Shown here: positions 1-64,000 of the stretch, one piece after another
Position numbering within the stretch: the first letter of the stretch is position 1
How the letters are laid out: each line of letters opens with the position of its first letter
Source: Amoebophrya sp. A120
Lineage: Eukaryota; Protista; Dinoflagellata
Assembly (NCBI GenBank): GCA_905178155.1
Contig: CAJINV010000012.1
Location: forward strand, 115,389 to 179,388
Reading direction: 5' to 3'
DNA length: 64,000 bases
Position numbers and translations under genes: made by a program
Notes under the pieces: generated by a model
What the model saw: the letters and a program-made list of their open reading frames with translations, nothing else
Databases searched by the model: none
What the model was told of the DNA's origin: nothing

Positions 1-2697
1 GGACGACCCCTTCTGTATTCGCACCCCGTTCTGGTATTTCACAGCCACCTCCTGTCCTGGCTTGCCCTCTATTCCATCGCCGTCTTGCTGGCCCCGCGCC
101 CACGTCCCGTCATACACATGCCCGTCGGGCCTGCAGTTTGTAAAACGGACCAGGAAGTACTTAGCGTTACAATTCTGAGATCAAAGCACACTGCTTGTCG
201 TGGTTCCAAAACGAAAAATGCCCGTAATGAACCCTCTAAAAATGAAAATGAAGAGCACACGACCACGCATATTAGAGTGAATATGAGGACGACGCCGGCC
301 CTCGTTCCTCGCACTACTTACCTTGTGATCATAGGTTAGTACTACACGACGCATGATGAAACTGCAAAAAGTAAAGGCTGTATTATACCATCGCATCTTG
401 CCGCGCCCATGTCGGTGGTTCTCCAGGAAGTTGCCCTCGTTCGATATGCGAGCAAAACTCATCTTGTTTAACTCGAATGCCCCAATCATGAACTTGTGTT
501 GCACATATCGCTTCATGTTGGTGATCATACTCGTGGTGCCACTACCACACGGTAGAAGGTAGCAGTAGCTTCTTTCCTAACATAGGTATCACCAAATACG
601 CTTGTTCCGCATGACAAACATACATTTTATTTATTCAATTTTCATAGGAAGAAACTCGTCCGTTTTGCTTCATTTCGCTCACGTACATGCTCGCCCGTCA
701 TTCCACGTCTGCTATGAACTGCAAAAGTATCGTACTAGTAGTAACCAGCCATGCTCCGGCTGCCGCCGGAGCGCAAGGCTGTTGGGCCGGGGCAAGGCTG
801 TTTGCCGCTCGGACCACAACCCCACGGGCCTAGTAGGCACAACGAAACGCACTGGATTCCTGCCGTCGATTTGCGCCGCGCCAAGCCGCAGGACCACTTG
901 CGCGCCTCCCGCGCCTGTGGGCGCTCTGCGCAGGGAGCAGCTGCAAAAAACGCCGGGGGCGAACAGAAGCCGCATGGCGGGAGAGGGTGGCGCGGGAGGG
1001 TGGCGCGAGAGGGGTGCGCGAGAGGGTGGCGCGAGAGGGTGGCGCGAGAGGGTGCGCGAGAGGGTGGCACGGAAAGGCGCCGAACAAAACAAGTCCGCGA
1101 ATGGCCTGCAGTGCGAAATATGGGCACTACCATGCGGATTCGCGCCCGCTTCTTTGTGCTTTTGCCCTCTCGCAGACCTCTCGCAGACCCTCTTTTTGGC
1201 CTCTTTTGGGGGTCCCCGCTAATAATCCGGCTATACTCGCGGGTAGAGGTCGACAGAGGTGGCCGAGAGGTGGCCAAGAGGGTCCGCGAGAGGTCGCCCC
1301 TTATTCGCAGCACCTCTCTCCACCTCTGTCGACCTCTCGCGCCCCCTCTTTTTGACCTCTCTGCGCCCTCTGTGCCACTTAGGCGGCGCCTAAGGGTGGG
1401 CGCTTACTGCGGGCCTTATTCGCGCACCCTCTCGCGGACCCTCTCGAACGGGGTCCCGCGCCACCTCTCCACCTCTGTCGACCTCTTTTCTACCTCTGTC
1501 GACCTCTTTTTTACCTCTCGGCCACCTCTCTGAGACCCTCTGTCTACCTCTTTTTTCGCATGAATATAATGTATAGTGATTGCAATACAAATTAGCTCAG
1601 CATGACAAATGGAATTTGTCATGCTGTTTTACCTTGAGAACGAGCTTTGTAATGCATAAATGCAATTACTACGAGTACGATACTTTTGCACAGGATATCT
1701 GCTTCCCCACGCCGATTTCTCCAGGGAAAAAATCACTTTTTGTGAGCAAAAACAATAAGATGCATATTCGTTTTTTTGTATGTGCGCCGAGGAAGCTCTT
1801 CTATGATGATAGAGGACATGCTGGCTCGAATATCGTGCATGACAAACAAACGGCTCAATGTAGAAGTGCTTGATGTAAAGTTATTTTTTGCCTCTGGATA
1901 GATGCTGCATGGAGTTGAAGAATGTGCCGTCGTACGTTGATTTCAGGCTCTTGTAGACACCTATAGTATAATTATGTTGTTGTTGGCTTTGTTTGCAGGT
2001 ACACATCATTTCATGATCATGTGCTGAAGCAGCGCAGCTAGCAGTTTCATTTTCATCATCACCAGCATCAACAAGTTCGCGCTTCAAAAAAGTAAGTACT
2101 TCACGCCGCTCTACTGCACCAGCTGGCCTTCTTCAAGCATGACACAAGCATTTATTTCCAGCTTTCAGCTATACCTCTCCCTTGTATGATGTCGTTTTGG
2201 AAGTCGCCCTCGTATTGGCTTCCGTCCTCCCAAACGTACTGACCCCTCCCGTGCTTCATGCCGTTGACATACTCGCCCACGTAGACAGATTTATCCTCGA
2301 ACCACACTTCGCGGCCTTACTACAGTGAAAAATGCCCCCACCCCCAAAGTTGCAAAAAATTATTGTGATGCGAAGTTTCCAAATGAAAACCTTTTGCCAT
2401 GCATGAAAGGAGTATGAATCTTTCTGATGCAGAGTCTAGGCGTGTATCGCATCGTTTGCATGACAAGTGCCACTCTTGCTGGGGTCTTTTGCAATACAAA
2501 TTTTTGCTATTCACGATTAGAAACCTGTGATGCTGATAGATGCAAGAGGGCAGATGTTTCATTTGGAAAGGTTTGCAATACAAATGCTCCCAAGTTCGGG
2601 GGTGGGGGCATTTTTCATTGTAATAGGCCTCTCCCATGCTTCTTGTCCTGCATCCACTGTCCTTCATACCTGGAGGTCGAGTTCGTGTGGGGCGTAT
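1..2697 (-). CDS. MORN-repeat protein paralogue 1 (multi-exon; 5' start unresolved, 3' end runs off the window)
   Basis: Joined exons read YEGQWMQDKKHGRG-REVWFEDKSVYVGEYVNGMKHGRGQYVWEDGSQYEGDFQND...QHGVGKQTWNDGRAYEGNFLENHRHGRGKMRWPDGHVYDGTW, which are MORN repeats. Confidence 0.8.
445..685. mobile_element. Degenerate introner (predicted GT-GA intron 441-686)
   Basis: Imperfect TIR TATGCGAGCAAA / TTCGCTCACGTA; internal GCATGACAAA; removing 441-686 gives GRA|YEGNF in frame. Confidence 0.6.
713..1697. mobile_element. Introner family A, interrupted by a nested insertion
   Basis: TIR core TGCAAAAGTATCGTACT / AGTACGATACTTTTGCA; TSD TCTGC. Confidence 0.85.
743..1573. mobile_element. GC-rich nested insertion with GAGAGGGTG / CACCTCTC repeat arrays
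   Basis: Splits the family A consensus; possible TAGT duplication; repeats in both orientations. Confidence 0.7.
1718..1900. mobile_element. Degenerate introner, H-like
   Basis: TIR TCTCCAGGGAAAAAATCACTTT / AAAGTTATTTTTTGCCTCTGGATA; removal restores MQH|GVGKQ. Confidence 0.65.
2318..2625. mobile_element. Introner family F
   Basis: TIR TGAAAAATGCCCCCACCCC / GGGGTGGGGGCATTTTTCA; TSD GGCCT. Confidence 0.85.
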
Positions 2698-3405
2698 TTT
2701 TTATACATTTATTTTCATATGCATAAGCGTAGGCGTTGCTTTTGGTTTTGCTACAGCTACTTGCGAAGCTGCATAATCTACTCTTGTTTCGGAAAACAGC
2801 TTGTATTTTTCTAATATTGTGATTTCACACCGACGACGAGCAAGCTGATGGAATCGTCCGTGTCCACCCCGCCGCGGCAAAAACTTCTACGAAGAACTTG
2901 TTCATCTTGTAGTTGGTTCGACTTGCCAACCGCACCAGTTCTTGCTGGGTTCTTTCTCGGCGGGCGCCGGCTTGCTGGTCCTGCTCTCCTTCGTTTCTCG
3001 TTGCTCTTGCTCCGCCTGCTGTCGGATCATGTAGTAGTTCCGATGCCGTTACGGCAACGGCTGCTCTCTACCGAGAATAGTGATCAGCTTTCCTACCGCG
3101 AAACAACCGTACGCGTACTAGGTCCGGGGGGCTACGAAATAAACAGGTTCTTGGACGTGCTTTGGTGTGATGCAGAAGCGACAGTGTCGTGGCTCGTCAA
3201 ATAAGGAACTTGACCCGCTTGATGTTCCTCGTGCTGTGCTTTGCTTTGGTCTTTACTTCCACAATTTTTTTGTTCAAGAAGGCTGCTGCACCGATAACCG
3301 ATAACCGCAGATCAGGATGAGGTACTAGAGCAGGTTCAGCTCAAGAATAGAGATGTTCATCCGGGAAGGACGTCGTCGGCTTGGGATCAACATCTTCTGG
3401 CACAA

Positions 3406-6400
3406 CTAGACTTTCACCAAAGCTAAGTAACCGCCCTTCCTCAGGTACTCTTCTTGCTTTGCGGCGGGGGTTTGCTTTTGCTTCTCCCGTTCCAGCCAGG
3501 GGCTGCTAAACTCCAAATCGACCGCCCAACTCATCAGCAACCGGGCCCATCTATGAAGGCGTCAGGATCGAAATCAACAAAGTCGAAAAAATCAGGAAGG
3601 CAGATCATAGTCCTGAAAAGGGTTGCGAGTTGGGCTGCTGACTAGCATGACATAAGGGAGCCGAGCTCTTTGGCCCTAAACTACCGCATGACAGATTCGC
3701 TTCGAGAACGGGGAAAGTCTACAAGAACTGTCCCGCGCCGACTACAAACTGCAGGTCTAACTGGCATCGATTTTGTGCATCACATTTTTTTCGATTTTGT
3801 CGATTTCGAACCTGACACCCCCATACCACCCGCTGCGTCCGTAGTCTCGGCCGGCGTTGAAGTAAACCGTGTCGGAAGTCGTCTCTTCCAGCCATCCGCA
3901 ACTGTCGATGCACGCCGGCCCGAGAAAAAATTTCCCGAATTTTTTCGTGTGGCAGTGGATCAGCGCCATCGTTTGGACGTCCGCGAAGGGGTTCAGCGCA
4001 TCGCCGTACCGTCCCAACCCCGCGTGCTCGATGGAGGAGTAGGAAAACCACATGTCATATCCACTGCAAAAAGCATCGCACTCTTAGTAATTGCATTTAT
4101 ACATTACAAATTTCTTTCTCAAGACAAATCAGCATTACAAATAATTCAATTTGTAATGCTGGGCTAATTTGTAATGCAGTTTATACTAGTGCGATGCTTT
4201 TGCAGTTCATATGTCAAAATCGAAAGACACATCGCTCGTCAGTAGCTCGTGGAAAAACAAAAACCGCCATCGCTTGTGGGGGTATCGGGGTTGTATCGAC
4301 GTGCTTTTCTTCTCGTCGAAGACTCCGTCTAGCTCGTCCGGATGCCCCTCCACGGGTGGTTATGCATTACAAAAGCATCATTACTAGTAGTAGAAATCGC
4401 ATTACAAATAATTCGGTCAGCATGTTGACACATGGAATTTTTTGTCATGCTGTTTTACGTTGGGGTAGAGATAATTTGTAATGCATGACTGCGATTATAA
4501 TTGCTACGAGAAGTGCGATACAATTTTTGCACAGGATAGTGGTTTATCCTGTGCAAAAGTATCGCACTCGTACAAATGCTAATGCAAGTCTTGCATTACA
4601 AATCTTGTTTCCACGGCAAATCTGCATTACAAATTTTATTTCTCATGCTGAGGAAATTTGTAATGCATTTATACGAATACGATACTTTTGCACAGGATAG
4701 TGGTTTCCGGTAGTCAACCGTGGTTACGATCGCGGTGGGGAAGCTATCACATGCAAAAGTGTCTGGGTCTGGAGTGTTGCCGAGTTTGTCATGCATACTT
4801 TGCATGACCCAGGATGTCTGTAATGCACGCCCTAGCATCACAGATTTTTAGATGGCTTCCTGATGCCTACTCCGCATGACAAATGCTCTCCCGCCCGCGT
4901 AGCACCAACTAGACTCCTCTTGCTGGTCATGCAATACAGATTTTTTTAGAGTCCAAGGTTAGCATCACAAGTTCCAACCTTCCAGACCCAGACATTATTG
5001 CATTTGATAGAAGCGGTACAGCAGCAAAATCTCCATCCAGGGCTGCTCACTGCCCAGAACCGCGATTTTCAAATTAATTTCCTGCTGGCCCAGCAACACC
5101 GTTTTGTCGTTCTCGTTGTGCCAGGTCTATCAAAATGAGAAATCCCCCCGCCCCATATCAAAACGGAAATTTGTGATGCTGCTTCGTGGCCACAAATCAG
5201 CTTTGTATTGCAGAGAGGAATGGCGGCCAGATCCCCAGGCTAGGTAGGGGCTTATGTGTCTAGTTGTTCAGCATGGCAAACGGCTCCCCTTTAGGCCTAA
5301 CAGCATGACAAACCGCCTCCATAATGGGGCGAAAGCTTCTGCCCTTGTCTTCTTGCAAAACAGATGTGATTTGTGACCTCAAATCCGCAACACAAATTTT
5401 TGGACACATACCTTTTCAATGTGGGGAGGGGGGATTTTTCCTCTCAGTAAGGTCTTGTTCGAATTCGCGAAAAACGTATCGCGGTTCCGCATGATCGCCG
5501 CGTCAAGAATGAAGACCGTGTCGTCTTGGTAACTGGAAACGGTTTCGTTTACGAAATGGAGATATGCATTGCAGACGTATCGCGCTAGTATAAATTGCAT
5601 TACAAATCGACTTACCATTACAAATTGAATTTCTATTGCGGATTTGCCTTCAGAAAAATATTTGTAAATGCATAAACGCAATTAAAACGAGTGCGATACT
5701 TTTGCACTGCATAGGAGAAACACCAAATCGCTGTCCGTCCAGAGATTCAGTGCGTAGTCGCGCTTGAGCGCTCTCTATGAGATGCAAATGTGTCTGGGTC
5801 TGGAAACTTGTGATGCTAAAATGTGCACGATGAAAACGCTTCCGAATGCAGTCCGGCTTGACAACTTCCCAAAACGCTTTCTGATATGCAATCCGCATGA
5901 GAAACTGTGTTTTTGCATGACAAAAGAGGCTGCGACTTTTGTTGGTTATGCAATGCAGATTTTCTAGGTATGGAAAGCTAGCATTACAAGCTCCAACCTT
6001 CCAGACCCAGACATTTTTGCAATGCATACTCTCTTTTCCAAGATGTTGCGGTAAAGTTTCTGCTTGGTCTCCAGCGCAATCCGTCGGTTTTCCGACAACC
6101 CAGCGTGTCATGAATTGCAAAAGTATCGTTATCGTATTCCTATTCGGATAAATGCATTACAAATTTCCTCAGCACGAGAAATGAAATTTGTAATGCTGAT
6201 TTACCTTAAGAGATGAATGAGAAAGATTCGTAATGCATGACTGCAATACGAGTGCGATACTTTTGCACAGGATACGTGTTGCATCCACCCGAAAGGATTG
6301 CGGAGCAGCAGTTTTCCGAAGGTCTGCGCGTTCCATTTGTGCGACAGCTCTTCCTGGAGTGGCGGAGCGATGGGACGATTGTGGTCTTCGAATTGGGTAG

Positions 6401-9400
6401 TTTCCTCGTTGGCGAAAGAGCCGGGTTTGTAGTCCTCTTGCATCTGGTCGCCTTTCTCCTCGTCATTGTTCTCTAAATAAGAAGGTTTTGACGTACTAGA
6501 TTCTACTCCATCATCATGAACATGATCCCCCACGACCTCTCGTGCCCAGCTGTCGTTACTGGACTTCTGCATGTAGAACGCGTTCTTCTTTACCGCTTTT
6601 CCGTACAGCAAAAGATCGCGTCGGTAAATTTCTGGGATCCTCAAGGGCGGGGGCCACAGGTGCGACTCGGCCATGCGAAGCCCGGGGGACTGCTTCAACA
6701 GCTCGCACTTGGGGTAGACCAGTTTTTCGCTGATTTTTTCCATAATTTTCTCGTCTACTACTTGGTGGTGCTCTTGCAGTTGTTCCGCATTCGATCCTAT
6801 CTCGGTAGAACTTGCTGTGCCGCCCTGCTGTAGTGGCTCTTTATCCGCCACAAGTTCCCGCTGATAGTAAACGATCTCCCGACTCTGCACCTTATTTCGG
6901 GCGATTTCCCCACTGCAAACGTCCTCCCCGCACCCGATCCGCTGCAATGGTGCGAGTCTCTCGTAGTAGATCTTCGCTACATTGTCCATGAAATCCCCGA
7001 TTTTGGACGCCAGGTGGGCGAATTCCTGTTGGATGCGGAAGAGTTTGGTGCGCAGTTCGAAGATGTTTTGCTTGTAGAACTTCGCTATAACAAACTCGTC
7101 GATGTACTCCAACTCGTCTTCAATGGATTTCCGCAGCGAGGAGAGTAGTACAGCATTGCTGTCGTCACAGGGCGGGTCATCATGTTGTTCCTCGTGTTCT
7201 TGGCCCTTTTGCTGCTGTTCGCCATTCTGTAGTTCCTGTCCGGCATTGATTCGCAACCTTTGTTGTTGAACAAGAAGAACTTCCTGTACTTGCTTCTCCC
7301 GCCCCGCTACCACGCTTTTCCTGAACTTCTGCAAATGTTGCCAGTGATGGTTGAAGTAGGTGGTGTGCTCGATTAAAGGGAGAAGGAAGGAATGAAGCGT
7401 GATCGGCTGTCGGTGAAATGACTGCTGCTCGTCCTTGTAATCCGTCCCTTCGTAGTTATTCAAGTTCTCGACACCCCCGAGCACGATCCTCGTCGGCGCC
7501 AAATTCTCAATTTCCCCCGCAACGTCCTCACCGGTCAGCAAGGTTGTGTTGGTAGTCGGCTCGAAAAATGCGTCCGCGCGCCGTAACGCCTGCCGGATCT
7601 GCAGCGCCAGGTCTTCGTGGGTCGAGAGAATTTTCAGGAGTTTGAACATTTCTTTTGGGTGGGTGTAGCGACCGGTCGAAAAATCATGCGTCTTCGCTGG
7701 TGGACGTCGACCAAGAACTTCTTGTGTGCCGCCGCTTGATGTTCTTGCCACCGGCCCAACGACCTTCGCAAATTCTTCGTCCGTCTTTTGCATCTGCTGC
7801 TCCAGCGCTGTCGCGTCGAATGGAAGGTGAGCGTCGTGTAAAGATGCAGCCGTAGCATGATCATCTCCTTCGTTATCAGAATTTCTATCGGTCGCATTCA
7901 CCACGCCGAGCGCTTTCCCCAGGTCAATCTTCGAGGCCACCCTTCCGGTCCTGTCCCGCCCGAGCCCGTCCGCGTCTGGTGCAGCGGCTGCATCGTTATC
8001 AAGTGTAAAAATGTCTGGGTCTGGAAGAATGCGCGATTTGTCATGCTTCTCTGGCATGAGACTTAAACCTGTCATGCAGGTTACCCAAGATCCCCAATTT
8101 CCTGTCATGCAAAGACGCAGTTTGTCATGCAGAATAGGCAACACCTAGAAGCTCAGAAACTTGTCATGCTGAGCCAGCACTTATGGCCTCCTCATGATAC
8201 GCCACCCAGCATCACAAGTTTCCAGACCTAGACATTTTTACATTTGATAATCGTCTTGGAATAGCAAAGCGGCGTACTGAAAAATGTTCATCATTTCTCC
8301 GCTTTGCTCAGCCTTCTCCAGCATCTCCTCTTTCTCCCATATCAAATGCAAAAGTGTCTGGGTCTGCAAGATTGCCAGGTTTGTCATGCACATTTTGCAT
8401 GACTCCTGATGTCTGTGATGCATGCCCTAGCATCACAGATTTTGTGAGGGCTTCCTGATGCCTATACCGAATGACAAATGCTCCTTCCGTGTACGCAAAA
8501 CTTGGACTCTCTTTGCTGCTCATGCAATACAGATTTTTTTAGAATCCAAAATCAGCATGACAAGTTGGATTCTTCCAGACCCAGACAGTTTTGCAGTTGA
8601 TATCCCAGGTGTGAGCCCGGTAGTCGTGAATCAATGTCTGGATGTTCATCCTGTCCAGTTTCGACAGTGATAGAGTCGTGCCGGAAGCTGTTGTACTAGA
8701 GGACTCTTTGTTCGAGCTCGACGTGCCCGCTTGGTCCTCCTCGTTTGTGCTTCTGGAGGACAATACGTCAGGACTTGCATGATCCGTTCCGGTTTGAAGA
8801 ACTGAGTCTGTGGTGCCTCCACCTGCGTCAATCCTACTTGTTCCCCCTTTCACCCCCAAAACCCGACGATCTGGGTACAGCAGCTCCACTAATGGCATCA
8901 AAATTCTCCGCAGGATATTCTGGTACGTCTCACACGCGAACCTCGCCACGTCCCACAAATTCGGTTTCGCGGCATGCACCGCTTCATCTACGTTCGACAT
9001 TTTCTCAATGCCAAAAATGCTGCCGTCGGTATTCTCCGAGCGGAGGCAGGCCTGGTTCAATTTCAGCCCGATGTTGACTTTCTTGCCTGATGAAGTAGAT
9101 GATGAGCCAGATGATGGGTTTTTTGATGACTCATGATCTCCTTGACTTCCTACTTCTCCTGGTGCTGTTGTCATGTGAGATTCCTGGTCAACATCTTCGT
9201 GCTGCTCCACTCCACCTGCGTCCTCAGATGTAGTTCTGGTTTCTGATGGGAGGAGGTTGTCGATCTGTCCATCAAAAAAGGCGTCGTCATCGCTGTCACC
9301 TACAAGAAGTTCCGCCATTCCCAGCTTTCCCAAGCAGTAGCTGAGTTCTATCCACTGCAAAAGTGTCTGGGTCTGGAAGAATCCAACTTGTCATGCTGAT

Positions 9401-10113
9401 TTTGGATTCTAAAAAAATCTGTATTGCATGAGCAGCAAAGAGAGTCCAAGTTTTGCTACACGTCGGAAAGAGCATTTTCCATGCGGTATAGGCATCAGGA
9501 AGCCCTCACACAATCTGTGATGCTAGGGCATGCATCACAGACATCATGAGTCATCCAAAATGTGCATGACAAACCTGGCAATCTTCCAGAGGACCCAGAC
9601 ACTTTTACATTTGATAAGTTCCGCGGTTTCGCAATCTATGGTCTTCGTGTACAGGGGTGTGTCCCAGCAGCACCGGTTGAAATTCAGAGGTGAAGATGTC
9701 ATGCTGGAACCGCTAGAAGTACTACTGCCCGGATTATCGAAACAAACGTCGTTTGCGTTCGGACCCTCTACACAGCAATTTTCGTAGTTCAAATGGACAG
9801 CCCAGGGGTCGGTGAAGCAGAAAAACTCATCCCGGTAGAAGGTTAACTGGCCGGAAGGCTGGGCGAGGGCGAAGAAGAAGATCATGATGTTGCTGACGGT
9901 CAAAATTGTCGCTGCGAGCAGGGATAGAACCAGCGGAAAGGGACGACAGCGACCCGCGCTTCTCGTGCTGGTCGTCCGGAATAGGATTACTGCCAGATGA
10001 GTAGTTGAGGGTTTGGTGGAGGTTCCGCGTCCGGAACAAAATAAAACCCCATTTCCTCGTGGTCCGCCTCTACTCCGCCTTCGGTGCCGCATGTGTTGCA
10101 GTCGCGGCGCCAT
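3406..10113 (-). CDS. Large membrane-anchored or secreted protein with C-terminal DUF268 (methyltransferase-like) domain; 12 introners
   Basis: After removing elements: IAVLGSEQPWMEILLL...VTTVDY...FDMWFSYSSIEHAGLGRYGDALNPFAD...KKFGKFFLG...VYFNAGRDYG, matching the DUF268 SSIEHxGLGRYGD motif; N-terminal hydrophobic segment; stop at 3406-3408; start codon uncertain. Confidence 0.75.
3552..3825. mobile_element. Introner family D
   Basis: TIR GTCAGGATCGAAATC / GATTTCGAACCTGAC; TSD CCATC/CCACC. Confidence 0.85.
4058..4211. mobile_element. Introner family A
   Basis: A-type TIRs; TSD TGTCA. Confidence 0.9.
4361..4538. mobile_element. Introner family A (left twin)
   Basis: A-type TIRs; flanked by GTGGT. 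Confidence 0.85.
4545..4699. mobile_element. Introner family A (right twin)
   Basis: A-type TIRs; flanked by GTGGTT. Confidence 0.85.
4745..5009. mobile_element. Introner family B
   Basis: TIR core TGTCTGGGTCTGGA / TCCAGACCCAGACA; TSD GAAGC. Confidence 0.9.
5128..5449. mobile_element. Introner family C
   Basis: TIR AAATCCCCCCGCCCCA / TGGGGAGGGGGGATTT; TSD AGGTC. Confidence 0.9.
5563..5713. mobile_element. Introner family A
   Basis: A-type TIRs; TSD GGAGA. Confidence 0.9.
5776..6028. mobile_element. Introner family B
   Basis: B-type TIRs; TSD CTCTC. Confidence 0.9.
6109..6274. mobile_element. Introner family A
   Basis: A-type TIRs; TSD CGTGT. Confidence 0.9.
7997..8249. mobile_element. 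Introner family B
   Basis: B-type TIRs; TSD ATCGT. Confidence 0.9.
8340..8602. mobile_element. Introner family B
   Basis: B-type TIRs; TSD TCCCA. Confidence 0.9.
9349..9616. mobile_element. Introner family B (inverted relative to the 8340 copy)
   Basis: B-type TIRs; TSD AGTTC; internal sequence is close to the reverse complement of 8340-8602. Confidence 0.9.
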
Positions 10114-10691
10114 GATCTCGGATCCGCCCGGCGTCGCCCTCTCGCGTAGAACTACGTCCTTTGTCAAACAATAAACAAAACCACGGACGCACCAGATAAG
10201 TACACGAGGTGGATGTCAAGAAGAAAACATCAAGACGGGGGCTTTCACAAAAACCAGGAGTAAACGTCGAAAGCTTTCATCCCGTTCAAGCAAATTTATG
10301 AAGCTGCAAAGAAAACGCAATACAAAACAGGAGAACGCCTACAACGAATAGGAGAAAGATAACATGTGGTCGTGGTAATGCAAGATAAAAACCGTTGTAA
10401 ACTGATGAGAAGCTACTAGTACTAGCAGCTTCACCTTCAGCTCATCGAAGACGTAGAACAGAAGGGGTTGCGTATGTCATCTGTGTGACGAGGGGCCCGG
10501 GGGACAAATAAATCAACGCCGTTGATGCGCAGGTCAGTAGAATGATATTGCAATCTAGCAGTAGTAGATGTTGGGAAATAATTGTGACTAAAGTGCTGAT
10601 GTGTGAGATAGCTGCGATCATAGGATTAGGCGACAACTAGAGACAGAATCACATTCGCAAGAAAAATCACCACAACCCCAATCAGATATCC

Positions 10692-11801
10692 TCAATCCCG
10701 TTTCATCCTGACTTTCCGTCTGTGTTCCTCAAATTCCACGACTTTCTCGTCCAAGAATCCCACTAGTGCCCGACTTCTCTCCACCGCTAGAGGGAGTAGC
10801 AAGTCGAAAATCTCCGTCGCTTCAATCTCCGCGCCAATCACTTCGGTTCCGCAAATTTCCCCGAATTGGTTCACGGCGAGAGTCACAACCCCGTCAGCGA
10901 GGAGCTCCTCCTGTCGGTTCATATCGGCGAGAAACAGTTTGTTGTTCCTAGAACTACTATTCCGGCCACTGCCGCCGTTCCCCAATCCATTCCCAACCGA
11001 AACAACTCCAAACGACACTGGAATCGGCAAGTGGTGAATGTTCAGCGCGATTGGCTCCCGTTCCTCCTTGGTGAAAACCTGCAAAGACCCGTCTTCCACA
11101 ATTTGGATCTGCTCCTTCCGAAAAGTTTTCAGCGCCAGCAGGCCCGCGAGAACACAGGCATCCACTAAATTCCCGTCGTTGTTTATCGCGATTACTGTGA
11201 CTGTGAGTTCCCAACACTTCTCGCCGGAAACTAAACACAACGATTCTTCGTCGATCGCATTCGTTTGCTTCAAGATCCGCTCGATCCGGTTCGTGATGCA
11301 GACGGTGTTGACACTGTTCGGGCTGTTTTGCTGTTGTTGGCCACCAGAGGAACTACTACTCTGCACGAAATGCTCGCCGTTCGCAATTAGCGGTTGAAAC
11401 GCGGAGTCGGCGATGCCGGAAAATTCCACGTTGAAGTTTATCCGACCCTGGTTCGGCTTATCGGCAGCAGGTTTCGTGATTTCCCCCCTGCAGATTCCGA
11501 AAACTTTCGTGCAGGAGGATGGTTTTCTGCTCGTTATTGCGATTTCCCCTGGTGTTCTTGCGGTAGCCGTGTTCATTTCATGATTATTCTCAAAGGTCAG
11601 CATCACGTGCCCCAAGTCGAAAACCTGCAACTTCGGTTCGCGGAATTGAAACGGGGATGTGCGGTTATCCAGTCGAAGGCAGGGCGTGTCATGGTTGGCA
11701 GTTTTCTGGTTATTTCTTTTGCTAGTAGTTTTGCCGTTCAGTAGTCCTTGCAACACCAGTCCCGGGTGGACCGGAATGCAGACGGAGGCTTGCTCGGACA
11801 T
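10692..11801 (-). CDS. RRP45: Exosome complex component RRP45 (EXOSC9), intronless
   Basis: RNase PH-like motifs LRLDNR, GRINFNVEFS, AIDEESLCLVSGEKCWEL, NNDGNLVDA, EREPIALNIHHLPIPVSF. Confidence 0.9.
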   Translation of the reverse strand: MSEQASVCIPVHPGLVLQGLLNGKTTSKRNNQKTANHDTPCLRLDNRTSPFQFREPKLQVFDLGHVMLTFENNHEMNTATARTPGEIAITSRKPSSCTKVFGICRGEITKPAADKPNQGRINFNVEFSGIADSAFQPLIANGEHFVQSSSSSGGQQQQNSPNSVNTVCITNRIERILKQTNAIDEESLCLVSGEKCWELTVTVIAINNDGNLVDACVLAGLLALKTFRKEQIQIVEDGSLQVFTKEEREPIALNIHHLPIPVSFGVVSVGNGLGNGGSGRNSSSRNNKLFLADMNRQEELLADGVVTLAVNQFGEICGTEVIGAEIEATEIFDLLLPLAVERSRALVGFLDEKVVEFEEHRRKVRMKRD

Positions 11802-12469
11802 GATTTGTCGCTTTCGTTGGTCGATGAATTTGTCGTGGTAAAAATGGTAAAAATCTCAGATGAAGAAGAAATAATTCCTCGTGACGAGAAGTATTTGCAA
11901 CGTCAGCGTGCTTCTCCTGCGGTCTTACTTGGTTCAATTATTCAAGAGTATCATGTTCCTGCGAGTGTTCATTTCGACTTCGATAGATTACAACGACGTA
12001 TTTGGTCGTACAGTTGATCTGTTGTACTTACTTCGTCGCAACAGGAACAGAGAACAGTGAAATTTTGGAGCGAGCCGAGGATCTTCTTCACAAGAAACAA
12101 CTTCGAGAGATTGGCATCTAAATTTGCGGATCCTTAGTTTTTATCGGGCTCTTCTATCCTTCTGCGCGTACGTATAGTACGATTTTTGTTGATCATTCAT
12201 CTTCGTCCACACTCAAATATATCGTTTTCATCTCTTCAGGATGGGAACCTCAAGATAGAATAGGGCTCGTGAAAGTCAAAGAAGGGAGTTGCAAACCACG
12301 TAAAGCCGCACGGTGGTGAAGCCAGTTCAGGAACCTGCCACTGTCATGACACTATCGCAACGGGAGGACGGGGCGTTCTTCTTTTCGTCGGACTATGCAA
12401 AAATCACGTACGGATGATAGTACATCTTCCGCGGGGGCCGGCGCCGGTGTGAAATCACAATTTGTACCA

Positions 12470-13172
12470 GTATGCATAAACGCATGACCAATCAACAACT
12501 GTCGCAACTAACATCATGTTCATGATGTAAAAAAGTATACTCTGATTCGTCGTCCCTCAATTTCCCTTGTCCGTCGCACTTGTCGTCTTGCCACTGCCCT
12601 TCGAAAACCGAGCTCTGGTCGGGGTAAACGTAGCTTCCAAACCCGCTCCGCATCCCCAGCTTCAAGTACCCCCGGAAAAAGCCGCCATCCGGGAATTTCC
12701 GCTCGATGTAGCCGGTTCGTGTTATTGGATCGTAAGTCGAAGAGGTGGACGGTGAGCCGGCTTGCTGGCTGTTGTACAGGGCCCTGAGATAATTCGCGTT
12801 TATTTTCATCTCGGATGTTGTAACAAAGGCTTTTGCCGCTTTTTCAAATCATAGCTAAATCAAGCTGCAACAGGTGACTGCATTGCGACCCAAATACCAT
12901 CGTGAAAGAGCACTTTCTGGTAGTGAAAAACACTTCTGTGCGTGTATGCTGTACAGAGTGAACCTTTTGCCGTCATACCCTCGGTGTTTGCTATTTTTGT
13001 TCTAGATCGATGAGAAATGTGACTGCAACTACTTCGTAGAAGAAGTACGTCATGATTGCAAACTAAATTTATACGCTCGCCCCGCGTCCCAACCTTCACC
13101 AGAAGTGACAAACACCGATTTTTGCTCGTCCACTTTGTCAATGGAGCAGCAGGCCGAGGTGGCGGCGCCCAT
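12470..13172 (-). CDS. MORN-repeat protein paralogue 2 (short; 3' end unresolved)
   Basis: Start MGAATSACC; exon FPDGGFFRGYLKLGMRSGFGSYVYPDQSSVFEGQWQDDKCDGQG. Confidence 0.6.
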
Positions 13173-13186
13173 GATGTTGCAGCTGC

Positions 13187-13395
13187 TATGCAAGAAAAAA
13201 ACTGTGTCAGTGTAAATTTGTGTTGCAGAAGATGCAACAGAGTTACACCTGTCATGCCAGACAGCCATGATGTCCTCTTTTCATGTGTGTTTTCCCTTAC
13301 AAACGATGCATGACAGGTTTTCTCTGTCATGTAGAGCAAATTTGTGACGCTGTTCCTCAAAGAAAGTTACACTTACACACTTTTTTTCCTGGATA
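13187..13395. mobile_element. Introner family H, in the putative 5' UTR
   Basis: TIR TATGCAAGAAAAAAACTGTGTCAGTGTAA / TTACACTTACACACTTTTTTTCCTGGATA; TSD GCTGC. Confidence 0.8.
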
Positions 13396-14556
13396 GCTGC
13401 TGTGTGCTTTCTTTTGCGATAAAAACCTCCGGTAAAAATGTCGGACTGGAGCCACAATGTTTTTGGCAGGTCGTGATTCGGTCGCTTCACAAATCGGCTC
13501 GGTGGTTACTTAGACGACATGGGGAGATGAAAACCTTTCTGCTGGTTCGGCAACAGGAAAAGTGCCACTAAACAAACATCATGAATGCGGTATTAAATCT
13601 TGCGAAGTTGCTGCTCACAAAACAAGTCAAACTCGATAGCTGCAAGGAAAATCACGTAAGTAGATCACCAAACACTCAAAATTAAGGACTAAACGCACAA
13701 GAGCTAGTACAGGACTGCGCGTCTAGTCTCTTCGTTGTCATAATTGGCCTCCCTTCGCTCTGGTGTGCGTTCGTTGGTTTGCTATGTTTGTATATGACAT
13801 AATTTTTTTTTGCGTTTTTACTTTGCTAGTTCGCTCGCCCGCCATTTGAGCAGTGCAGTTTCTCTCCACAAGGAATTTCAGCACCACCGGCAGGTCGTAG
13901 AACAACAGAGCTCCGCAAGGGCAATTCCCCTTCTCTGATGAAGGAGGCAGTCGCATCGACGCGGTGCAAGCACCCGTCGAAACCGTCAAACTACAGAAGA
14001 GATTAATGGTGTACAACAACTCGCATTCTGTGTCCGCAAGAAATGATGTACAATTTGGTGGACTTTGTTTTTTGAAACGGTGTGATGGCGAATATTGATT
14101 TCCACACAAACTAGTGTATACAACAGGGATCATGCGTAAGAATGGTTCTTGTTCTCTCGTACATGTTTATCTATAGGTCAATTTCAAAAACAAAAAGAAA
14201 CCACGCGAGGTAAACTTTCTTCTTGGAGATCATATCAAGGGTAGAACGACAACGATGGGTTATGGGGAAAATGAATTGTAAACTACTGGAATGAGTAGAA
14301 GAAAGCGAAGCCACATCCCTTCGGCTTTTTTTTTTGCATGTACAAATGCGGAGTGGAGTGCTGGCTGCTATCTTCTAACTCGTCCACTTCTCCATGATAG
14401 GGAAACAAATTGCTAAATGTAACTGTTGTAACATTGGATCAAAAGAGCCGTGGATTAATTGTTGCGTTGTGTTAAGGTGCTTAAAACTCAAGAGATAAAA
14501 TTTTCTTCGACCGGAAACGAAATGGAAATGCTTCCTCCTTTCATCCCGACTCCCCC

Positions 14557-16020
14557 TCACAAACTGTGGTTGAACGGAACGGCGGATAACTGCGAGCCGT
14601 TTTCGTAGGTAACCTTCTGCTTGTTTTTCCCACGGACCACCACGGTGCCGTCCCCGTGCATGTGCCCCTCTTTCCAACCGCCCTCGTAGCTGGAGCCGTC
14701 TGGCCAGGTGATCTTGCCCTGACCGTGTCGCTCGCCTTCGTGAAAGTCACCCGTGTAGACCTGTTTGGAAAATGAGATGAAATTACGCATGAAAATTGAG
14801 TTCTCTGTTGCATTTTACGCATGAGAGGCTGCAATCTCCTTCAATACTGTGCAGACTGTACTGTTACTGTATGCATAATAAATTTTTGATGACTAATGAA
14901 ACAAGAATAAAAGCCACTAAATTCTACCGCCCCATCATTGTAGGAGTAGGTCCCGCTTCCCTGCTGCAAACTGTCCACAAACGCCCCCTTGTACACTCCG
15001 TCCGTGTCGTAAAAAACCCCCTCGCCCTCAATCACGTCGTTTGCGAACTGCCCGACGTAGCGGGTCCCATCCTTCCAGATGTACTATGCATTGCAAAAGC
15101 ATCGTTATCGTACTAGTTGTGATTGCAATACAAATTCGCTCAGCACGACAAATGGAATTTGTCATGCTATTTTCATCCCTTGGGATGGAGATTTGTAATG
15201 CATAATTGCGATTACTACGAGCACGACACTTTTGCACCGGATATGTACACCCCAAACCCGTTTTTCATGGACGATTTGTGGTCCCCGATGTAAACCGTCC
15301 CGTCCGCGTGCCAGACTTCGAACCCGTCCCCCTGCTTTGACCCGCCCTGCCAAAACCCGTAGTAGAAGGACTCGAGATCCTTCAACGACCCCTTGCCGTC
15401 GCACTTGTCACTCAGCCACTGGCCCTCGTACACTCGGCCCTCCTTGCTGATGTACTTGCCCTGACCCCACTTCTTCTTGTCGATCATCTGGCCCTGGTAG
15501 TAGCTGCCGTTCGTGAAGGACTGCTCGGCGGCCGACGGGTCCTTTTCTGCTGGTTTGTTGGCGAAGACGTTTTTTCTGGACGCGTTGATGATTTCCTATC
15601 CTGAGTAAAAACGTCCCCACACCAGAGTTGTGATGCAAATCTGCATGCCAAAAAAGGTTGTCATGAGGAGCGCCATGAGAGGCATTGTCTCGTCGTCTTC
15701 TGGAATTTGCGATGCGATAATCTGCATGATATGCTAGATCTGTGATGCTGCTGAACTACCTAAACAGGATTACACTCTGAGGAGAAATTTGTCATGCCAA
15801 ATGACCAAAGCTGGCTGATTTGTCTAGCAGATTTCCCATCTTGACTCTGGTGTGGGGACGTTTTTACAAATGATATTTCCTGCAGTTTGTTCTTCCCATC
15901 CTCGTCTTTCAACTGTTTCAGCGCGTCCAGAACTTGCTGGGGAATCTGCTCGGGCTCGCTGCTGAAGCCATCAGCGGAACGCTTTTTCCCGTCCTCACAC
16001 GCGGAACACACGTTGCCCAT
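14557..16020 (-). CDS. MORN-repeat protein paralogue 3
   Basis: Start MGNVCSAC; repeats YEGQWLSDKCDGKG and YTGDFHEGERHGQG; two introners plus one GT-AG intron. Confidence 0.85.
15085..15243. mobile_element. Introner family A
   Basis: A-type TIRs; TSD TGTAC. Confidence 0.9.
15597..15875. mobile_element. Introner family E
   Basis: TIR GTAAAAACGTCCCCACACCAGAG / CTCTGGTGTGGGGACGTTTTTAC; TSD TTTCC. Confidence 0.9.
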
Positions 16021-16967
16021 TTTGATTCGAAGTTGTAGATGGGCGTTGTTATGAAAAGTGAGGGTTTGGTTGCTGACGAGTGAGAGTGTGCGAGGTGGTA
16101 AAATTAATATGGTACTTTCTTTACTAGAGCTAGACAGACAGACTCTCAGGCGCTGCTAGCCTAGTTTTAGTTTAGGAGGGTAAAATTGGGAATAGAATGT
16201 CGTGTGCCTGACCGGTGAAGAAGAAGATTAAAGTGAAATTTTGTTCACATTCAACGAGTAAGTAAAGACGATTTTGGTCTCTTCGTTCTACTTTCACGAG
16301 TAAGAGAGAACGAAGCCGAAGCTACGATTAGCAAACGGGGTGAGCATAGGCTCAAATTGAACGAGTTTTCGCTTTCTCACAGCCCGAACGAACGGTCGAG
16401 AGTACGATTTGGCATTACGACAATGCTGCAGGACGACCGAGCAACTAGCACGACAGCGTGTCCGAAAAATGTGTGCAGGTAGGGCAATCCGAATGTCAGT
16501 CACAATCCGAATGTCAGTCACGATGATGCAAATTCGATGCCTCCTTCAGAGACAGCACGCGCGACCATTCGCGTACCGTATATGTGCGACACGACAGGTA
16601 CGGATGCAAGCGGACCGACATTAAGGAATCTCATCTATTACGCTTCTCAACGATGAAGCAATGCTGCGACTTCTCTCTAGTTTTTAGCTTTACGCACAGG
16701 CACAAACCGATTTTTTCTGGTTCCTTTGTGCCATCTTTCTGTGAAGAACAAACAGCAGGCACGAGCGAGAATTATGCGAGTTCTCGCTCAATAGTTGTTC
16801 ACTGAAGCTGCTGCAGTGGCTGAATATTGGATGCGTAATCCGTATGCCCATGCTGCCGCGTTATGTCCATGTCGCTCCTTTGGTTGATCCTTGCGAAATA
16901 AATGCGAATCATGTCTATGCCATTACCACCTCAATAAGAGATGCTAGCTCGTTACATGAAATTCTTA

Positions 16968-18914
16968 TCACCACCAGTTGATTTTCAACCAATTTTTGAG
17001 CATCATCCTTACCCGGATCCAGAAAGGCGGTTTGTGGTTGTCAAAGTAGTACGCGTAGATCAAGGCGGAGTACTTTTCCCCGTGAAGCAGGTAGAAGTTA
17101 TCGATACTGGATATGCGCAAAAACCCCAAACTCTCATATAAATTCACGGCCGCGGTGTTGTAGGGGACGACGTGTAGCGCAAGCGCTTTGATCTTCTGCG
17201 AGCAGTACCGCTTTTGGACCGGCTTTGATGTCTTGCGCGCTGGTGGTCCTGCTGAAGAGGTTGTGGGTCGTGGGGGTCTTGATGCGAGGGGATCGGGATC
17301 TTCCATGGCTTGGTACAGCAAATCGGAGCTCCCGCCAGTAGTTGTACCACTATCTTCCTCCACTTCCTCTATTCTATACTGGTGAAACGTTGGACACCGT
17401 CTAATCACCTCCTGTATCAGCTTCCGTCCTAAGCCTCGTCTTCTCATCTCATCAATGACGCCGAGGGTCAGAATGTACGCGATCACACCACTCCCACAGG
17501 TTTCATGATATTTTTCATCGTTGTTTATTCCTATGGTGCGGCTTCTCATGTCACGGGTTGAAGAAGATGGTGATCTGTTGTTGGCGTGAAGACCGTGAGG
17601 TGGCGCTGGTCGGAACAAATCGTCTTCTGCTTCGCCGTACAGGTAGTTTGGTTCTTCACGAACAGCACCGCGAGAAAAATCTTGCGGAGTAAATCTTCCA
17701 TGAGCCTGTTCTTCTTCAAAATTCCCACACTCGGTCTCGCAACTCGTCCCGAGCACGTAGGGCATGATTTCGCTGTGGTGCGTGCACGCAAAAGAGACAC
17801 AGATGAGACCGAGGAGACAGGTACCGAAATACGCTCCGAGGGTAAGGATCTGCTCGTTGGCAATCGACCTGGAGATTATTTGTAGAATACTGATGCGTTC
17901 TTGATGCAGATAGTCGTGAGTCCAGCTACTACAGATGAAACACGACGACTTTTCACAGTTTGTGACGCAAAAACCAACTACAAATCGACCAACGTAGTAC
18001 CCGCCGATCCATCTAGTACTTCTATACCTGTAGAACCCCTCGTCATACGCGATCGGGAACCATTCGGCGTGCAACGCCCTGCACTCTTCCATGTCCCGTT
18101 TTTTCAACTTCTCAAACCGAATGTCACTCGGCGCAGAGGGGCTGTCCCCAACGCGAATTTGGTCGAAAAACGCGGTTCCGTATTCGTGGACTTCAGCGCG
18201 CAGTCGGGGCACCAAATTATCCGTGATGTTCGCATACGGTATCGCGGAACTTGTTGTTTTTTCCCCGCCGAGAAACTTCGAAGGGCGGTCGGGGTGGCTG
18301 TTGCTGTGGTTTACGCTCGGCATGCCGTAATTGCCCTGAGGTTCCGGTATGTTGCCTTGTCCACGACGAGTAGGCGATGCTGAGTTCGCAGCACTTGTTC
18401 TTCCGCCGTTTCGTTTCGGGCTGACACTGCTGGAAATAGAAGACACGGGCGTTCTTTCCAACTCCTCGTCAGGCATCGAGTATTCCGTATGCTGTCCTCC
18501 TGGAAGGATCGGCAAAACCGGGTCAACGACGTTGTGGGCGGGGTCATTGTGGTGACTTGGCAAAGAGGTAGAATGCGAGTATGGGTCTACCTGTTGTTCT
18601 CCACTTGTGGGTAAAAACTCGCTCGGCCGTGGGTCTTGGCTAGGTATCCGGCTGGGATTGCTCGTTGATGCAGAGGACAACTCGTTCGGGTTCGTCAAAG
18701 GCTGATTATGGTTCCCGTACCCCCGCCGCCCAGGAGACTGCGTGCTCTGGATGAAATAGGGGTCGGACTGCGGCGGCGCGCTCTTGTTCATCATCTGTGT
18801 GGGCGCTGGATAGTTGTAAGGGTCGCTCCCCCGCGGCCCCCGGTGTTGAGAAGTCATAGACGAAAATGTCTGTTGCTGAGGATTCGGGTTCATGGAGGTT
18901 CTTGCAGGGATCAT
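16968..18914 (-). CDS. NAA60: GNAT N-alpha-acetyltransferase, NAA60-like; probable 159-nt GT-AG intron at 17869-18027
   Basis: LHAEWFPIAYDEGFY, AYILTLGVIDEMRRRGLG, ALHVVPYNTAAVNLYE, YAYYFDNHKPPFW; amphipathic C-terminus. Confidence 0.8.
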   Translation of the reverse strand: MIPARTSMNPNPQQQTFSSMTSQHRGPRGSDPYNYPAPTQMMNKSAPPQSDPYFIQSTQSPGRRGYGNHNQPLTNPNELSSASTSNPSRIPSQDPRPSEFLPTSGEQQVDPYSHSTSLPSHHNDPAHNVVDPVLPILPGGQHTEYSMPDEELERTPVSSISSSVSPKRNGGRTSAANSASPTRRGQGNIPEPQGNYGMPSVNHSNSHPDRPSKFLGGEKTTSSAIPYANITDNLVPRLRAEVHEYGTAFFDQIRVGDSPSAPSDIRFEKLKKRDMEECRALHAEWFPIAYDEGFYRYRSTRWIGGYYVGRFVVGFCVTNCEKSSCFICSSWTHDYLHQERISILQIISRSIANEQILTLGAYFGTCLLGLICVSFACTHHSEIMPYVLGTSCETECGNFEEEQAHGRFTPQDFSRGAVREEPNYLYGEAEDDLFRPAPPHGLHANNRSPSSSTRDMRSRTIGINNDEKYHETCGSGVIAYILTLGVIDEMRRRGLGRKLIQEVIRRCPTFHQYRIEEVEEDSGTTTGGSSDLLYQAMEDPDPLASRPPRPTTSSAGPPARKTSKPVQKRYCSQKIKALALHVVPYNTAAVNLYESLGFLRISSIDNFYLLHGEKYSALIYAYYFDNHKPPFWIRVRMMLKNWLKINWW

Positions 18915-19792
18915 TTTACTGCACGCGGGTACGACAATCGCAGGGCTAGCGGTAGCGATGACGCTGGTGCCAAAAATGCATGAAAGAAAAGAAACTAAAT
19001 ACGAATGGAACCACCACGAGGACTTCGTTGGTGGTGTAGTATAGAAAATGGAATAAAAAGGATCGCTACAACAGGAGACAGAATGTCAACAATGTGTGTT
19101 GGAGTCGACTAGAGCATGCAGAGAACAAAAAATAAAAAGAAGTCTGATCAGAATACTAAAATGGACCCATCACTACACGACAGACACGATCTTTCGTACT
19201 TATCTTGTTCCCGCTCCTGCTTTAGTGATCTGTCAACATCGTGATAGAAAGCCATCAGCTGAGTACTTAGAAATAATCGGGGGAACAGAGCACCGCACTT
19301 TTGCAGCTCACGGTAAGTCCTTCCTTGCCATAGGAGAGTCGCAGTCGCACACAGAATCATGTTGTTCTTGACTACATTTTCATTTTACAGAGTGCATTTT
19401 CGTGTTTACATTTGATATTTGCGAAGATTTTTTTGCTGCAACTGCCATTGCGAGCGTTTTAACTTGCGTTTGAAATTGAAATACACTCAGAACAACCGCA
19501 ACCTCCGAGAAGGAGATATTAAGCGTAGGTCCGGTTCTACTTGGATAGTCATGCTTGCTAGAGTAAAAAGATAAAGAAACGTTAGAACTACATTTCACAT
19601 GTGTGATGAACATTCTTCGAAACACGATGCCTCCTGTGACACTTAGACTAAGCAAAGGCTCTCTCAAGTGGCTGTGTATCTTATCCACTGTACTAGGGGG
19701 CGGAAGTAAAAAACTCTGCCGGGGAACAGTGTGGGAAAGTTTTGGTACTTAAAGGGGTACAAAAAAAGTTAAAGAGACGTGGTCCCGCCCGC

Positions 19793-20997
19793 CTACGCCT
19801 TCTCACCATTTTCGTACCGGACCTGCTTCGTCTGCCCGGTCTTCAGATCCGTCTCCTTTCCGGCACCTGATATAGGTTTGTCATGCAGAAATTGGAAAAG
19901 TGATCGGATTGGTTTCCTTTCGTGATGCATCATACATTCGAACTAGTAGCGCATCATCAGAACGGCTCAACTTCAAATCTGTACTTCGAAATAGTAGATT
20001 TTATACCGTGTCTCAGCCCGTCGTTAAACTGCCCCTCGTACACGCTAACCCCCGTAGTGGTTTCCTTTCCCGTCCCGTGCTTCAGGGTTTCCACCCACTG
20101 GCCCTCGTACGTGACGTTCTGCAACACGTACTTCCCCCTGCCGTGCTGCATGTTGTCAAAGAACTGCCCGGAATACACCCCGCCGTCGGTGTCCTTTAAG
20201 ACACCCTCGCCCTGCACGACGTCGTTTTCAAACTGCCCCTCGTAGCTGGAACCGTCCTGCCAGATGTATTTCCCCTTGCCGTGCTTATTGCCCATTACGT
20301 GGTTCCCGACGTATTTGGTGCCGTCGTCTTTCCAGAGCTCCTCGCCAAAGCCGTGCTTCTTCCCCTGCTTCCATTGCCTGATAGATTTCATTTTCATTTT
20401 GCACAAATGCAGGACAACAGGAGACGGACTGTCATGCAGAACGACATGACGATGCAAAATGAAATTCATTTTCGCATTGGTATTGATTCAGCATGACAAA
20501 AAGTTGTCAAGATTCTTGTTAATCAAATTTATTATACCCTGTGTAGACTGAGTCTTTGTCGGAAAATTTTCCCTGGCCGTGGCATCTGTCCTCCCACCAT
20601 TGGCCCTCGTAACTTGGTCCTGCGTTGTAGTTACATACGCCCTCGCCGCACCTCTTGCCCTTCAGCATTTGGCCCTGATAGTTTGATAGAGTCATGCTGA
20701 ATAAAGTGTGATTTTTTCGAACAAACTTCATTGCAACGCCCACGAAAGTTTGCGACAAAAACCCCATCACCTGCTCTTGCGAGATGATGAACTCATCCTG
20801 ACAATATGAAAATCCAATCAAAACTGTACCTGATATTTCCCCACTGGGTACACCTTCTCCGTGTACTTGGCTTCGCTTAGATTTGGCTTGAATTCCCCCT
20901 CCGCGGAGTCGTATGGTATTGGCTTCTGGCTTATCTCCAAAGACTCTCCCGCCTGCTTCTCGCCGCCGCTGCAGCAGGTGCTAGCGGCCTGACCCAT
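19793..20997 (-). CDS. MORN-repeat protein paralogue 4 (GT-AG introns 20675-20829, 20378-20537, 19867-20006)
   Basis: Start MGQAASTCC; repeats YEGQWWEDRCHGQG and YEGQFENDVVQGEG; ends YENGEKA*. Confidence 0.85.
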
Positions 20998-21843
20998 TTT
21001 GGAAAGCGGATTTTTGCTGAAGGAGGAGTGGGATAAGAAATTAAGCTAGTTCAGGTACGTTATTGACTTCTACACGCGCGGGAAGCGCGCTAATGGGGGA
21101 TCGTGATGGTATGTGTGATATTGAAAAGGAATCTTCTTCATCCCGAGGAGGATTGAGACCTGCATTGTTCGTTATTGCAAGAACGTCGGAAGCTCCAAGT
21201 ACATTATTTCCATCGCGGACGTTGACCAAAAGCTTTGCTATCTCAAAACTTCTCTTCGTGTGACTGCAATCCTACTTTGGCACGAGATGAACGAAGTAGG
21301 ACGACTAGAAGTGGACGATCGAGGAGAGTTCGAGTGACAAGCACTCCCTCACACAACTGCACGAGACCGATGTTGCATACGGTAAAGCTGCTTCTGTCCT
21401 CTTTGACACTGAAGTAGAAGTACCACGGACACGATTCATCGTCACGAGCCGACTCTCTCTCTTTTCCTGTAGTACCATTAACGACCGAACTTTTGCTTTG
21501 TCTCCGCGACAACAGACAAGTTTATTAAGTACTTCCGCACGTTACTGGTGAACGACTGTAAAAAGCAACAAGTCGCACGCCCAGCACACCAATGCTGGGG
21601 TGCACCTGCACCGTAATAGATTCTAGAGCAGAATTAACACAAATTGACATTCCGGAAAACGCGTTCTATTTCGATAAATCCTCTTTCTTCAGATGAATCT
21701 AGTGATGGGGATGGGGAAGACAGCATTTTAGCAACATGTCGATATTACTCGATGGGGTCAACTACATGCCATCGGAGCCGGTCTCGCTGGTACGAAAACT
21801 ACAGTCTACTTATTTAAATACTCGCAGTAGACACAGCAGAGAA

Positions 21844-24435
21844 CTACAGCCCCCCGGGTCTGATCCTCCTTTTTGGCTTGATTTTTGGTTTTGGTTTCAC
21901 TTTCTCCCTCTTCTTGCGCCGCTTGTCCTTCTTGTCGTCATCCCGATCCCGGCTGATGCTGCGGATGATAGCGGTCGTGGCGTCTTCTTCATCTGGGTCC
22001 ACGCCGCTTTCCCGTAGAAACACCTTCCGCGATTTCGATGAGAAATACTGCCCACCAGCAGCGTCGGCACCAGACGGGTCAAGAACCCCGCCGACGAGAC
22101 CACTTCTACGATAATTCCCGTCTTTATTGCTTTTCCCTCCAAGACTTAGACTCCTGTACAGGGTGCTGAAGTCTTTCTGCGTCGAATCTAACCGTTCGAA
22201 GACCCCGCGGTTTTCCAGACTAGATTTCCTTGTTGTAGTGGTCCTCCGAGAAGGTCGAGAGAAAGTCGCTGTGTCATCATCGTCCATTAATTCCCCTTCG
22301 CTGTACCAGACTTGCTTCTTCTGGAAATCCAACACATTCGGATCGTCCACAGCAGCGGATTTTGTCAATTCCAAGTGTCCGGGCCCGTCCCGAGCGTTGT
22401 CGCGGAAGCTGCCCGTGAAAATTTCCACTTTGGTGCGAGTGCGAGTGCCCATTTTTGCGTTCATGGTTTTGCTGGTGCCACCAGTTTGGTCGGCGTTTGA
22501 TGAAGATGTGTCATTTGTCGCACTAAATGCGCTATCTAACTTCCCCAAATCATGTAGCTGCTCCTCCCAACAAATGGCTTCCCGGCCGACCCCGTGTTTT
22601 CCGCCTTCCTGCCACTGGCCCTCGTAGGTGGTGGTTTTCGTGCCCAGGAGGATTTTACTGCTGGAGGTTGAACTGCTTTTCTGGTTCTTCGATTTTGATG
22701 CCCCCTTCGACATGTCCACCAGCCAGACTTCCTCCACCACTTCTTCCGTCCCGTTCCCACTCGGCTCGTTCTCCTCAAACAGACCTGTGTAGATCGTTTG
22801 GGTCTTGATCACAAACTTCAAACCCTTCTTCGCGAGGGTGGTTTGGAAAAGCGATTTGCGCTCTTCGACTGTGGTTGTTGTTGGTAGGGTTCCGAGCGTG
22901 GAGGGCGTAGTTGTTTGTCCTACGGCAGCTGCTGTTGGCAGGAAGTTGTCCTGGCGAATCTCCTCCAATTGCTCGAAGACTGCATTCACGTCCTCGTTGT
23001 CAGAAAGGGCGGCGGTGTTATTTTTCTCTCCAGAACTTGAACTACCACCCTTTTCCAGCTCCACCTCGATAATCGAAATCAGCATCCCCTGGCCCTCGAT
23101 CACGTCAGAATCAAACTCGCCCTCGTAGTAACTCTTGAATCTCGTCGTTGCGAGTCCTTCTTTCGTCTTGGTATTCCCGTCGGAGAAAATGTAGCGACCT
23201 TTTCCGTGCTTTTCTCCTTCACAGTGTTGCCCGATGTAGGTCTCTGTTTCGATCAAAGTAGTGTTTCTACCAGAACGCTGATGTTCTGCATGCGTGCTTG
23301 CCGCGTCTGCCTGACCGGGAGCGGATTGCGGTGACGCTGCAATTGCGTAGTACTTTTCAAATCCGAAGCCGTGCTTCTCCCCCTCCCGCCATTGGCCCTG
23401 GTAGGTGGAAAGCTCATCTTGAAACAGCCCGTCCCCATGGGGTTTATCGTCGTACCATTGGCCGATGTAGTAGATGTCGCGCTTCGGACGAATCGGTTTT
23501 GAAAGACTTGTTTCTTGTTCTTCCTGCTCAACACCCGCAGTTGCTCTACTTCCTGGTAGGAAAGCGAAAGGATTCGCCGCATCTTGCGAAATTCTCTGTA
23601 TCTCGTTGAGTTCAAAAAGCTCCATGTCCTGCTTGAAGTAGGTGCATTTCCCTTGACCGCAGCGAAGTTTGGTAACGGCTTCATCTTCTTCCTGATCCGT
23701 GTCTTGGTCTTGCTCTGCCCCCGTTCTACTTCCCTTGTAGTCCTCGTCGGCACCTTCTAAGTCGTCATCCCTGGTTCCCTTCACAACCTGCACCTGCCCC
23801 TGGTACAACCCGACGCCTTCAATCTCCTCTACCACGAATTCCAGTTTTTTCGCAATTTCCAAGGGGAGCTCAAAATCCTCCTCTTTTCCGAACTCCCATT
23901 CCAATTCTTGAATAGACGGATCCAGCTCCGGCAGTTTTGGGAGCGGTAAAGGCCTCTGCGTCGGAAGGGCGTGGAACTCGTTTATTTGTTTTGTTCCCAC
24001 CTGCGTGGCTGAATTGGATGGAACAGGTGCGTTCTTGCTGTAGATTCGCCCGGCCGCGGAAGCCTTGGACGAGCCTGTAGTACTACGTGGTCCTGACAGG
24101 CCTTGGTCGTTCTCTTGGTCGTGCAGCTGACTCTCAATGTCGTCGCTGAACCTCACTACTGGGCTGTAGTTGTTAGCTCCTCCAGCTCCAACCAGTCGTC
24201 CCGACTGGTCGTAGCGCAGTGAGCTCTTCGTAGCAGGACTACTTTGCAATTGCATCTGGGAAGTCGTTGTGGTTTGCCGAGTGCTTCTCGAGGCTAGACT
24301 GTCACCCGCACGACTGGAAAATTTCGGCTTGTTTTGGTTTATTTCATCATCGTGGTCGAAAGTGCAGACTTTGACTACCTCATCCACCGCCATCTTGCTG
24401 CAGTTCTGGCAGCTGGAGGCTTGGCCGTTGCCCAT
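21844..24435 (-). CDS. MORN-repeat protein paralogue 5, intronless, with low-complexity inserts
   Basis: Start MGNGQASSCQNC; YIGQWYDDKPHGDG, YQGQWREGEKHGFG, YEGEFDSDVIEGQG. Confidence 0.85.
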   Translation of the reverse strand: MGNGQASSCQNCSKMAVDEVVKVCTFDHDDEINQNKPKFSSRAGDSLASRSTRQTTTTSQMQLQSSPATKSSLRYDQSGRLVGAGGANNYSPVVRFSDDIESQLHDQENDQGLSGPRSTTGSSKASAAGRIYSKNAPVPSNSATQVGTKQINEFHALPTQRPLPLPKLPELDPSIQELEWEFGKEEDFELPLEIAKKLEFVVEEIEGVGLYQGQVQVVKGTRDDDLEGADEDYKGSRTGAEQDQDTDQEEDEAVTKLRCGQGKCTYFKQDMELFELNEIQRISQDAANPFAFLPGSRATAGVEQEEQETSLSKPIRPKRDIYYIGQWYDDKPHGDGLFQDELSTYQGQWREGEKHGFGFEKYYAIAASPQSAPGQADAASTHAEHQRSGRNTTLIETETYIGQHCEGEKHGKGRYIFSDGNTKTKEGLATTRFKSYYEGEFDSDVIEGQGMLISIIEVELEKGGSSSSGEKNNTAALSDNEDVNAVFEQLEEIRQDNFLPTAAAVGQTTTPSTLGTLPTTTTVEERKSLFQTTLAKKGLKFVIKTQTIYTGLFEENEPSGNGTEEVVEEVWLVDMSKGASKSKNQKSSSTSSSKILLGTKTTTYEGQWQEGGKHGVGREAICWEEQLHDLGKLDSAFSATNDTSSSNADQTGGTSKTMNAKMGTRTRTKVEIFTGSFRDNARDGPGHLELTKSAAVDDPNVLDFQKKQVWYSEGELMDDDDTATFSRPSRRTTTTRKSSLENRGVFERLDSTQKDFSTLYRSLSLGGKSNKDGNYRRSGLVGGVLDPSGADAAGGQYFSSKSRKVFLRESGVDPDEEDATTAIIRSISRDRDDDKKDKRRKKREKVKPKPKIKPKRRIRPGGL

Positions 24436-25647
24436 GATGACAGCTTGATAAAGCCGTGCGGCAATGTAATAGAAAAACAAAAATTGGCGCTGGAGGGGAA
24501 AGGGTACTGTAATTTAGCGCAAGTTCAAGTTGTACACTGTTTAGGACGTCTAGGGTAAAGAAGTCAAAAATGGGGTTTGATTGAGGTCCTGTTGAATTAA
24601 TTTCGATCAGGAATCGCCGGCGTTAGATTTTTGTCGAACGTCGACAAAAAACGTCGACAAACTGACCGCGGCTTGGAGGACTCGCTGATAACAACTCCAA
24701 ATGGCTCTTCCCGGCGGTGCAGAGGCCAATGGCATGAAACTTATCTTCCATTTTTGCACCACGAAAGGACGACTTTACCGATGAAATAGTCTTCCTCTCT
24801 CAAAAACCGACATTTGAAATGAATAAACGCACGACGAAGAACCAAAACCGATAGTTGCCAACAAGCGACGAAAGTAAGCATTCAAACTTTTTTATTTTTT
24901 TTGTCTGACCGACCGAAGAATATCGCGGGGAAACTACCGAGACTCAGCTGAAGCATTCAGACGACAAATGCGCGCAAGTAGAAACTTCTACGACGCATAG
25001 TGGCCTAGGCCTGCTAAATAGGAACGAGAAATACAACACACCACGAGCTGCCGGCAGAGAGCGAATACATAAAACCCGAACATGCGGCAAGAGAACATGT
25101 ATGTAAGTGCAAGTCCCGGTGCTGCAATGCATGAGTATAGAAAATAGAAATACCGATGAGGTTGATGCGTCGAGTGTGTGTCTACATGAAAAAAATGAAT
25201 GTTGTCAGCGCTTGCGCAAAGGCAGCGCTAGCCGGCTGTCAAAATACTACTACTGATTCGAGGTACTCACGATGCGTCTACTGTGAAAAAAATGATCATG
25301 CCATGTGTGTGTGTGTGTGTAATTGGATGTGCAAAGAACGAGTAAGTAGCGGTTGTTTCTCGGGGAAAAAGGTGAAACTGAAAGGAAGCCGATGGGGTGT
25401 GCGAGATGTCACATGTCGATGACAAGGTCGAAGTAGAAGAACTCATTCACAGGGGGGGGGGGGAATAAGCCGATGGAGAATCTTCTAGTACGTAATGATG
25501 TTCTAATGGGACGAAACTTCCGGAGGTGGGACTGACACTTCAATCAAACAGATCTTTAAATTTTCGCTTACGCGGAAGACGGGTAGGCATGATTTTCTTG
25601 GTTGGGAACTTTAAAGAAGTACTTACGCAAAAAGCTCTTTTTCTCTA

Positions 25648-27062
25648 CTACTTCCCGCCCGGCCCCACCAAGCTCCCCTGCGTGACCGCGTGTGAGATCG
25701 GGCCCTTCCCCGCACCACTTCCCGAACTCGCAGTGCTCTTCTTCGCCCCCGCTCCCGCACTGCCACTTCCTCCCGCCTTCTTCTCTTCCGCGTCGGCTTT
25801 CTGCTGCTGCGCTAGAAACGCTTTTTCGTCCTTCAGCTTCGCTCCCTGCCAGAAGTAAACAACCGATTCCCGCCCCTCCTTGTCGACAAAAATTCCCTTG
25901 CCGTGCTGCACGCCGTTCTTCCATTCCCCCTCGTACTCCCGATCGTCGGGCCACCACAGCGTGCCGTAGCCGTTCACAATGTCGTCTTCAAATTCACCCT
26001 CGTAGATGTTACCTGATGAGGGATTTTCATGAGAATGCATTTTGACTATAGTTTTGCTTTTACACCAAGGTGAAGTCAAACATAATCATCTTGCTTGTGT
26101 GCGACGTGCTATGCTTTATTGTTCTCGTCGTTTCATAGACATCAAAAGCTGCTGCTGCGGCCTACGAGCTGGTGCGAGAAAAGAAGCTAAGCATTTGCAT
26201 TCTATTACCACTTCTCCAGATGTATTTCCCCTGCCCGTGTTTCAAACCGTTTTCGAACTGCCCAATTATCCTGTGCAAAAGTATCGTACTAGTATAAATT
26301 GCAATACAAATTAGCTTAGCATGACAAATTGAGTTTGTCATGCTGTTTTAGCTAAGGAAGGCGATTTGTCATGCATATCTTGAATTAGTACGAGTACGAT
26401 ACTTTTGCAATTCATACCAATGTACCGTGTACGGTCGTCAAACCAGATCTCCTGGCCAAACCCTGACTTTTTCCCATTCACCCACTGCCCATCGTACTGC
26501 GACTGTTCGTCCTTAAACGTGCCCTCGCTGTCGTACTTATCATCCCACCAGTAGCCGGAATAGCTGATATTCCCCGACGTGTATTGGCACACTCCGTACC
26601 CATATCCACTGCAAAAGCATCGCACTCGTAGTAATTGCAACTATGCATGACAAATCAGGATTCTTAGCAACGTCAGCATTACAAATTGAGTTTTTCCTTC
26701 TGAGAAAATTTGTAATGCAATTTATACTAGTACGATGCTTTTGCAATGCATAACCCGCACCTCTGCCCGTTCTTGTTCATCTGCCCGATGTAGGTGCCGA
26801 CGTTGTAAACTCTTTCATCCTCGAAGCACTCACTGTAGTCCCGGTTGGAAGATTGCGTGTTTTTCTTCTGGAGTTGCTGGTACAATTCCTCATCCGTGAT
26901 GTTCTCATTTACCGTCTTGCTGTTGTGTTTCTGCATCGCCTTCATGTGGAGGATGAGCGGGTAATGGCGCGCGAACAGCTCCTTGGTCGTCGCTTCGGGG
27001 GCGGAGACCATTTCTGCGCAACACCCATCGGGCTGCGGCTCGGTGAACAGGGTTTGGCCCAT
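25648..27062 (-). CDS. MORN-repeat protein paralogue 6
   Basis: Start MGQTLFTEPQPDGCC; YDGQWVNGKKSGFG, YEGEWKNGVQHGKG; two A introners plus one GT-AG intron. Confidence 0.85.
26267..26416. mobile_element. Introner family A
   Basis: A-type TIRs; TSD CCAAT. Confidence 0.9.
26603..26752. mobile_element. Introner family A
   Basis: A-type TIRs; TSD ACCCA/ACCCG. Confidence 0.9.
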
Positions 27063-29144
27063 GATTTGATGCGGAAGCCACGTTTATTTATTCCGACAAT
27101 CGTACCGATTTCTGCGCGGCGTTCCTTCGGTGGTGAGCGGTGATGTCAAATTTGTCGATTCTGATCTAGTAGTCAGTGACAATCAATGTAGCTCAAAACA
27201 TCTACATCATGGTAAAGAGGGGAAAAAATGCATTTCGCTGGGGGCGCCAAGGTCAATCCTAGTGACGGGAAAATCTACGCTACTTCAACGACTTCCTGAT
27301 TGCTTATTTCGAGGAGTCTTATTGTTTGACGATGGGGAGGCTGCGTCAAAGTCAATTGCTGGACACGATTTTAGTACTTTTGGTTGCTGACATCAACGTC
27401 AAATTCTCTACACGACAAGTAGCAGTAGGGCAACTTGCACGAATACGACTTTCCTTCGCTATGATGTTGCACGATTTTAGTACGAAGATGCGAATTCATG
27501 ATAGTACACCATACCTCCATCGCACGAGGAGGAGTGAGGCAACTACGGTGATGACTAGTAGTACCCGTCTGACACTGACTTATTTAGTACACATACGCTG
27601 AATGATGTCTGCAGGGTCATGCTTCAAGGAGTGCTCAGGTTGAGATGGAGAATTGCCATTTTTGGGTACGATGGAGAAGACGAATCAGAATTACCATTTT
27701 TGGGTACTTAAATAGACCGACACGACACATCAAGATCTACTTCTCGATTGAACATACTGAGCTGTCACATGCGGAACACTAACGATCTGACGCAAAATGC
27801 TAGCCAGGGCGCTGCGCAATGATTCGCCGGCTCCCTTGATATAGCCGCAGCGAGGATGAAAAGCCGACGGCCATTTTTATGTATCGAGATACATTTCTCA
27901 CCTGTTGTTGACAAGCTGCTGCCATCTCCCCACTTTTGTCTTGCTGGGCGGATGATCCGCCCAGCAAGACAAAAGTCTTTGCTTCTTGAATCGCCCTTGA
28001 CAGTAAAACGAGCTGTCTATATTTCCAAAAAGTCATAAAGTTCATCCGAAAGGAAAGAAAAAAGTGAAAGAATTGCTCTCTATAGCAAGCTTTGGACCAC
28101 GAGATCATGAAAACTTGCGCAAGATCAGGCTCCTCTTTCTTTTTCTTTATTTTTGTACATGGAGTTTGTTTTGTTCATATCAATAGCGTAAGAGCTGCTG
28201 TAGGCTTTCGTGGCAGGCCAGGGTTCTTGAACTCGGAAGAGTCAAACTCTAATTCATCCGAGACGCGTCTCACACCAGCAGTTGGCAGTTTTTTACTATG
28301 CTTTTGTGTTCTTTAGGTTTGCAAAATCCAAAAGGTTGGCGGTCATTTGTAAAGAAGTAGCGAGGGCACCACAATAACCCTGTTGGCATGAACAACAGGT
28401 GTCTGTTAGTAATCGTCCACGAGAAAGCTCCGCGAGGCAACATTGAAGCCTGTGGAGAAGTTGATACCCTCCTTTATCCAGCGAGAAGTCTGTGCATCGT
28501 CTTCTTCGCTAGAAAAGGGTGCCTCAACGACCCCAGGCGCTCGCGACGAGCCCTACTAGCGCGACCGAGTTGAAGATGGGTCGATAGATTTCATCCCCCG
28601 CTTCTCTTCTCTATAGCTTTTAGATACTTACCTGGAGACCGCGCTCTCAGTTCTTGATGTTTACTTATTGGAAGTAGCTGTGTCAACAAATTGTCGTATC
28701 TGTGCAACAAGAAAGAAAGTGACGAAAGAAAAATCATAGAAGCGAATATTTACAGCGCAGAAGCAAAAAGTCAGTTTTTAGAGCAAACGAACAAACCTCA
28801 CGAGCTCTAGTATCATACACAGTTGCTTTATCTGATGAAAATCTTTTATGTCGGGATGAGTTAAAATCTCCCTGACCAGCCACGGCTCGATTACAACAAG
28901 AAACTTCTTTTGTTCGTCTAAAACCAAAACTACAAGACTCGGATACTTGTTCGAAACTCATTTAGGTGTTAGAGAAGGATGAGCACTACTGCTTCCCAGT
29001 ACAGAAACAAAGACAAGCACTAGACTGCTCCATTCCCTCATTATCTACTCGGCGTATTTGTAGTTTGAGTGTTGAGTTGCAATGTATTTCTCATAGCAAC
29101 TTACATTTTGTGCATTTTCAAGAACCACTCACGCGACTCTAATA

Positions 29145-32100
29145 TTATGATTGCTGCTCATACAGGGAAGCGTTCCACGCATCGACGTCAATTATACAGT
29201 CTTCAATATTTTGCAGCCGTGAGCCCGTCCTGGGTATGCCACCACAGGATTCGGGGTATGGCGTTCTCAACTGTTACATCAATTTGTGATGCACGAATGA
29301 AAAGAGTGGATGGTGACCTTGCGCGTCTTGCATGGCAGATTTGGAACAGTTTCTCAGCCTGTTTGGCCCTTCAAGAATTTGTCATGCGAAGCAGCTTGAC
29401 CGTGTCGGTTCTGATTGTAGTTTTGCATGACAGATCCTGTAGCAGTTGAGAATGTAACATTTGAGAACGCCATACGGAGACCGCCGGCTCTGCGGCGCAC
29501 ATTATGGCGGTAGTCACTTGCCCGTCTTCTTGAAAAATCTTGATTTTTCGCAGCCCCGGGGCGTAAATGTGCATTGTGTAGGCTGGTTGGTCCGTGCGAT
29601 TTTCGATTCGGTGGAGGGCAATCTCGTTGTTGGCGTAGCCGACCTGATAGTTTTTGTTTTTATACTTTTCCAAGCACAACATGCAATAGACAATCCCTTG
29701 ATAGAACGAAGTGCATTTTGCGATTGTTCGTCTTCTGCGTGACAATAAGAAAGAACCGAATGGTACAAGTACTTACCCTAACAGCATCAAAGCCGATGAT
29801 CGTTTCTGCTATCCTCTTCAGGGGCGCGCATTTCCCCTTTGCTGTTGTGCTGTCTCTCGATTCGTGCTCTAAAAACTGCCGATCGAACTTGGGCATTTGG
29901 TACTGCACCTCCACTACTTCCCCGGCGACTGCCACTACCCAACAGGAAGACCGGTCGTGACAGTGGATCGAGCTTTGGCAGTGCGGGGGCCAACACATCA
30001 GTAAGCAGTCGAAGTTGTCGTTCTTCATGATGAGGTTCCGGGTGTACTTTTTCGGGTTTTCCTCGTATGGATTGCAAATATGTCTGGGTCTGGAAGAATG
30101 CAAGGTTTGTCATGCTTGTCTGGCGTGACTGAAATGTTTGTGATGCGTGACCAAGGAGAGAGCCTTTTGCCTGTCATGCAAAGACCTAGTTTGTCATGCG
30201 GACAGCGCAACACTAAGCAGAGCAGATATTTCTCATGCTTGGCTGTGCATTACAGAGCATTCACTATTCATCCCAACCGAGCATTACTAGTTTCCAGATC
30301 CAGACGTTTTTGCATTTGATACCTCGTCCCAAGAGACGTATTTCTCCCACTCGTGCCGTCTCGGAAACCACCGCTTGCATTCCTGAGTTTTTTTTCGAAA
30401 TTTGTCATGCTTATCACGCAACCAAAACGAAATTTGTCATGCTTCTCATAGTTGTACAAGAACGAACACCTTCTATACCTCAGCAACCTCCTTGACGTTG
30501 TGTCCTCGGTAGTTCTGCCCGATAATCTGTTGTACAAACACCTGCAGGAGTGATTGCAAGCTGTGCGTGCTGGGCATCAGCGCACCTGTCGCCTGAAAAG
30601 ACGAACTTGTCGTGATGAACTGGCCCCGTCCCGCCATCGGCCCCAGTCGAAACGACGGCCTCCCGTGTATCGTGCCCGCGACATCTTGCGGTGTTGTATT
30701 TTTGTCCTTCTCCTTGTCCGAGCAAGCTGACGCCGCGCCGGTAGTTTCCGTCGCCGTCTCTGTTGCGCTATTTGTGGATGGTGTAGAGGAGGGTTGGCGA
30801 TCAACCACGGAGGTGGGGGATTTGTTGGAGGACACAACTTATGCAATGCAAAAGCATCGCACTACTAGTACAAATTGCATTACAAATTTCCTCAGCGTGA
30901 GAAATGGAATTTCTAATGCGGATTTAGCTTGAGAAGGAAATTTGTAATGCATGAATGCGATTACAACTACGAGTACGATACTTTTGCAATGCATACAACT
31001 TCCGAGTAAAACACCTTGGGCGTGCTGTTTGAAGACGGGTAGTCGTTCGCGTTCAGGTGATATCCTGTGCAAAAGTATCGTATTCGTATAAATGCAAGTC
31101 TTGCATTACAAATTTTTTTCCGAAAGTAAATGATCAGCATGACAAATTTTATTTCTCATGCTGAGAAAATTTGTAATGCATTTATACGAGTACGATACTT
31201 TTGCAGTTCATAAGTGACACCCCAATGCTTCATCCGCAGTGGCCTTGTCGAGGTAGGAGTTTTTTTCTATTGCGGTTTTCGGAGGCGACAATCTGCTGTC
31301 CGGTGCGCCCCCATCGCCTTTGAGTACTACTACACCTTTGTTCGCTAGCAGTTGCACCGGCGGCCCGGCGGAGGTCTCGGTAGAAGTTGAAGTATTGTGA
31401 AAAAAAATGTCCCCACCACATACGTCAAGATGGGAAATCTGCAACACAAACCCGGAAGTTGTGGGAGTCACGCATGACAAGTTCTCCTCTGTATCGTAGT
31501 GCAGCTTCGCAAGGACAGCCGCATCACAAAGCCATCTCCTCATCCTATTTGCAGCATCACAAATTCCAAAAGACAATTGGAAACGGCTCTCGTACTCGTG
31601 GGGATGCGCATTGCAAGTCTTCCTGTCTTTGCAAATCTGCATGACAACTCTGGGGTGGGGACGTTTTTACTTAAGATATGTCGTGCCGTTTGTTTGCGAC
31701 GACGTTCTGGGCGGGAAGATCGGCTCGCATCTCGCTATATCAAATGTAAATATGTCTGGGTTGGAGAAGTGGAACTTGTGTTGCATGTCTAGCATTCCTG
31801 AAAAATCTGTGTTGCATAGACAGCAAAAGCGGTGCTTTTTTGTCATGCAAAGACGCAGTTTGTCATGCGTGCCACGCATCAGAAGGCGTCAAATGAATTT
31901 GTCATGCTTGGCTGCATTCGAAAGCACCAGACTGATCCATTCTTTAGCATCACAAGTTTCCAGACCCAGACATATTTGCAACGGATACGCTAACCCTTTC
32001 AGCGCCGTCCTGAGCTTCTTTTCCGGGCCAGCCTGAAACGACTGCAGCTCCGCGAGGCCGAGAAAGGTGTATGCATTGCAAATATAGTGTCTGGGTCTGG

Positions 32101-32790
32101 AACGAAGAATGCAAGTTTGTCATGCTCGTCCCAAAAGACTCTTAAATCTGTAATGCATGAGCAGGAAAAAAGGCTCTCTCCTGTCATGCAAATATGCAGT
32201 TTGTTATGCGGAAAGCGAAACACGCAGGAGCTCCAAAACTTGTCATGCGTGGCTGCGTGTTGCAATGCGCCCACCATTGACAAACTGGCATCACAAGTTA
32301 AGTTTCCAGACCCAGACATATTTGCAGTTGATAAGGTGAGGACAAAGACAACAGCGCCGGACATCGGGTGACAAACCCGGACGTCGGTGAGGCCTGATAA
32401 TTTTCATAATTTTTTTCCTTCATACAAGAGCAATGCGACGTAAATGACCCCTGATTCCTCCGCAAGGAAGTAGTTTTGCGCACGAACAAAAGTTGTATCC
32501 AGCAAATATTTGCACCTACTTAGTACAGCACCTACTTAAGTAGAGCCCTACCGGCTCACAGAACTTTTTATACCTGCTTTCAGCGAGTAGAAGTCCCTGG
32601 CGGCGCGCTGTATGATCGTCTCGAATTCGATGACATCTTGTTCCGCACCGCAATTCAACGCGGTGAAGCCGATGATGTGGACAATTTCGCCCGTTCCGAG
32701 GCTGCATATGCAGGGGTCGTTCGGGTTGTATTTTGACGAACTCGAGACGGAGCGCTCACGAATGAGCTCGTCTGAAACAGGCTCCACCAT
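29145..32790 (-). CDS. CDO1: Cysteine dioxygenase with a long N-terminal extension; 7 introners plus 3 canonical introns
   Basis: YTRNL, CWPPHCQSSIHCHDRSSCW, LHRIEN and MHIYAP (3-His iron site plus the Cys/Tyr pair); frame continuous from MVEPVS at 32790 to the stop at 29145. Confidence 0.85.
29257..29474. mobile_element. Introner family I
   Basis: TIR TATGGCGTTCTCAA / TTGAGAACGCCATA; TSD CGGGG/CGGAG. Confidence 0.85.
30066..30321. mobile_element. Introner family B
   Basis: B-type TIRs; TSD CCTCG. Confidence 0.9.
30840..30995. mobile_element. Introner family A
   Basis: A-type TIRs; TSD CAACT. Confidence 0.9.
31061..31212. mobile_element. Introner family A
   Basis: A-type TIRs; TSD GGTGA/AGTGA. 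Confidence 0.9.
31393..31678. mobile_element. Introner family E
   Basis: E-type TIRs; degenerate TSD TGAAG/TGTCG; frame restored on removal. Confidence 0.8.
31738..31987. mobile_element. Introner family B
   Basis: B-type TIRs; TSD CGCTA. Confidence 0.9.
32070..32333. mobile_element. Introner family B
   Basis: B-type TIRs; TSD AGGTG. Confidence 0.9.
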
Positions 32791-35657
32791 TTTGTTGATT
32801 TTATTCCTATTTCTTCTACCGGCAGAAAAAGCCTGTTCGGGGATGGAAAATAGAACTTCGCTGGCCAATTATATACTGCTAGTATTGCGTCAGACAACCA
32901 TGGACATAGTTAGGCGAGAATTTCTATGCATCACGTGTCTCCGCAACAATGGCTGAACGAATTTTCACCGTCAAAAAACTTTAGCGGGACATTAAGCGTT
33001 CTTCGCGACCGACTGGTAAAAAAGAAACTCAAATAAACAAGGGGCATTAACAGCAAACATCGCATTATGGTTTGGTTGGGCAGGCATGTCAAAGCAGAAA
33101 AACGCGGGGCGGCGAGGGGTAGAAAAATCGAAAGCCGCGGGCTCCTCTTGAGAAGGTACTACAAGCGTCCTTTTCGATCCTGTTCCATATTTTGTCGACC
33201 GAATCAGGTAAAGAGTCAAAATCGAATGCGTCATCAAAGGGTTAATATCACTCTGGCTGCTCAACCTCTAACTCGGTACGTTCGACTATTTGCGCAGGTT
33301 TAAGCAACGTGTCTCGACTGTCAAAACATGCATAGACGTAGCAAGATGAAGCTCCAATATGTCTCACTCATCTTCGAAAAAGAAAATCATTTTCAACAGC
33401 TGGATGAACACAGATATGTTGTGGAGGCCTATTCCGCTTGCTCCTCGCTGCTAGATGTTCACGTACACAACGACCAGCACAAACTTTGACAACTAGAAGG
33501 CAATCCAAAGAAAATTAATGCTTCAAAAAGAGCTTTTTGAGTACGACAAAATGCTCGACGGATGTCGACAAGAATGAACAAAGGGAAATGCTAGTAGTCT
33601 TGGTAGATATATCTTCGATTTCAACTGTATTGTCGTCAAAGGCAGCGAAGATCCAGTTCCTTTTGATACTGCTATAGACTGAGACTCTTAATGAGAATTT
33701 TTTCGTGAAGGTGAAGATCAAACTCAAAGAATGAAGCAATACAAAAAACAATATCATCGTTTGGTTCGAAAGAAGTTAAAAGGTATTACGCATATCAAAC
33801 GCGAACAAGGCGCGAAATCCCTCGCGGAAACGAGCTAGCATGGATGAACGCTAAAAATGGTATCGGCAAAAACCAACAGTCTGTCATTGCCAAATCAATA
33901 TTTTTGACACGAAAAGCTATCCTAAATCTAAGGAAGAATGCTGGAAACTGGAGCGAGCTCGTGGGAGGAGAGAGACGCAAAAAGACAACTAAATGGAAAA
34001 CATATGAAACAGAGTGCTATGTTCTCGAGAATTCTTTTTCCCCCAGGATCGAGCTGTGAGACTGAGACATCGGTATGAAATGAAACCATAGAGGAGGAGG
34101 AGGAGGATCCTTCACGCCTGTTTTTAGCTATACATATTGCTACTCAAGTGGAACATGATGTCGCAGACCACCCGGAGGAAACGAGCAGGGAGGCACCGCT
34201 CTCAGGAGAAACACCTACTCGGCCAGCATTTGCTCCTGTTCCTTGTACCAGACGCGCCATGTTGCAACTACCACTCTTCGAGTTGCGGGCACTGAGGTAC
34301 ACTGTTGCAGCTTCTTCTCTTCGAGCCGCGGCCGGGTGCGCTCCGTCTGCTCACAAGCTTACCCTCTGTGGTGCGGCTGTCTACTCTGGGACGGTCCGGG
34401 GCTTGGGCGAGTTTAGGGTCATATCGGGCACCATATGTGTTAGGTGCTTGTCCCTTAACTCTGTAGACACTGCGCTGCCTCCGCCCTGGAGCAGCTTGAG
34501 GCAGAGCTCACCTCCCGATTTTGTCACGATCAGGCGCTTCAAGGTGGTAGCATATTTGTCATGCTGCCACCTTCTCTCGGGTGGTTCTGGCCGGACCTTC
34601 GTCTCGTTCTACAAAGTCCACGTCTACGAATGCAAGACGCGAACTTTAGCTGCGCCCTAAAAATCTGAGATTCTTCCACTAGGCGGCTGCGCTGGATCGT
34701 GGGGAATTCTAATATGTATGGATCCGCACCTTGAATCGAGAAAAGATAGAGATACATCTGGAATCTCTATCAGAGAAAATCAATATCAGGATCTATCGAC
34801 ATCTCAGCAGCTCCTGGTCCAGATGTATATCTTTTCTTCATTCTACAGGCTCCGCGCCCTCGTTTTCCGCTTTCTCGTCGTGGTCTAGTTTGCTTGTGCT
34901 TAGACTAGGCGTGACCTGCTAGCTTTCGTACTTGCACCTTGTACGCTCGTGGCAGTGGAAGAGAAGATGTGAACCCGTCCAAAGAAGATGTTGAGAGCCA
35001 GAGCCCGCCACAAGAAGATGAAACTCTGCCGGCGCTGTGGAGAGGGAAATCGCCGACAGGGACCATATTTCTGGATGGAATGCGCACACAGACGCACGGG
35101 GCGCTGAGGCTCTACCTACTTTCTACTGTAAATGGGCACAGCTGACCCGCCACGTACGGGTGTCTAACTATTTTGCTTCGAAACTCCATCGCGAGGAGTC
35201 GGGGGAGATACCGACGTGGCGTCAGTGGTGGGAAATGTGTGTGTGCGATGGGTCTAACAACTACTCTACGGCATAGCTCCCCCTGTTCTAGATTTTTCGG
35301 ATCTCAGGCAACAAGGAAAAGCCTTGAGCCAAAATTACTTATACCAATTCAGCGAATTTATCATACAGGGCACGAAACTAACTTCTAGTAATGCAAAAAC
35401 AGAACGAATGGAGCCAGGTCGTAGGTGCATATGCATACAGATAGACACAGATAAGAGATACGGCAGGCAAAGCTACAGGCAATGCAGAAACAAATTAATT
35501 AAATAGTTCTTTTGGTCTATGAGCTACTGCTATTCATAGATTGGCACTCCTGATTTCATTTCTAACACTTGAAATGAAACCATAGATACAGCATCTAGTA
35601 CCCAATATCGCTATATTTCTGTGAAGACTTCTTTCGCTAGATTTGTCATGAATGATG

Positions 35658-35698
35658 AGATAACTTGAGCAACATGATTCATCTTGCTCAAGTTATCT
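35658..35698. repeat. Perfect 15-bp hairpin
   Basis: AGATAACTTGAGCAA ... TTGCTCAAGTTATCT. Confidence 0.8.
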
Positions 35699-35959
35699 TA
35701 TTCGTTTTCGTCGTGCTTTTCACGACTTCTCAAAGAAAAAAGAAAAAAAACTAGATCCCCCCATCAAGAAAAAGTAAACTTGCAGTCGTAGGTACGTCGA
35801 AATAGGAGCACGGGTAAGTAAAGAGGCCTTTATTTTTAGATTCTGTTGAATAGACTTCGATTCTTGTTGGTGCAGGAGCACACTTGCAATTTTACTGAAC
35901 GCAAATGCGTTCAATAAATTGCTTAAAATCATTGCAGCTGGCACGACTTACTTGGACTT

Positions 35960-36050
35960 GCGTCGCTTAAATCATCATGTGTCGCTTAAATCATTTGTGT
36001 CGCTTCAATCATTTGTGTCGCTTAGATCATTTCTTCTTGTGTCGCTATCG
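35960..36050. repeat. 18-bp tandem repeat (TGTGTCGCTTAAATCATT), about 4-5 copies
   Basis: Directly visible, downstream of the ATPase stop codon. Confidence 0.8.
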
Positions 36051-36291
36051 CTTAGAAGATAAAACTGTGCTTTATTTGCGTCGTGTAGAAGAAGATAAAA
36101 CTTTTCTTTCTTTATTGTCATTGTGTCGTTTCGAAGATAAAGAAAATCATTCGCGGCAGAGAACCGCAGCTACTGCTAGCTTCAGAAAACAACAGCGCCT
36201 AACAAAACCTGAATCATTGCATGGAACAGAGTTTTGTGTGCAAAAAATATGGCAAAAAATATGTGCAAAATATGCGCAAAACATTTCTTGT

Positions 36292-39200
36292 TCAACTCCT
36301 CTCCAGCCACGCAATTACCACACTCGGCAGCACCATAGTGACTACGACGAGCGAGGCAAAGGCGGCTAGCAGAGGAAAGAAAAACGCGTCTCGGTGGTAG
36401 TAATCTACTGCGTTCGTGTAGAGATCAAAGCTGCTTTGTTCCTCGCGATCCTCACGATGAGCGCTGCGAGTGAAATAACTGAAAATCTTCATATTTTTGA
36501 ACCTTTGATATAATCCACCTTGTTGTGAATCGTCGGCAGAATGATCTTCTTCCTGTTGCTCCACCATTTTCATCCCCGTACTGGCACTACTGCTGGGCTG
36601 CATATGCTCAAACGTCACCGCGAGCTTCTGTAACATTTCAACCGGTATTTTGGTCGATTCAGCCAGGTCGTTGATTTTTTCCAAGGTGGTACTACTACCC
36701 GGTAGTGTAATTGAACCTCTACCTCCACGACTACGCGCATTCATGTTCATCTTCTTCTTACTATCTGGTGTTGTTTTACTACTTCTGTTTGGGGTGGACG
36801 ACCCCAGTGGGGTGAGGCTATCACCTGCTACATCTGGTTGAACGGCTTCGGCCTGAACAGGCTGGTCTGCTGGCTGCCCAGCGGAACTCATTTTGCGCTG
36901 TCTCTCCAGCTCGTTCAACTTCCGATCCACTTCATCGCCATAAAACCGAGTAGAGTCCTCGGCACTCTTATCTTCCTTCGACAGCGCCTCAAACAGCGTG
37001 AGAATCTGCTTCTTCCTCGACCACGCACCCAGCACGTTGTGCCGGTTCAAAAAGTACACTTTCACCGGAGGGTTCACCGTCGGATCTACCTTCACTTGTG
37101 AAGATTTCTTGCTACGGATATTGGTGATTGGCGACATAAAATTTTTATCTCCAGATGAACAACAAGTGCCGTTTTGATGTAGTTTCTTCTTGTTTTCATC
37201 TCCACTACAGAAAAAGCCCCTCTCGTCGATGTCCAGCGGGCCGCCGAAGTGCGATTTTTCGGTGCAAACGGACTGATTGCAACTACTCCTGTCGGAGGTA
37301 GCGGCTAGGGTAGTTAAGGACACGCCACTGGATGAGCGAGGGGAGGAAGAGGCGACGTCTTGTAGTCTGGCGACGTCGAGGCTGTTATTGTTGTTCACAG
37401 CGGCCTCATCTCGTCGTGCTCCTGTCGTCCTCCTGGTAGTCGGATTGTTCACAGTGGCCTCATCTTGTCGTGCTGTCGTCCTCCTGGATGAAGTAGGATT
37501 GTTCAGACCCTGACCAACGCTTCGATTTACTTCCTGAAAAGCTCCTCTCGTCCGTGGTCCCCCGTGCTGCACCCTTATCGCAAATGGATCGGTGTAGTGG
37601 TCTTGACTCTGATCTTCACGTGAGAACTGCTGCCCTTGTTGGATGTTGGAGGGCGGCGCCAAAGCTGGGCCTAGTACAGGATGATGTTGATGAACTACCG
37701 CTGGACCACCACCAGGAGTTCTGCGATAATTCCTATTCAACATGCGCACGACCTGCACGCTCCCTGTGTTGACAATTCCCACAACTCTTTCCGCGTCCCG
37801 TGCCTGCTGTTGGGAAATCGAAAAAGTGGCCCTACTTTGCCTTTGGGCCGCTACAATTTCAACATCATGATCATCTCTCGCATTTCTACCAGCGCGTGCG
37901 TGGCGGCCCGGCGCGGAATCATGCTGTTGAGCCAAAAAGCGATTTAGAGTTCCGTCCGACCGAAGACCGCCACCTATATGGAACTGTCAAGATTGAAATT
38001 GACAAAGTTGAAAAATTTGTGATGCATAAAATCGATACCAGTTGGAAGCCCAATTTCTAAGCGGTGCATGACAAATTTAGGCGCCGTCTAAATCCAGTCT
38101 GTCATTCTGTTTAGGGACAGAAGGCGTCCCTTGTGATGCTACTTTAGCAGCTCTATCGCAGACCCCAAACAGGCTGACAGTCGGCCTCACTTGCCAGCCC
38201 TGCAAGAGGGGCGCTTCATGCCTTGCAATTTCTGCATGAGAAACAAGGCCCACCCGAGCGTGGGGACGGGGACTGGGGCCTTGTGCCCGTCCCTAGCGGC
38301 GCTAGTGGGGGAAGGGTGTTCGGCATCGGGGCAGACAGCGTCCGCCCCTCGCCTCACACCAGGCGCGCGCATGGTGGCTCAGTGCGCAAAGCACTAGTGG
38401 GGGAAGGGTGTTCGGCGTCGGCTCGGGCAGCGTCCGCCGCTCGCCTCACACCAGGCGCGCGCATAGTAGCTTAGTGCGCGAAGCACTAGCGGGGGAAGGC
38501 AGGGCGTGCGCCCGTCGCTGTCACCTGCCGGGGCCGCCTGTCAAGGTCACCTGCCAAGGTCACCTGTCGAGGTCGCCTGTCGAGGTCACCTGTCGAGGCC
38601 ACCTGTCGAGGTCACCTGTCGAGGTCACCTGTCGCCGGGGGTATGCGTTACCAGAACCCGGAAGTCAAGCAATGTAAATATTAATTATTTCACCTTTGTC
38701 GATTTCTTTTTTTTACAATCCTGACGCTTCCATAACCTACACTCCGGGTCGTGTAGAAGTCTGGGTCGCTGCTGCTCCGGCGGATCGCGATTGGCAACGT
38801 CAATAATCCACCTCCGCGAGGAGAAGTTCTTGAACTACTTCTAGTACCCGACGGCGGGCTTGTCATGTCTTGCATCTCAAAGCCACCAAGAACGTCGTGA
38901 CCTGTTGTTGTTCCACCTCTACTCGAGGTCTCCGCGGCCCAAAGAGTACTACTCGCGTGCGTTCTATCACCGCCCCCGACCACCGTTTGTGCGGCCGGCA
39001 AAGGGCTGACAGGGTTGCTGCTCGAGACTTCTTCGAGGTTGGCATTGAAGGAAACGCTTCGCCGGGAATTCCCGAAGGAAGAACTCCAGCGCCGTGATAT
39101 CACAGGAAAAAGTGTGGTTAACGTTAACGGAACAAGTTGTAATGCAGTAACGCATCGCAAACGTGCCCAGATTTGTCATGCGTAGCATGCATGCTAGGCA

Positions 39201-42200
39201 AAATTTGTCATGCATATTTGCAATCCAGGAAAACCGTTAACGTTAACAGTTTCTTGTTTGATACGTAAGATCCCCGCCTCAGTGTTGTCGCGTAGCGCAC
39301 TTCGGCCTGCTGCTCCACCAGGGGCGCTCCGACGCAGTAAGATCCCCGCCTCAGAAGTGTTGTCGCGTAGCGCACTTCGGCCTGCACCAGGGGCGATATA
39401 GTTGTGAGACACTTGTTCATGATGTTCTGGTGCGCTATGATTTATACTTCTATTGGATGGTCGAGGTCGTGGCATTGACTTGGGCGTCGCAGTAGGCGAG
39501 GCATCCAGTCGTGCCTGATTCAAGCTCAACATGATCGCGTTATTTGAATTTGCTGCTGCTCCACTTTGTCCTCTCCTCCTCGAAGATGAAACAATCAAAT
39601 TTGCTTCCGCCCTGGGCTCCGAGGGCGCCATTTGTTGCGCCAATCGCTGTGCGTGGGAAGATGAAGGCGACGTCAGGCCCGCCGCGAACGCGCGGGCGCG
39701 CGCAAGTCGGTCCGGTGGTGCTGAGCCTGCATTCATTTTGCTTTCTAGAGCGGCGGCGGCCCCTCCTGGTGCACCAGCAGTTCGGCCTGCTTTATCGTCC
39801 GATACAAAGCCGCCCGCCGGACCACGAACTTCGTTCCCCTTGTCATCCAAAACCCGCAGCCCCTCGGGGAGCAGCGAGCCGTCCTGTTTCGCGGCTTCGA
39901 GCAGGGAGGTGCCCTTTTGGGTCGCTTGGTCTTTCAGCTGGCGGATATCGGGCGTGAGGATCCACGGGATCCCCTCCTTGTCACTTCTGTCGGGAAAATG
40001 GGAATTCAAATACGCCGGGATATCCGGGCCCAGCGGACTTTGCCCGTGCTTTTTCGGAATCAGCCAGCACTTCGTTTGCGCAAACAGACTGTCGTTTGGA
40101 TGGGGTAGACCGTCGACGAAAGTTGTTCTACTCCCCGCGGACTTTTTCTTATTCCTGTTCCTTCGACTGTTTTTAGTGGTTTTACTTCCCCGAGGGGCGG
40201 GGGGTCCGGGCAAGCCTCGTTTTTTCCATCTCGGCACCATGATGATTTCCTTCGTAGGGTCGTGCGGGTGGGTCATTCTTTTGCCTTCTGCTTTCTTCTT
40301 CCGAGCGGCAGCACGAACCTTAGTCCGGGCTACACGAACCGCAGTTACTCCGCCTGGCCGCGCCTGCGCGATTTTTTTGTGGTCTTTCACGAGCTCCGCC
40401 TGAGTATATGTATGAAAGCCTCAGAATGGAAATCCTCAAAGTGGAAATAATTTGTGATGCATGAAATGCGACGCGAAAAACCCTGTATTGCAGAGGACGC
40501 AACGGAGGCCGACTATTGTGCTTCGACGGATTCAGAATTGGGCTGCTGATTAGCACGACAGAAGGGCACCCCTTTGCCTAACTAGCATGACAGACGCGTT
40601 TTGAGTACCCGGAAAATTTGTCATGCGCCGGATAGAAATGGCGATTCAACTGGAGTCGTTTTTTTGCATTACAAATTATTTTCACTTTGAGGATTTCCAA
40701 CCTGACACAACCATAATATGCGTACCAGCAGTAGAACCGCTCACTTCGCTCGGATTCCTATGCTGAGCAAAAGCGTCCCCGTCCCATAGTCAACAAGTTG
40801 GCAAATCTGCAACACAAATCTCCAAGTTTTGCCTGTCGAGCATGACAAGTTTGGGCTTGTAGTGTTGTTGCTAATCCTGTTTAGCTATTTCAGCAGCATC
40901 ACAGATCTGGCTTATCATGCTGATTCTAGCATCACAAATTCCAAAACACGAGTAGAAAATGCCTCTCGTGGGGGTCCGCATGAGAAACATTTTGATCATG
41001 CAGATTTGCATGACAACTTTGGGGTGGGGACGTTTTTACATAGGATAATTCCCGCAAGGTGTCCTCCGATTCCCGTCTCCGGGGCGTGGCAGGCGGGAGC
41101 GTGTGGGAAGCGGGCCGATCGTAATTTATCAGCGCCTGCGCCATCCCGGGTCGCGCACTCCAGGTCGCCTGACAGAGCTCTTGGCACAAGAACGCATTCA
41201 CCGCTTCCACGGATTTTTGGAACCGAATCTCCTTCTCTCTCCGCCTTTTCCGCTTCTCGGATTCGGCGAAAAGTAAGCGCTTCTGCACTAGCGTGGAATT
41301 CGGAAACCGTTCAACATACTTGGCCAGATTTTTGGAAAACGCATTCAAGTCGAGTGTTTCTTGGGGAGACGTAGTAGGGCTCCTAGAGGCCGCGGAGCCC
41401 GAGGAGCCACCTTGTTCTAGAAGTGGACTGCTGGTGCTCGAGTTATGTTGTGCAAAAATCGGGGGCATCAGGAGTGGTGCTCGTTCTGCTGCACCAGCCT
41501 TGTCCAGTCGCGGCCCGAACTGTGCCTCAAATTTCGTCTTTACCAGCAACTCCACTACCGTGCTCAAGTCCACGCTCAGCGACGGTGCCTGCACCTCGTT
41601 CCGAAACACCCGTATCGGCATTTTCCGTGCCTTTTCCACGAAGAGCAACCTGAGTTTCTTCCGCAACGTCGCCCAGTGTTCATACTCGCTGTCCGATTCG
41701 CGCTCCACCTCCAGCCACTTCGCGATAGAAAACCGAAGGTGCTTCATCAGATGCTTGACGAAGCCCAAGCCGACGTGTCTCTGTTCTTCCTTCACGACAA
41801 GCTCGTACGTGCGTTTCCACGCCTGAGAAACCGCTTTTGACATAGGCTGCAGATCCTCGAAAAACACTTGCGAGGGGTCCCAGCTAGTATGGATTGCAAA
41901 AGTATCGCACTAGTAGAAGTACTAGTAATTGCATATACAAATTGCGTTAGCATGACAAATGGAATTTGTGATGCTGTTTTACCTTGGGATGGAGATTTGC
42001 AATGCATAATTGCAATTACTACGAGTACGATACTTTTGCAGTGGATAGCTACATCGCCTCGACATTATCGTGGTCCGAGTGTTGCCTCGTGGCGTCATTG
42101 TGCTGTTTCCACCAAGATGAAATGGATCTCGACTCCTGTTGATGTCACTTGTTGGACTTGTTCCTCTTGTTCCCTCACCCTCATTGCGGAGGTCGTTGTA

Positions 42201-45200
42201 GGAAATCAAAGCTGGCTCCTGCCCGCTTGTATCGTGAGAAAAAAGTGTTATTTCGCTGTAAAGTTGCAATGCAGAAAATGCATCTCACAAGTGTTTGTCT
42301 TGCTACACATGCAAGACAGTGGGTTTTATTTACCTGCGTTTTCTCTTAGGAGCCTGGCATGGCAAGTTTTCGCTGTCATGTAGAACATCAAACTTGTGAC
42401 GCTGATGCAAAACCTGCAAAATCCTTACTGTGGAAAAACACTTTTTTCTTAGGATAGCTTGTTTCCGAAAAATAATGCTGCCTGGAGGAAAGTGACTGTC
42501 TCACCTCTTGTAGAAGGGTTTGTTGAGAAGCTTCAAGTTGTACATTAGCATCGTGTAGTCCACCGTCCTCTTCCAGCTCGGAGTCGGTTTCATTTTGCGG
42601 AAGAACATTTGATGATGTTTCACGACGACCAATAGAGTGGTTGTGCGTCCGACCCGAATTAACCGTCGGCGGTTGTTCAACATGATGAGCCTCGTCGATT
42701 ATATCAGAGCCTTGCATGTTGAAAACCCCGAAAGGCGAACTGCTAGTACTCCTTGATGCTGGTTCTGGTCCAACTCGCTGCCTCTCCTCCTGCAACATAA
42801 TCGGTTTCTGAATGTTGTGGTCAAACAGATCCGCTACCTGCACGTCCACCCGTCCCATCTCTCGGCCCGGTTTGAGCCGCCAGGTCAACGGGTTTTGCTC
42901 CGGGTCGGCGTTGCGAATGGTCTCCAACATCTCCTCATAGCTCCGTTTTCGCAGCTTCTTGATCTGCCGCATTCTCGCTCTTTTTGCTCGCTTCTGCTGC
43001 TCGGTCTCCTTGAAGGAGGCCATCCGCATCAACGCCGAAGGGCGCCTCTGACTTTTAATATTGCCGTTTGAAAATATTCCAGCAGTAGTAGATAACCCAG
43101 CACCACCCCAGAAGCTGCCAGTCCCGGTTAACAACCGTTTGGCTTTGGAGAAGAAGCTGGTACTTGTTGTTGAAAGAGACCATGTGGAGGCAACTGCACC
43201 GCCCTCGTCTTCATCCGAAAAATTATCAGCGTCGTCGTCCTCGTCCTCGGGTTCTTGTTGGTCCAAGGAGAAAAAATCCCGCACGAGCAGCTCGTAGTGC
43301 TTGTTGTCAATCTCCGAAAACCAGAATTGCTCCGAGTAAACCTCGGGCGGCCGGGTCTGCAGTTTCAGCGCGGTGATGACCGTATCAAATGCAAAAGTGT
43401 CTGGGTCTGGAAGATGAATGCGTGCTTTGTCATGCTGCTTTTCCATGACCCATGAGGTCTGGAATGCAGGACCTAGCATGACAGATTCTGCGAGACCTTT
43501 GCCTTTCTAATGCCTATCCTGCGTGACAAACTACCTCCCGACTTGGTCAAAACTGGACGACTTTTGGTAATCATGCAACACAGATTTGCGCATGCTGCAG
43601 ATTTAGCATGACAAGTCGCAATCTTCCAGACCCAGACATTTTTACATTTGATAGACCGAGGTGAGCAGCGAGTCGTACATTGGGTCGGTCTTGACGCCGC
43701 TACCCAGCATCCACGAATGGTAGTTATCCGTGTTGATCATGAAGCACGCGTTCAACACGGTGTTTGTCGTGAAAAACACTGTGAAAGGGAGACAAGAGAA
43801 GGCAATCGCGAGGAAGAGAGAGCAACTTTCCCGAAGTTGCGGTGACCGTGGTGGGCGTCGAGGACCATTTCCCGGCTCTACTAGTCCTCTCGTAGATAAT
43901 GCAGTTGATTCTTGTAGCTCGTAAAAATTTTCTGCTGCAACTGGTTCTTCCTTCGAGCGAGTGTTTTGATTTGAGGTTGACCTCGGAGGGGACCACAGTA
44001 ATGCTAGAGCACTGGAGGTACATGTCGAATCCTTCTTCGGGTTCATCTTCTGACTTTTCGTTTTATTGTTGTTCATCCTGGACATAATTGCAAATATAAC
44101 CCGCCTGAAGCCCGCAATTCCACTTTTCCAAAATGAAACGAACTCCGGCCAAAACCCGCGAAAAAAGTTCACGTTGCGCTGCTTGCCGAAGTCGGAAAAC
44201 CGGAGGAGAATCGAAACCGCGAGAACGAAAAAGCCGTAGAAGCAGGCAATCACGTATCCACAAAGAATAAACACCCATCCCCATCCAATTTGTCATGCAA
44301 AGCAGGCATCAAAAGCGGTACCTGTCATGCAAACAATGGATGGGGATGAATGCTTTTTTCTGAATATCACGCCCGACCCCACCATGCCAGACCGGAAGGT
44401 TGGCTCGGAGTTTTCCAGTTCTAGAGAATAAAGCTTATCCTGTGCAAAAGTATCGCATTCGTAGTAATTGCAGTCATACATTACAAATTTTTTTCCGAAG
44501 GTGCATCCGCATGACAAATTTTATTTCTCATGCTGAGGAAATTTGTATATGCATTTATACGAGTACGATAATCTTGCAATGCATAAAGGTACTTCAGCAC
44601 CAAGTCCGCCCCGGTCCCCGGCCGGAATTGTTCCAGATTCAACACCACCACCAGCATGGCAAGAATGATACCAAGGGAGAATAGAGTAATTCGCAAAAGC
44701 CTGGGCTTCGCGAAAAAGTTCGCGGCCGGGCGGACAGGGTTCAGGCCGGGGTAGGTGTAACAGTGATGTTCATCTACTGCGAGCGATTTTTGATCATGCG
44801 AAGGATCATCTCGTTGCTCCTCATGCCGCCCAGCTAGTACACCAGCAGAAGAATTACCACCATTTTTAGTACGATCTTCTTCATCTCCCGTAATCCTGAT
44901 GAAGTTCCCCGCCGGCTGTGAGCTGAGTAGAATCGTCAAACACCCGACAGAGGGAATCAGCACTTCGAAGCACAGCTGGGAGAGGAAGTGCCAGGTTGAT
45001 AATTCGATCACCTTGAGCAGGTTGAAACAGACCGCGGCGACGCCGACTAGAATCGAAAATTCGAATAGCGATGTCGAAATCGTCAAGCATGTTCGCCCCT
45101 CGCGGATCAATTCTATGAGCGAAAACAGCGACTCTGACTGTGTGCTAAACGAAGCTACCAGCGACTTTTCCCCGTTCGCTAACGCCAACCCCGCGTGGCT

Positions 45201-48200
45201 GGCCAGCATCAAATGCAAATACGTCTGGGTCTGGTATTGCTGAACAAGCATGCCCGTCAATTCTGTGATGCATGTTGTGGAATTGCGCCAGTCCTCTGTC
45301 ATGCAAAAACGCCACTTGTCATGCGGGTTACGCACGACATAACCGCTCAGAAGTTTCTCACGCGGGGCTGCGTATTGGAATCCCTTTCTTTGCGATGCAT
45401 GTATTGGCATCACAAGTTTGGTTTCCAGACCCAGATATATTTTCTTTGCATAGCCCGGAGACTGGCGCAATCGTTCCCGCCATCTCCCACCATGCCCACG
45501 GTGTGCTTCTTCGCTTGGAAATGTTGAATCACGGCGACCTTGCCGCTCGGTGTCATCCGAGCGAAAACTTGAATCCGGGGGAGAATTTTTTCCAGCAATT
45601 CCGGGTCTCTCTCTTGCAACAGCCGGTAGGCAGACTCCGTGAGGCAGAAGACAAACTTGTACCTGTTGTAGATGACTTTCTTGTTTCTACTTTGAGGCTT
45701 AGATTTCGTTTGTGTTTGTTCGAAATGATGATCTTCTGGTTCTTCTAGACGTTTTTCACTATACAACTTTTCGGGTCTTGATTTAGCAGCTGCTTTCGGC
45801 CGCGCAAGAACGTCGACAGCATCCTGTTGAAGATGATCCGCGGCTGTTTTTGGAGCGGGATGAAGTGCTCCTCCAGTCGTGTCGCAAGCTAGTTGCTCTT
45901 TCCGTTCCTCCTGGGCCTGGGCCTGCCCCTGGGGCGGGGTCAGGTCGGGCGTGCTGCCCTGTTCCTCTAAATCTTCTACAGTTGCACCCGTCTGTGCCAT
46001 CAAACGTTGACGTTTTCTTTCCGCTTTTTGCAACCTCTATCCTGAGTAAAAACGTACCCACCCCATAGTCAAAATGGGGAATCGGCTAGACAAATCCACA
46101 AGCTTTGGCTGTTTCGCATGACAAATTTCGACGCGTAGTGTAGTGCTGTTTGAGCTAGTTCAGCAGCATTACAGATCTGGTCTCTCATGCTGATTGGAGC
46201 ATGACAAATTTCAAAACACCATTAGAAAATGCTCCTCATGGGGCTCCGCATGAGAAACATTTTAAGCATGCAGATTTGCATGACAACTACGGTGTGGGGA
46301 CGTTTTTACACAGGATAACCTCAGCCGTTTTCGCAACATCTCCAGCTGCGCCTCGTGCCGCTCGTGCGGAAATTGTTGTAGCGTTTCCTTCTGCTCGTCA
46401 GAAAGCAACTGGTACACCTGCGACGGCAAAAGGGGCTGGAGCTCGTCCACGTGTTCCCCCAGGGGCGTGGCAGCCGCAGCTGTGTCCTGCTCTACAACTT
46501 CAACTGCGCCGGCCGTAGCATCTTCCTCATTTCCCTTCTTCTCCTCTTCTTCGGTGCAGCTGACAACGTTTCCACCCAGTAAGCACAGCGTCTCCTCGTC
46601 TTTCTCCCGCTCGGGACTTGGAATCACGCGGCCGTCTCGTGAAAAAGTCGTGACGGAAGATGTTGTCTTCGGTAGTTGAAGTTGTACTTCTGGTGCGGTT
46701 TTCGTACCAGCCTCGCAGAAGGTCGTGGCCACTCCAGTCGCGTCCTCGGTAAGTGCAGCTGAGTTTGTACGTTGCAAAGTTCTTGAACTGTTTATCTTCC
46801 ACCCCGAACAAGTAGAGTTCTTTGGTGAGGGGAGCAATAAATGCGCATTGGATTTCAGTTGCAGGAAGGGCTCGGGAGCTCCTGACAGGAGCTGCGTGGA
46901 CGTTCCGGGACCCGGGTGCCCGTGAGGCAGGTGGTACCCAACCGAGTAGTCGTTGATGTCCCCTTGCAGCGTCGTTAGACCACTTGCGCAATCCGATAAA
47001 TTCACACCGTCAGACACATGTAGCTGGAAGCTAATATGACTCCAGGGTTCAGCTTCAGTTCCCCTGCCCGTCGAGAGCGTTGAGGCCGGACCGTTAGAAG
47101 TACTTGCGACGTGGCTACCACTGAATGACACTCGTGGTGTCGTTCCTCTTGCTCTTGCCGAATGCAGTTGTGATTGAGTACAACAAGAGTTCACGTCCTG
47201 CTTGTTTTGTTCTTCCTGCTGAAGATTGAAAGTCGTGGGTGCTGGAACTCTCAAAGAGTTTGATGCCGTGCTGTGATTCTTCTTTGAAGACTATCAAAGT
47301 GAGAAAAGCCCCCACCCCCTATCGGACACGAAATTTGTGATGCTGTACTTGAGTACACAAATCGACTTGTATTGCTAGAAGGCCAAGAGAGGCAGCTGCG
47401 GCCTGAATTGCAGGCAGTCTGTCATGCTGTTTCCCACTTCCAGTTGCCTCCTGTCATGCTGGAGCTGCAAGCCTTTCCCACACTAGGCAGCACTACAGTC
47501 CGCATCTTTTGCCTTCTGGCATCAGAAAGCTGATTTGTGGCCACAAATCTGCATCACAGATTTCCGTTTTGATATGGGGAGGGGGGATTTTTCCTTTCGA
47601 TAAAGACCCACTTTCTGGTGTTTCTTTGATGTAGTTCCCATTCCGAAGCAAATCCTCGTCTTGTCCGCACGGGGGCTTATCTGCTGCACTCTTATTCCCC
47701 TCTGCAAGATGAACAGCGTCGAGTTTGCAAGCTGATGTTGAGGGACGCCGAGATAATGCTGTTACTCTAGTACTTTTTCTACTTCTGCGATAGAATCCGG
47801 CGTGTGTTTTCATCTCTGTCAGCTCTGCGATCTTTTTCTCCTTTTGTCTTTTCAGAGCTGCGTTTTTCCTGCTCACTTCCGCAACGGCATCTAAGAGAAT
47901 CTCGTCTTCCGTCTTGAAAACAAGCTTGTGTGTTTTGTCGACCTGTTTCTCAGCATTCCCAGTGGCAAAATCAGATGAAAATTCGAACTTTCCGAACAGA
48001 TCCGCCCGCTGCTTGGCCGAAATCGGGGAAATAAAGTGATTTTTCGTCCTCGCGGTCGTGCTTTTTATTTCCGTGGCTGGCGGTGGCGCGCCGCCAGAGT
48101 TGTGGATAGAACTAGAAGTAGAAGTAGCTTGTTCTTTCTTTTGGTGTACTAGTAGTTCTTGTTCCCCGTTAATATCACTGCCCAAGAAACAGCTCTCAAC

Positions 48201-51200
48201 ATCCACCATAGAAGCAGTTGCTCGACCACTTCCTTCTGTCGTGTAGTCTTCCTTGTAGTGTGATAGAATCGCTTGGTAATTTTCCGGAAAGAAGTCAAGG
48301 ACCGGAGGACAAGCGTTCTTGTCTGCTTGGTTTGGTTTTTGCTCAACTGGTACATCATCGTCATTCATCTTCCCAACATCAGAACCATTACCGTCAGAGG
48401 ACGTTGCTCTATCGGAATGATCCGTGCAGGTAATGGTGATGCCCATTTTCCTATCAAAAGGAAAGGTCCCCCCTCCCCATATCGAAATGGAAATCTGTGA
48501 TGCAGGATTTGCGTACACAAAACGGATTTGTCTTGCGGTACAGGACTGCAGACAGATACAAAGCCCGGAAAGGGGTGGCCTGGGGTACTAGGCGCATAGC
48601 ACGGAGGACGTCTGCCCTACTAGCGTAGCAGCGTTACAAGTCGCCCACGAAATGCAGCGGAAGCCCTGGCCTTGCTCTCTTGCAAGACAGACTGGATTTG
48701 TGACCTCAAATCAGCATCACAAAGTTTGAAAAACACACCATTTCGATATGGGGAGGTGGGATTTTTCCTCACAATATTTCCCGACAGGCGCGAGGAGCTG
48801 CTTCCACACAGCGAGGACCGGGTGCTGAAGATCATGTTCTACATCCGCGTCTTGCTGTTGGCACAGTTCGTCATCCACGTACTCCCAACACAAAGTCGGT
48901 AATGCGACCCGTCCGTCACCAATGTTCTTCTCCTTGGAAGATGAGACTACGTCGCCAGCGAGAAAAACAACTTTTTCGACAACATGATTGACACAATTAT
49001 CACCGGCATGTTGTACCATTTCTGCTCTCTCAACAACGTCGTCCTCGCTGTCTGCTTCCGGAACAACCTCAAGATGTAGTTGTCGTGGGGACGTTCCACT
49101 AGGAATAGAAGGTGGCACTACGACAGCGACGTCATCTTGTTCACCTGTGCAAGAATTTCCTTCTTGTGACTCCTCTTCCGCATTTGTTTTATTCCCTAGC
49201 AAGAACGCCGGGCGGGCGGGAAGTTGTGCAGCTTGATTTTTTCGCGAAAGAAGTTGTAGATCACGACGACCGCCCCGGGCTCCTGCTCTTTTCTCAAGCA
49301 AGCAGACCCTTTGCTCGTCGATTTCTGTGTCGGGGCCCTCTGAAGACTCCTGTAGTTCCTCGTCCGTGCCTAAGTCAAACTGAAAAGTAGTTTTATTCCG
49401 AGAAATAAAGTGTTCGTCTTGGTCTCCGCAACGGAGGTCCCGCGAACGGCTACCGTTACCGTAGGAGGTTTTCATCGTTAACATATTACCGCGAAGAGTG
49501 CGGGTTGTGGGCTGATGTAGTCCACCTCTGGACAGCACGGCGCTATTTTGTACCGACATCAAAGTCGAAGGAACAAGCATCTCGTTTTTTACGATATCTT
49601 GCAGCTGCTTCTGCTCATTCTTGTCGTCTTTTTCGCCACTCCGACGAGTTGTCGTGCCGAAACTTGTAGATACATCCGACATTTTTGATGAACCCGCGGA
49701 CGCAGAAGTTCTTGTCTGTTGGCCACCACTTCCACGGGACGAACTACTACACGCCATTAAGCTCTTTCCTCTATAACAGTGCACAACTCCCCTCCGCCTC
49801 ATTTGTGTAGCTGAACGGCAACACAAGCTGCATCAGCAAGAGTGCCGGTTTTGCATGACAAAAAATCTGCACTGGATTATAGTGCTGTTCCTATTTGGGC
49901 TACCAGAACTTGTCATGCAAACAGTGCCACGATGTAAAGGGTGGATTGGGTATTTTGCACGACAAATGAGGGGGAGGGGGAGTTGTGCACTGTCGTATCC
50001 TCGTCCGCCGCCGCACAACCCGACCCGTTGCGCCACGTGCACTGCCGTGAACAGATTGTCCCCCGTGAGAATCACGGGTCGGATGTTTCCCTGCTTCAGA
50101 ATTTGGATCGCGGCACTCGAATCCGGCTTCAATTCATTTCGGAAGTAAATTAAGCCGAGAAACTGGTTGAGCTTCGCCTCTAACTCCGCCCGGCTGGCCT
50201 TGAACAGGTAGTCTTCTAACAGGGTTTTTTCCTGGTCTCTGTACAGTTTGTGAACCTGCTCCCGCAAATCTTCATCATCTTGTTCCGGAAGATCTTTCTC
50301 CAGGTCGCCACAAGCCTCCAAAACGCCCGCCAGGTGTCTTCTTGCCGGCACCGGAAGCAACTCCGTGGTGAGCTCTCGGCAACCGCCTATCAAATGCAAA
50401 AGTGTCTGGGTCTGGAAGATTGGAACTTGTGATGCTACCTTTGGACTCTACATAAAATCTGTATTGCGTGAACAGCAAAAGAGGTGAAATTTGTGCTACG
50501 CGGAGAGGGCATGCCTCATGCGGTATGAGCATCAGAAAGCCCTCGCAAAATCTCTGATGCTAGGGCATGCATCACAGACCTCATGGGTCATGCAAAATCT
50601 GCATGACAAACTCCTGCATTCTCCCAGACCCAGACGCTTTTGCAATCCATACCGACCGCCAGGACGTAAAAGCCTTCCAACGCGAGTATGACCTGCTCAA
50701 GCATTACAGTCTCAAACGTTGCAGTAGAATTTAAAGATCTGTGATGCAAGAAGTGCATGATCTAGCGAAATCTCATAGGATTGCGCATGACAAGCGCCGG
50801 AGTCTCAAACCGCACTACAATCTGCCGAAATTTGTATTGCAAAAGGTGGAACGCTGTGCGAGTTTGTCATGCTCATCATGCAACACAAGTTCCGGATTCT
50901 GAGATTGTAACGCTTGAGCAGGTCATAGCGAGGTGCTTGGTCTTCTGAAACGCATCCGCGGGAAAAATCATGCCATGGGGCGTGGCAGAAGATAAAATGG
51001 AGCCTTGTACTTCCTGGTACCCCTTTTCCTGTTCTGGCGACGTAGAAGTGGTTAATGACGTCGTGGTGCTCGTGCTGCTCGTCTTCGAGTGATGTTGGAG
51101 CTCTTCACCGGTCTTTTCTACTTCGTGCCTAGTAGACAAAACGCCGACCCTTTCAACATCTTCTACTTCTTGGTCGTCCCCCTCACAGTTCATCTTGTTA

Positions 51201-54200
51201 CCTCCAGAAGCTCTTTTCAATGCGGCCGCCCGGGCCTGTTCGTCGCATTTTTTGTGGATGGCTTCAAAGGACCCCTTAGAGAAGAGGTAATACTTGGACG
51301 ATACTGAACTATTTTTGTGCAGCTTGTTCATCTTCCCAACAGTTTCATTTTTGAGTAGATCCGATGAAGAACAAGAAGATGCTCCTGCTGGAGGTGCCTC
51401 CACGACTACCTCAACAATCACCGACTGCAACTGCAATTTTTGGTCAAACTCGAATTGCCGGATGGTGCGGAATCTAGTTACAGCACTGGTTTTATTTGCA
51501 GCTTCTTCAGCACCAATCGATGTTTCATCTCCGAACTGACTGGTGCGCCCGTTCTTTTGAGCGGTCGTGGAACCAGACGACTTATTTTTTGCTGCTGTTT
51601 TTGCTTGCGGCAGTTTACCTTTACGGGAAGATGTTGAGCGAGACGAGGCAGTAGAACGTGTGGTCCTCGCACCATGGCGACGACCAGCCGAAGTAGAGGA
51701 ACGGCACTTATTCTGTGGTGGAGCTGCCTTATTTCGTACTAAATCTGATTGATCTTGTCCTGTCGAGAAGAAATATTCTACGACATTCTGGCTACACACC
51801 GTGGTCTCGGGCTCGCGGATCACTATGTCGTTGGGGTCCCGCCACGGCCTTCGTGCGAAGGTATTGTCTTCTCGCATCCTCTTCCACGAACGGCAATGTC
51901 TGCTCCTGCTCTTGTTTTTCCAAGATGAACAACCTACAGCAGGGCTGTTCTTTTTAGAACTGGAGGACAGTTGACGGCCGTTTGCTAGTGTAGCAACTCC
52001 GCCTGCTGGTGCAGATTCCGGGGAATGAGATCGTCCGGCGTCTGCGTCACCCTCATCATCTTCGTGTAAATTAGCTAGCGGGGGAGAAGTTAACGGGCCC
52101 GTTCTTGTAGTTCCTCGTCGAGGAATATTAGTGTTGCCGTGTCTGGGCGTATCAACGTGCCCTTTCGTCATTCTCATTTTGTCAGGCATGGCGGACGGTT
52201 TGATATTTCCACCAAATAAAGACAACGTAAGTGGTCGTGGCGGCAGTAGCTTTGCGGGTCGTTGGTTTTCGCCTTGCTCCTGGTTGTCGAGACTGTTTTT
52301 TGTACTCGTTCCTCCTGGCAGCTTATTCCCTACTGTCTCCTCCGCGTCCACCTCGCCTGCAGGTCCGCCGTCAGAGGAGTAAGATTTCAGCCGGAGCTTC
52401 GGCCGCGGCTTCGGTGGTAAGTTAGTAGAAAAATTTTTGTCCTCGCGACGAGCCGAAACTGCGCTCGGCGTGTCGAGGGTGTTATAGGCCGCCACAACGT
52501 CGTCTACCGCTTGATCTACCACGCCTTCTTCGTTCGGTTCTTTCGAGAGTATACTACCAACGACGTTTTCCTCACCAATCAACGGCAGGAGCTCCGTTTC
52601 CTGCTCTATTCTTGGAATCGTCGGGGATGTCTCGTCACCCGGCGGCGTTTGAATTTGATGCTCGTTATGCATTGCAAATGCCTCAAGATGAGCCTCGTTC
52701 TTCTTGGAAGCATTATCCTGATCAAGATCATGAACATGATCATCTCCGGCTGGTACTTCTCTCGTAGCAGCCTCTCCTAGAGCATTGTGCTTTTCTCCTG
52801 TCGAAGTTGACTCTTGCGCTGGCCGCGAATGGCCTGGGCGGGGGCCAGTGGTTGTAGACGGTTCCAGGTCTATTTCTGAACTCGGCGCGCGGCGGGGGCC
52901 CTTTGATGTGTATTTATTTTTCATTTCAAATTTTTCATTTTTGTGCAAATTGGAGTTTGTGCTTTTATAGAACTCCGCTCAACAAACAACCCCAGAAGTA
53001 GTGTCGTGTGTTTCGTAAATGATTTCCAACAACAACCTCCGCGCTTTAATAAATTTCTACCTGCTGCTTCTCCAGATCAGTCTCTGCAGTTTCCTGCCTC
53101 CGTTTGCTGTCAGTTTCGATTTCTTTTCTGCCACCTGGTAAGCTTGTAGTTCGAGTTCCAGCAGGAGCTTCAACAGGAACTTTTCTCGGCAGATGATGAA
53201 CATCGTCAAACGAGTACGATTCGAGTCGGTGCTTGGACATGCGGGGAGAAAATGTAAATGGTTGCGGATGGGAATCGACGGATGACGGATGCGGATAGGA
53301 ATCGACGGGTGCAGCGGGGAGATGCTGGATGCGAAAAGAGTCCCGATCTTCTAAACTTGGCGTCCGATTGCTCGCTCGGGACCACGGGGTCCAGTCGGAT
53401 GGTGCTCCGCCAGGGTATGCATTCCAAAAGTATCGTACTAGTACAAACTGCATCACAAATTTTTTCAAGATCTCGCCCAACAAAAGTCGGACCATTATTC
53501 AAGTAATGCCCCCAAAAACCATGCATGCATCCCCCCCCTCCCCCCCATTACTCAGTGCAGGGAAAAGGTGGCCCGCGCCTCTGTTCCCTCCACGGTATGG
53601 TGGTGGTTTGGATATTTCTTTCTGTATTCGTCGCGGCCCTTCGCGAAGCGGTTCCGCGGCGGTACGCCTCTCACAAATAGTATACCTGATCGCGGCCAAA
53701 ACCCCAGAGCAATGGCCCTCATCGCAGCGAGAAAAAACAAAGAAAGAAACTCGCGCGCGTCGTGCACTTCTTAAAAAAGAAGGCCGCGCCTTCCTCAGCC
53801 ACACAAAATTTTTGGCTTGGCGCGGCGCTGCGCGCCGCGCATTTGTTTTGTTTTTCTTCACCCGACAGGTTATACGGGCGTGCAGAATTTTCGTGAGAGA
53901 GGAAAAAAGCGACGGCGGGGCGTGCTCGCCGTCTCACTTCAGCCAGAATTTGTCTTGTTGTTCAATTTGCAACTTGTCACGCACTTGCTATTGAAATGGC
54001 TATTAGTGCTTCAACTTTCCACCAGGGTGCTGAAGTACCCATCTCAATAGCCGCTGCGTGACACGTTGCAAACTGAAGCTGGGCAACAACGCAAATTGTT
54101 GAAGTGCCCACTTCAACAATTTGCACAACACGAATTGCTGAAGTGGCTACTTCAACAATTTGCACAACGCAAATTGTTGATCGTGCAGCTTTCAACAAAA

Positions 54201-57200
54201 CTGTCACGCAGTTTTCACGTCTGAGCGAAAACTGTATGACAAATCTCCATGTTGGAAATTTGTCATGTAAAACGCATCAAATTGCATGACAAATTTCCAC
54301 GTTGGAGAATTTGTCATGCAAAACGCATCAAATTGCTGAGCCTGAATTTGAAATGGCTATCTCCCTCATTGCAGGACAGTTGAAGTGGAAACTTCAGCTT
54401 TCCCTCATCGAAGGAAAGTTGAAGTGGCTATCTCAACGCTCCTCCATGCAGGAAAGTTGAAGGAGCCGCTTCAGCAACCTTCGCACCTCTTTCGTCCTTC
54501 ATTTCTACATGACAAATTTCCAAACTTGGAAACTTGGCATCCATAAATGAAGGACCACAGAATGAAAGCCAAAGTTGTTGAAGTGGCCACTTCGGCTTTT
54601 CCTCCATCGGAGATCGGAAAGTTTAAGTGGCCGCTTCGTCAACAGTTTGTTTGCCCCTCATTTCTGCATCGCACATTGCCAATCATGGTGGCAATTTGTA
54701 TAAGCTGAAACGAAGGACAAAGGAAAGCGCTTCCTTTGTCCTTCGAAAGTTCCGGCTCCCGCTCGTGGGAGAACGAAAAAGCTGTGATCTGAGTAAAGAT
54801 TTTACTCAGGTCCGGCGGCCTAAGTAAAACTTTTACTCAGGTCCGATGGCCTGAGTAAAATCTTCACTCAGGAGGAGCAGGGCCATGCCTAAAAAATTGC
54901 TCGCGAGCGGTCGGGATGAGAAAAACCCGCTTGAAAATGAAAAAAACATTTGGAATTTCTAAGCGGCTTTCTGTTCAGAAACTTGCTCGCGAAAGATTCT
55001 TCTCGACGCAGTCCATGGAGAAAAGCCCGGCCGGATATTCAAAGAGTATATTTGAATTTCCCAGGCGGTTTTTCTTCACCCGCAGGTCCGGTGGCCTGAG
55101 TAAAGCTTTTATTCCGGTCGCGTTTCCATTGTCCTTCGTTTCTGCATTCGTAATGCAGGAACGTAGGAGAAAACAGGGGCCACGTCAACTTTCCTCAGAT
55201 GGAAGAAAGTTGAAATGGCCACTGGCTGCAGCTGCTTCGTGCTTCTTTTGCTCCTCATTTCTGCACCACAAGCGTCCAACTTTGGAAAATTGCAACGCAG
55301 AAGTGAAGGAGCACTAGGACAACAGAGAGGCAAAATAGTTGAAGCGATCAACTCAGCGACGCGGTGGATCGGCGACCGGTGCGTGATGGAGGAGAACGAA
55401 GACGATAGGACGGCTCGGCGCAGGTTGTCACCGGTTTGAGTAATGCCCAAAAACCATGGACGCATCCCCCCCCTCCCCCCCCATTACTTGAATAATGGTC
55501 CGACTTTTGTTGGACAAGATCCAAGAAGAAAAATGGAATTTGTAATGCTGATTTACCTAAAAGGGGATATTTGTCATGCATGATCGCAATTGCTACGAGT
55601 GCGATCATACTTTTGCACAGGATACAGGGGCATTCTTGCCCGAATTATGCAGACGGCCAGCAGGCGGCGGGACCGGGAGCTGGAGTAATCCTGGCATAGA
55701 GTCGACGCGTACAGTGCCCGTCATCTTCGGCAGAAGTTGTCCGCTTGACGTTGATACCCGCCTCAGGCTTGCATTCATCTCCTATCAGAAGGAAAAACTC
55801 CACCTCCCCATATTGAAAAGGTATGCTTCCGAAAGTTTGCGTTGCTGATTTGAGGTCACAGATCCTATCTGTCTTGCACGAAGACAAGGGCAGAGGCTTC
55901 CGCCCCATTATGCAAGCGATTTGTCATGCTGTTGGACCTACAGAGGAGCTGTTTGCCATGCGGAACAACTAGACACATACGGCCCTACCTAGCCTGGGGA
56001 TCTGGCTGCAATGCCTCTCTGCAATACACAGCTGATTTGTGTACACACGTTCAGCATCAGAAGTTCCGCTTTGATATGGGGAGGGGGGATTTTTCATTTT
56101 GATATCTCCTCGTCCGCGAGCTCACCGCCGGCAATAAAGTTGCGGCAAGATGATGAACCTTGCTGGTTTTCAATATTATTTCCCGTAGTTCTAGTTGTAT
56201 TCCTTTCCCCGCGCAACACGGGGGACGTGGCGAAACTTTCGAGCTGCCAGTCGAGTAGCACCGGATTGCTTATCCTGTGCAAAAGTATCGCACTCGTACT
56301 AATCGCAGTCATGCAAGACAAGTTTCTTTTTCAAGCTAAATCAGCATAAGAAATTCCATTTGTCATGCTGAGCTAATTTGTATTGATAGTCATATCTACA
56401 AGATCTTTGCAAGACTTGCGAAAAATTCAAAATGCTCAAGAGTTCAAGAGTTCAGTGCATCTTTTGAGTTCGGTTCACCCTTTGAGCTCAGTTCACCATT
56501 TGAGTTCAGTTCACAACTTGAGTTCAATTCACTATTTAAATTCAGATATCTCCAAGTCATAATCTCATATTCAAAAGATTCGAATCTCAATTCTCAATCT
56601 CAAATCATAATCGAGTCATCTTCTCAAAAATCGCAACTTCTTATCTCATGTTGGAATCATCAACGTCTTATCCTATCTTAAAAATAAAATTATAATCTTC
56701 TCAAAGTCATAGTCTCAATCTTCATAATTGAATCGACAAGCCTTCATCAAGATGTGAGTCTTCATCTCAAAAGTCATAAATTTAGATCTTGAAGCTTTAA
56801 TCTTATATCTAAAAACTATTCATATTACAGATCGGGGCGCAGTATCATCATATCGCAAGGGCGGGGGGGGCGCGGGGGGGGGCGAGGGCCCCCCGCATGT
56901 AAGTCTTCATCTCAAGAATAAAAATCACTCATACAGATTGAGGCGCAATATCATCACATCGAAAGGGCGGGGGGGGGCGGGGGGGGGCGAGGGCCCCCCG
57001 CATGTAAGTCTTCATCTCAAAAATAAAAATCATTCATACAGATTGAGGCGCAATATCATCACATCGAAAGGGCGGGGGGGGGCGCGGGGGGGGGCGAGGG
57101 CCCCCCGCATGTAAGTCTTCATCTCAAAAATAAATATCATTCATACAGATTGAGGCGCAATATCATCACATCGAAAGGGCGGGGGGGGGCGCGCCAAGAT

Positions 57201-60200
57201 ATCTGCAAAGTTATCCAAGATATCTGCAAACCAACAAGACTGCGCAGGGAAGGAAGCAAACGCGGGAGCAGGCTGAGGCCCATCAGGCTATAACAAACCA
57301 TGGCGAACATCTTCGATCGACCGGAAATACGGCGGCAGCTACTCCGGTAAAAAGCCGCTCACAGTCTTCTTTCGTTTATATATAGAAAGTAAACTCCCCA
57401 AAGGAAGTTTGAATAGAGCGCGTATACATTATGATTATATCACAAAGAGACCTGTCGGCAGGACTTCTAAAAAAAAAACAACCGGACACGTCGACCCTAA
57501 GTCTGCCAAGATCTATGACCAGTGCAGTGATGACGTCGGAAGCAGTGCGACATCTGGCCGCACCGCAGAAAATGCTGCGTCGATGGCGTCCGTATAGTCT
57601 TCCGAGATGCCCACGACTTCGCCCAGAAAAAATTTCGCCCGATGCCACGAAATCAGCCACCAGTCCCCAGTCGCCAGGCGAACACGATGGCGCTCGCTTT
57701 CCTTCTGGCGCTTCGGCTCCTGCGAGGTGAAAAACCACGACACAATGTGGCCACTGGCGGCCTTCGAATCCCCGGCCCAAATGTACTCCGCCGCAACCCC
57801 CCTAGCGTTCGGCTCCCTGTGCTCCTTCTGCGCACCCGTGCGCCGGTGGTAAATGACATCCCGGCGAATTGACGCAAATCGGCCGCGCTCGCCCGAACCA
57901 TGCTCCTCCTTCGACATTGTGTGCGTGGCGGCTAAGTATCTCAATGTCTTCAAGAAACTAGAAAGTAAAAGCGTAGCAGGAAAAAAAGACAGCTTGCTGG
58001 AGGAAAAAAATAAAAGCGCTGGCGGCGATCATAGATCTAAGCTAATGCATGAAGATGACAATAGAGGCGCACTGAAAGCCAACGCTCTGAGTGATGTCTG
58101 CATGGGTGAGACGGAAATAGGTGGTCGCTGTTTGGAAATAGGATGCGCATGGCCGAGGGCATGCGATATATAAGACAAGACTTTTATCATGAGCGGCCTA
58201 CGCGCCTACCGCGGCTGTTTTCCGCTCTCCGGCAATCTATGGTCTAAAACGATCCACGGCTCGACGATTCAAGTGCGGGCCACTAGCGCAGCCAATTTAA
58301 GAACGTAATCAAGTCAATACTCGAAGCCTACGGCGGAGATCCAGGCGCCTGCTAAGTACCTAGAGCGATCGGGCATGGGGCTAAGGCGTTCGACTTCTAT
58401 CTTCTTTCAAAAGAGGGCTCGGCCCGATGCAAGTATGCGCCATCCCCCTAGCGGGTGCAGGTGGCGGCGCGCATGCATGTTCACGCGGAATCTGCCCGAG
58501 GTGTGTCCCCTGCCAGGCATGATTTACCGCCCCGCGCGTCGTGCGCTCGGGTCGCGGTGTCAATTGCTTCCAGATCAGATGCTTTTTGCAGTTTCTGCCA
58601 AGTTACGTCGCGCTGCCCCGTGCGCTGCTTCCCCGCCCCGGACTGTGCACTCTGTGAAAATTGCTCTTTCTAGCGCAAGTTTGCGATGTCAAACCGAGCG
58701 GGCGAAGCTATTCGAGTCTCGTTGCAATACTACGAGTACAATACTTTTGCAATGCATATTGCTCTGCTGGGACCAACGTTGCTGAGTTCCTGTTCCCTCC
58801 GTCGGTGTTGGATCGACGTCGGCGCTGGTCGTCCTCTGCCAGGTTCGTGTATCAAAAGGAACAATCCCCCCCCCCCCCATATCAAAGCGAAAATCTGTGA
58901 TGCAGATTTGTGGTCACAAATCAGCTCTGTCTTGCAGTAGAGGACTGCAGGCCCACATCCAGCCTGAGTGGGAGAGATTTTGGCCTAGGCGCTCAACATG
59001 ACAAAAGTCAATGCTGTAGGCCCAACAGCATCACAAACCGCCGGCATAATGCGGGGGGCCTTCTGGATTTGCCTTCTTGCAAGACAGACGCGATTTGTGG
59101 CCATAAATCAGCATCACAAATTGAAATTTCCGAAAATATACATTTTCGGTATGGGGAGGGGAAATTTTTCCTTTTGATATCGCGGTCCCGCTGTTCCTGA
59201 TCCTGACACCGCGTTGATGTTTATTTCCTGCGTGCAGGAGTTGTTGTAAAAATCATCGCCACTACTTTTGCGGCCGAAGAAGTACTTGGTGTATATCCTG
59301 TGCAAAAGTATCGCACTGCAATCATGCATTACAAATCTTTATCTTAAGGCAAATCCGCATTACAAATTTTATCTCGCATGCTGGAGAAATAATTTGTAAT
59401 GCATTTATACGAGTGCGATACTTTTGCAGTTCATAGTGTAGTTATTTTTACAACTACCTCCACTACAACCATCCTCAGTAGCGAATCTCCGCCGGCCAAA
59501 ACCAGCACCGGCCAAAGCACTGCTTCTGGCCCTTCTTGTGGTGTCGATTATGCATTGCAAAAGTATCGTATTCGAACTCGTATCAATGCATTACAAATTT
59601 CCTCAGCATGAGAAATTGAATTTGTAATGCGGATTTACCTTGAGAAGAAAATTTGTAATGCATGATTACAGTACGAGTACGATACTTTTGCACACAATAT
59701 CGATAGAGAGATTGCGAAACTTTTTGCTCGGCACCGGCCCGTAGTGCGGGTCTGTGGGAAAGAAGCGGTCAACGTATGGAAGCGTCAGGTTTGAAATCGC
59801 CAAAGTTGAAATAATTTGTGATGCATAAAATGCATAGCGCGAAATACGTGTGTTGCAGAGCAGGCAAGGGAGGCCGATTGCAAGCCTGTTTGGGGTTAGA
59901 GCTCGAGCTGCTAAAGTAGCATGAGAAAATCAGTCACATTTGCCTAAACAGCATGACAAACTGGATTTAGGCATCGCCTAAATTTGTCATGCGCCACTTA
60001 GAAACTGGGTTCCAACTGGCATTCATTTTATGCATCGCAAACTATTTCAACTTTGACGATTTCAATCCTGACAGTTCCATACAACGGGTTGTTGCTGAGT
60101 TCCTGTTCCTTTCGTCGGCCTTGGATCGACGTCGCTTTTCGTCTGCCAGGTTCGTGGTCCCGCTGTTCGTGACACCGCGTTGATGTTTATTTCCTGTCTG

Positions 60201-63200
60201 TCGCAGTTATTGTAAAAATGATCGCCACTACTTTTACGGCCGAAGAAGTACTTGGTGTAGTTATTTTTATAACTAGTACCTCCTCCACTACCATCCTCAG
60301 TAGCTGTTCTCCGCCTGCCCAAACCAGCACCGGCCAAATATGGGACTCTCAAACGTTACATTCTCAACTGTTACATGATTTGTCATGCAAAACTCCCATC
60401 ATTATCCACACCATCAAGCTGCTTCGCATTACAAGTTCTCGACGCGCTAGATAGCACTAGAATCTGCGCCACACCTGTAATGCAAAAGGCGTAACGTTCC
60501 CCCTTTCACTTTTGCCATTCTTGCATTACAAATTCATGTAACGGCTGAGAATGTAACATTTGAGAACCCCATACCAAAGCGCTGCTTCTGGCCCTTCTTG
60601 TGGTGTCGATAGAGAGATTGCAAAACTTTTTGCTCGGCACAGGCCCGTAGTGCGGGTCCGTGGGAAAGAAGCGGTCCACGGGTTTTGATAGTACTTCAGA
60701 TGGATGTTCTTCCACATTCGACGCTTCTTGTCCGACCTCCTCGCTCTTGCTGCTCTTATCTGTCGCGGTGTCAGGTGGACCACACCCTTGCTCGCCTCTG
60801 ATGTTGGAGGTGGCTTTGTCGTTTGTCGTGTTGGCTGCAAGTTGAGCGTGCTGCAGCTCCTGCACGCCGGCGCTAAGACCATAATTTTCACGACCGGCGT
60901 CATAACTTGTTGTAGTAGCTGCTGGCCCCCCGTTTGTTCTTGTTGTTCTAACGTTATCATAAACGAATTGCTCAGCCTCTGAGCAGGATGAGGAATTGTT
61001 GGGGTTCCCAAAAGTTATGCAGCTTTGCGGAGATGCAGCACACGACGACGAAGAAGACATCGCTGCAGCTTCGGACATCAAAGTTGTTCCTTGATGCACT
61101 ACCGCGGGGAAGGTAGCACTACGACTAATAGATGATGACACAGCACCAACAGCAAAAAATGAGTTGTGTCGCGACAATTTATTCTTTTCCTCGTCCCTGT
61201 ACTCTTCGGAGGTGAAATTAGACACGGCAGTTGGCCGCGGCCCAATGAGCGACGACGCCCGGGAGGCGGCGTAATCCCTTGACGGGCTGGTGTGGCGGTC
61301 GCCTGCGGAAGAGCAAAACGACCTGTTGTTGTTGTAGTACCCACTGTGTCTGTCGTGGTGGTGGTCTTCATCATCTTCCGACATGTATGGATTTTTGCAA
61401 AAGTATCTTCGCACTGCAGCAGGAAGAACCGCATTGCAAATTAGCTCCCCATGACAAATGGAATTTGTCATGCTGATTTACCTTGGAAGCGAGATTTGTA
61501 ATGCATGACTGCGAAGATTCTACTTGCTACGAGTGCGATACTTTTGCACACCAGGATAACGTGCCAACGCTGTTGCGATCGGCGTCCGAAACGGAAGGGG
61601 CTGGAGAGGAGTGATGACGATGACGATAGTGATCATAAAACTCTTCTTCCCGTCGATTGCGATCATGATCTTCGACCACGCGGCCTCCACGACGATTCCG
61701 ATTCGGCAACAGGACCTTCATGCGTCGGCTATCAAAAGGAAAAATCCCCCCTCCCCATATCGAGACGAAGTTTCTGATGCTGTATCTCCGTACACACAGG
61801 AGCGCTGTCTTGCGATACGGCATGGCAGCCAGATCCTCAGCCTAGGGAGGGGCGTTTGGGTCTAGTTGTTTAGCATTGCAAACGGCTGTCCGCTAGGCCC
61901 ACCAGCATGCCGAATCGCTTCCACAATGGCGCGGAAGCGTCTGCGCTTGTCCTCTTGCAAGACAGACGCGATTAGTGGTCTCAAATCAGCAAGACGAATT
62001 CTCGGAAACCTACCTTTTAGATATCGGGAAAGGGGATTTTTCCTCTCAATAGCGGTAGCTGCGTCGTTTGAAGCGGGGCAGCGTTCGCGGGGACTCGCGA
62101 GCTAAGGCGTCGGATATGGAAGTGTCAGGATCGAAATTGACAAAATCAAAAAATTTCTGATGCACAAAATCGCTGTCCGTTAGAGCCTCAGTTTTCAAGT
62201 GGCGCATGACAAATTTGGGGAGCACCAAGATCCAGTCTGTCATGCTGTTTGGGCAAAGAAGACTGCTTCTGTGTTGCTACTCGTCTGGCAGCACATTGTA
62301 TACCCTTAAACAGGCACACAATGGGCCTCATTTGCCTGCTCCCCAATACAGGCCTTCAGTGCCCTACATTTTACGCATCACAAATTTTTCGACTTTGTCG
62401 ATTTCGATCCTGACACTCCCATATCGGAGTCCGATTCGGTATCACCCTCGCGAAATTCAAACTGCGGGTCGGTGATGAGTCTTCGAGAGTGGGCAACATC
62501 TAGAGGCTGAGGCACTCGCAAACCACGAGTAGTTCTTGTTCTTTTCTCGCGAGCGCCCTTGCTGCCGTCACCCGCAAAAGAGCTGAAACTGGACGAAGAG
62601 GAACTTTTTCGAGGCCGAGCGCGTATGCATTTTTACAAACATCTACTTCGGGTCTGGAAACCAGAAGAACCGAGCTTGTCATGCTGTTGCTGCTGCTCAG
62701 TCGCGATTATCGAACAAAGAGCTGCGTTTTTACATGATGACCGCCAAATAGCGCTGCCCAGTTCTGATGCGGGATAGTACGCATGGGCATGGCAAAATGA
62801 ACAATAACTGGTGTATGTGTCATAAATATAAATGCTTCATTAGTTGTCCCTCCAGACACGGACAATGTGTCGTGTGGTCCAAAAGCTAAAGATGCATCAC
62901 AAAGAACATGCGCTCTACTTCCAGACTGACCCGGACACAACATTTCGCATTCGATAGGAACCCGGCAGTAGTTCTCTTTCGGAAAAGAAACTACATCCTC
63001 GAAAAGAAATTTATTGTCTTTATGGGAGTGTCAGGATTGAAATCGTCAAAGTTGAAATGATTTGCCGTGCATAAAATAGATGGCAGTTGGAACCCAGTTT
63101 CCAACTAGCGCATGACAAATTTTGGTGGTCCTCAAATCCAGTTTGTCATGTTGTTTAGGCAAAGAAGACTGATTTTCTCATGCTACTTTAGCAGCTCGAG

Positions 63201-63604
63201 CTCTAATCCCAAACCGGCTTACAATCGGCCTCACTTGCCTGCTCTGCAACACACGTGCCTCGCGTCATGCATTTTGTGCATTGCAAGTTATTTCAACTCT
63301 GTCGATTTCAATCCTTACACACCCATAGTCTTCCACGCGCTTGTACTGCTTCGTCACTGATCGGAAGTTGAGCTCGATAGAAGTAGAGGTGGTAGCTGAT
63401 GTCCTATTTGCAAAAGCGCTAGTTGTATCCGTACCTGACAAGAACGGACGAGCGGCTAGATCACGCAGCTCATTCCTGTCGTCATCAAGATGGTTCCTGT
63501 ACTGCTGAGCTCGTTCATCTTTTCCTCGAAGAACCAGGTCCGCAACGCGGGTGAGGGCGAATTTCAACATCTCCACTTCCACGCCGTTGCCGTGCAGCTT
63601 CTGC
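36292..63604 (-). CDS. Giant P5-type (ATP13A-like) cation-transporting ATPase, partial (5' part lies beyond the window); about 28 introners
   Basis: Motifs in the expected order: KLHGNGVEVEML (~63580), IRQFEFDQKLQLQSVIV, KGSFEAI, EGFYVLAVG, FLGLIYFRNELKPDS, LTGDNLFTAVHVA, VFARMTPSGK, MVGDGGNDCASLRASHAG, IREGR, then TM segments. DKTGT not seen in the window. Whether 36292-43380 belongs to the same gene is less certain. Confidence 0.75.
37977..38734. mobile_element. Introner family D with a nested insertion
   Basis: D-type TIRs; TSD ACCTA. Confidence 0.85.
38244..38682. mobile_element. GC-rich nested insertion (~91-bp direct repeats and a 13-bp CACCTGTCGAGGT array)
   Basis: Interrupts the D consensus just before the right TIR. 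Confidence 0.7.
39119..39245. mobile_element. Introner family J (short, palindromic ends)
   Basis: TIR TAACGTTAACGG / CCGTTAACGTTA; internal TTTGTCATGC; TSD degenerate; frame restored. Confidence 0.7.
40411..40715. mobile_element. Introner family D
   Basis: D-like TIRs; TSD ATATG. Confidence 0.85.
40759..41047. mobile_element. Introner family E
   Basis: E-type TIRs; TSD ATTCC. Confidence 0.9.
41888..42047. mobile_element. Introner family A
   Basis: A-type TIRs; TSD GCTAG/GCTAC. Confidence 0.9.
43383..43653. mobile_element. Introner family B
   Basis: B-type TIRs; TSD GACCG. Confidence 0.9.
44276..44348. repeat. Core of a very short IR-bounded intron
   Basis: 12-bp IR CATCCCCATCCA / TGGATGGGGATG enclosing two TGTCATGC motifs; boundaries unresolved. 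Confidence 0.55.
44436..44585. mobile_element. Introner family A
   Basis: A-type TIRs; TSD AAGCT/AAGGT. Confidence 0.9.
45207..45452. mobile_element. Introner family B
   Basis: B-type TIRs; TSD GCCAG/GCCCG; splits the GDGGNDCASLRA|SHAG motif. Confidence 0.9.
46038..46317. mobile_element. Introner family E
   Basis: E-type TIRs; TSD ACCTC. Confidence 0.9.
47292..47602. mobile_element. Introner family C
   Basis: C-type TIRs; TSD AAGAC. Confidence 0.9.
48452..48776. mobile_element. Introner family C
   Basis: C-type TIRs; TSD TTTCC. Confidence 0.9.
49772..49997. mobile_element. Introner family K
   Basis: TIR ACAGTGCACAACTCCCC / GGGGAGTTGTGCACTGT; TSD TCCTC. Confidence 0.85.
50388..50651. mobile_element. 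Introner family B
   Basis: B-type TIRs; TSD CCGCC/CCGAC. Confidence 0.9.
50687..50927. mobile_element. Introner, I-like
   Basis: TIR TATGACCTGCTCAAGC / GCTTGAGCAGGTCATA; TSD GCGAG. Confidence 0.9.
53416..55624. mobile_element. Introner family A hosting a 2-kb TIR element
   Basis: A-type ends; TSD CAGGG. Confidence 0.85.
53469..55521. mobile_element. Non-autonomous TIR DNA transposon (~2.05 kb), 3-bp TSD CAA
   Basis: ~40-bp TIR GATCTCGCCCAACAAAAGTCGGACCATTATTCAAGTAATG / CATTACTTGAATAATGGTCCGACTTTTGTTGGACAAGATC; no transposase ORF. Confidence 0.85.
55783..56104. mobile_element. Introner family C
   Basis: C-type TIRs; TSD TCTCC. Confidence 0.9.
56386..58721. mobile_element. TIR-less nested insertion (~2.3 kb), possible TTG duplication
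   Basis: Splits the A consensus at TTGTATTG|CAAT; contains tandem repeats and a short unassigned ORF (57513-57953, minus strand). Confidence 0.7.
56825..57195. repeat. ~106-bp tandem repeat with poly-G tracts, about 3.5 copies
   Basis: CATGTAAGTCTTCATCTCAA recurs at ~56896, 57001 and 57108. Confidence 0.85.
58850..59179. mobile_element. Introner family C
   Basis: C-type TIRs; TSD TCGTG/TCGCG. Confidence 0.9.
59294..59435. mobile_element. Introner family A
   Basis: A-type TIRs; TSD GTGTA. Confidence 0.9.
59549..59699. mobile_element. Introner family A
   Basis: A-type TIRs; TSD TCGAT. Confidence 0.9.
59775..60081. mobile_element. Introner family D
   Basis: D-type TIRs; TSD CAACG. Confidence 0.9.
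60339..60573. mobile_element. Introner family I
   Basis: TIR TATGGGACTCTCAAACGTTACATTCTCA / TGAGAATGTAACATTTGAGAACCCCATA; TSD CCAAA. Confidence 0.9.
61386..61558. mobile_element. Introner family A
   Basis: A-type TIRs; TSD ACATG/ACGTG. Confidence 0.85.
61730..62051. mobile_element. Introner family C
   Basis: C-type TIRs; degenerate TSD TCGGC/GCGGT. Confidence 0.8.
62115..62423. mobile_element. Introner family D
   Basis: D-type TIRs; TSD TCGGA. Confidence 0.9.
62624..62956. mobile_element. Diverged introner, family B
   Basis: GGGTCTGGAA and TTCCAGAC..CCCGGACA remnants; TSD lost. Confidence 0.6.
63021..63327. mobile_element. Introner family D
   Basis: D-type TIRs; TSD GTCTT. Confidence 0.9.
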
Positions 63605-64000
63605 TATTCTGTGCAAAAGTATCGCACTCGTACTAATTTTTGCATTTATGCATTACAAGTCTAATTCCTAAGGCAAATCCGCATTACAAATTCAATTTGT
63701 AATGCTGAGCCAATTTGTATTGCAATTTATAAAATAACACTATGTATAGAATTTTTACTCGGATTTTTCGCCCTTATAGATTATAGGGGCGCCCTTACAA
63801 AATGAATTCTAGAAAAAAGGGCATCTAGAAACTTCCCTTAAGGGAGCCCTTAAGGGAAGCTTCTAAGGGAACACGCGTAAGAAAAAAAAAGGCATCGCGG
63901 GGAACAAACATCCTGCCGGTGTGTCCTCCACGCGGGCGGTCCGGCCGGTTTTTAGCAGGTCTATTCTGGCTACCCCCAAAGACCGCCCCCGTTTGGGGGG
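63605..64000. mobile_element. Introner family A, interrupted at ~63731 by a nested insertion that runs off the window
   Basis: A consensus stops after GCAATTTATA; unrelated sequence with CCCTTAAGGG palindromes follows. Confidence 0.7.

Follow-up and report, generated by a model that had tools for sequence, protein, structure and literature searches.

Results

Inverted-repeat elements in the window

The window, by which we mean the whole 64,000-nt stretch of DNA from the marine parasite Amoebophrya sp. A120 analysed here, contains a MORN-repeat gene, a DUF268 gene and, at 36295..63603, a host gene equivalent to residues 420-5434 of the A120 gene model P0006, with P5-type ATPase-like domains inside. 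Our curated list holds 56 whole TAT...ATA inverted-repeat elements and one cut off at the window end (63605), in keeping with the initial annotation's estimate of about 55; they cover 18,730 bp (29% of the window). All of them, and the P0006 host gene, are annotated on the minus strand. A scan for TAT...ATA ends with an exact 5-bp direct repeat and at least 15/25 terminal complementarity returned 30 candidates in the window, whereas 20 shuffled versions gave 0.0 on average.

Family labels were assigned by blast, save that of element 62624, placed in family B by eye. Family A (~150 bp) comprises 15 short copies (4058..4211, 4361..4538, 4545..4699, 5563..5713, 6109..6274, 15085..15243, 26267..26416, 26603..26752, 30840..30995, 31061..31212, 41888..42047, 44436..44585, 59294..59435, 59549..59699 and 61386..61558) and 4 long shells: 713..1697 (target-site duplication, TSD, TCTGC; nested insert of ~830 bp), 53416..55624 and 56271..58758 (2209 and 2488 bp with nested inserts, each a single intron in the gene model), and 63605..64000, which continues past the window end. 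Family B (~255 bp, 12 copies) occupies 4745..5009, 5776..6028, 7997..8249, 8340..8602, 9349..9616, 30066..30321, 31738..31987, 32070..32333, 43383..43653, 45207..45452, 50388..50651 and 62624..62956, the last being degenerate and B-like with a decayed duplication (GTTCC/CGCGC). The remaining families are C (~320 bp, 6 copies; 5128..5449, 47292..47602, 48452..48776, 55783..56104, 58850..59179, 61730..62051), D (~305 bp, 6 copies; 3552..3825 in the DUF268 gene, 37977..38734 as a shell with nested insert, 40411..40715, 59775..60081, 62115..62423, 63021..63327), E (~280 bp, 4 copies; 15597..15875, 31393..31678, 40759..41047, 46038..46317) and F (~225 bp, 2 copies; 29257..29474, 60339..60573). Eight elements in the window are singletons, among them 445..685 (degenerate, duplication decayed; called by eye and by computation), 2318..2625 (within the MORN-repeat gene), 39098..39263 and 42230..42456. 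Elements of 112, ~225 and 241 bp lie at 44255..44366, 49772..49997 and 50687..50927, and 13187..13395 belongs to a ~209-bp family with 22 members when the metagenome loci are included. Five copies are long shells with nested inserts inside, and 403 elements fell into 15 multi-member clusters. Both orientations relative to the sense strand occur, as had been proposed (family A 24/20, family B 29/21; window plus metagenome loci).

Ends, duplications and empty sites

The terminal T, A and T are conserved in 714, 714 and 706 of 720 ends, followed by C or G (TAT[CG]), and a TGT terminus was seen in only 3. The description of TAT/ATA ends as nearly universal thus stands in general, with deviations at 2318, 5128, 6109, 45207 and 49772, and likewise at 445. 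The families had been thought to carry unrelated terminal inverted repeat (TIR) cores; this did not hold up, as they have in common TAT[CG], AAA at end positions 11-13 (A at 82-94% in end logos) and an internal TGT[ACG]ATGC motif, found in 340/351 elements. Predicted pairing along the terminal stem ranges from 0.43 to 0.96 across 16 positions and lies at 0.78-0.84 for positions 1-3 (n=40); complementarity is poor at positions 4-7 (0.41-0.74). Left/right asymmetry at TIR positions 4-7 is systematic in some families only.

In a set of 470 elements, collected with no duplication required, the flanks form perfect 5-bp duplications in 317, 4-bp in 2 and 6-bp in 1 (shuffles: 0, 0 and 1), and a further 86 match at 4/5 positions. 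The 41 calls with at most 2/5 matches, about half of them inner, mis-called ends and the others decayed or 4-, 6- and 8-bp cases, were excluded from later counts. A 5-bp duplication accompanies nearly all elements. Element 4545 has 6 bp and is excised with the adjoining 4361 as a single 344-nt unit (4361..4699), only this joint removal restoring the frame. We dropped two candidate patterns seen in the window, namely an excess of removal lengths divisible by three (29/51; larger set 179/126/165 for remainder 0/1/2) and a mismatch skew to duplication base 2 (8/15; larger set 12, 7, 6, 12, 7).

In a tandem paralogue, 5/5 tested sites are empty (58850 at 60148, 59294 at 60249, 59549 at 60600, 59775 at 60665 and 60339 at 59505). 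The AT5.2 homologue aligns in a single frame across 12 elements, with the sites empty; 5563 and 9349 are among the elements whose sites are empty in a homologue. These elements are the A120 introners already described for Amoebophrya, and with their TIRs, fixed-length TSD, empty sites, multicopy nature and lack of coding capacity they are best read as non-autonomous (MITE-like) DNA transposons. Searches of 121 of the 151 long ORFs of metagenome loci and of 32 window ORFs found no transposase; an autonomous partner with the same ends was found neither among 14 long candidates nor among the scanned ORFs (~0.7 Mb), and no Pfam transposase or integrase was found in the long shells. One ORF scanned among those of locus L069 and of intron 34070-35366 gave no match, one homologue search came back empty, the family A end pattern is absent from viral contigs, and Rfam has no match in the window.

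Removal from transcript-like contigs

Transcript-like contigs skip the element plus 5 nt at 10/10 element joints among the 15 joints listed: 155 nt at both 26267 and 26603, 223 at 29257, 261 at 30066, 161 at 30840, 157 at 31061, 291 at 31393 (with only 2 shared letters), 255 at 31738, 269 at 32070 and 763 at 37977. Seven further elements are skipped as judged from contig piece coordinates. An RNA-like contig skips 284 nt at 15597, and length arithmetic indicates that 15085 is absent from one. These contigs derive from at most two samples of one study and their RNA origin is presumed; given that only listed joints were available, alternative acceptors at elements are possible. Two raw RNA runs returned 19 and 4 reads, which match element ends only and contain no unique sequence. 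A DNA-like run retains the elements. Gene model P0006 matches 36295-63603 residue for residue and is compatible only with 5-nt removal at 29/29 elements in its span, although related transcript data probably went into building it and it does not count as independent evidence. The proposal that the elements act as non-GT-AG introns is thereby upheld. Motifs predicted to be rejoined by removal are indeed rejoined: SLRA|SHAG of the P5-type ATPase (45207) in P0006, and FD|MWFS of the DUF268 gene (4058) as judged from a homologue reading FDAWFS.

GT/GC-AG ends are possible in any register for just 5/51 window elements and 6/156 in a larger set. The duplications TCTCC (5563) and TCACT/TCACC (31061) permit no such register, as had been pointed out, and at 31061 neither GT nor AG is possible. 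The CDO junction WDE|ENPKKYTRN holds as a junction but fails as a non-GT-AG example, being GT-AG in the register inferred below; register 4 gives GT-AG for 1/55 introns, and does so at 30066.

A probable fixed cut register

Where the two duplicates differ, the junction reveals the register r, the cut position within the duplication, register 4 lying between bases 4 and 5. All 12/12 informative junctions, plus one junction free of duplication, fit N-TAT...ATA-NNNN. The bounds are r of at least 1 at 26603, 41888 and 61730; at least 2 at 29257, 39098, 44436, 45207 and 50388; at least 3 at 31393 and 61386; at least 4 at 62624 (r = 4 or 5); and at most 4 at 31061. The duplication-free case is a 1297-nt intergenic intron at 34070..35366, which has only a short inverted repeat and no AG; its ends are unambiguous (G-TAT...CATA-CCGA), and it bypasses a CAG 8 nt downstream. 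The upper bound comes from this atypical intron and one base at 31061, where assembly error or RNA editing is possible; the lower bound of 4 comes from the same intron and the gene model at 62624. A cut 1 base 5' of TAT and 4 bases 3' of ATA is thus strongly indicated. With both cuts between duplicate bases 4 and 5, the target is restored exactly.

Base composition offers a second view of the register. Of 15 positions compared, bias is seen just at duplication base 4 on the sense strand (G 73 vs. 52 expected, A 32 vs. 48; p=2.5e-4, n=185; metagenome loci alone p=8e-4, n=159); the mirror position, duplication base 2, is unbiased. Base 4 is codon position 3 in 83/185, the usual phase-0 excess. 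The base preceding the cut is G in 88, C in 64, A in 37 and T in 30 of 219. A stop-codon test of registers was powerless (1 stop, at r=0, among 45).

In register 4 the elements have +2T, +3A and -5A, as do most local GT-AG introns. RNA-supported GT-AG introns have A at +3 in 6/6 and A at -5 in 5/6, and one more GT-AG intron, the seventh (52901-53060), carries C in the latter position; in this small sample, +2T and +3A are shared with the elements, and some host GT-AG introns contain the internal motif. Nor is the A at -5 strictly fixed: it is present in 184/188 stranded elements and changed in 4, among them 6109 and 45207, whose sense 3' ends read ATG and which have to be excised all the same. 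Non-canonical introns make up about 65% of those in A120; the account of Farhat 2021 (PMC7789003) gives them neither an evident splice signature nor a known mechanism, in agreement with our starting view that splicing of Amoebophrya introners had been left open there. That account gives a nearly complete A120 spliceosome in which U1 snRNA was not found, and its Table S4 lists nine predominant non-canonical site types for A120, all beginning N-T, and nine for A25, all beginning TT (PMC7789003); the N-T pattern may reflect aligner bias. No paper on branch points within 5-6 nt of the 3' end turned up in our literature search. Ciliate tiny introns are a parallel for branch points near the 3' end.

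Discussion

A proposed mechanism

We consider it probable that small non-coding TIR transposons, inserted with a 5-bp duplication, are removed together with one duplicate in a single register by the host's ordinary U2-type spliceosome, which would read the element ends in place of GT-AG. Insertion duplicates 5 bp of nearly any sequence, in either orientation. A trans-acting, integrase-like DDE transposase would bind the TAT[CG]...AAA ends and probably internal TTTGT[CGA]ATGC copies too; its putative targets are the element ends and TTTGTCATGC. The cDNA-like product lacks the element plus 5 nt; very probably the 5' cut precedes TAT by one base and the 3' cut follows ATA by four. TAT would correspond to +2T/+3A/+4T in the host donor consensus (GTATA, GTAA, GTAG). 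At the other end, ATA would put its final A at -5, where host CTA/TTA/ATA-TCAG ends also have an A; this A is a candidate branch point, and the 3' site may be measured from it. Neither +1G nor AG would be required, and -1G would be mildly favoured. The symmetry of the ends gives identical signals in both orientations. The terminal stem may help join the two ends, and old copies would decay and drift toward GT-AG. Speaking against the spliceosome, the predicted end pairing could hide the splice signals.

The single register likely reveals how the host splicing machinery reads the elements, and we advance a stronger version tentatively, as slightly more apt to fail than to hold. A U1-less major spliceosome would define introns by TAT at +2..+4 and four bases counted from the terminal ATA, whose A at -5 would be the branch point, and would take no account of +1G or AG; a TAT...ATA integrase-type transposon clan with 5-bp duplications would fit this ruler exactly, every insertion being an instant, perfect intron wherever it lands and whichever way it points; and one shared factor would bind TTTGT[CGA]ATGC in all families. 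Tens of thousands of introns that seem to lack signals would then obey one rule.

Alternative explanations

A rather unlikely alternative keeps the same elements and register but has the terminal stem position a non-spliceosomal, or separate, nuclease/ligase, as proposed for the non-conventional introns of euglenids and diplonemids; the base of the stem would set the cut (1 nt 5', 4 nt 3'). It would suit ends that are both conserved and predicted to pair, and also the exact removal of shells of 2.2-2.5 kb, but complementarity is weak at stem positions 4-7, and the 34070-35366 intron has the same geometry with just a 5-8-bp inverted repeat and no duplication. That no splice base is invariant and that U1 snRNA was not found in A120 (PMC7789003) would fit this alternative, but +2T, +3A and -5A are common to host GT-AG introns, some with the internal motif, and the G bias at -1 exists on the sense strand only. 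Euglenid introns are described as being released as circles (PMC11282704), a point in its favour, but their pyrimidine|purine rule does not apply at our junctions.

Far less credible is that the intracellular stage, in which the genes are expressed, cuts the elements out of its DNA in the manner of ciliate IESs, and that transcripts are made from edited DNA. Reversal by a recombinase or transposase would remove the element and one duplicate precisely, and the DNA-like run may stem from another life stage; but 8/8 of its listed contig pieces span unique flank and run 20-50+ nt into the element with no junction break, at a depth equal to that of the flank (39-48), the strand-specific base-4 bias would be unexpected, and GT-AG introns are skipped in the same RNA-like contigs as the elements. 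That the junctions are reverse-transcriptase template-switch artefacts is barely conceivable: a hairpin flanked by short direct repeats is the classic setting and all removal data are cDNA-derived, but junctions with 2 (31393) and 0 (34069) shared letters form the main path in each of the four runs, and the elements carry stops or frameshifts whose removal restores ORFs of 1225, 1937 and 2153 aa together with homologous motifs.

Implications

If splicing by a single register is true, it would account for the harmlessness of a transposon at any coding position, for the near absence of duplications other than 5 bp, since these would put the exons out of frame, and for the ageing of non-canonical introns into GT-AG ones. 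Exon borders in thousands of gene models would have to be corrected, and the register would make exact predictions for the excised 5' end, the branch position and changes in U2/U6/Prp8/U2AF.

Comparison with known systems

Introns of Fritillaria borealis are likewise described as MITE-derived, with TIR and TSD, and as removed by an adapted U2 spliceosome; that system favours AG-AC and AG-AT ends and has U1 and a duplicated U2AF (PMC11282704; PMC13326754), whereas in A120, where no U1 snRNA was found, the first base and the last four can be almost anything. The non-conventional introns of euglenids and hemistasiid diplonemids also have terminal inverted repeats pairing a few bases inside the ends and TSD-like junction repeats, but are characterised by CAG/CTG terminal words, pyrimidine|purine junctions and circular products (PMC11282704, PMC12621601); no such junction rule applies here.

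As for the transposons, it had been claimed that TA ends with a 5-bp TSD fit no superfamily; on all features together none appears to fit, but integrase-like DDE precedents exist. IS3EU/GingerRoot elements have the same TA...TA ends (PMC10045372, PMC6839031, PMC2836005) but differ in their 6-bp TSDs (a perfect 6-bp duplication occurs in 1/470 here) and 100-150-bp TIRs; IS481EU has similar TNT...ANA ends but TSDs of 4, 15 or 25 bp; and Ginger1/Ginger2 have TGTNR termini (TGT...ACA) where ours are TAT[CG]. Ginger TSDs are 4 bp, and the 5 bp seen here match only TDD-4/5. All these integrase-like DDE transposons (IS3EU/GingerRoot, Ginger2/TDD, IS481EU) share with our elements little target specificity. 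The Gozashti 2025 dataset (PMC12130899) lists an A120 family with '5-bp TSD, TA/TA termini' labelled Ginger, which together with the TA...TA ends of IS3EU/GingerRoot points to integrase-like DDE transposons, and the elements were likely moved by an enzyme of this kind.

The closest match is with the A120 introners as published, described as non-canonical, RNA-supported introns of many 150-320 bp families, classed 'TIR DNA, unknown', with an inverted repeat of TAT, 7 variable bases and AAA and with 3-5-nt direct repeats (PMC7789003, PMC12130899). In those descriptions the splice position is variable or unknown and automatic TSD calls range over 2-6 nt (PMC7789003, PMC12130899), whereas in our set nearly every TSD is 5 bp, one register accounts for all informative junctions and an internal motif is common to families. 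We did not find a single-register rule for A120 introners in the published literature; the introner system was already known, and the register rule is what this analysis adds.

Introner elements and their insertion sites

A scan of the window required TAT...ATA pairs to have an exact 5-bp direct repeat and complementarity at 15 or more of 25 terminal bases; it returned 30 matches, compared with 0.0 in 20 shuffles, and blast, relaxed boundary searches and inspection brought the total to 56 whole elements plus one truncated at the window end (18,730 bp, 29% of the window). The families and lengths proposed in the initial annotation agree with this list. Five copies, called shells here, span 0.76-2.5 kb and have nested inserts inside; the genes that can be recognised in the window are on the minus strand. 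In a tandem duplication at 58760-60700, 5/5 sites are filled in one copy and empty, with a single 5-mer, in the other, and the DUF268 protein's AT5.2 homologue aligns in one frame across 12 elements, ungapped at several.

Metagenome contigs scanned with the family B end yielded 111 loci (631 kb), all from one named record, in which all window families are present (best identity 72-95%). Among 470 elements called in the loci and window without a duplication filter (shuffles gave 0, 0 and 1), 317 had perfect 5-bp duplications, 86 a 4/5 match, two a 4-bp and one a 6-bp duplication; orientation relative to the host gene was even. Clustering of 403 elements gave 26 clusters, 15 with at least two members. 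The motif TGT[ACG]ATGC occurs in 340/351 elements called without a motif filter (median 3 copies), its first copy ~40 nt from each element end and pointing inward, a layout we infer to be that of sub-terminal transposase sites. Rare elements at L074:194-448 and L033:1205-1358 (metagenome loci) and at 4545-4699 in the window have apparent 4-, 8- and 6-bp duplications and are useful natural tests of a fixed register. RNA runs X10 and X11 come from a strain that leaves unique sequence unmapped, yet their reads match family B ends at 90-95% (window 4959-4996, 7997) at other sites; family B is common to more than the window's strain.

A GC-rich insert at 745-1573 recurs at L075:3866-4955 (87.7% over 729 bp), at the same position in two family A copies whose duplications differ (TCTGC, CAAAG). 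Either an element carrying cargo transposed in one piece, or family A is the target of a second element; Pfam gave no match for the insert's 262-aa ORF. The insert at 53469-55521, in a family A shell, has its own ~85-bp inverted ends, several internal palindromes and no match within the loci; that at 56386-58720 combines a ~106-bp unit repeated three times in tandem with short AT-rich repeats, and has no Pfam match in three ORFs searched; and that at 38230-38510, in a family D shell, has a 79% relative at L034:6170-6460. Inserts in family B copies at L016:1099-2070 and L039:1523-2115, one of them with an A-rich end, are flanked by ~18-19-bp direct repeats containing the internal motif, and are perhaps retroposon-like elements targeting it.

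Removal from transcripts

The proposal that the elements act as introns is supported: RNA-like contigs skip the element plus 5 nt, and DNA-like pieces run into the elements. Four RNA-like contig sets, representing at most two samples from one study and presumed to be RNA, were aligned to 25700-45600; among 15 joints listed of 25, 10 skip an element and exactly 5 nt, four are GT-AG introns and one is a 1297-nt intron. Contig-piece coordinates add removal at elements starting at 39098, 40411, 40759, 41888, 42230, 15597 and 15085. In the 5434-aa gene model, 5-nt removal fits at 29/29 elements, 2.2- and 2.5-kb shells included, and never 4 or 6 nt; transcript or gene-model support covers 40/56 elements. 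Removal in silico regained ORFs of 1225, 1937, 2153 and 644 aa, the best length being element plus 5 nt at 43/51, and the 4361/4545 pair (one copy with a 6-bp duplication) gives the correct protein only with outer-end-to-outer-end removal. In the DNA-like run, depth is flat, near 45, on unique sequence and thousands-fold higher on elements (summed depth, not copy number), and all eight pieces listed extend into elements.

A probable fixed splice register

We write r for how many bases of the 5' duplicate the exon retains; at sites with unequal duplicates, the allele that is kept sets a bound on r. We found r to be at least 1 at 26603, 41888 and 61730, at least 2 at 29257, 39098, 44436, 45207 and 50388, at least 3 at 31393 and 61386, 4 or 5 at 62624, and at most 4 at 31061; only r=4 fits the bounds of all 12 informative junctions. 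The upper bound leans on one base (31061) and on the atypical intergenic intron at 34070-35366, whose junction is unambiguous (0 shared letters) in all four runs, and which reads G-TAT...CATA-CCGA, ending GA despite a CAG 8 nt downstream. Parts of this intron are also covered, with a few differences, by run X6 contigs, a hint of a near-identical copy elsewhere or of unspliced RNA.

Independently of these bounds, sense base 4 is the one position among 15 within and next to the duplication that shows a bias (codon-position corrected, p=2.5e-4; n=185/429 elements, those with strand and frame called), with G 73 vs. 52 expected, A 32 vs. 48 and T 24 vs. 36; it falls on the third codon position in 83/185. 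The bias was found in the loci alone (p=8e-4) and was not significant in the window alone (n=26). Since mirror base 2 is unbiased, the bias does not reflect the target preference of a symmetric transposase. We consider one fixed register (r=4) highly probable.

Comparison with GT-AG introns

In the r=4 register, the 55 window introns include one GT-AG, 14 that start GT and six that end AG. The six RNA-supported GT-AG introns all start GTA (three of them GTATA), five have A at -5 and three end TA-TCAG; among 188 stranded elements, A at -5 is changed in four and T at +2 in one. Elements 6109 and 45207 end ATG, yet their removal is required. Spliceosomal removal is, in our judgement, fairly likely; because element ends are predicted to pair, the hairpin may guide removal or assist the spliceosome. 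In Table S4 of Farhat et al. 2021 (PMC7789003), the nine predominant non-canonical types of A120 all start N-T and the nine of A25 all TT, to which aligner bias could contribute.

The internal motif occurs in 4/10 GT-AG-type introns examined (three of the ten predicted only), as expected of aged elements. Those at 19867-20006, 30383-30478, ~20379-20538 and ~1962-2174, with (C/A)TATCAG-like ends, are candidate aged, canonicalised introners.

Host and published identity

The region 36295-63603 maps residue for residue to a 5434-aa protein that its source names Amoebophrya sp. A120, and the Rrp45-like ORF has its best match in the Amoebophrya group (A25, 34%). Farhat et al. 2021 (PMC7789003) describe A120 introner inverted repeats as TAT, seven variable bases and at least three A, with 3-5-nt direct repeats; they report a border position that is variable or unknown and leave the mechanism open. 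Our end logos agree with the repeat description. The window elements are these published introner elements; the system is already published. We found no report of the fixed register, of the host-signal match or of the internal motif common to the families in the literature searched (subscription journals lay outside its scope), nor in the accessible portions of PMC11282704, PMC13326754, PMC9860276, PMC12621601 and bioRxiv 2020.10.14.339549; figures 3 and S19-S25 of Farhat et al. may show part of these findings. What emerges is a real, known system with a new, directly testable splicing rule.

In the 5434-aa model, long stretches of low complexity surround P5-ATPase-like domains, and the window alone accounts for ~30 element introns; the model may represent a single very long gene or be a fusion. 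At 3400-11800, DUF268 and Rrp45-like genes adjoin and their homologues are numbered consecutively (g4497, g4496; the first named AT5.2); this gene order is conserved. Several MORN-repeat genes cluster at 2000-27000 (minus strand), two confirmed by Pfam and the rest by eye.

Mobilisation

Transposase or integrase domains were absent from 121 ORFs searched of 151 (at least 230 aa) in the loci and from 32 window ORFs searched. Fourteen long candidates for coding copies proved to be either shells that contain nested inserts or ends paired by chance. For the large A120 families, Gozashti et al. 2025 (PMC12130899) give TIR DNA with the superfamily unknown; they enter family 38 as 'Ginger, 5-bp TSD, TA/TA termini', its ORFs resembling Copia/Gypsy integrase regions and Ginger ends being absent. 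No named superfamily matches the elements here in every feature. According to PMC10045372, PMC6839031 and PMC2836005, IS3EU/GingerRoot share the elements' TA...TA ends but have 6-bp TSDs, IS481EU has TNT ends, and TDD-4/5 share their 5-bp TSDs; by analogy with these systems and with the family 38 entry, we lean slightly towards an integrase-like DDE enzyme as the putative mover.

Follow-up and report, generated by a model that had tools for sequence, protein, structure and literature searches.

The introns closest to those described here are the introners of the marine parasite Amoebophrya strain A120; the host of the window is taken to be an Amoebophrya other than A25, likely A120 itself in view of the TAT repeats. 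More than 60% of the introns of Amoebophrya strains A25 and A120 are non-canonical, and passages of the published account give their borders as variable or unknown, the A120 splice sites being called 'variable' and the borders 'unknown' (PMC7789003). The window, that is, the whole 64-kb stretch of DNA analysed here, holds elements that resemble the A120 introners described in the parts of Farhat et al. (2021, PMC7789003) available to us: both have inverted repeats starting with TAT and followed by an A run, hairpins, repeated families and ends other than GT-AG, and the direct repeats of 3-5 nt reported over the A120 exon/intron borders have their counterpart in 5-nt duplications in the window. 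By these features the window elements are hairpin introners of the TAT…ATA type with duplications of 5 nt, which were already published as a class in 2021 (PMC7789003). Elsewhere, introns of the same architecture give circles, not lariats, in Euglena (PMC11282704), and the introns of Fritillaria borealis are TIR/TSD-derived and handled by an altered major spliceosome with U6/U1 methylation and U2AF changes (parts of PMC13326754 and PMC11282704).

A single N-TAT…ATA-N4 register is not stated in the portions of the main and supplementary text of PMC7789003 at hand, and its figures 3, 4 and S19-S25 could show one. In the titles, abstracts and passages of the literature searched, with subscription journals outside its scope, we found no fixed register for Amoebophrya, and Amoebophrya is not mentioned in the part of bioRxiv 2020.10.14.339549 at hand. 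The elements are therefore known already, and a fixed register of one base before and four bases after the element appears to be unreported, contrary to the published 'variable' reading.

Elements, genes and RNA of the window

A profile scan combined with reading gave a catalogue of 58 elements with TA-starting arms in the 64-kb window; one of them (34074-35365) entered only after RNA had revealed the joint of intron 34070-35366. Arms of the A120 type are present: the TIRs open with TAT, and an A run follows some 8-11 nt inward. The 5-nt duplication is perfect in 40 of the 58 elements and mismatched in 18. Flanks matching at 4 or 5 of the 5 positions were found in 51/58 elements (shuffled mean 1.8, maximum 7), which is an upper figure since the first search favoured matching flanks, while the sixth flanking base matches in only 14-15/58. 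Single mismatches seemed over-represented at position 2 of the duplication (7/11 in the window), a finding that was dropped, as the metagenome loci have 3/19.

Four insertions have empty sites in a tandem exon duplication (58764-59774 versus 60082-60690; 318/347 identical after element removal), with the 5-mer present once in each. The empty sites document in part what would be the first step of the mechanism considered below, the insertion of a non-autonomous TIR element with a 5-nt duplication. With MITEs the elements share shortness, TIRs, a TSD of constant length and many copies, and a cognate autonomous transposase is reported to be absent from A120 (passages of PMC7789003). The families are repeated; metagenome assembly JACKZZ01 has 83 loci for one of them, and 58/71 focal copies there have perfect 5-mers (84 pattern matches, 13 without a usable far end). 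Altogether 121 metagenome elements passed and 98 were orientable, the unmasked version of the orienting method being correct in 33/36 callable window elements.

The window genes lie on the minus strand and comprise MORN-repeat genes, RRP45, a gene with a cysteine-dioxygenase domain and a very long P5-type ATPase. For RRP45, the named relative that comes nearest is Amoebophrya sp. A25, at 34% identity. A frame of 3183 codons opens in the ATPase gene after removal of 22 elements and one canonical intron, whose acceptor is placed about 3 nt off, in frame, in our model; a search for annotated full-length ATPases, confined to 2000 residues, returned three matches only, all distant insect ATP13A proteins. 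Rfam gave no match over the window, and no snRNA gene was found in it.

The RNA evidence consists of assembled contigs (X4-X7) from one sample of one study, in which rare alternative registers would be lost during assembly. Their RNA nature was first guessed; they skip eight GT-AG introns and are therefore spliced RNA. The compared stretches, 1-16400 (X4) and 26450-46000 (X4-X7), contain 38 of the 58 elements, and joints were found at at least 19 of these. After model splicing, 27872-32909 measures 3012 nt, the length of the RNA contig. Raw-read runs with the same species label (X10-X12) each had 1-2 reads on 1-16400. Four joints (742 to 1579, 30097 to 31947, 30116 to 31946 and 30265 to 31946) link the interiors of repeat copies; the contigs concerned likely stem from other members of the family, and these joints were disregarded. 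For comparison we used the eight canonical introns verified by RNA, leaving out four more that were guessed from frames because their acceptors are ambiguous:

131-388, minus strand: canonical GT-AG intron with donor GTATA, seen in RNA
1961-2174, 2670-12540, 12784-13074, 14761-14927, 29644-29776, 30383-30478 and 32394-32573: canonical GT-AG introns, seen in RNA

The splice register

We define k as the number of bases of the upstream duplicate that are retained in the message. A perfect duplication gives an identical message under all six registers, and only elements with mismatched copies are informative. Among the 18 mismatched elements, 13 lie in the RNA-compared stretches (at least 7 with a joint, 6 without one among the joints listed, namely 3552, 4545, 39098/39119, 41888, 44436 and 45207) and 5 lie outside. 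The earlier note had named nine sites for reading; three of them (445, 1718 and 31393) could be read in RNA, 39119, 44436 and 45207 are among the six without a listed joint, and 50388, 61730 and 62624 are outside the compared stretches. The features that bear on the register are the following:

441-686, minus strand: introner with GT…GA ends in a MORN-repeat gene (element 445-685); the RNA joint from 440 to 687 is free of ambiguous letters (contig depth 146); flanks GCATG/TCGAA; only k=4 fits
709-1698, minus strand: 990-nt introner with a long internal insert and a perfect duplication, register unreadable (element 713-1697); RNA joins 713 to 1902 with 10 letters between
1699-1713, minus strand: 15-nt exon between two introners, indicated by the letters between the sides of the joint and by an open MORN frame
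1714-1901, minus strand: introner with CT…TC ends and the 3' motif AGA instead of ATA (element 1718-1900); RNA joins 1713 to 1902; flanks GCATC/AATCG; only k=4 fits
4357-4700, minus strand: two elements in tandem (4545-4699 and 4361-4538), separated by 6 nt, which likely leave as one intron, judged from frames and predicted pairing
26599-26753, minus strand: introner with a duplication mismatch at position 1 (element from 26603); RNA admits k 1-5
29253-29475, minus strand: introner with a mismatch at position 2 (element from 29257); RNA admits k 2-5
31057-31213, minus strand: introner with a mismatch at position 5 (element from 31061); RNA admits k 0-4 and excludes a TIR-flush cut
31389-31679, minus strand: introner whose duplicates differ at positions 2 and 3 (element from 31393); RNA admits k 3-5
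34070-35366, minus strand: 1297-nt GT…GA intron in a 3' UTR; RNA joins 34069 to 35367 with no ambiguous letters in 4/4 runs; only k=4 fits
39094-39264, minus strand: probable true extent of the element given as 39119 (TIR element 39098-39263), with TAT ends and a 4/5 duplication
44432-44586, minus strand: introner in the P5-type ATPase gene; k of 1 or less would create a TAG
45203-45453, minus strand: introner in the ATPase gene with the 3' motif ATG; the protein favours k of 2 or more
50384-50652, minus strand: introner in the ATPase gene; k of 2 or more gives V, k of 1 or less gives G
61726-62052, minus strand: introner whose duplicates differ at positions 1 and 5, with CT…CG ends predicted from sequence
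62620-62957, minus strand: introner with mismatches at positions 1-4, likewise predicted to have CT…CG ends

All seven mismatched elements with a readable joint among the joints listed admit k=4, so that the intron reads N-TAT…ATA-NNNN as the earlier note had proposed, and three sites (441-686, 1714-1901 and 34070-35366) fix it uniquely; k=1 is excluded by RNA at 5/7. If registers were random and uniform, such agreement would be expected with a chance of 0.001 for all seven sites and of 0.039 for the five that were not used in deriving the rule. At both 441-686 and 1714-1901, four bases of the upstream duplicate and one base of the downstream duplicate remain in the message, and the two elements end in TA(T/C)…A(T/G)A. 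The proposed GT-GA intron at 445-685 is thus borne out, as is the 4+1 register at 1718-1900; the protein argument offered for the latter, the MORN consensus QH|GVG, is obtained with k=3 as well as with k=4 and does not single out the register. Likewise, the stop codon invoked at 44436 does exclude keeping the downstream copy, and the more conserved residues at 45207 and 50388 do favour the upstream copy, but all three arguments need only k of 2 or more and do not pin k=4. The element placed at 39119 was probably mis-delimited and lies within the larger TAT-ended element 39098-39263, although both delimitations leave the frame open.

The third pinned site, 34070-35366, is absent from the earlier note and its joint was unpredicted; its flanks match at 2/5 positions. 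A stop at 36292 and, at 33455, a loose end resembling poly(A) enclose it, and the frames that run across it have at most 52 codons. Protein selection therefore cannot have set the register there. This bears on the alternative that the register varies or depends on the site, as published, with the agreement owed to chance or to selection on the protein. In its favour, Fig. S23 in the portion of PMC7789003 at hand puts the inverted repeats 1-5 nt from the splice sites, and three sites only are pinned. However, perfect duplications (40/58) leave six placements and give apparent variability by themselves, and with the 3' UTR site and the value of 0.039 for the five sites outside the derivation of the rule we regard a variable register as very improbable.

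A hairpin flanked by direct repeats is a classic setting for template-switch artefacts of reverse transcriptase, and introners combine the two. Such artefacts can hardly be credited as the source of the joins, because three joins share no letter at the junction, long frames need the removal to open, and the same contigs also skip canonical GT-AG introns.

The published classification can be read in the same light. In Table S4 (PMC7789003), T occupies +2 in every one of the nine predominant non-canonical classes of A120, +1 may be any base, and no class has TA at either end. TA ends would result from flush or leftmost placement, so their lack gives indirect support for k=4. Eight of the nine classes have A at -2 (same table), which is how k=4 would look if the strand were misassigned but could also mark a second register, k=1.

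We conclude with high confidence that the register is fixed as N-TAT…ATA-NNNN, cut one base before TAT and four bases after ATA, and its constancy at every readable site likely reflects a general rule. A first base other than G was seen directly at one pinned site only, 1714-1901. For the tandem pair at 4357-4700, removal in one step gives a frame of 1343 codons and removal in two steps shifts the frame; pairing is predicted between the two inner arms, and the tandem would fit a cut measured from a terminal motif as well as one measured from a stem.

Recognition of the intron ends

Neither GT/AG ends nor the identity of the duplication can serve as the cut signal. At k=4 the 58 elements show 35 different terminal pairs with GT-AG in 1/58, and GY-AG is possible in any register in only 5/58; the acceptor dinucleotides of 156 elements (58 in the window and 98 oriented metagenome copies) are of all 16 kinds, with AG in 9/156. 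The flanks of the three pinned sites match at only 0-2 of 5 positions. The suggestion that the terminal bases are free is hence sustained in that GT/AG is not required (17/19 listed excisions are never GY-AG in any register), but not for position -1, which leans to G/C. Position 4 of the duplication, which supplies the final base of the exon as well as that of the intron, is G/C in 105/156 elements (p = 0.004 against a background of 0.557, before correction for five positions; the window alone is not significant), and the mirror position 2 is G/C in 86/156 (p = 0.036). Position -1 is loose rather than neutral.

What the elements do share is TAT at +2 to +4 (55/58), with T+2/A+3 in 58/58, a figure partly built into the search. 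As the earlier note had recognised, the TIR thereby supplies what local canonical donors have, since 6/8 canonical introns start with GTATA, and the donor motif equals the canonical donor of the host minus G. The likeness claimed for the acceptor, in contrast, does not hold: TA at -6/-5 occurs in 2/8 RNA-verified canonical introns and ATA at -7 to -5 in 0/8.

Predicted folding bears on whether the cut is measured from paired ends. Bases +2 to +4 are complementary to the other end in 54-57/58 elements and +5 to +8 in only 21-36/58; the outermost pair has p<0.1 in 6/19 folded elements, including 445, 1718, 31061 and 31393. At 34070-35366 there are five complementary terminal bases (duplex -4.1 kcal/mol), but the donor is predicted to fold locally instead. 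Single-base changes of ATA at -7 to -5 are tolerated, with AGA at 1718 and GTA at 2318 both spliced, and +2 to +4 reads TA(T/C). The idea of a ruler taken from the paired TIR ends thus keeps its fixed offset and needs qualifying as to the pairing; since the register holds where end pairing is predicted to be weak or absent, the anchor is likely a short terminal motif and not the end of a stable stem, as far as these models go.

We favour a hairpin-assisted host spliceosome that works without the G+1 and AG checks, to which, as a whole mechanism, we give a probability of about 0.55. After insertion, excision of one base, the element and four bases, as read in RNA, takes out one duplication's worth and restores the message without a scar; either orientation should work, both arms reading TAT inward. 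The arms are predicted to pair and so to bring the intron ends together. U6/Prp8 would then read U+2, A+3 and U+4 as in GTATA donors, with G+1 dispensable. In what is the weakest step, the 3' cut would keep a constant distance of 4 nt from the ATA that closes the element, perhaps by way of a short TAT:ATA pairing in place of the AG and G+1:G-1 checks.

Several observations are in keeping with a host spliceosome. The inverted repeats of A25, which were independently derived, start with TTA and two purines (passages of PMC7789003), so that T+2/A+3 would apply there too if A25 introns start at the repeat. U2, U4, U5, U6 and 83/89 spliceosomal proteins are reported in Amoebophrya genomes, with snRNP27 and U1 snRNA undetected (same passages), and in yeasts the loss of SNRNP27K accompanies +4U donors (part of PMC10581693). 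Intron 34070-35366, with a canonical-looking donor and a non-AG, in-register acceptor whose ends are not predicted to pair, looks like a hybrid, as expected if one machine handles both kinds. Against one machine, donor +5 is A in 7/8 canonical introns versus C/G in 52/58 elements, and the canonical acceptors have no ATA. A stable stem would also have to be unwound, which counts against the spliceosome, as do the weak context for a branch point at a fixed distance and the circles formed in Euglena by introns of the same architecture (PMC11282704). In a more speculative form, which we consider possible and less probable than the general scheme, a major spliceosome lacking U1 would have replaced the G+1 and terminal AG checks by TAT:ATA end pairing and a 1-and-4 ruler tuned to the 5-nt duplication, making any copy in any target and orientation an instant scarless intron.

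The same register could also be produced by separate, Euglena-like machinery, in which paired TAT:ATA ends are recognised, cut and ligated at spacers of 1 and 4 nt without lariats. We know of no separate intron-cutting enzyme of this kind in Amoebophrya. The architecture parallels the 5'-N3CDG-/-CH'GN5-6|R code of Euglena, where spacer lengths matter (passages of PMC12501133). End-joining stems are predicted in 18/19 folded elements versus 0/7 canonical introns, the element families have little in common beyond the terminal three bases and self-complementarity, and both the undetected U1 and the absence of ATA from canonical acceptors point in this direction as well. Yet the resemblance of the donor motif to the canonical donor, likely in A25 too, counts against such machinery, and 34070-35366 holds the register with only five complementary bases; we rank separate machinery as the leading rival, less probable than the host spliceosome.

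Finally, the spliceosome could measure the 3' site from a branch adenosine at -7, within the 3' TIR arm, much as some species keep a constant distance between branch point and 3' site; the pairing of the arms would then be incidental. A at -7 is found in 57/58 elements and 4/8 canonical introns and is retained in the AGA motif at 1718. However, element 2318-2625 is spliced with G at -7, complementarity to the 5' arm would by itself account for the A, and the usual U two bases upstream (T at -9) occurs in only 23/58 elements, so that the context for a branch consensus at a fixed distance is weak; an internal TnAC-containing motif lies at variable distances from the 3' end. A branch ruler is in our judgement unlikely, and the hairpin-assisted host spliceosome is the reading we retain.

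Known systems and the 1+4 code

A fixed 5'-N|TAT…ATA-N4 code would mean that the borders of tens of thousands of introns are set by a precise rule. It tells which bases to mutate and where branch points may lie, and makes the splicing machinery testable. Because 1+4 equals the duplication length, any insertion site would be tolerated. Either outcome would be of note: the spliceosome may have been released from G+1 and AG, or splicing of the Euglena type may have arisen a second time, independently. If the reading without U1 and with TAT:ATA pairing were true, it would explain the invasion of the genome by introners.

U2-type introns have GT/GC…AG ends, which nearly all of the elements lack, while TAT at donor +2 to +4 is shared with the canonical introns of the host. 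Like classical introners (Micromonas, Aureococcus, Symbiodinium/Polarella), the window elements have TIRs and TSDs and splicing restores the message length, but classical introners carry or co-opt GY/GA and AG, so that only suitable targets survive, whereas neither G+1 nor AG is needed here (parts of PMC9860276, PMC11282704 and bioRxiv 2020.10.14.339549). Fritillaria keeps the preferred ends AG-AC and AG-AT (passages of PMC13326754 and PMC11282704), in contrast to the many terminal pairs of the window.

The closest parallel is found in the nonconventional introns of Euglena (Nomura et al. 2025, passages of PMC12501133), which are likely MITE-derived, have free terminal bases, occur alongside GT-AG introns and carry complementary trinucleotides at fixed spacers from both cuts, all as here. 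Their motif is CAG/CTG (CDG at +4 to +6) instead of TAT at +2 to +4 and ATA at -7 to -5, and their spacers are 3 and 5-6 nt instead of 1 and 4, which sum to the duplication length. Euglena has a purine at the first downstream exon base, where the window shows no preference (31/58 purine); the Euglena motif is unlike its canonical donor whereas the window motif resembles that of the host, and the two lineages are unrelated (PMC12501133, same passages). The window introners work like the Euglena code, outside that family.

Insertion history and nested genes in two host genes

The P5-type ATPase gene is interrupted by 22 introners, hairpin elements with TAT…ATA inverted repeats flanked by 5-nt duplications. 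Its open frame spans about 3180 codons and is much longer than the relatives found (1100-1300 residues). Within this region, a tandem exon duplication carries different insertions in each of its two copies, showing that insertion came after the duplication. For the element at 58850, comparison with the empty site (the paralogous exon position without insertion, carrying the 5-mer once) places the difference in the exonic, not the intronic, copy of its 5-nt duplication. In the MORN gene, a very long canonical intron, whose exon-exon joint is seen in RNA (contig depth 158), contains at least two genes on the same strand.

44000-63600 (-), P5-type ATPase gene
58764-60690 (-), exon duplicated in tandem, copies of about 360 nt with 92% identity
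2670-12540 (-), canonical intron of the MORN gene, 9871 nt
about 2.9-10.2 kb (-), nested 1343-codon frame
10692-11801 (-), nested RRP45, intronless

Enlarged, paired and possibly composite introns

Four introners, 0.76-2.5 kb in size, are enlarged by long internal inserts and retain perfect duplications. For the frame to hold across a tandem pair of elements separated by 6 nt, the pair needs to be removed as a single intron, and joint excision is therefore likely; its inner arms are predicted by folding to pair mutually. A long 3' UTR contains a 1297-nt intron that may be rearranged or hybrid rather than a plain introner, because it encloses a TAC-ended inverted-repeat element and the 16-nt stretch at its 3' end occurs a second time at 35570.

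713-1697, insert-enlarged introner, spliced in RNA
37977-38734, insert-enlarged introner
53416-55624, insert-enlarged introner
56271-58758, insert-enlarged introner
4357-4700 (-), tandem element pair
33455-36292 (-), long 3' UTR containing the 1297-nt intron
34610-34943, TAC-ended element inside that intron

Internal motif and metagenome relatives

Across 20.2 kb of elements, the internal motif GCATnACAA is present both ways round, with 67 and 61 occurrences; it is absent from 7.0 kb of RNA-supported exons, and one canonical intron has two copies. The motif may serve as a site for the transposase, as a splicing signal, or as both.

One metagenome assembly, JACKZZ01, carries this introner family, again with 5-nt duplications, at 83 loci (L001-L083), among which no window match exceeds 330 nt. 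Position 5 of the duplication, the first intron base, is A in 41 of the 98 oriented metagenome elements and in 14 of the 58 window elements, where base usage is even.
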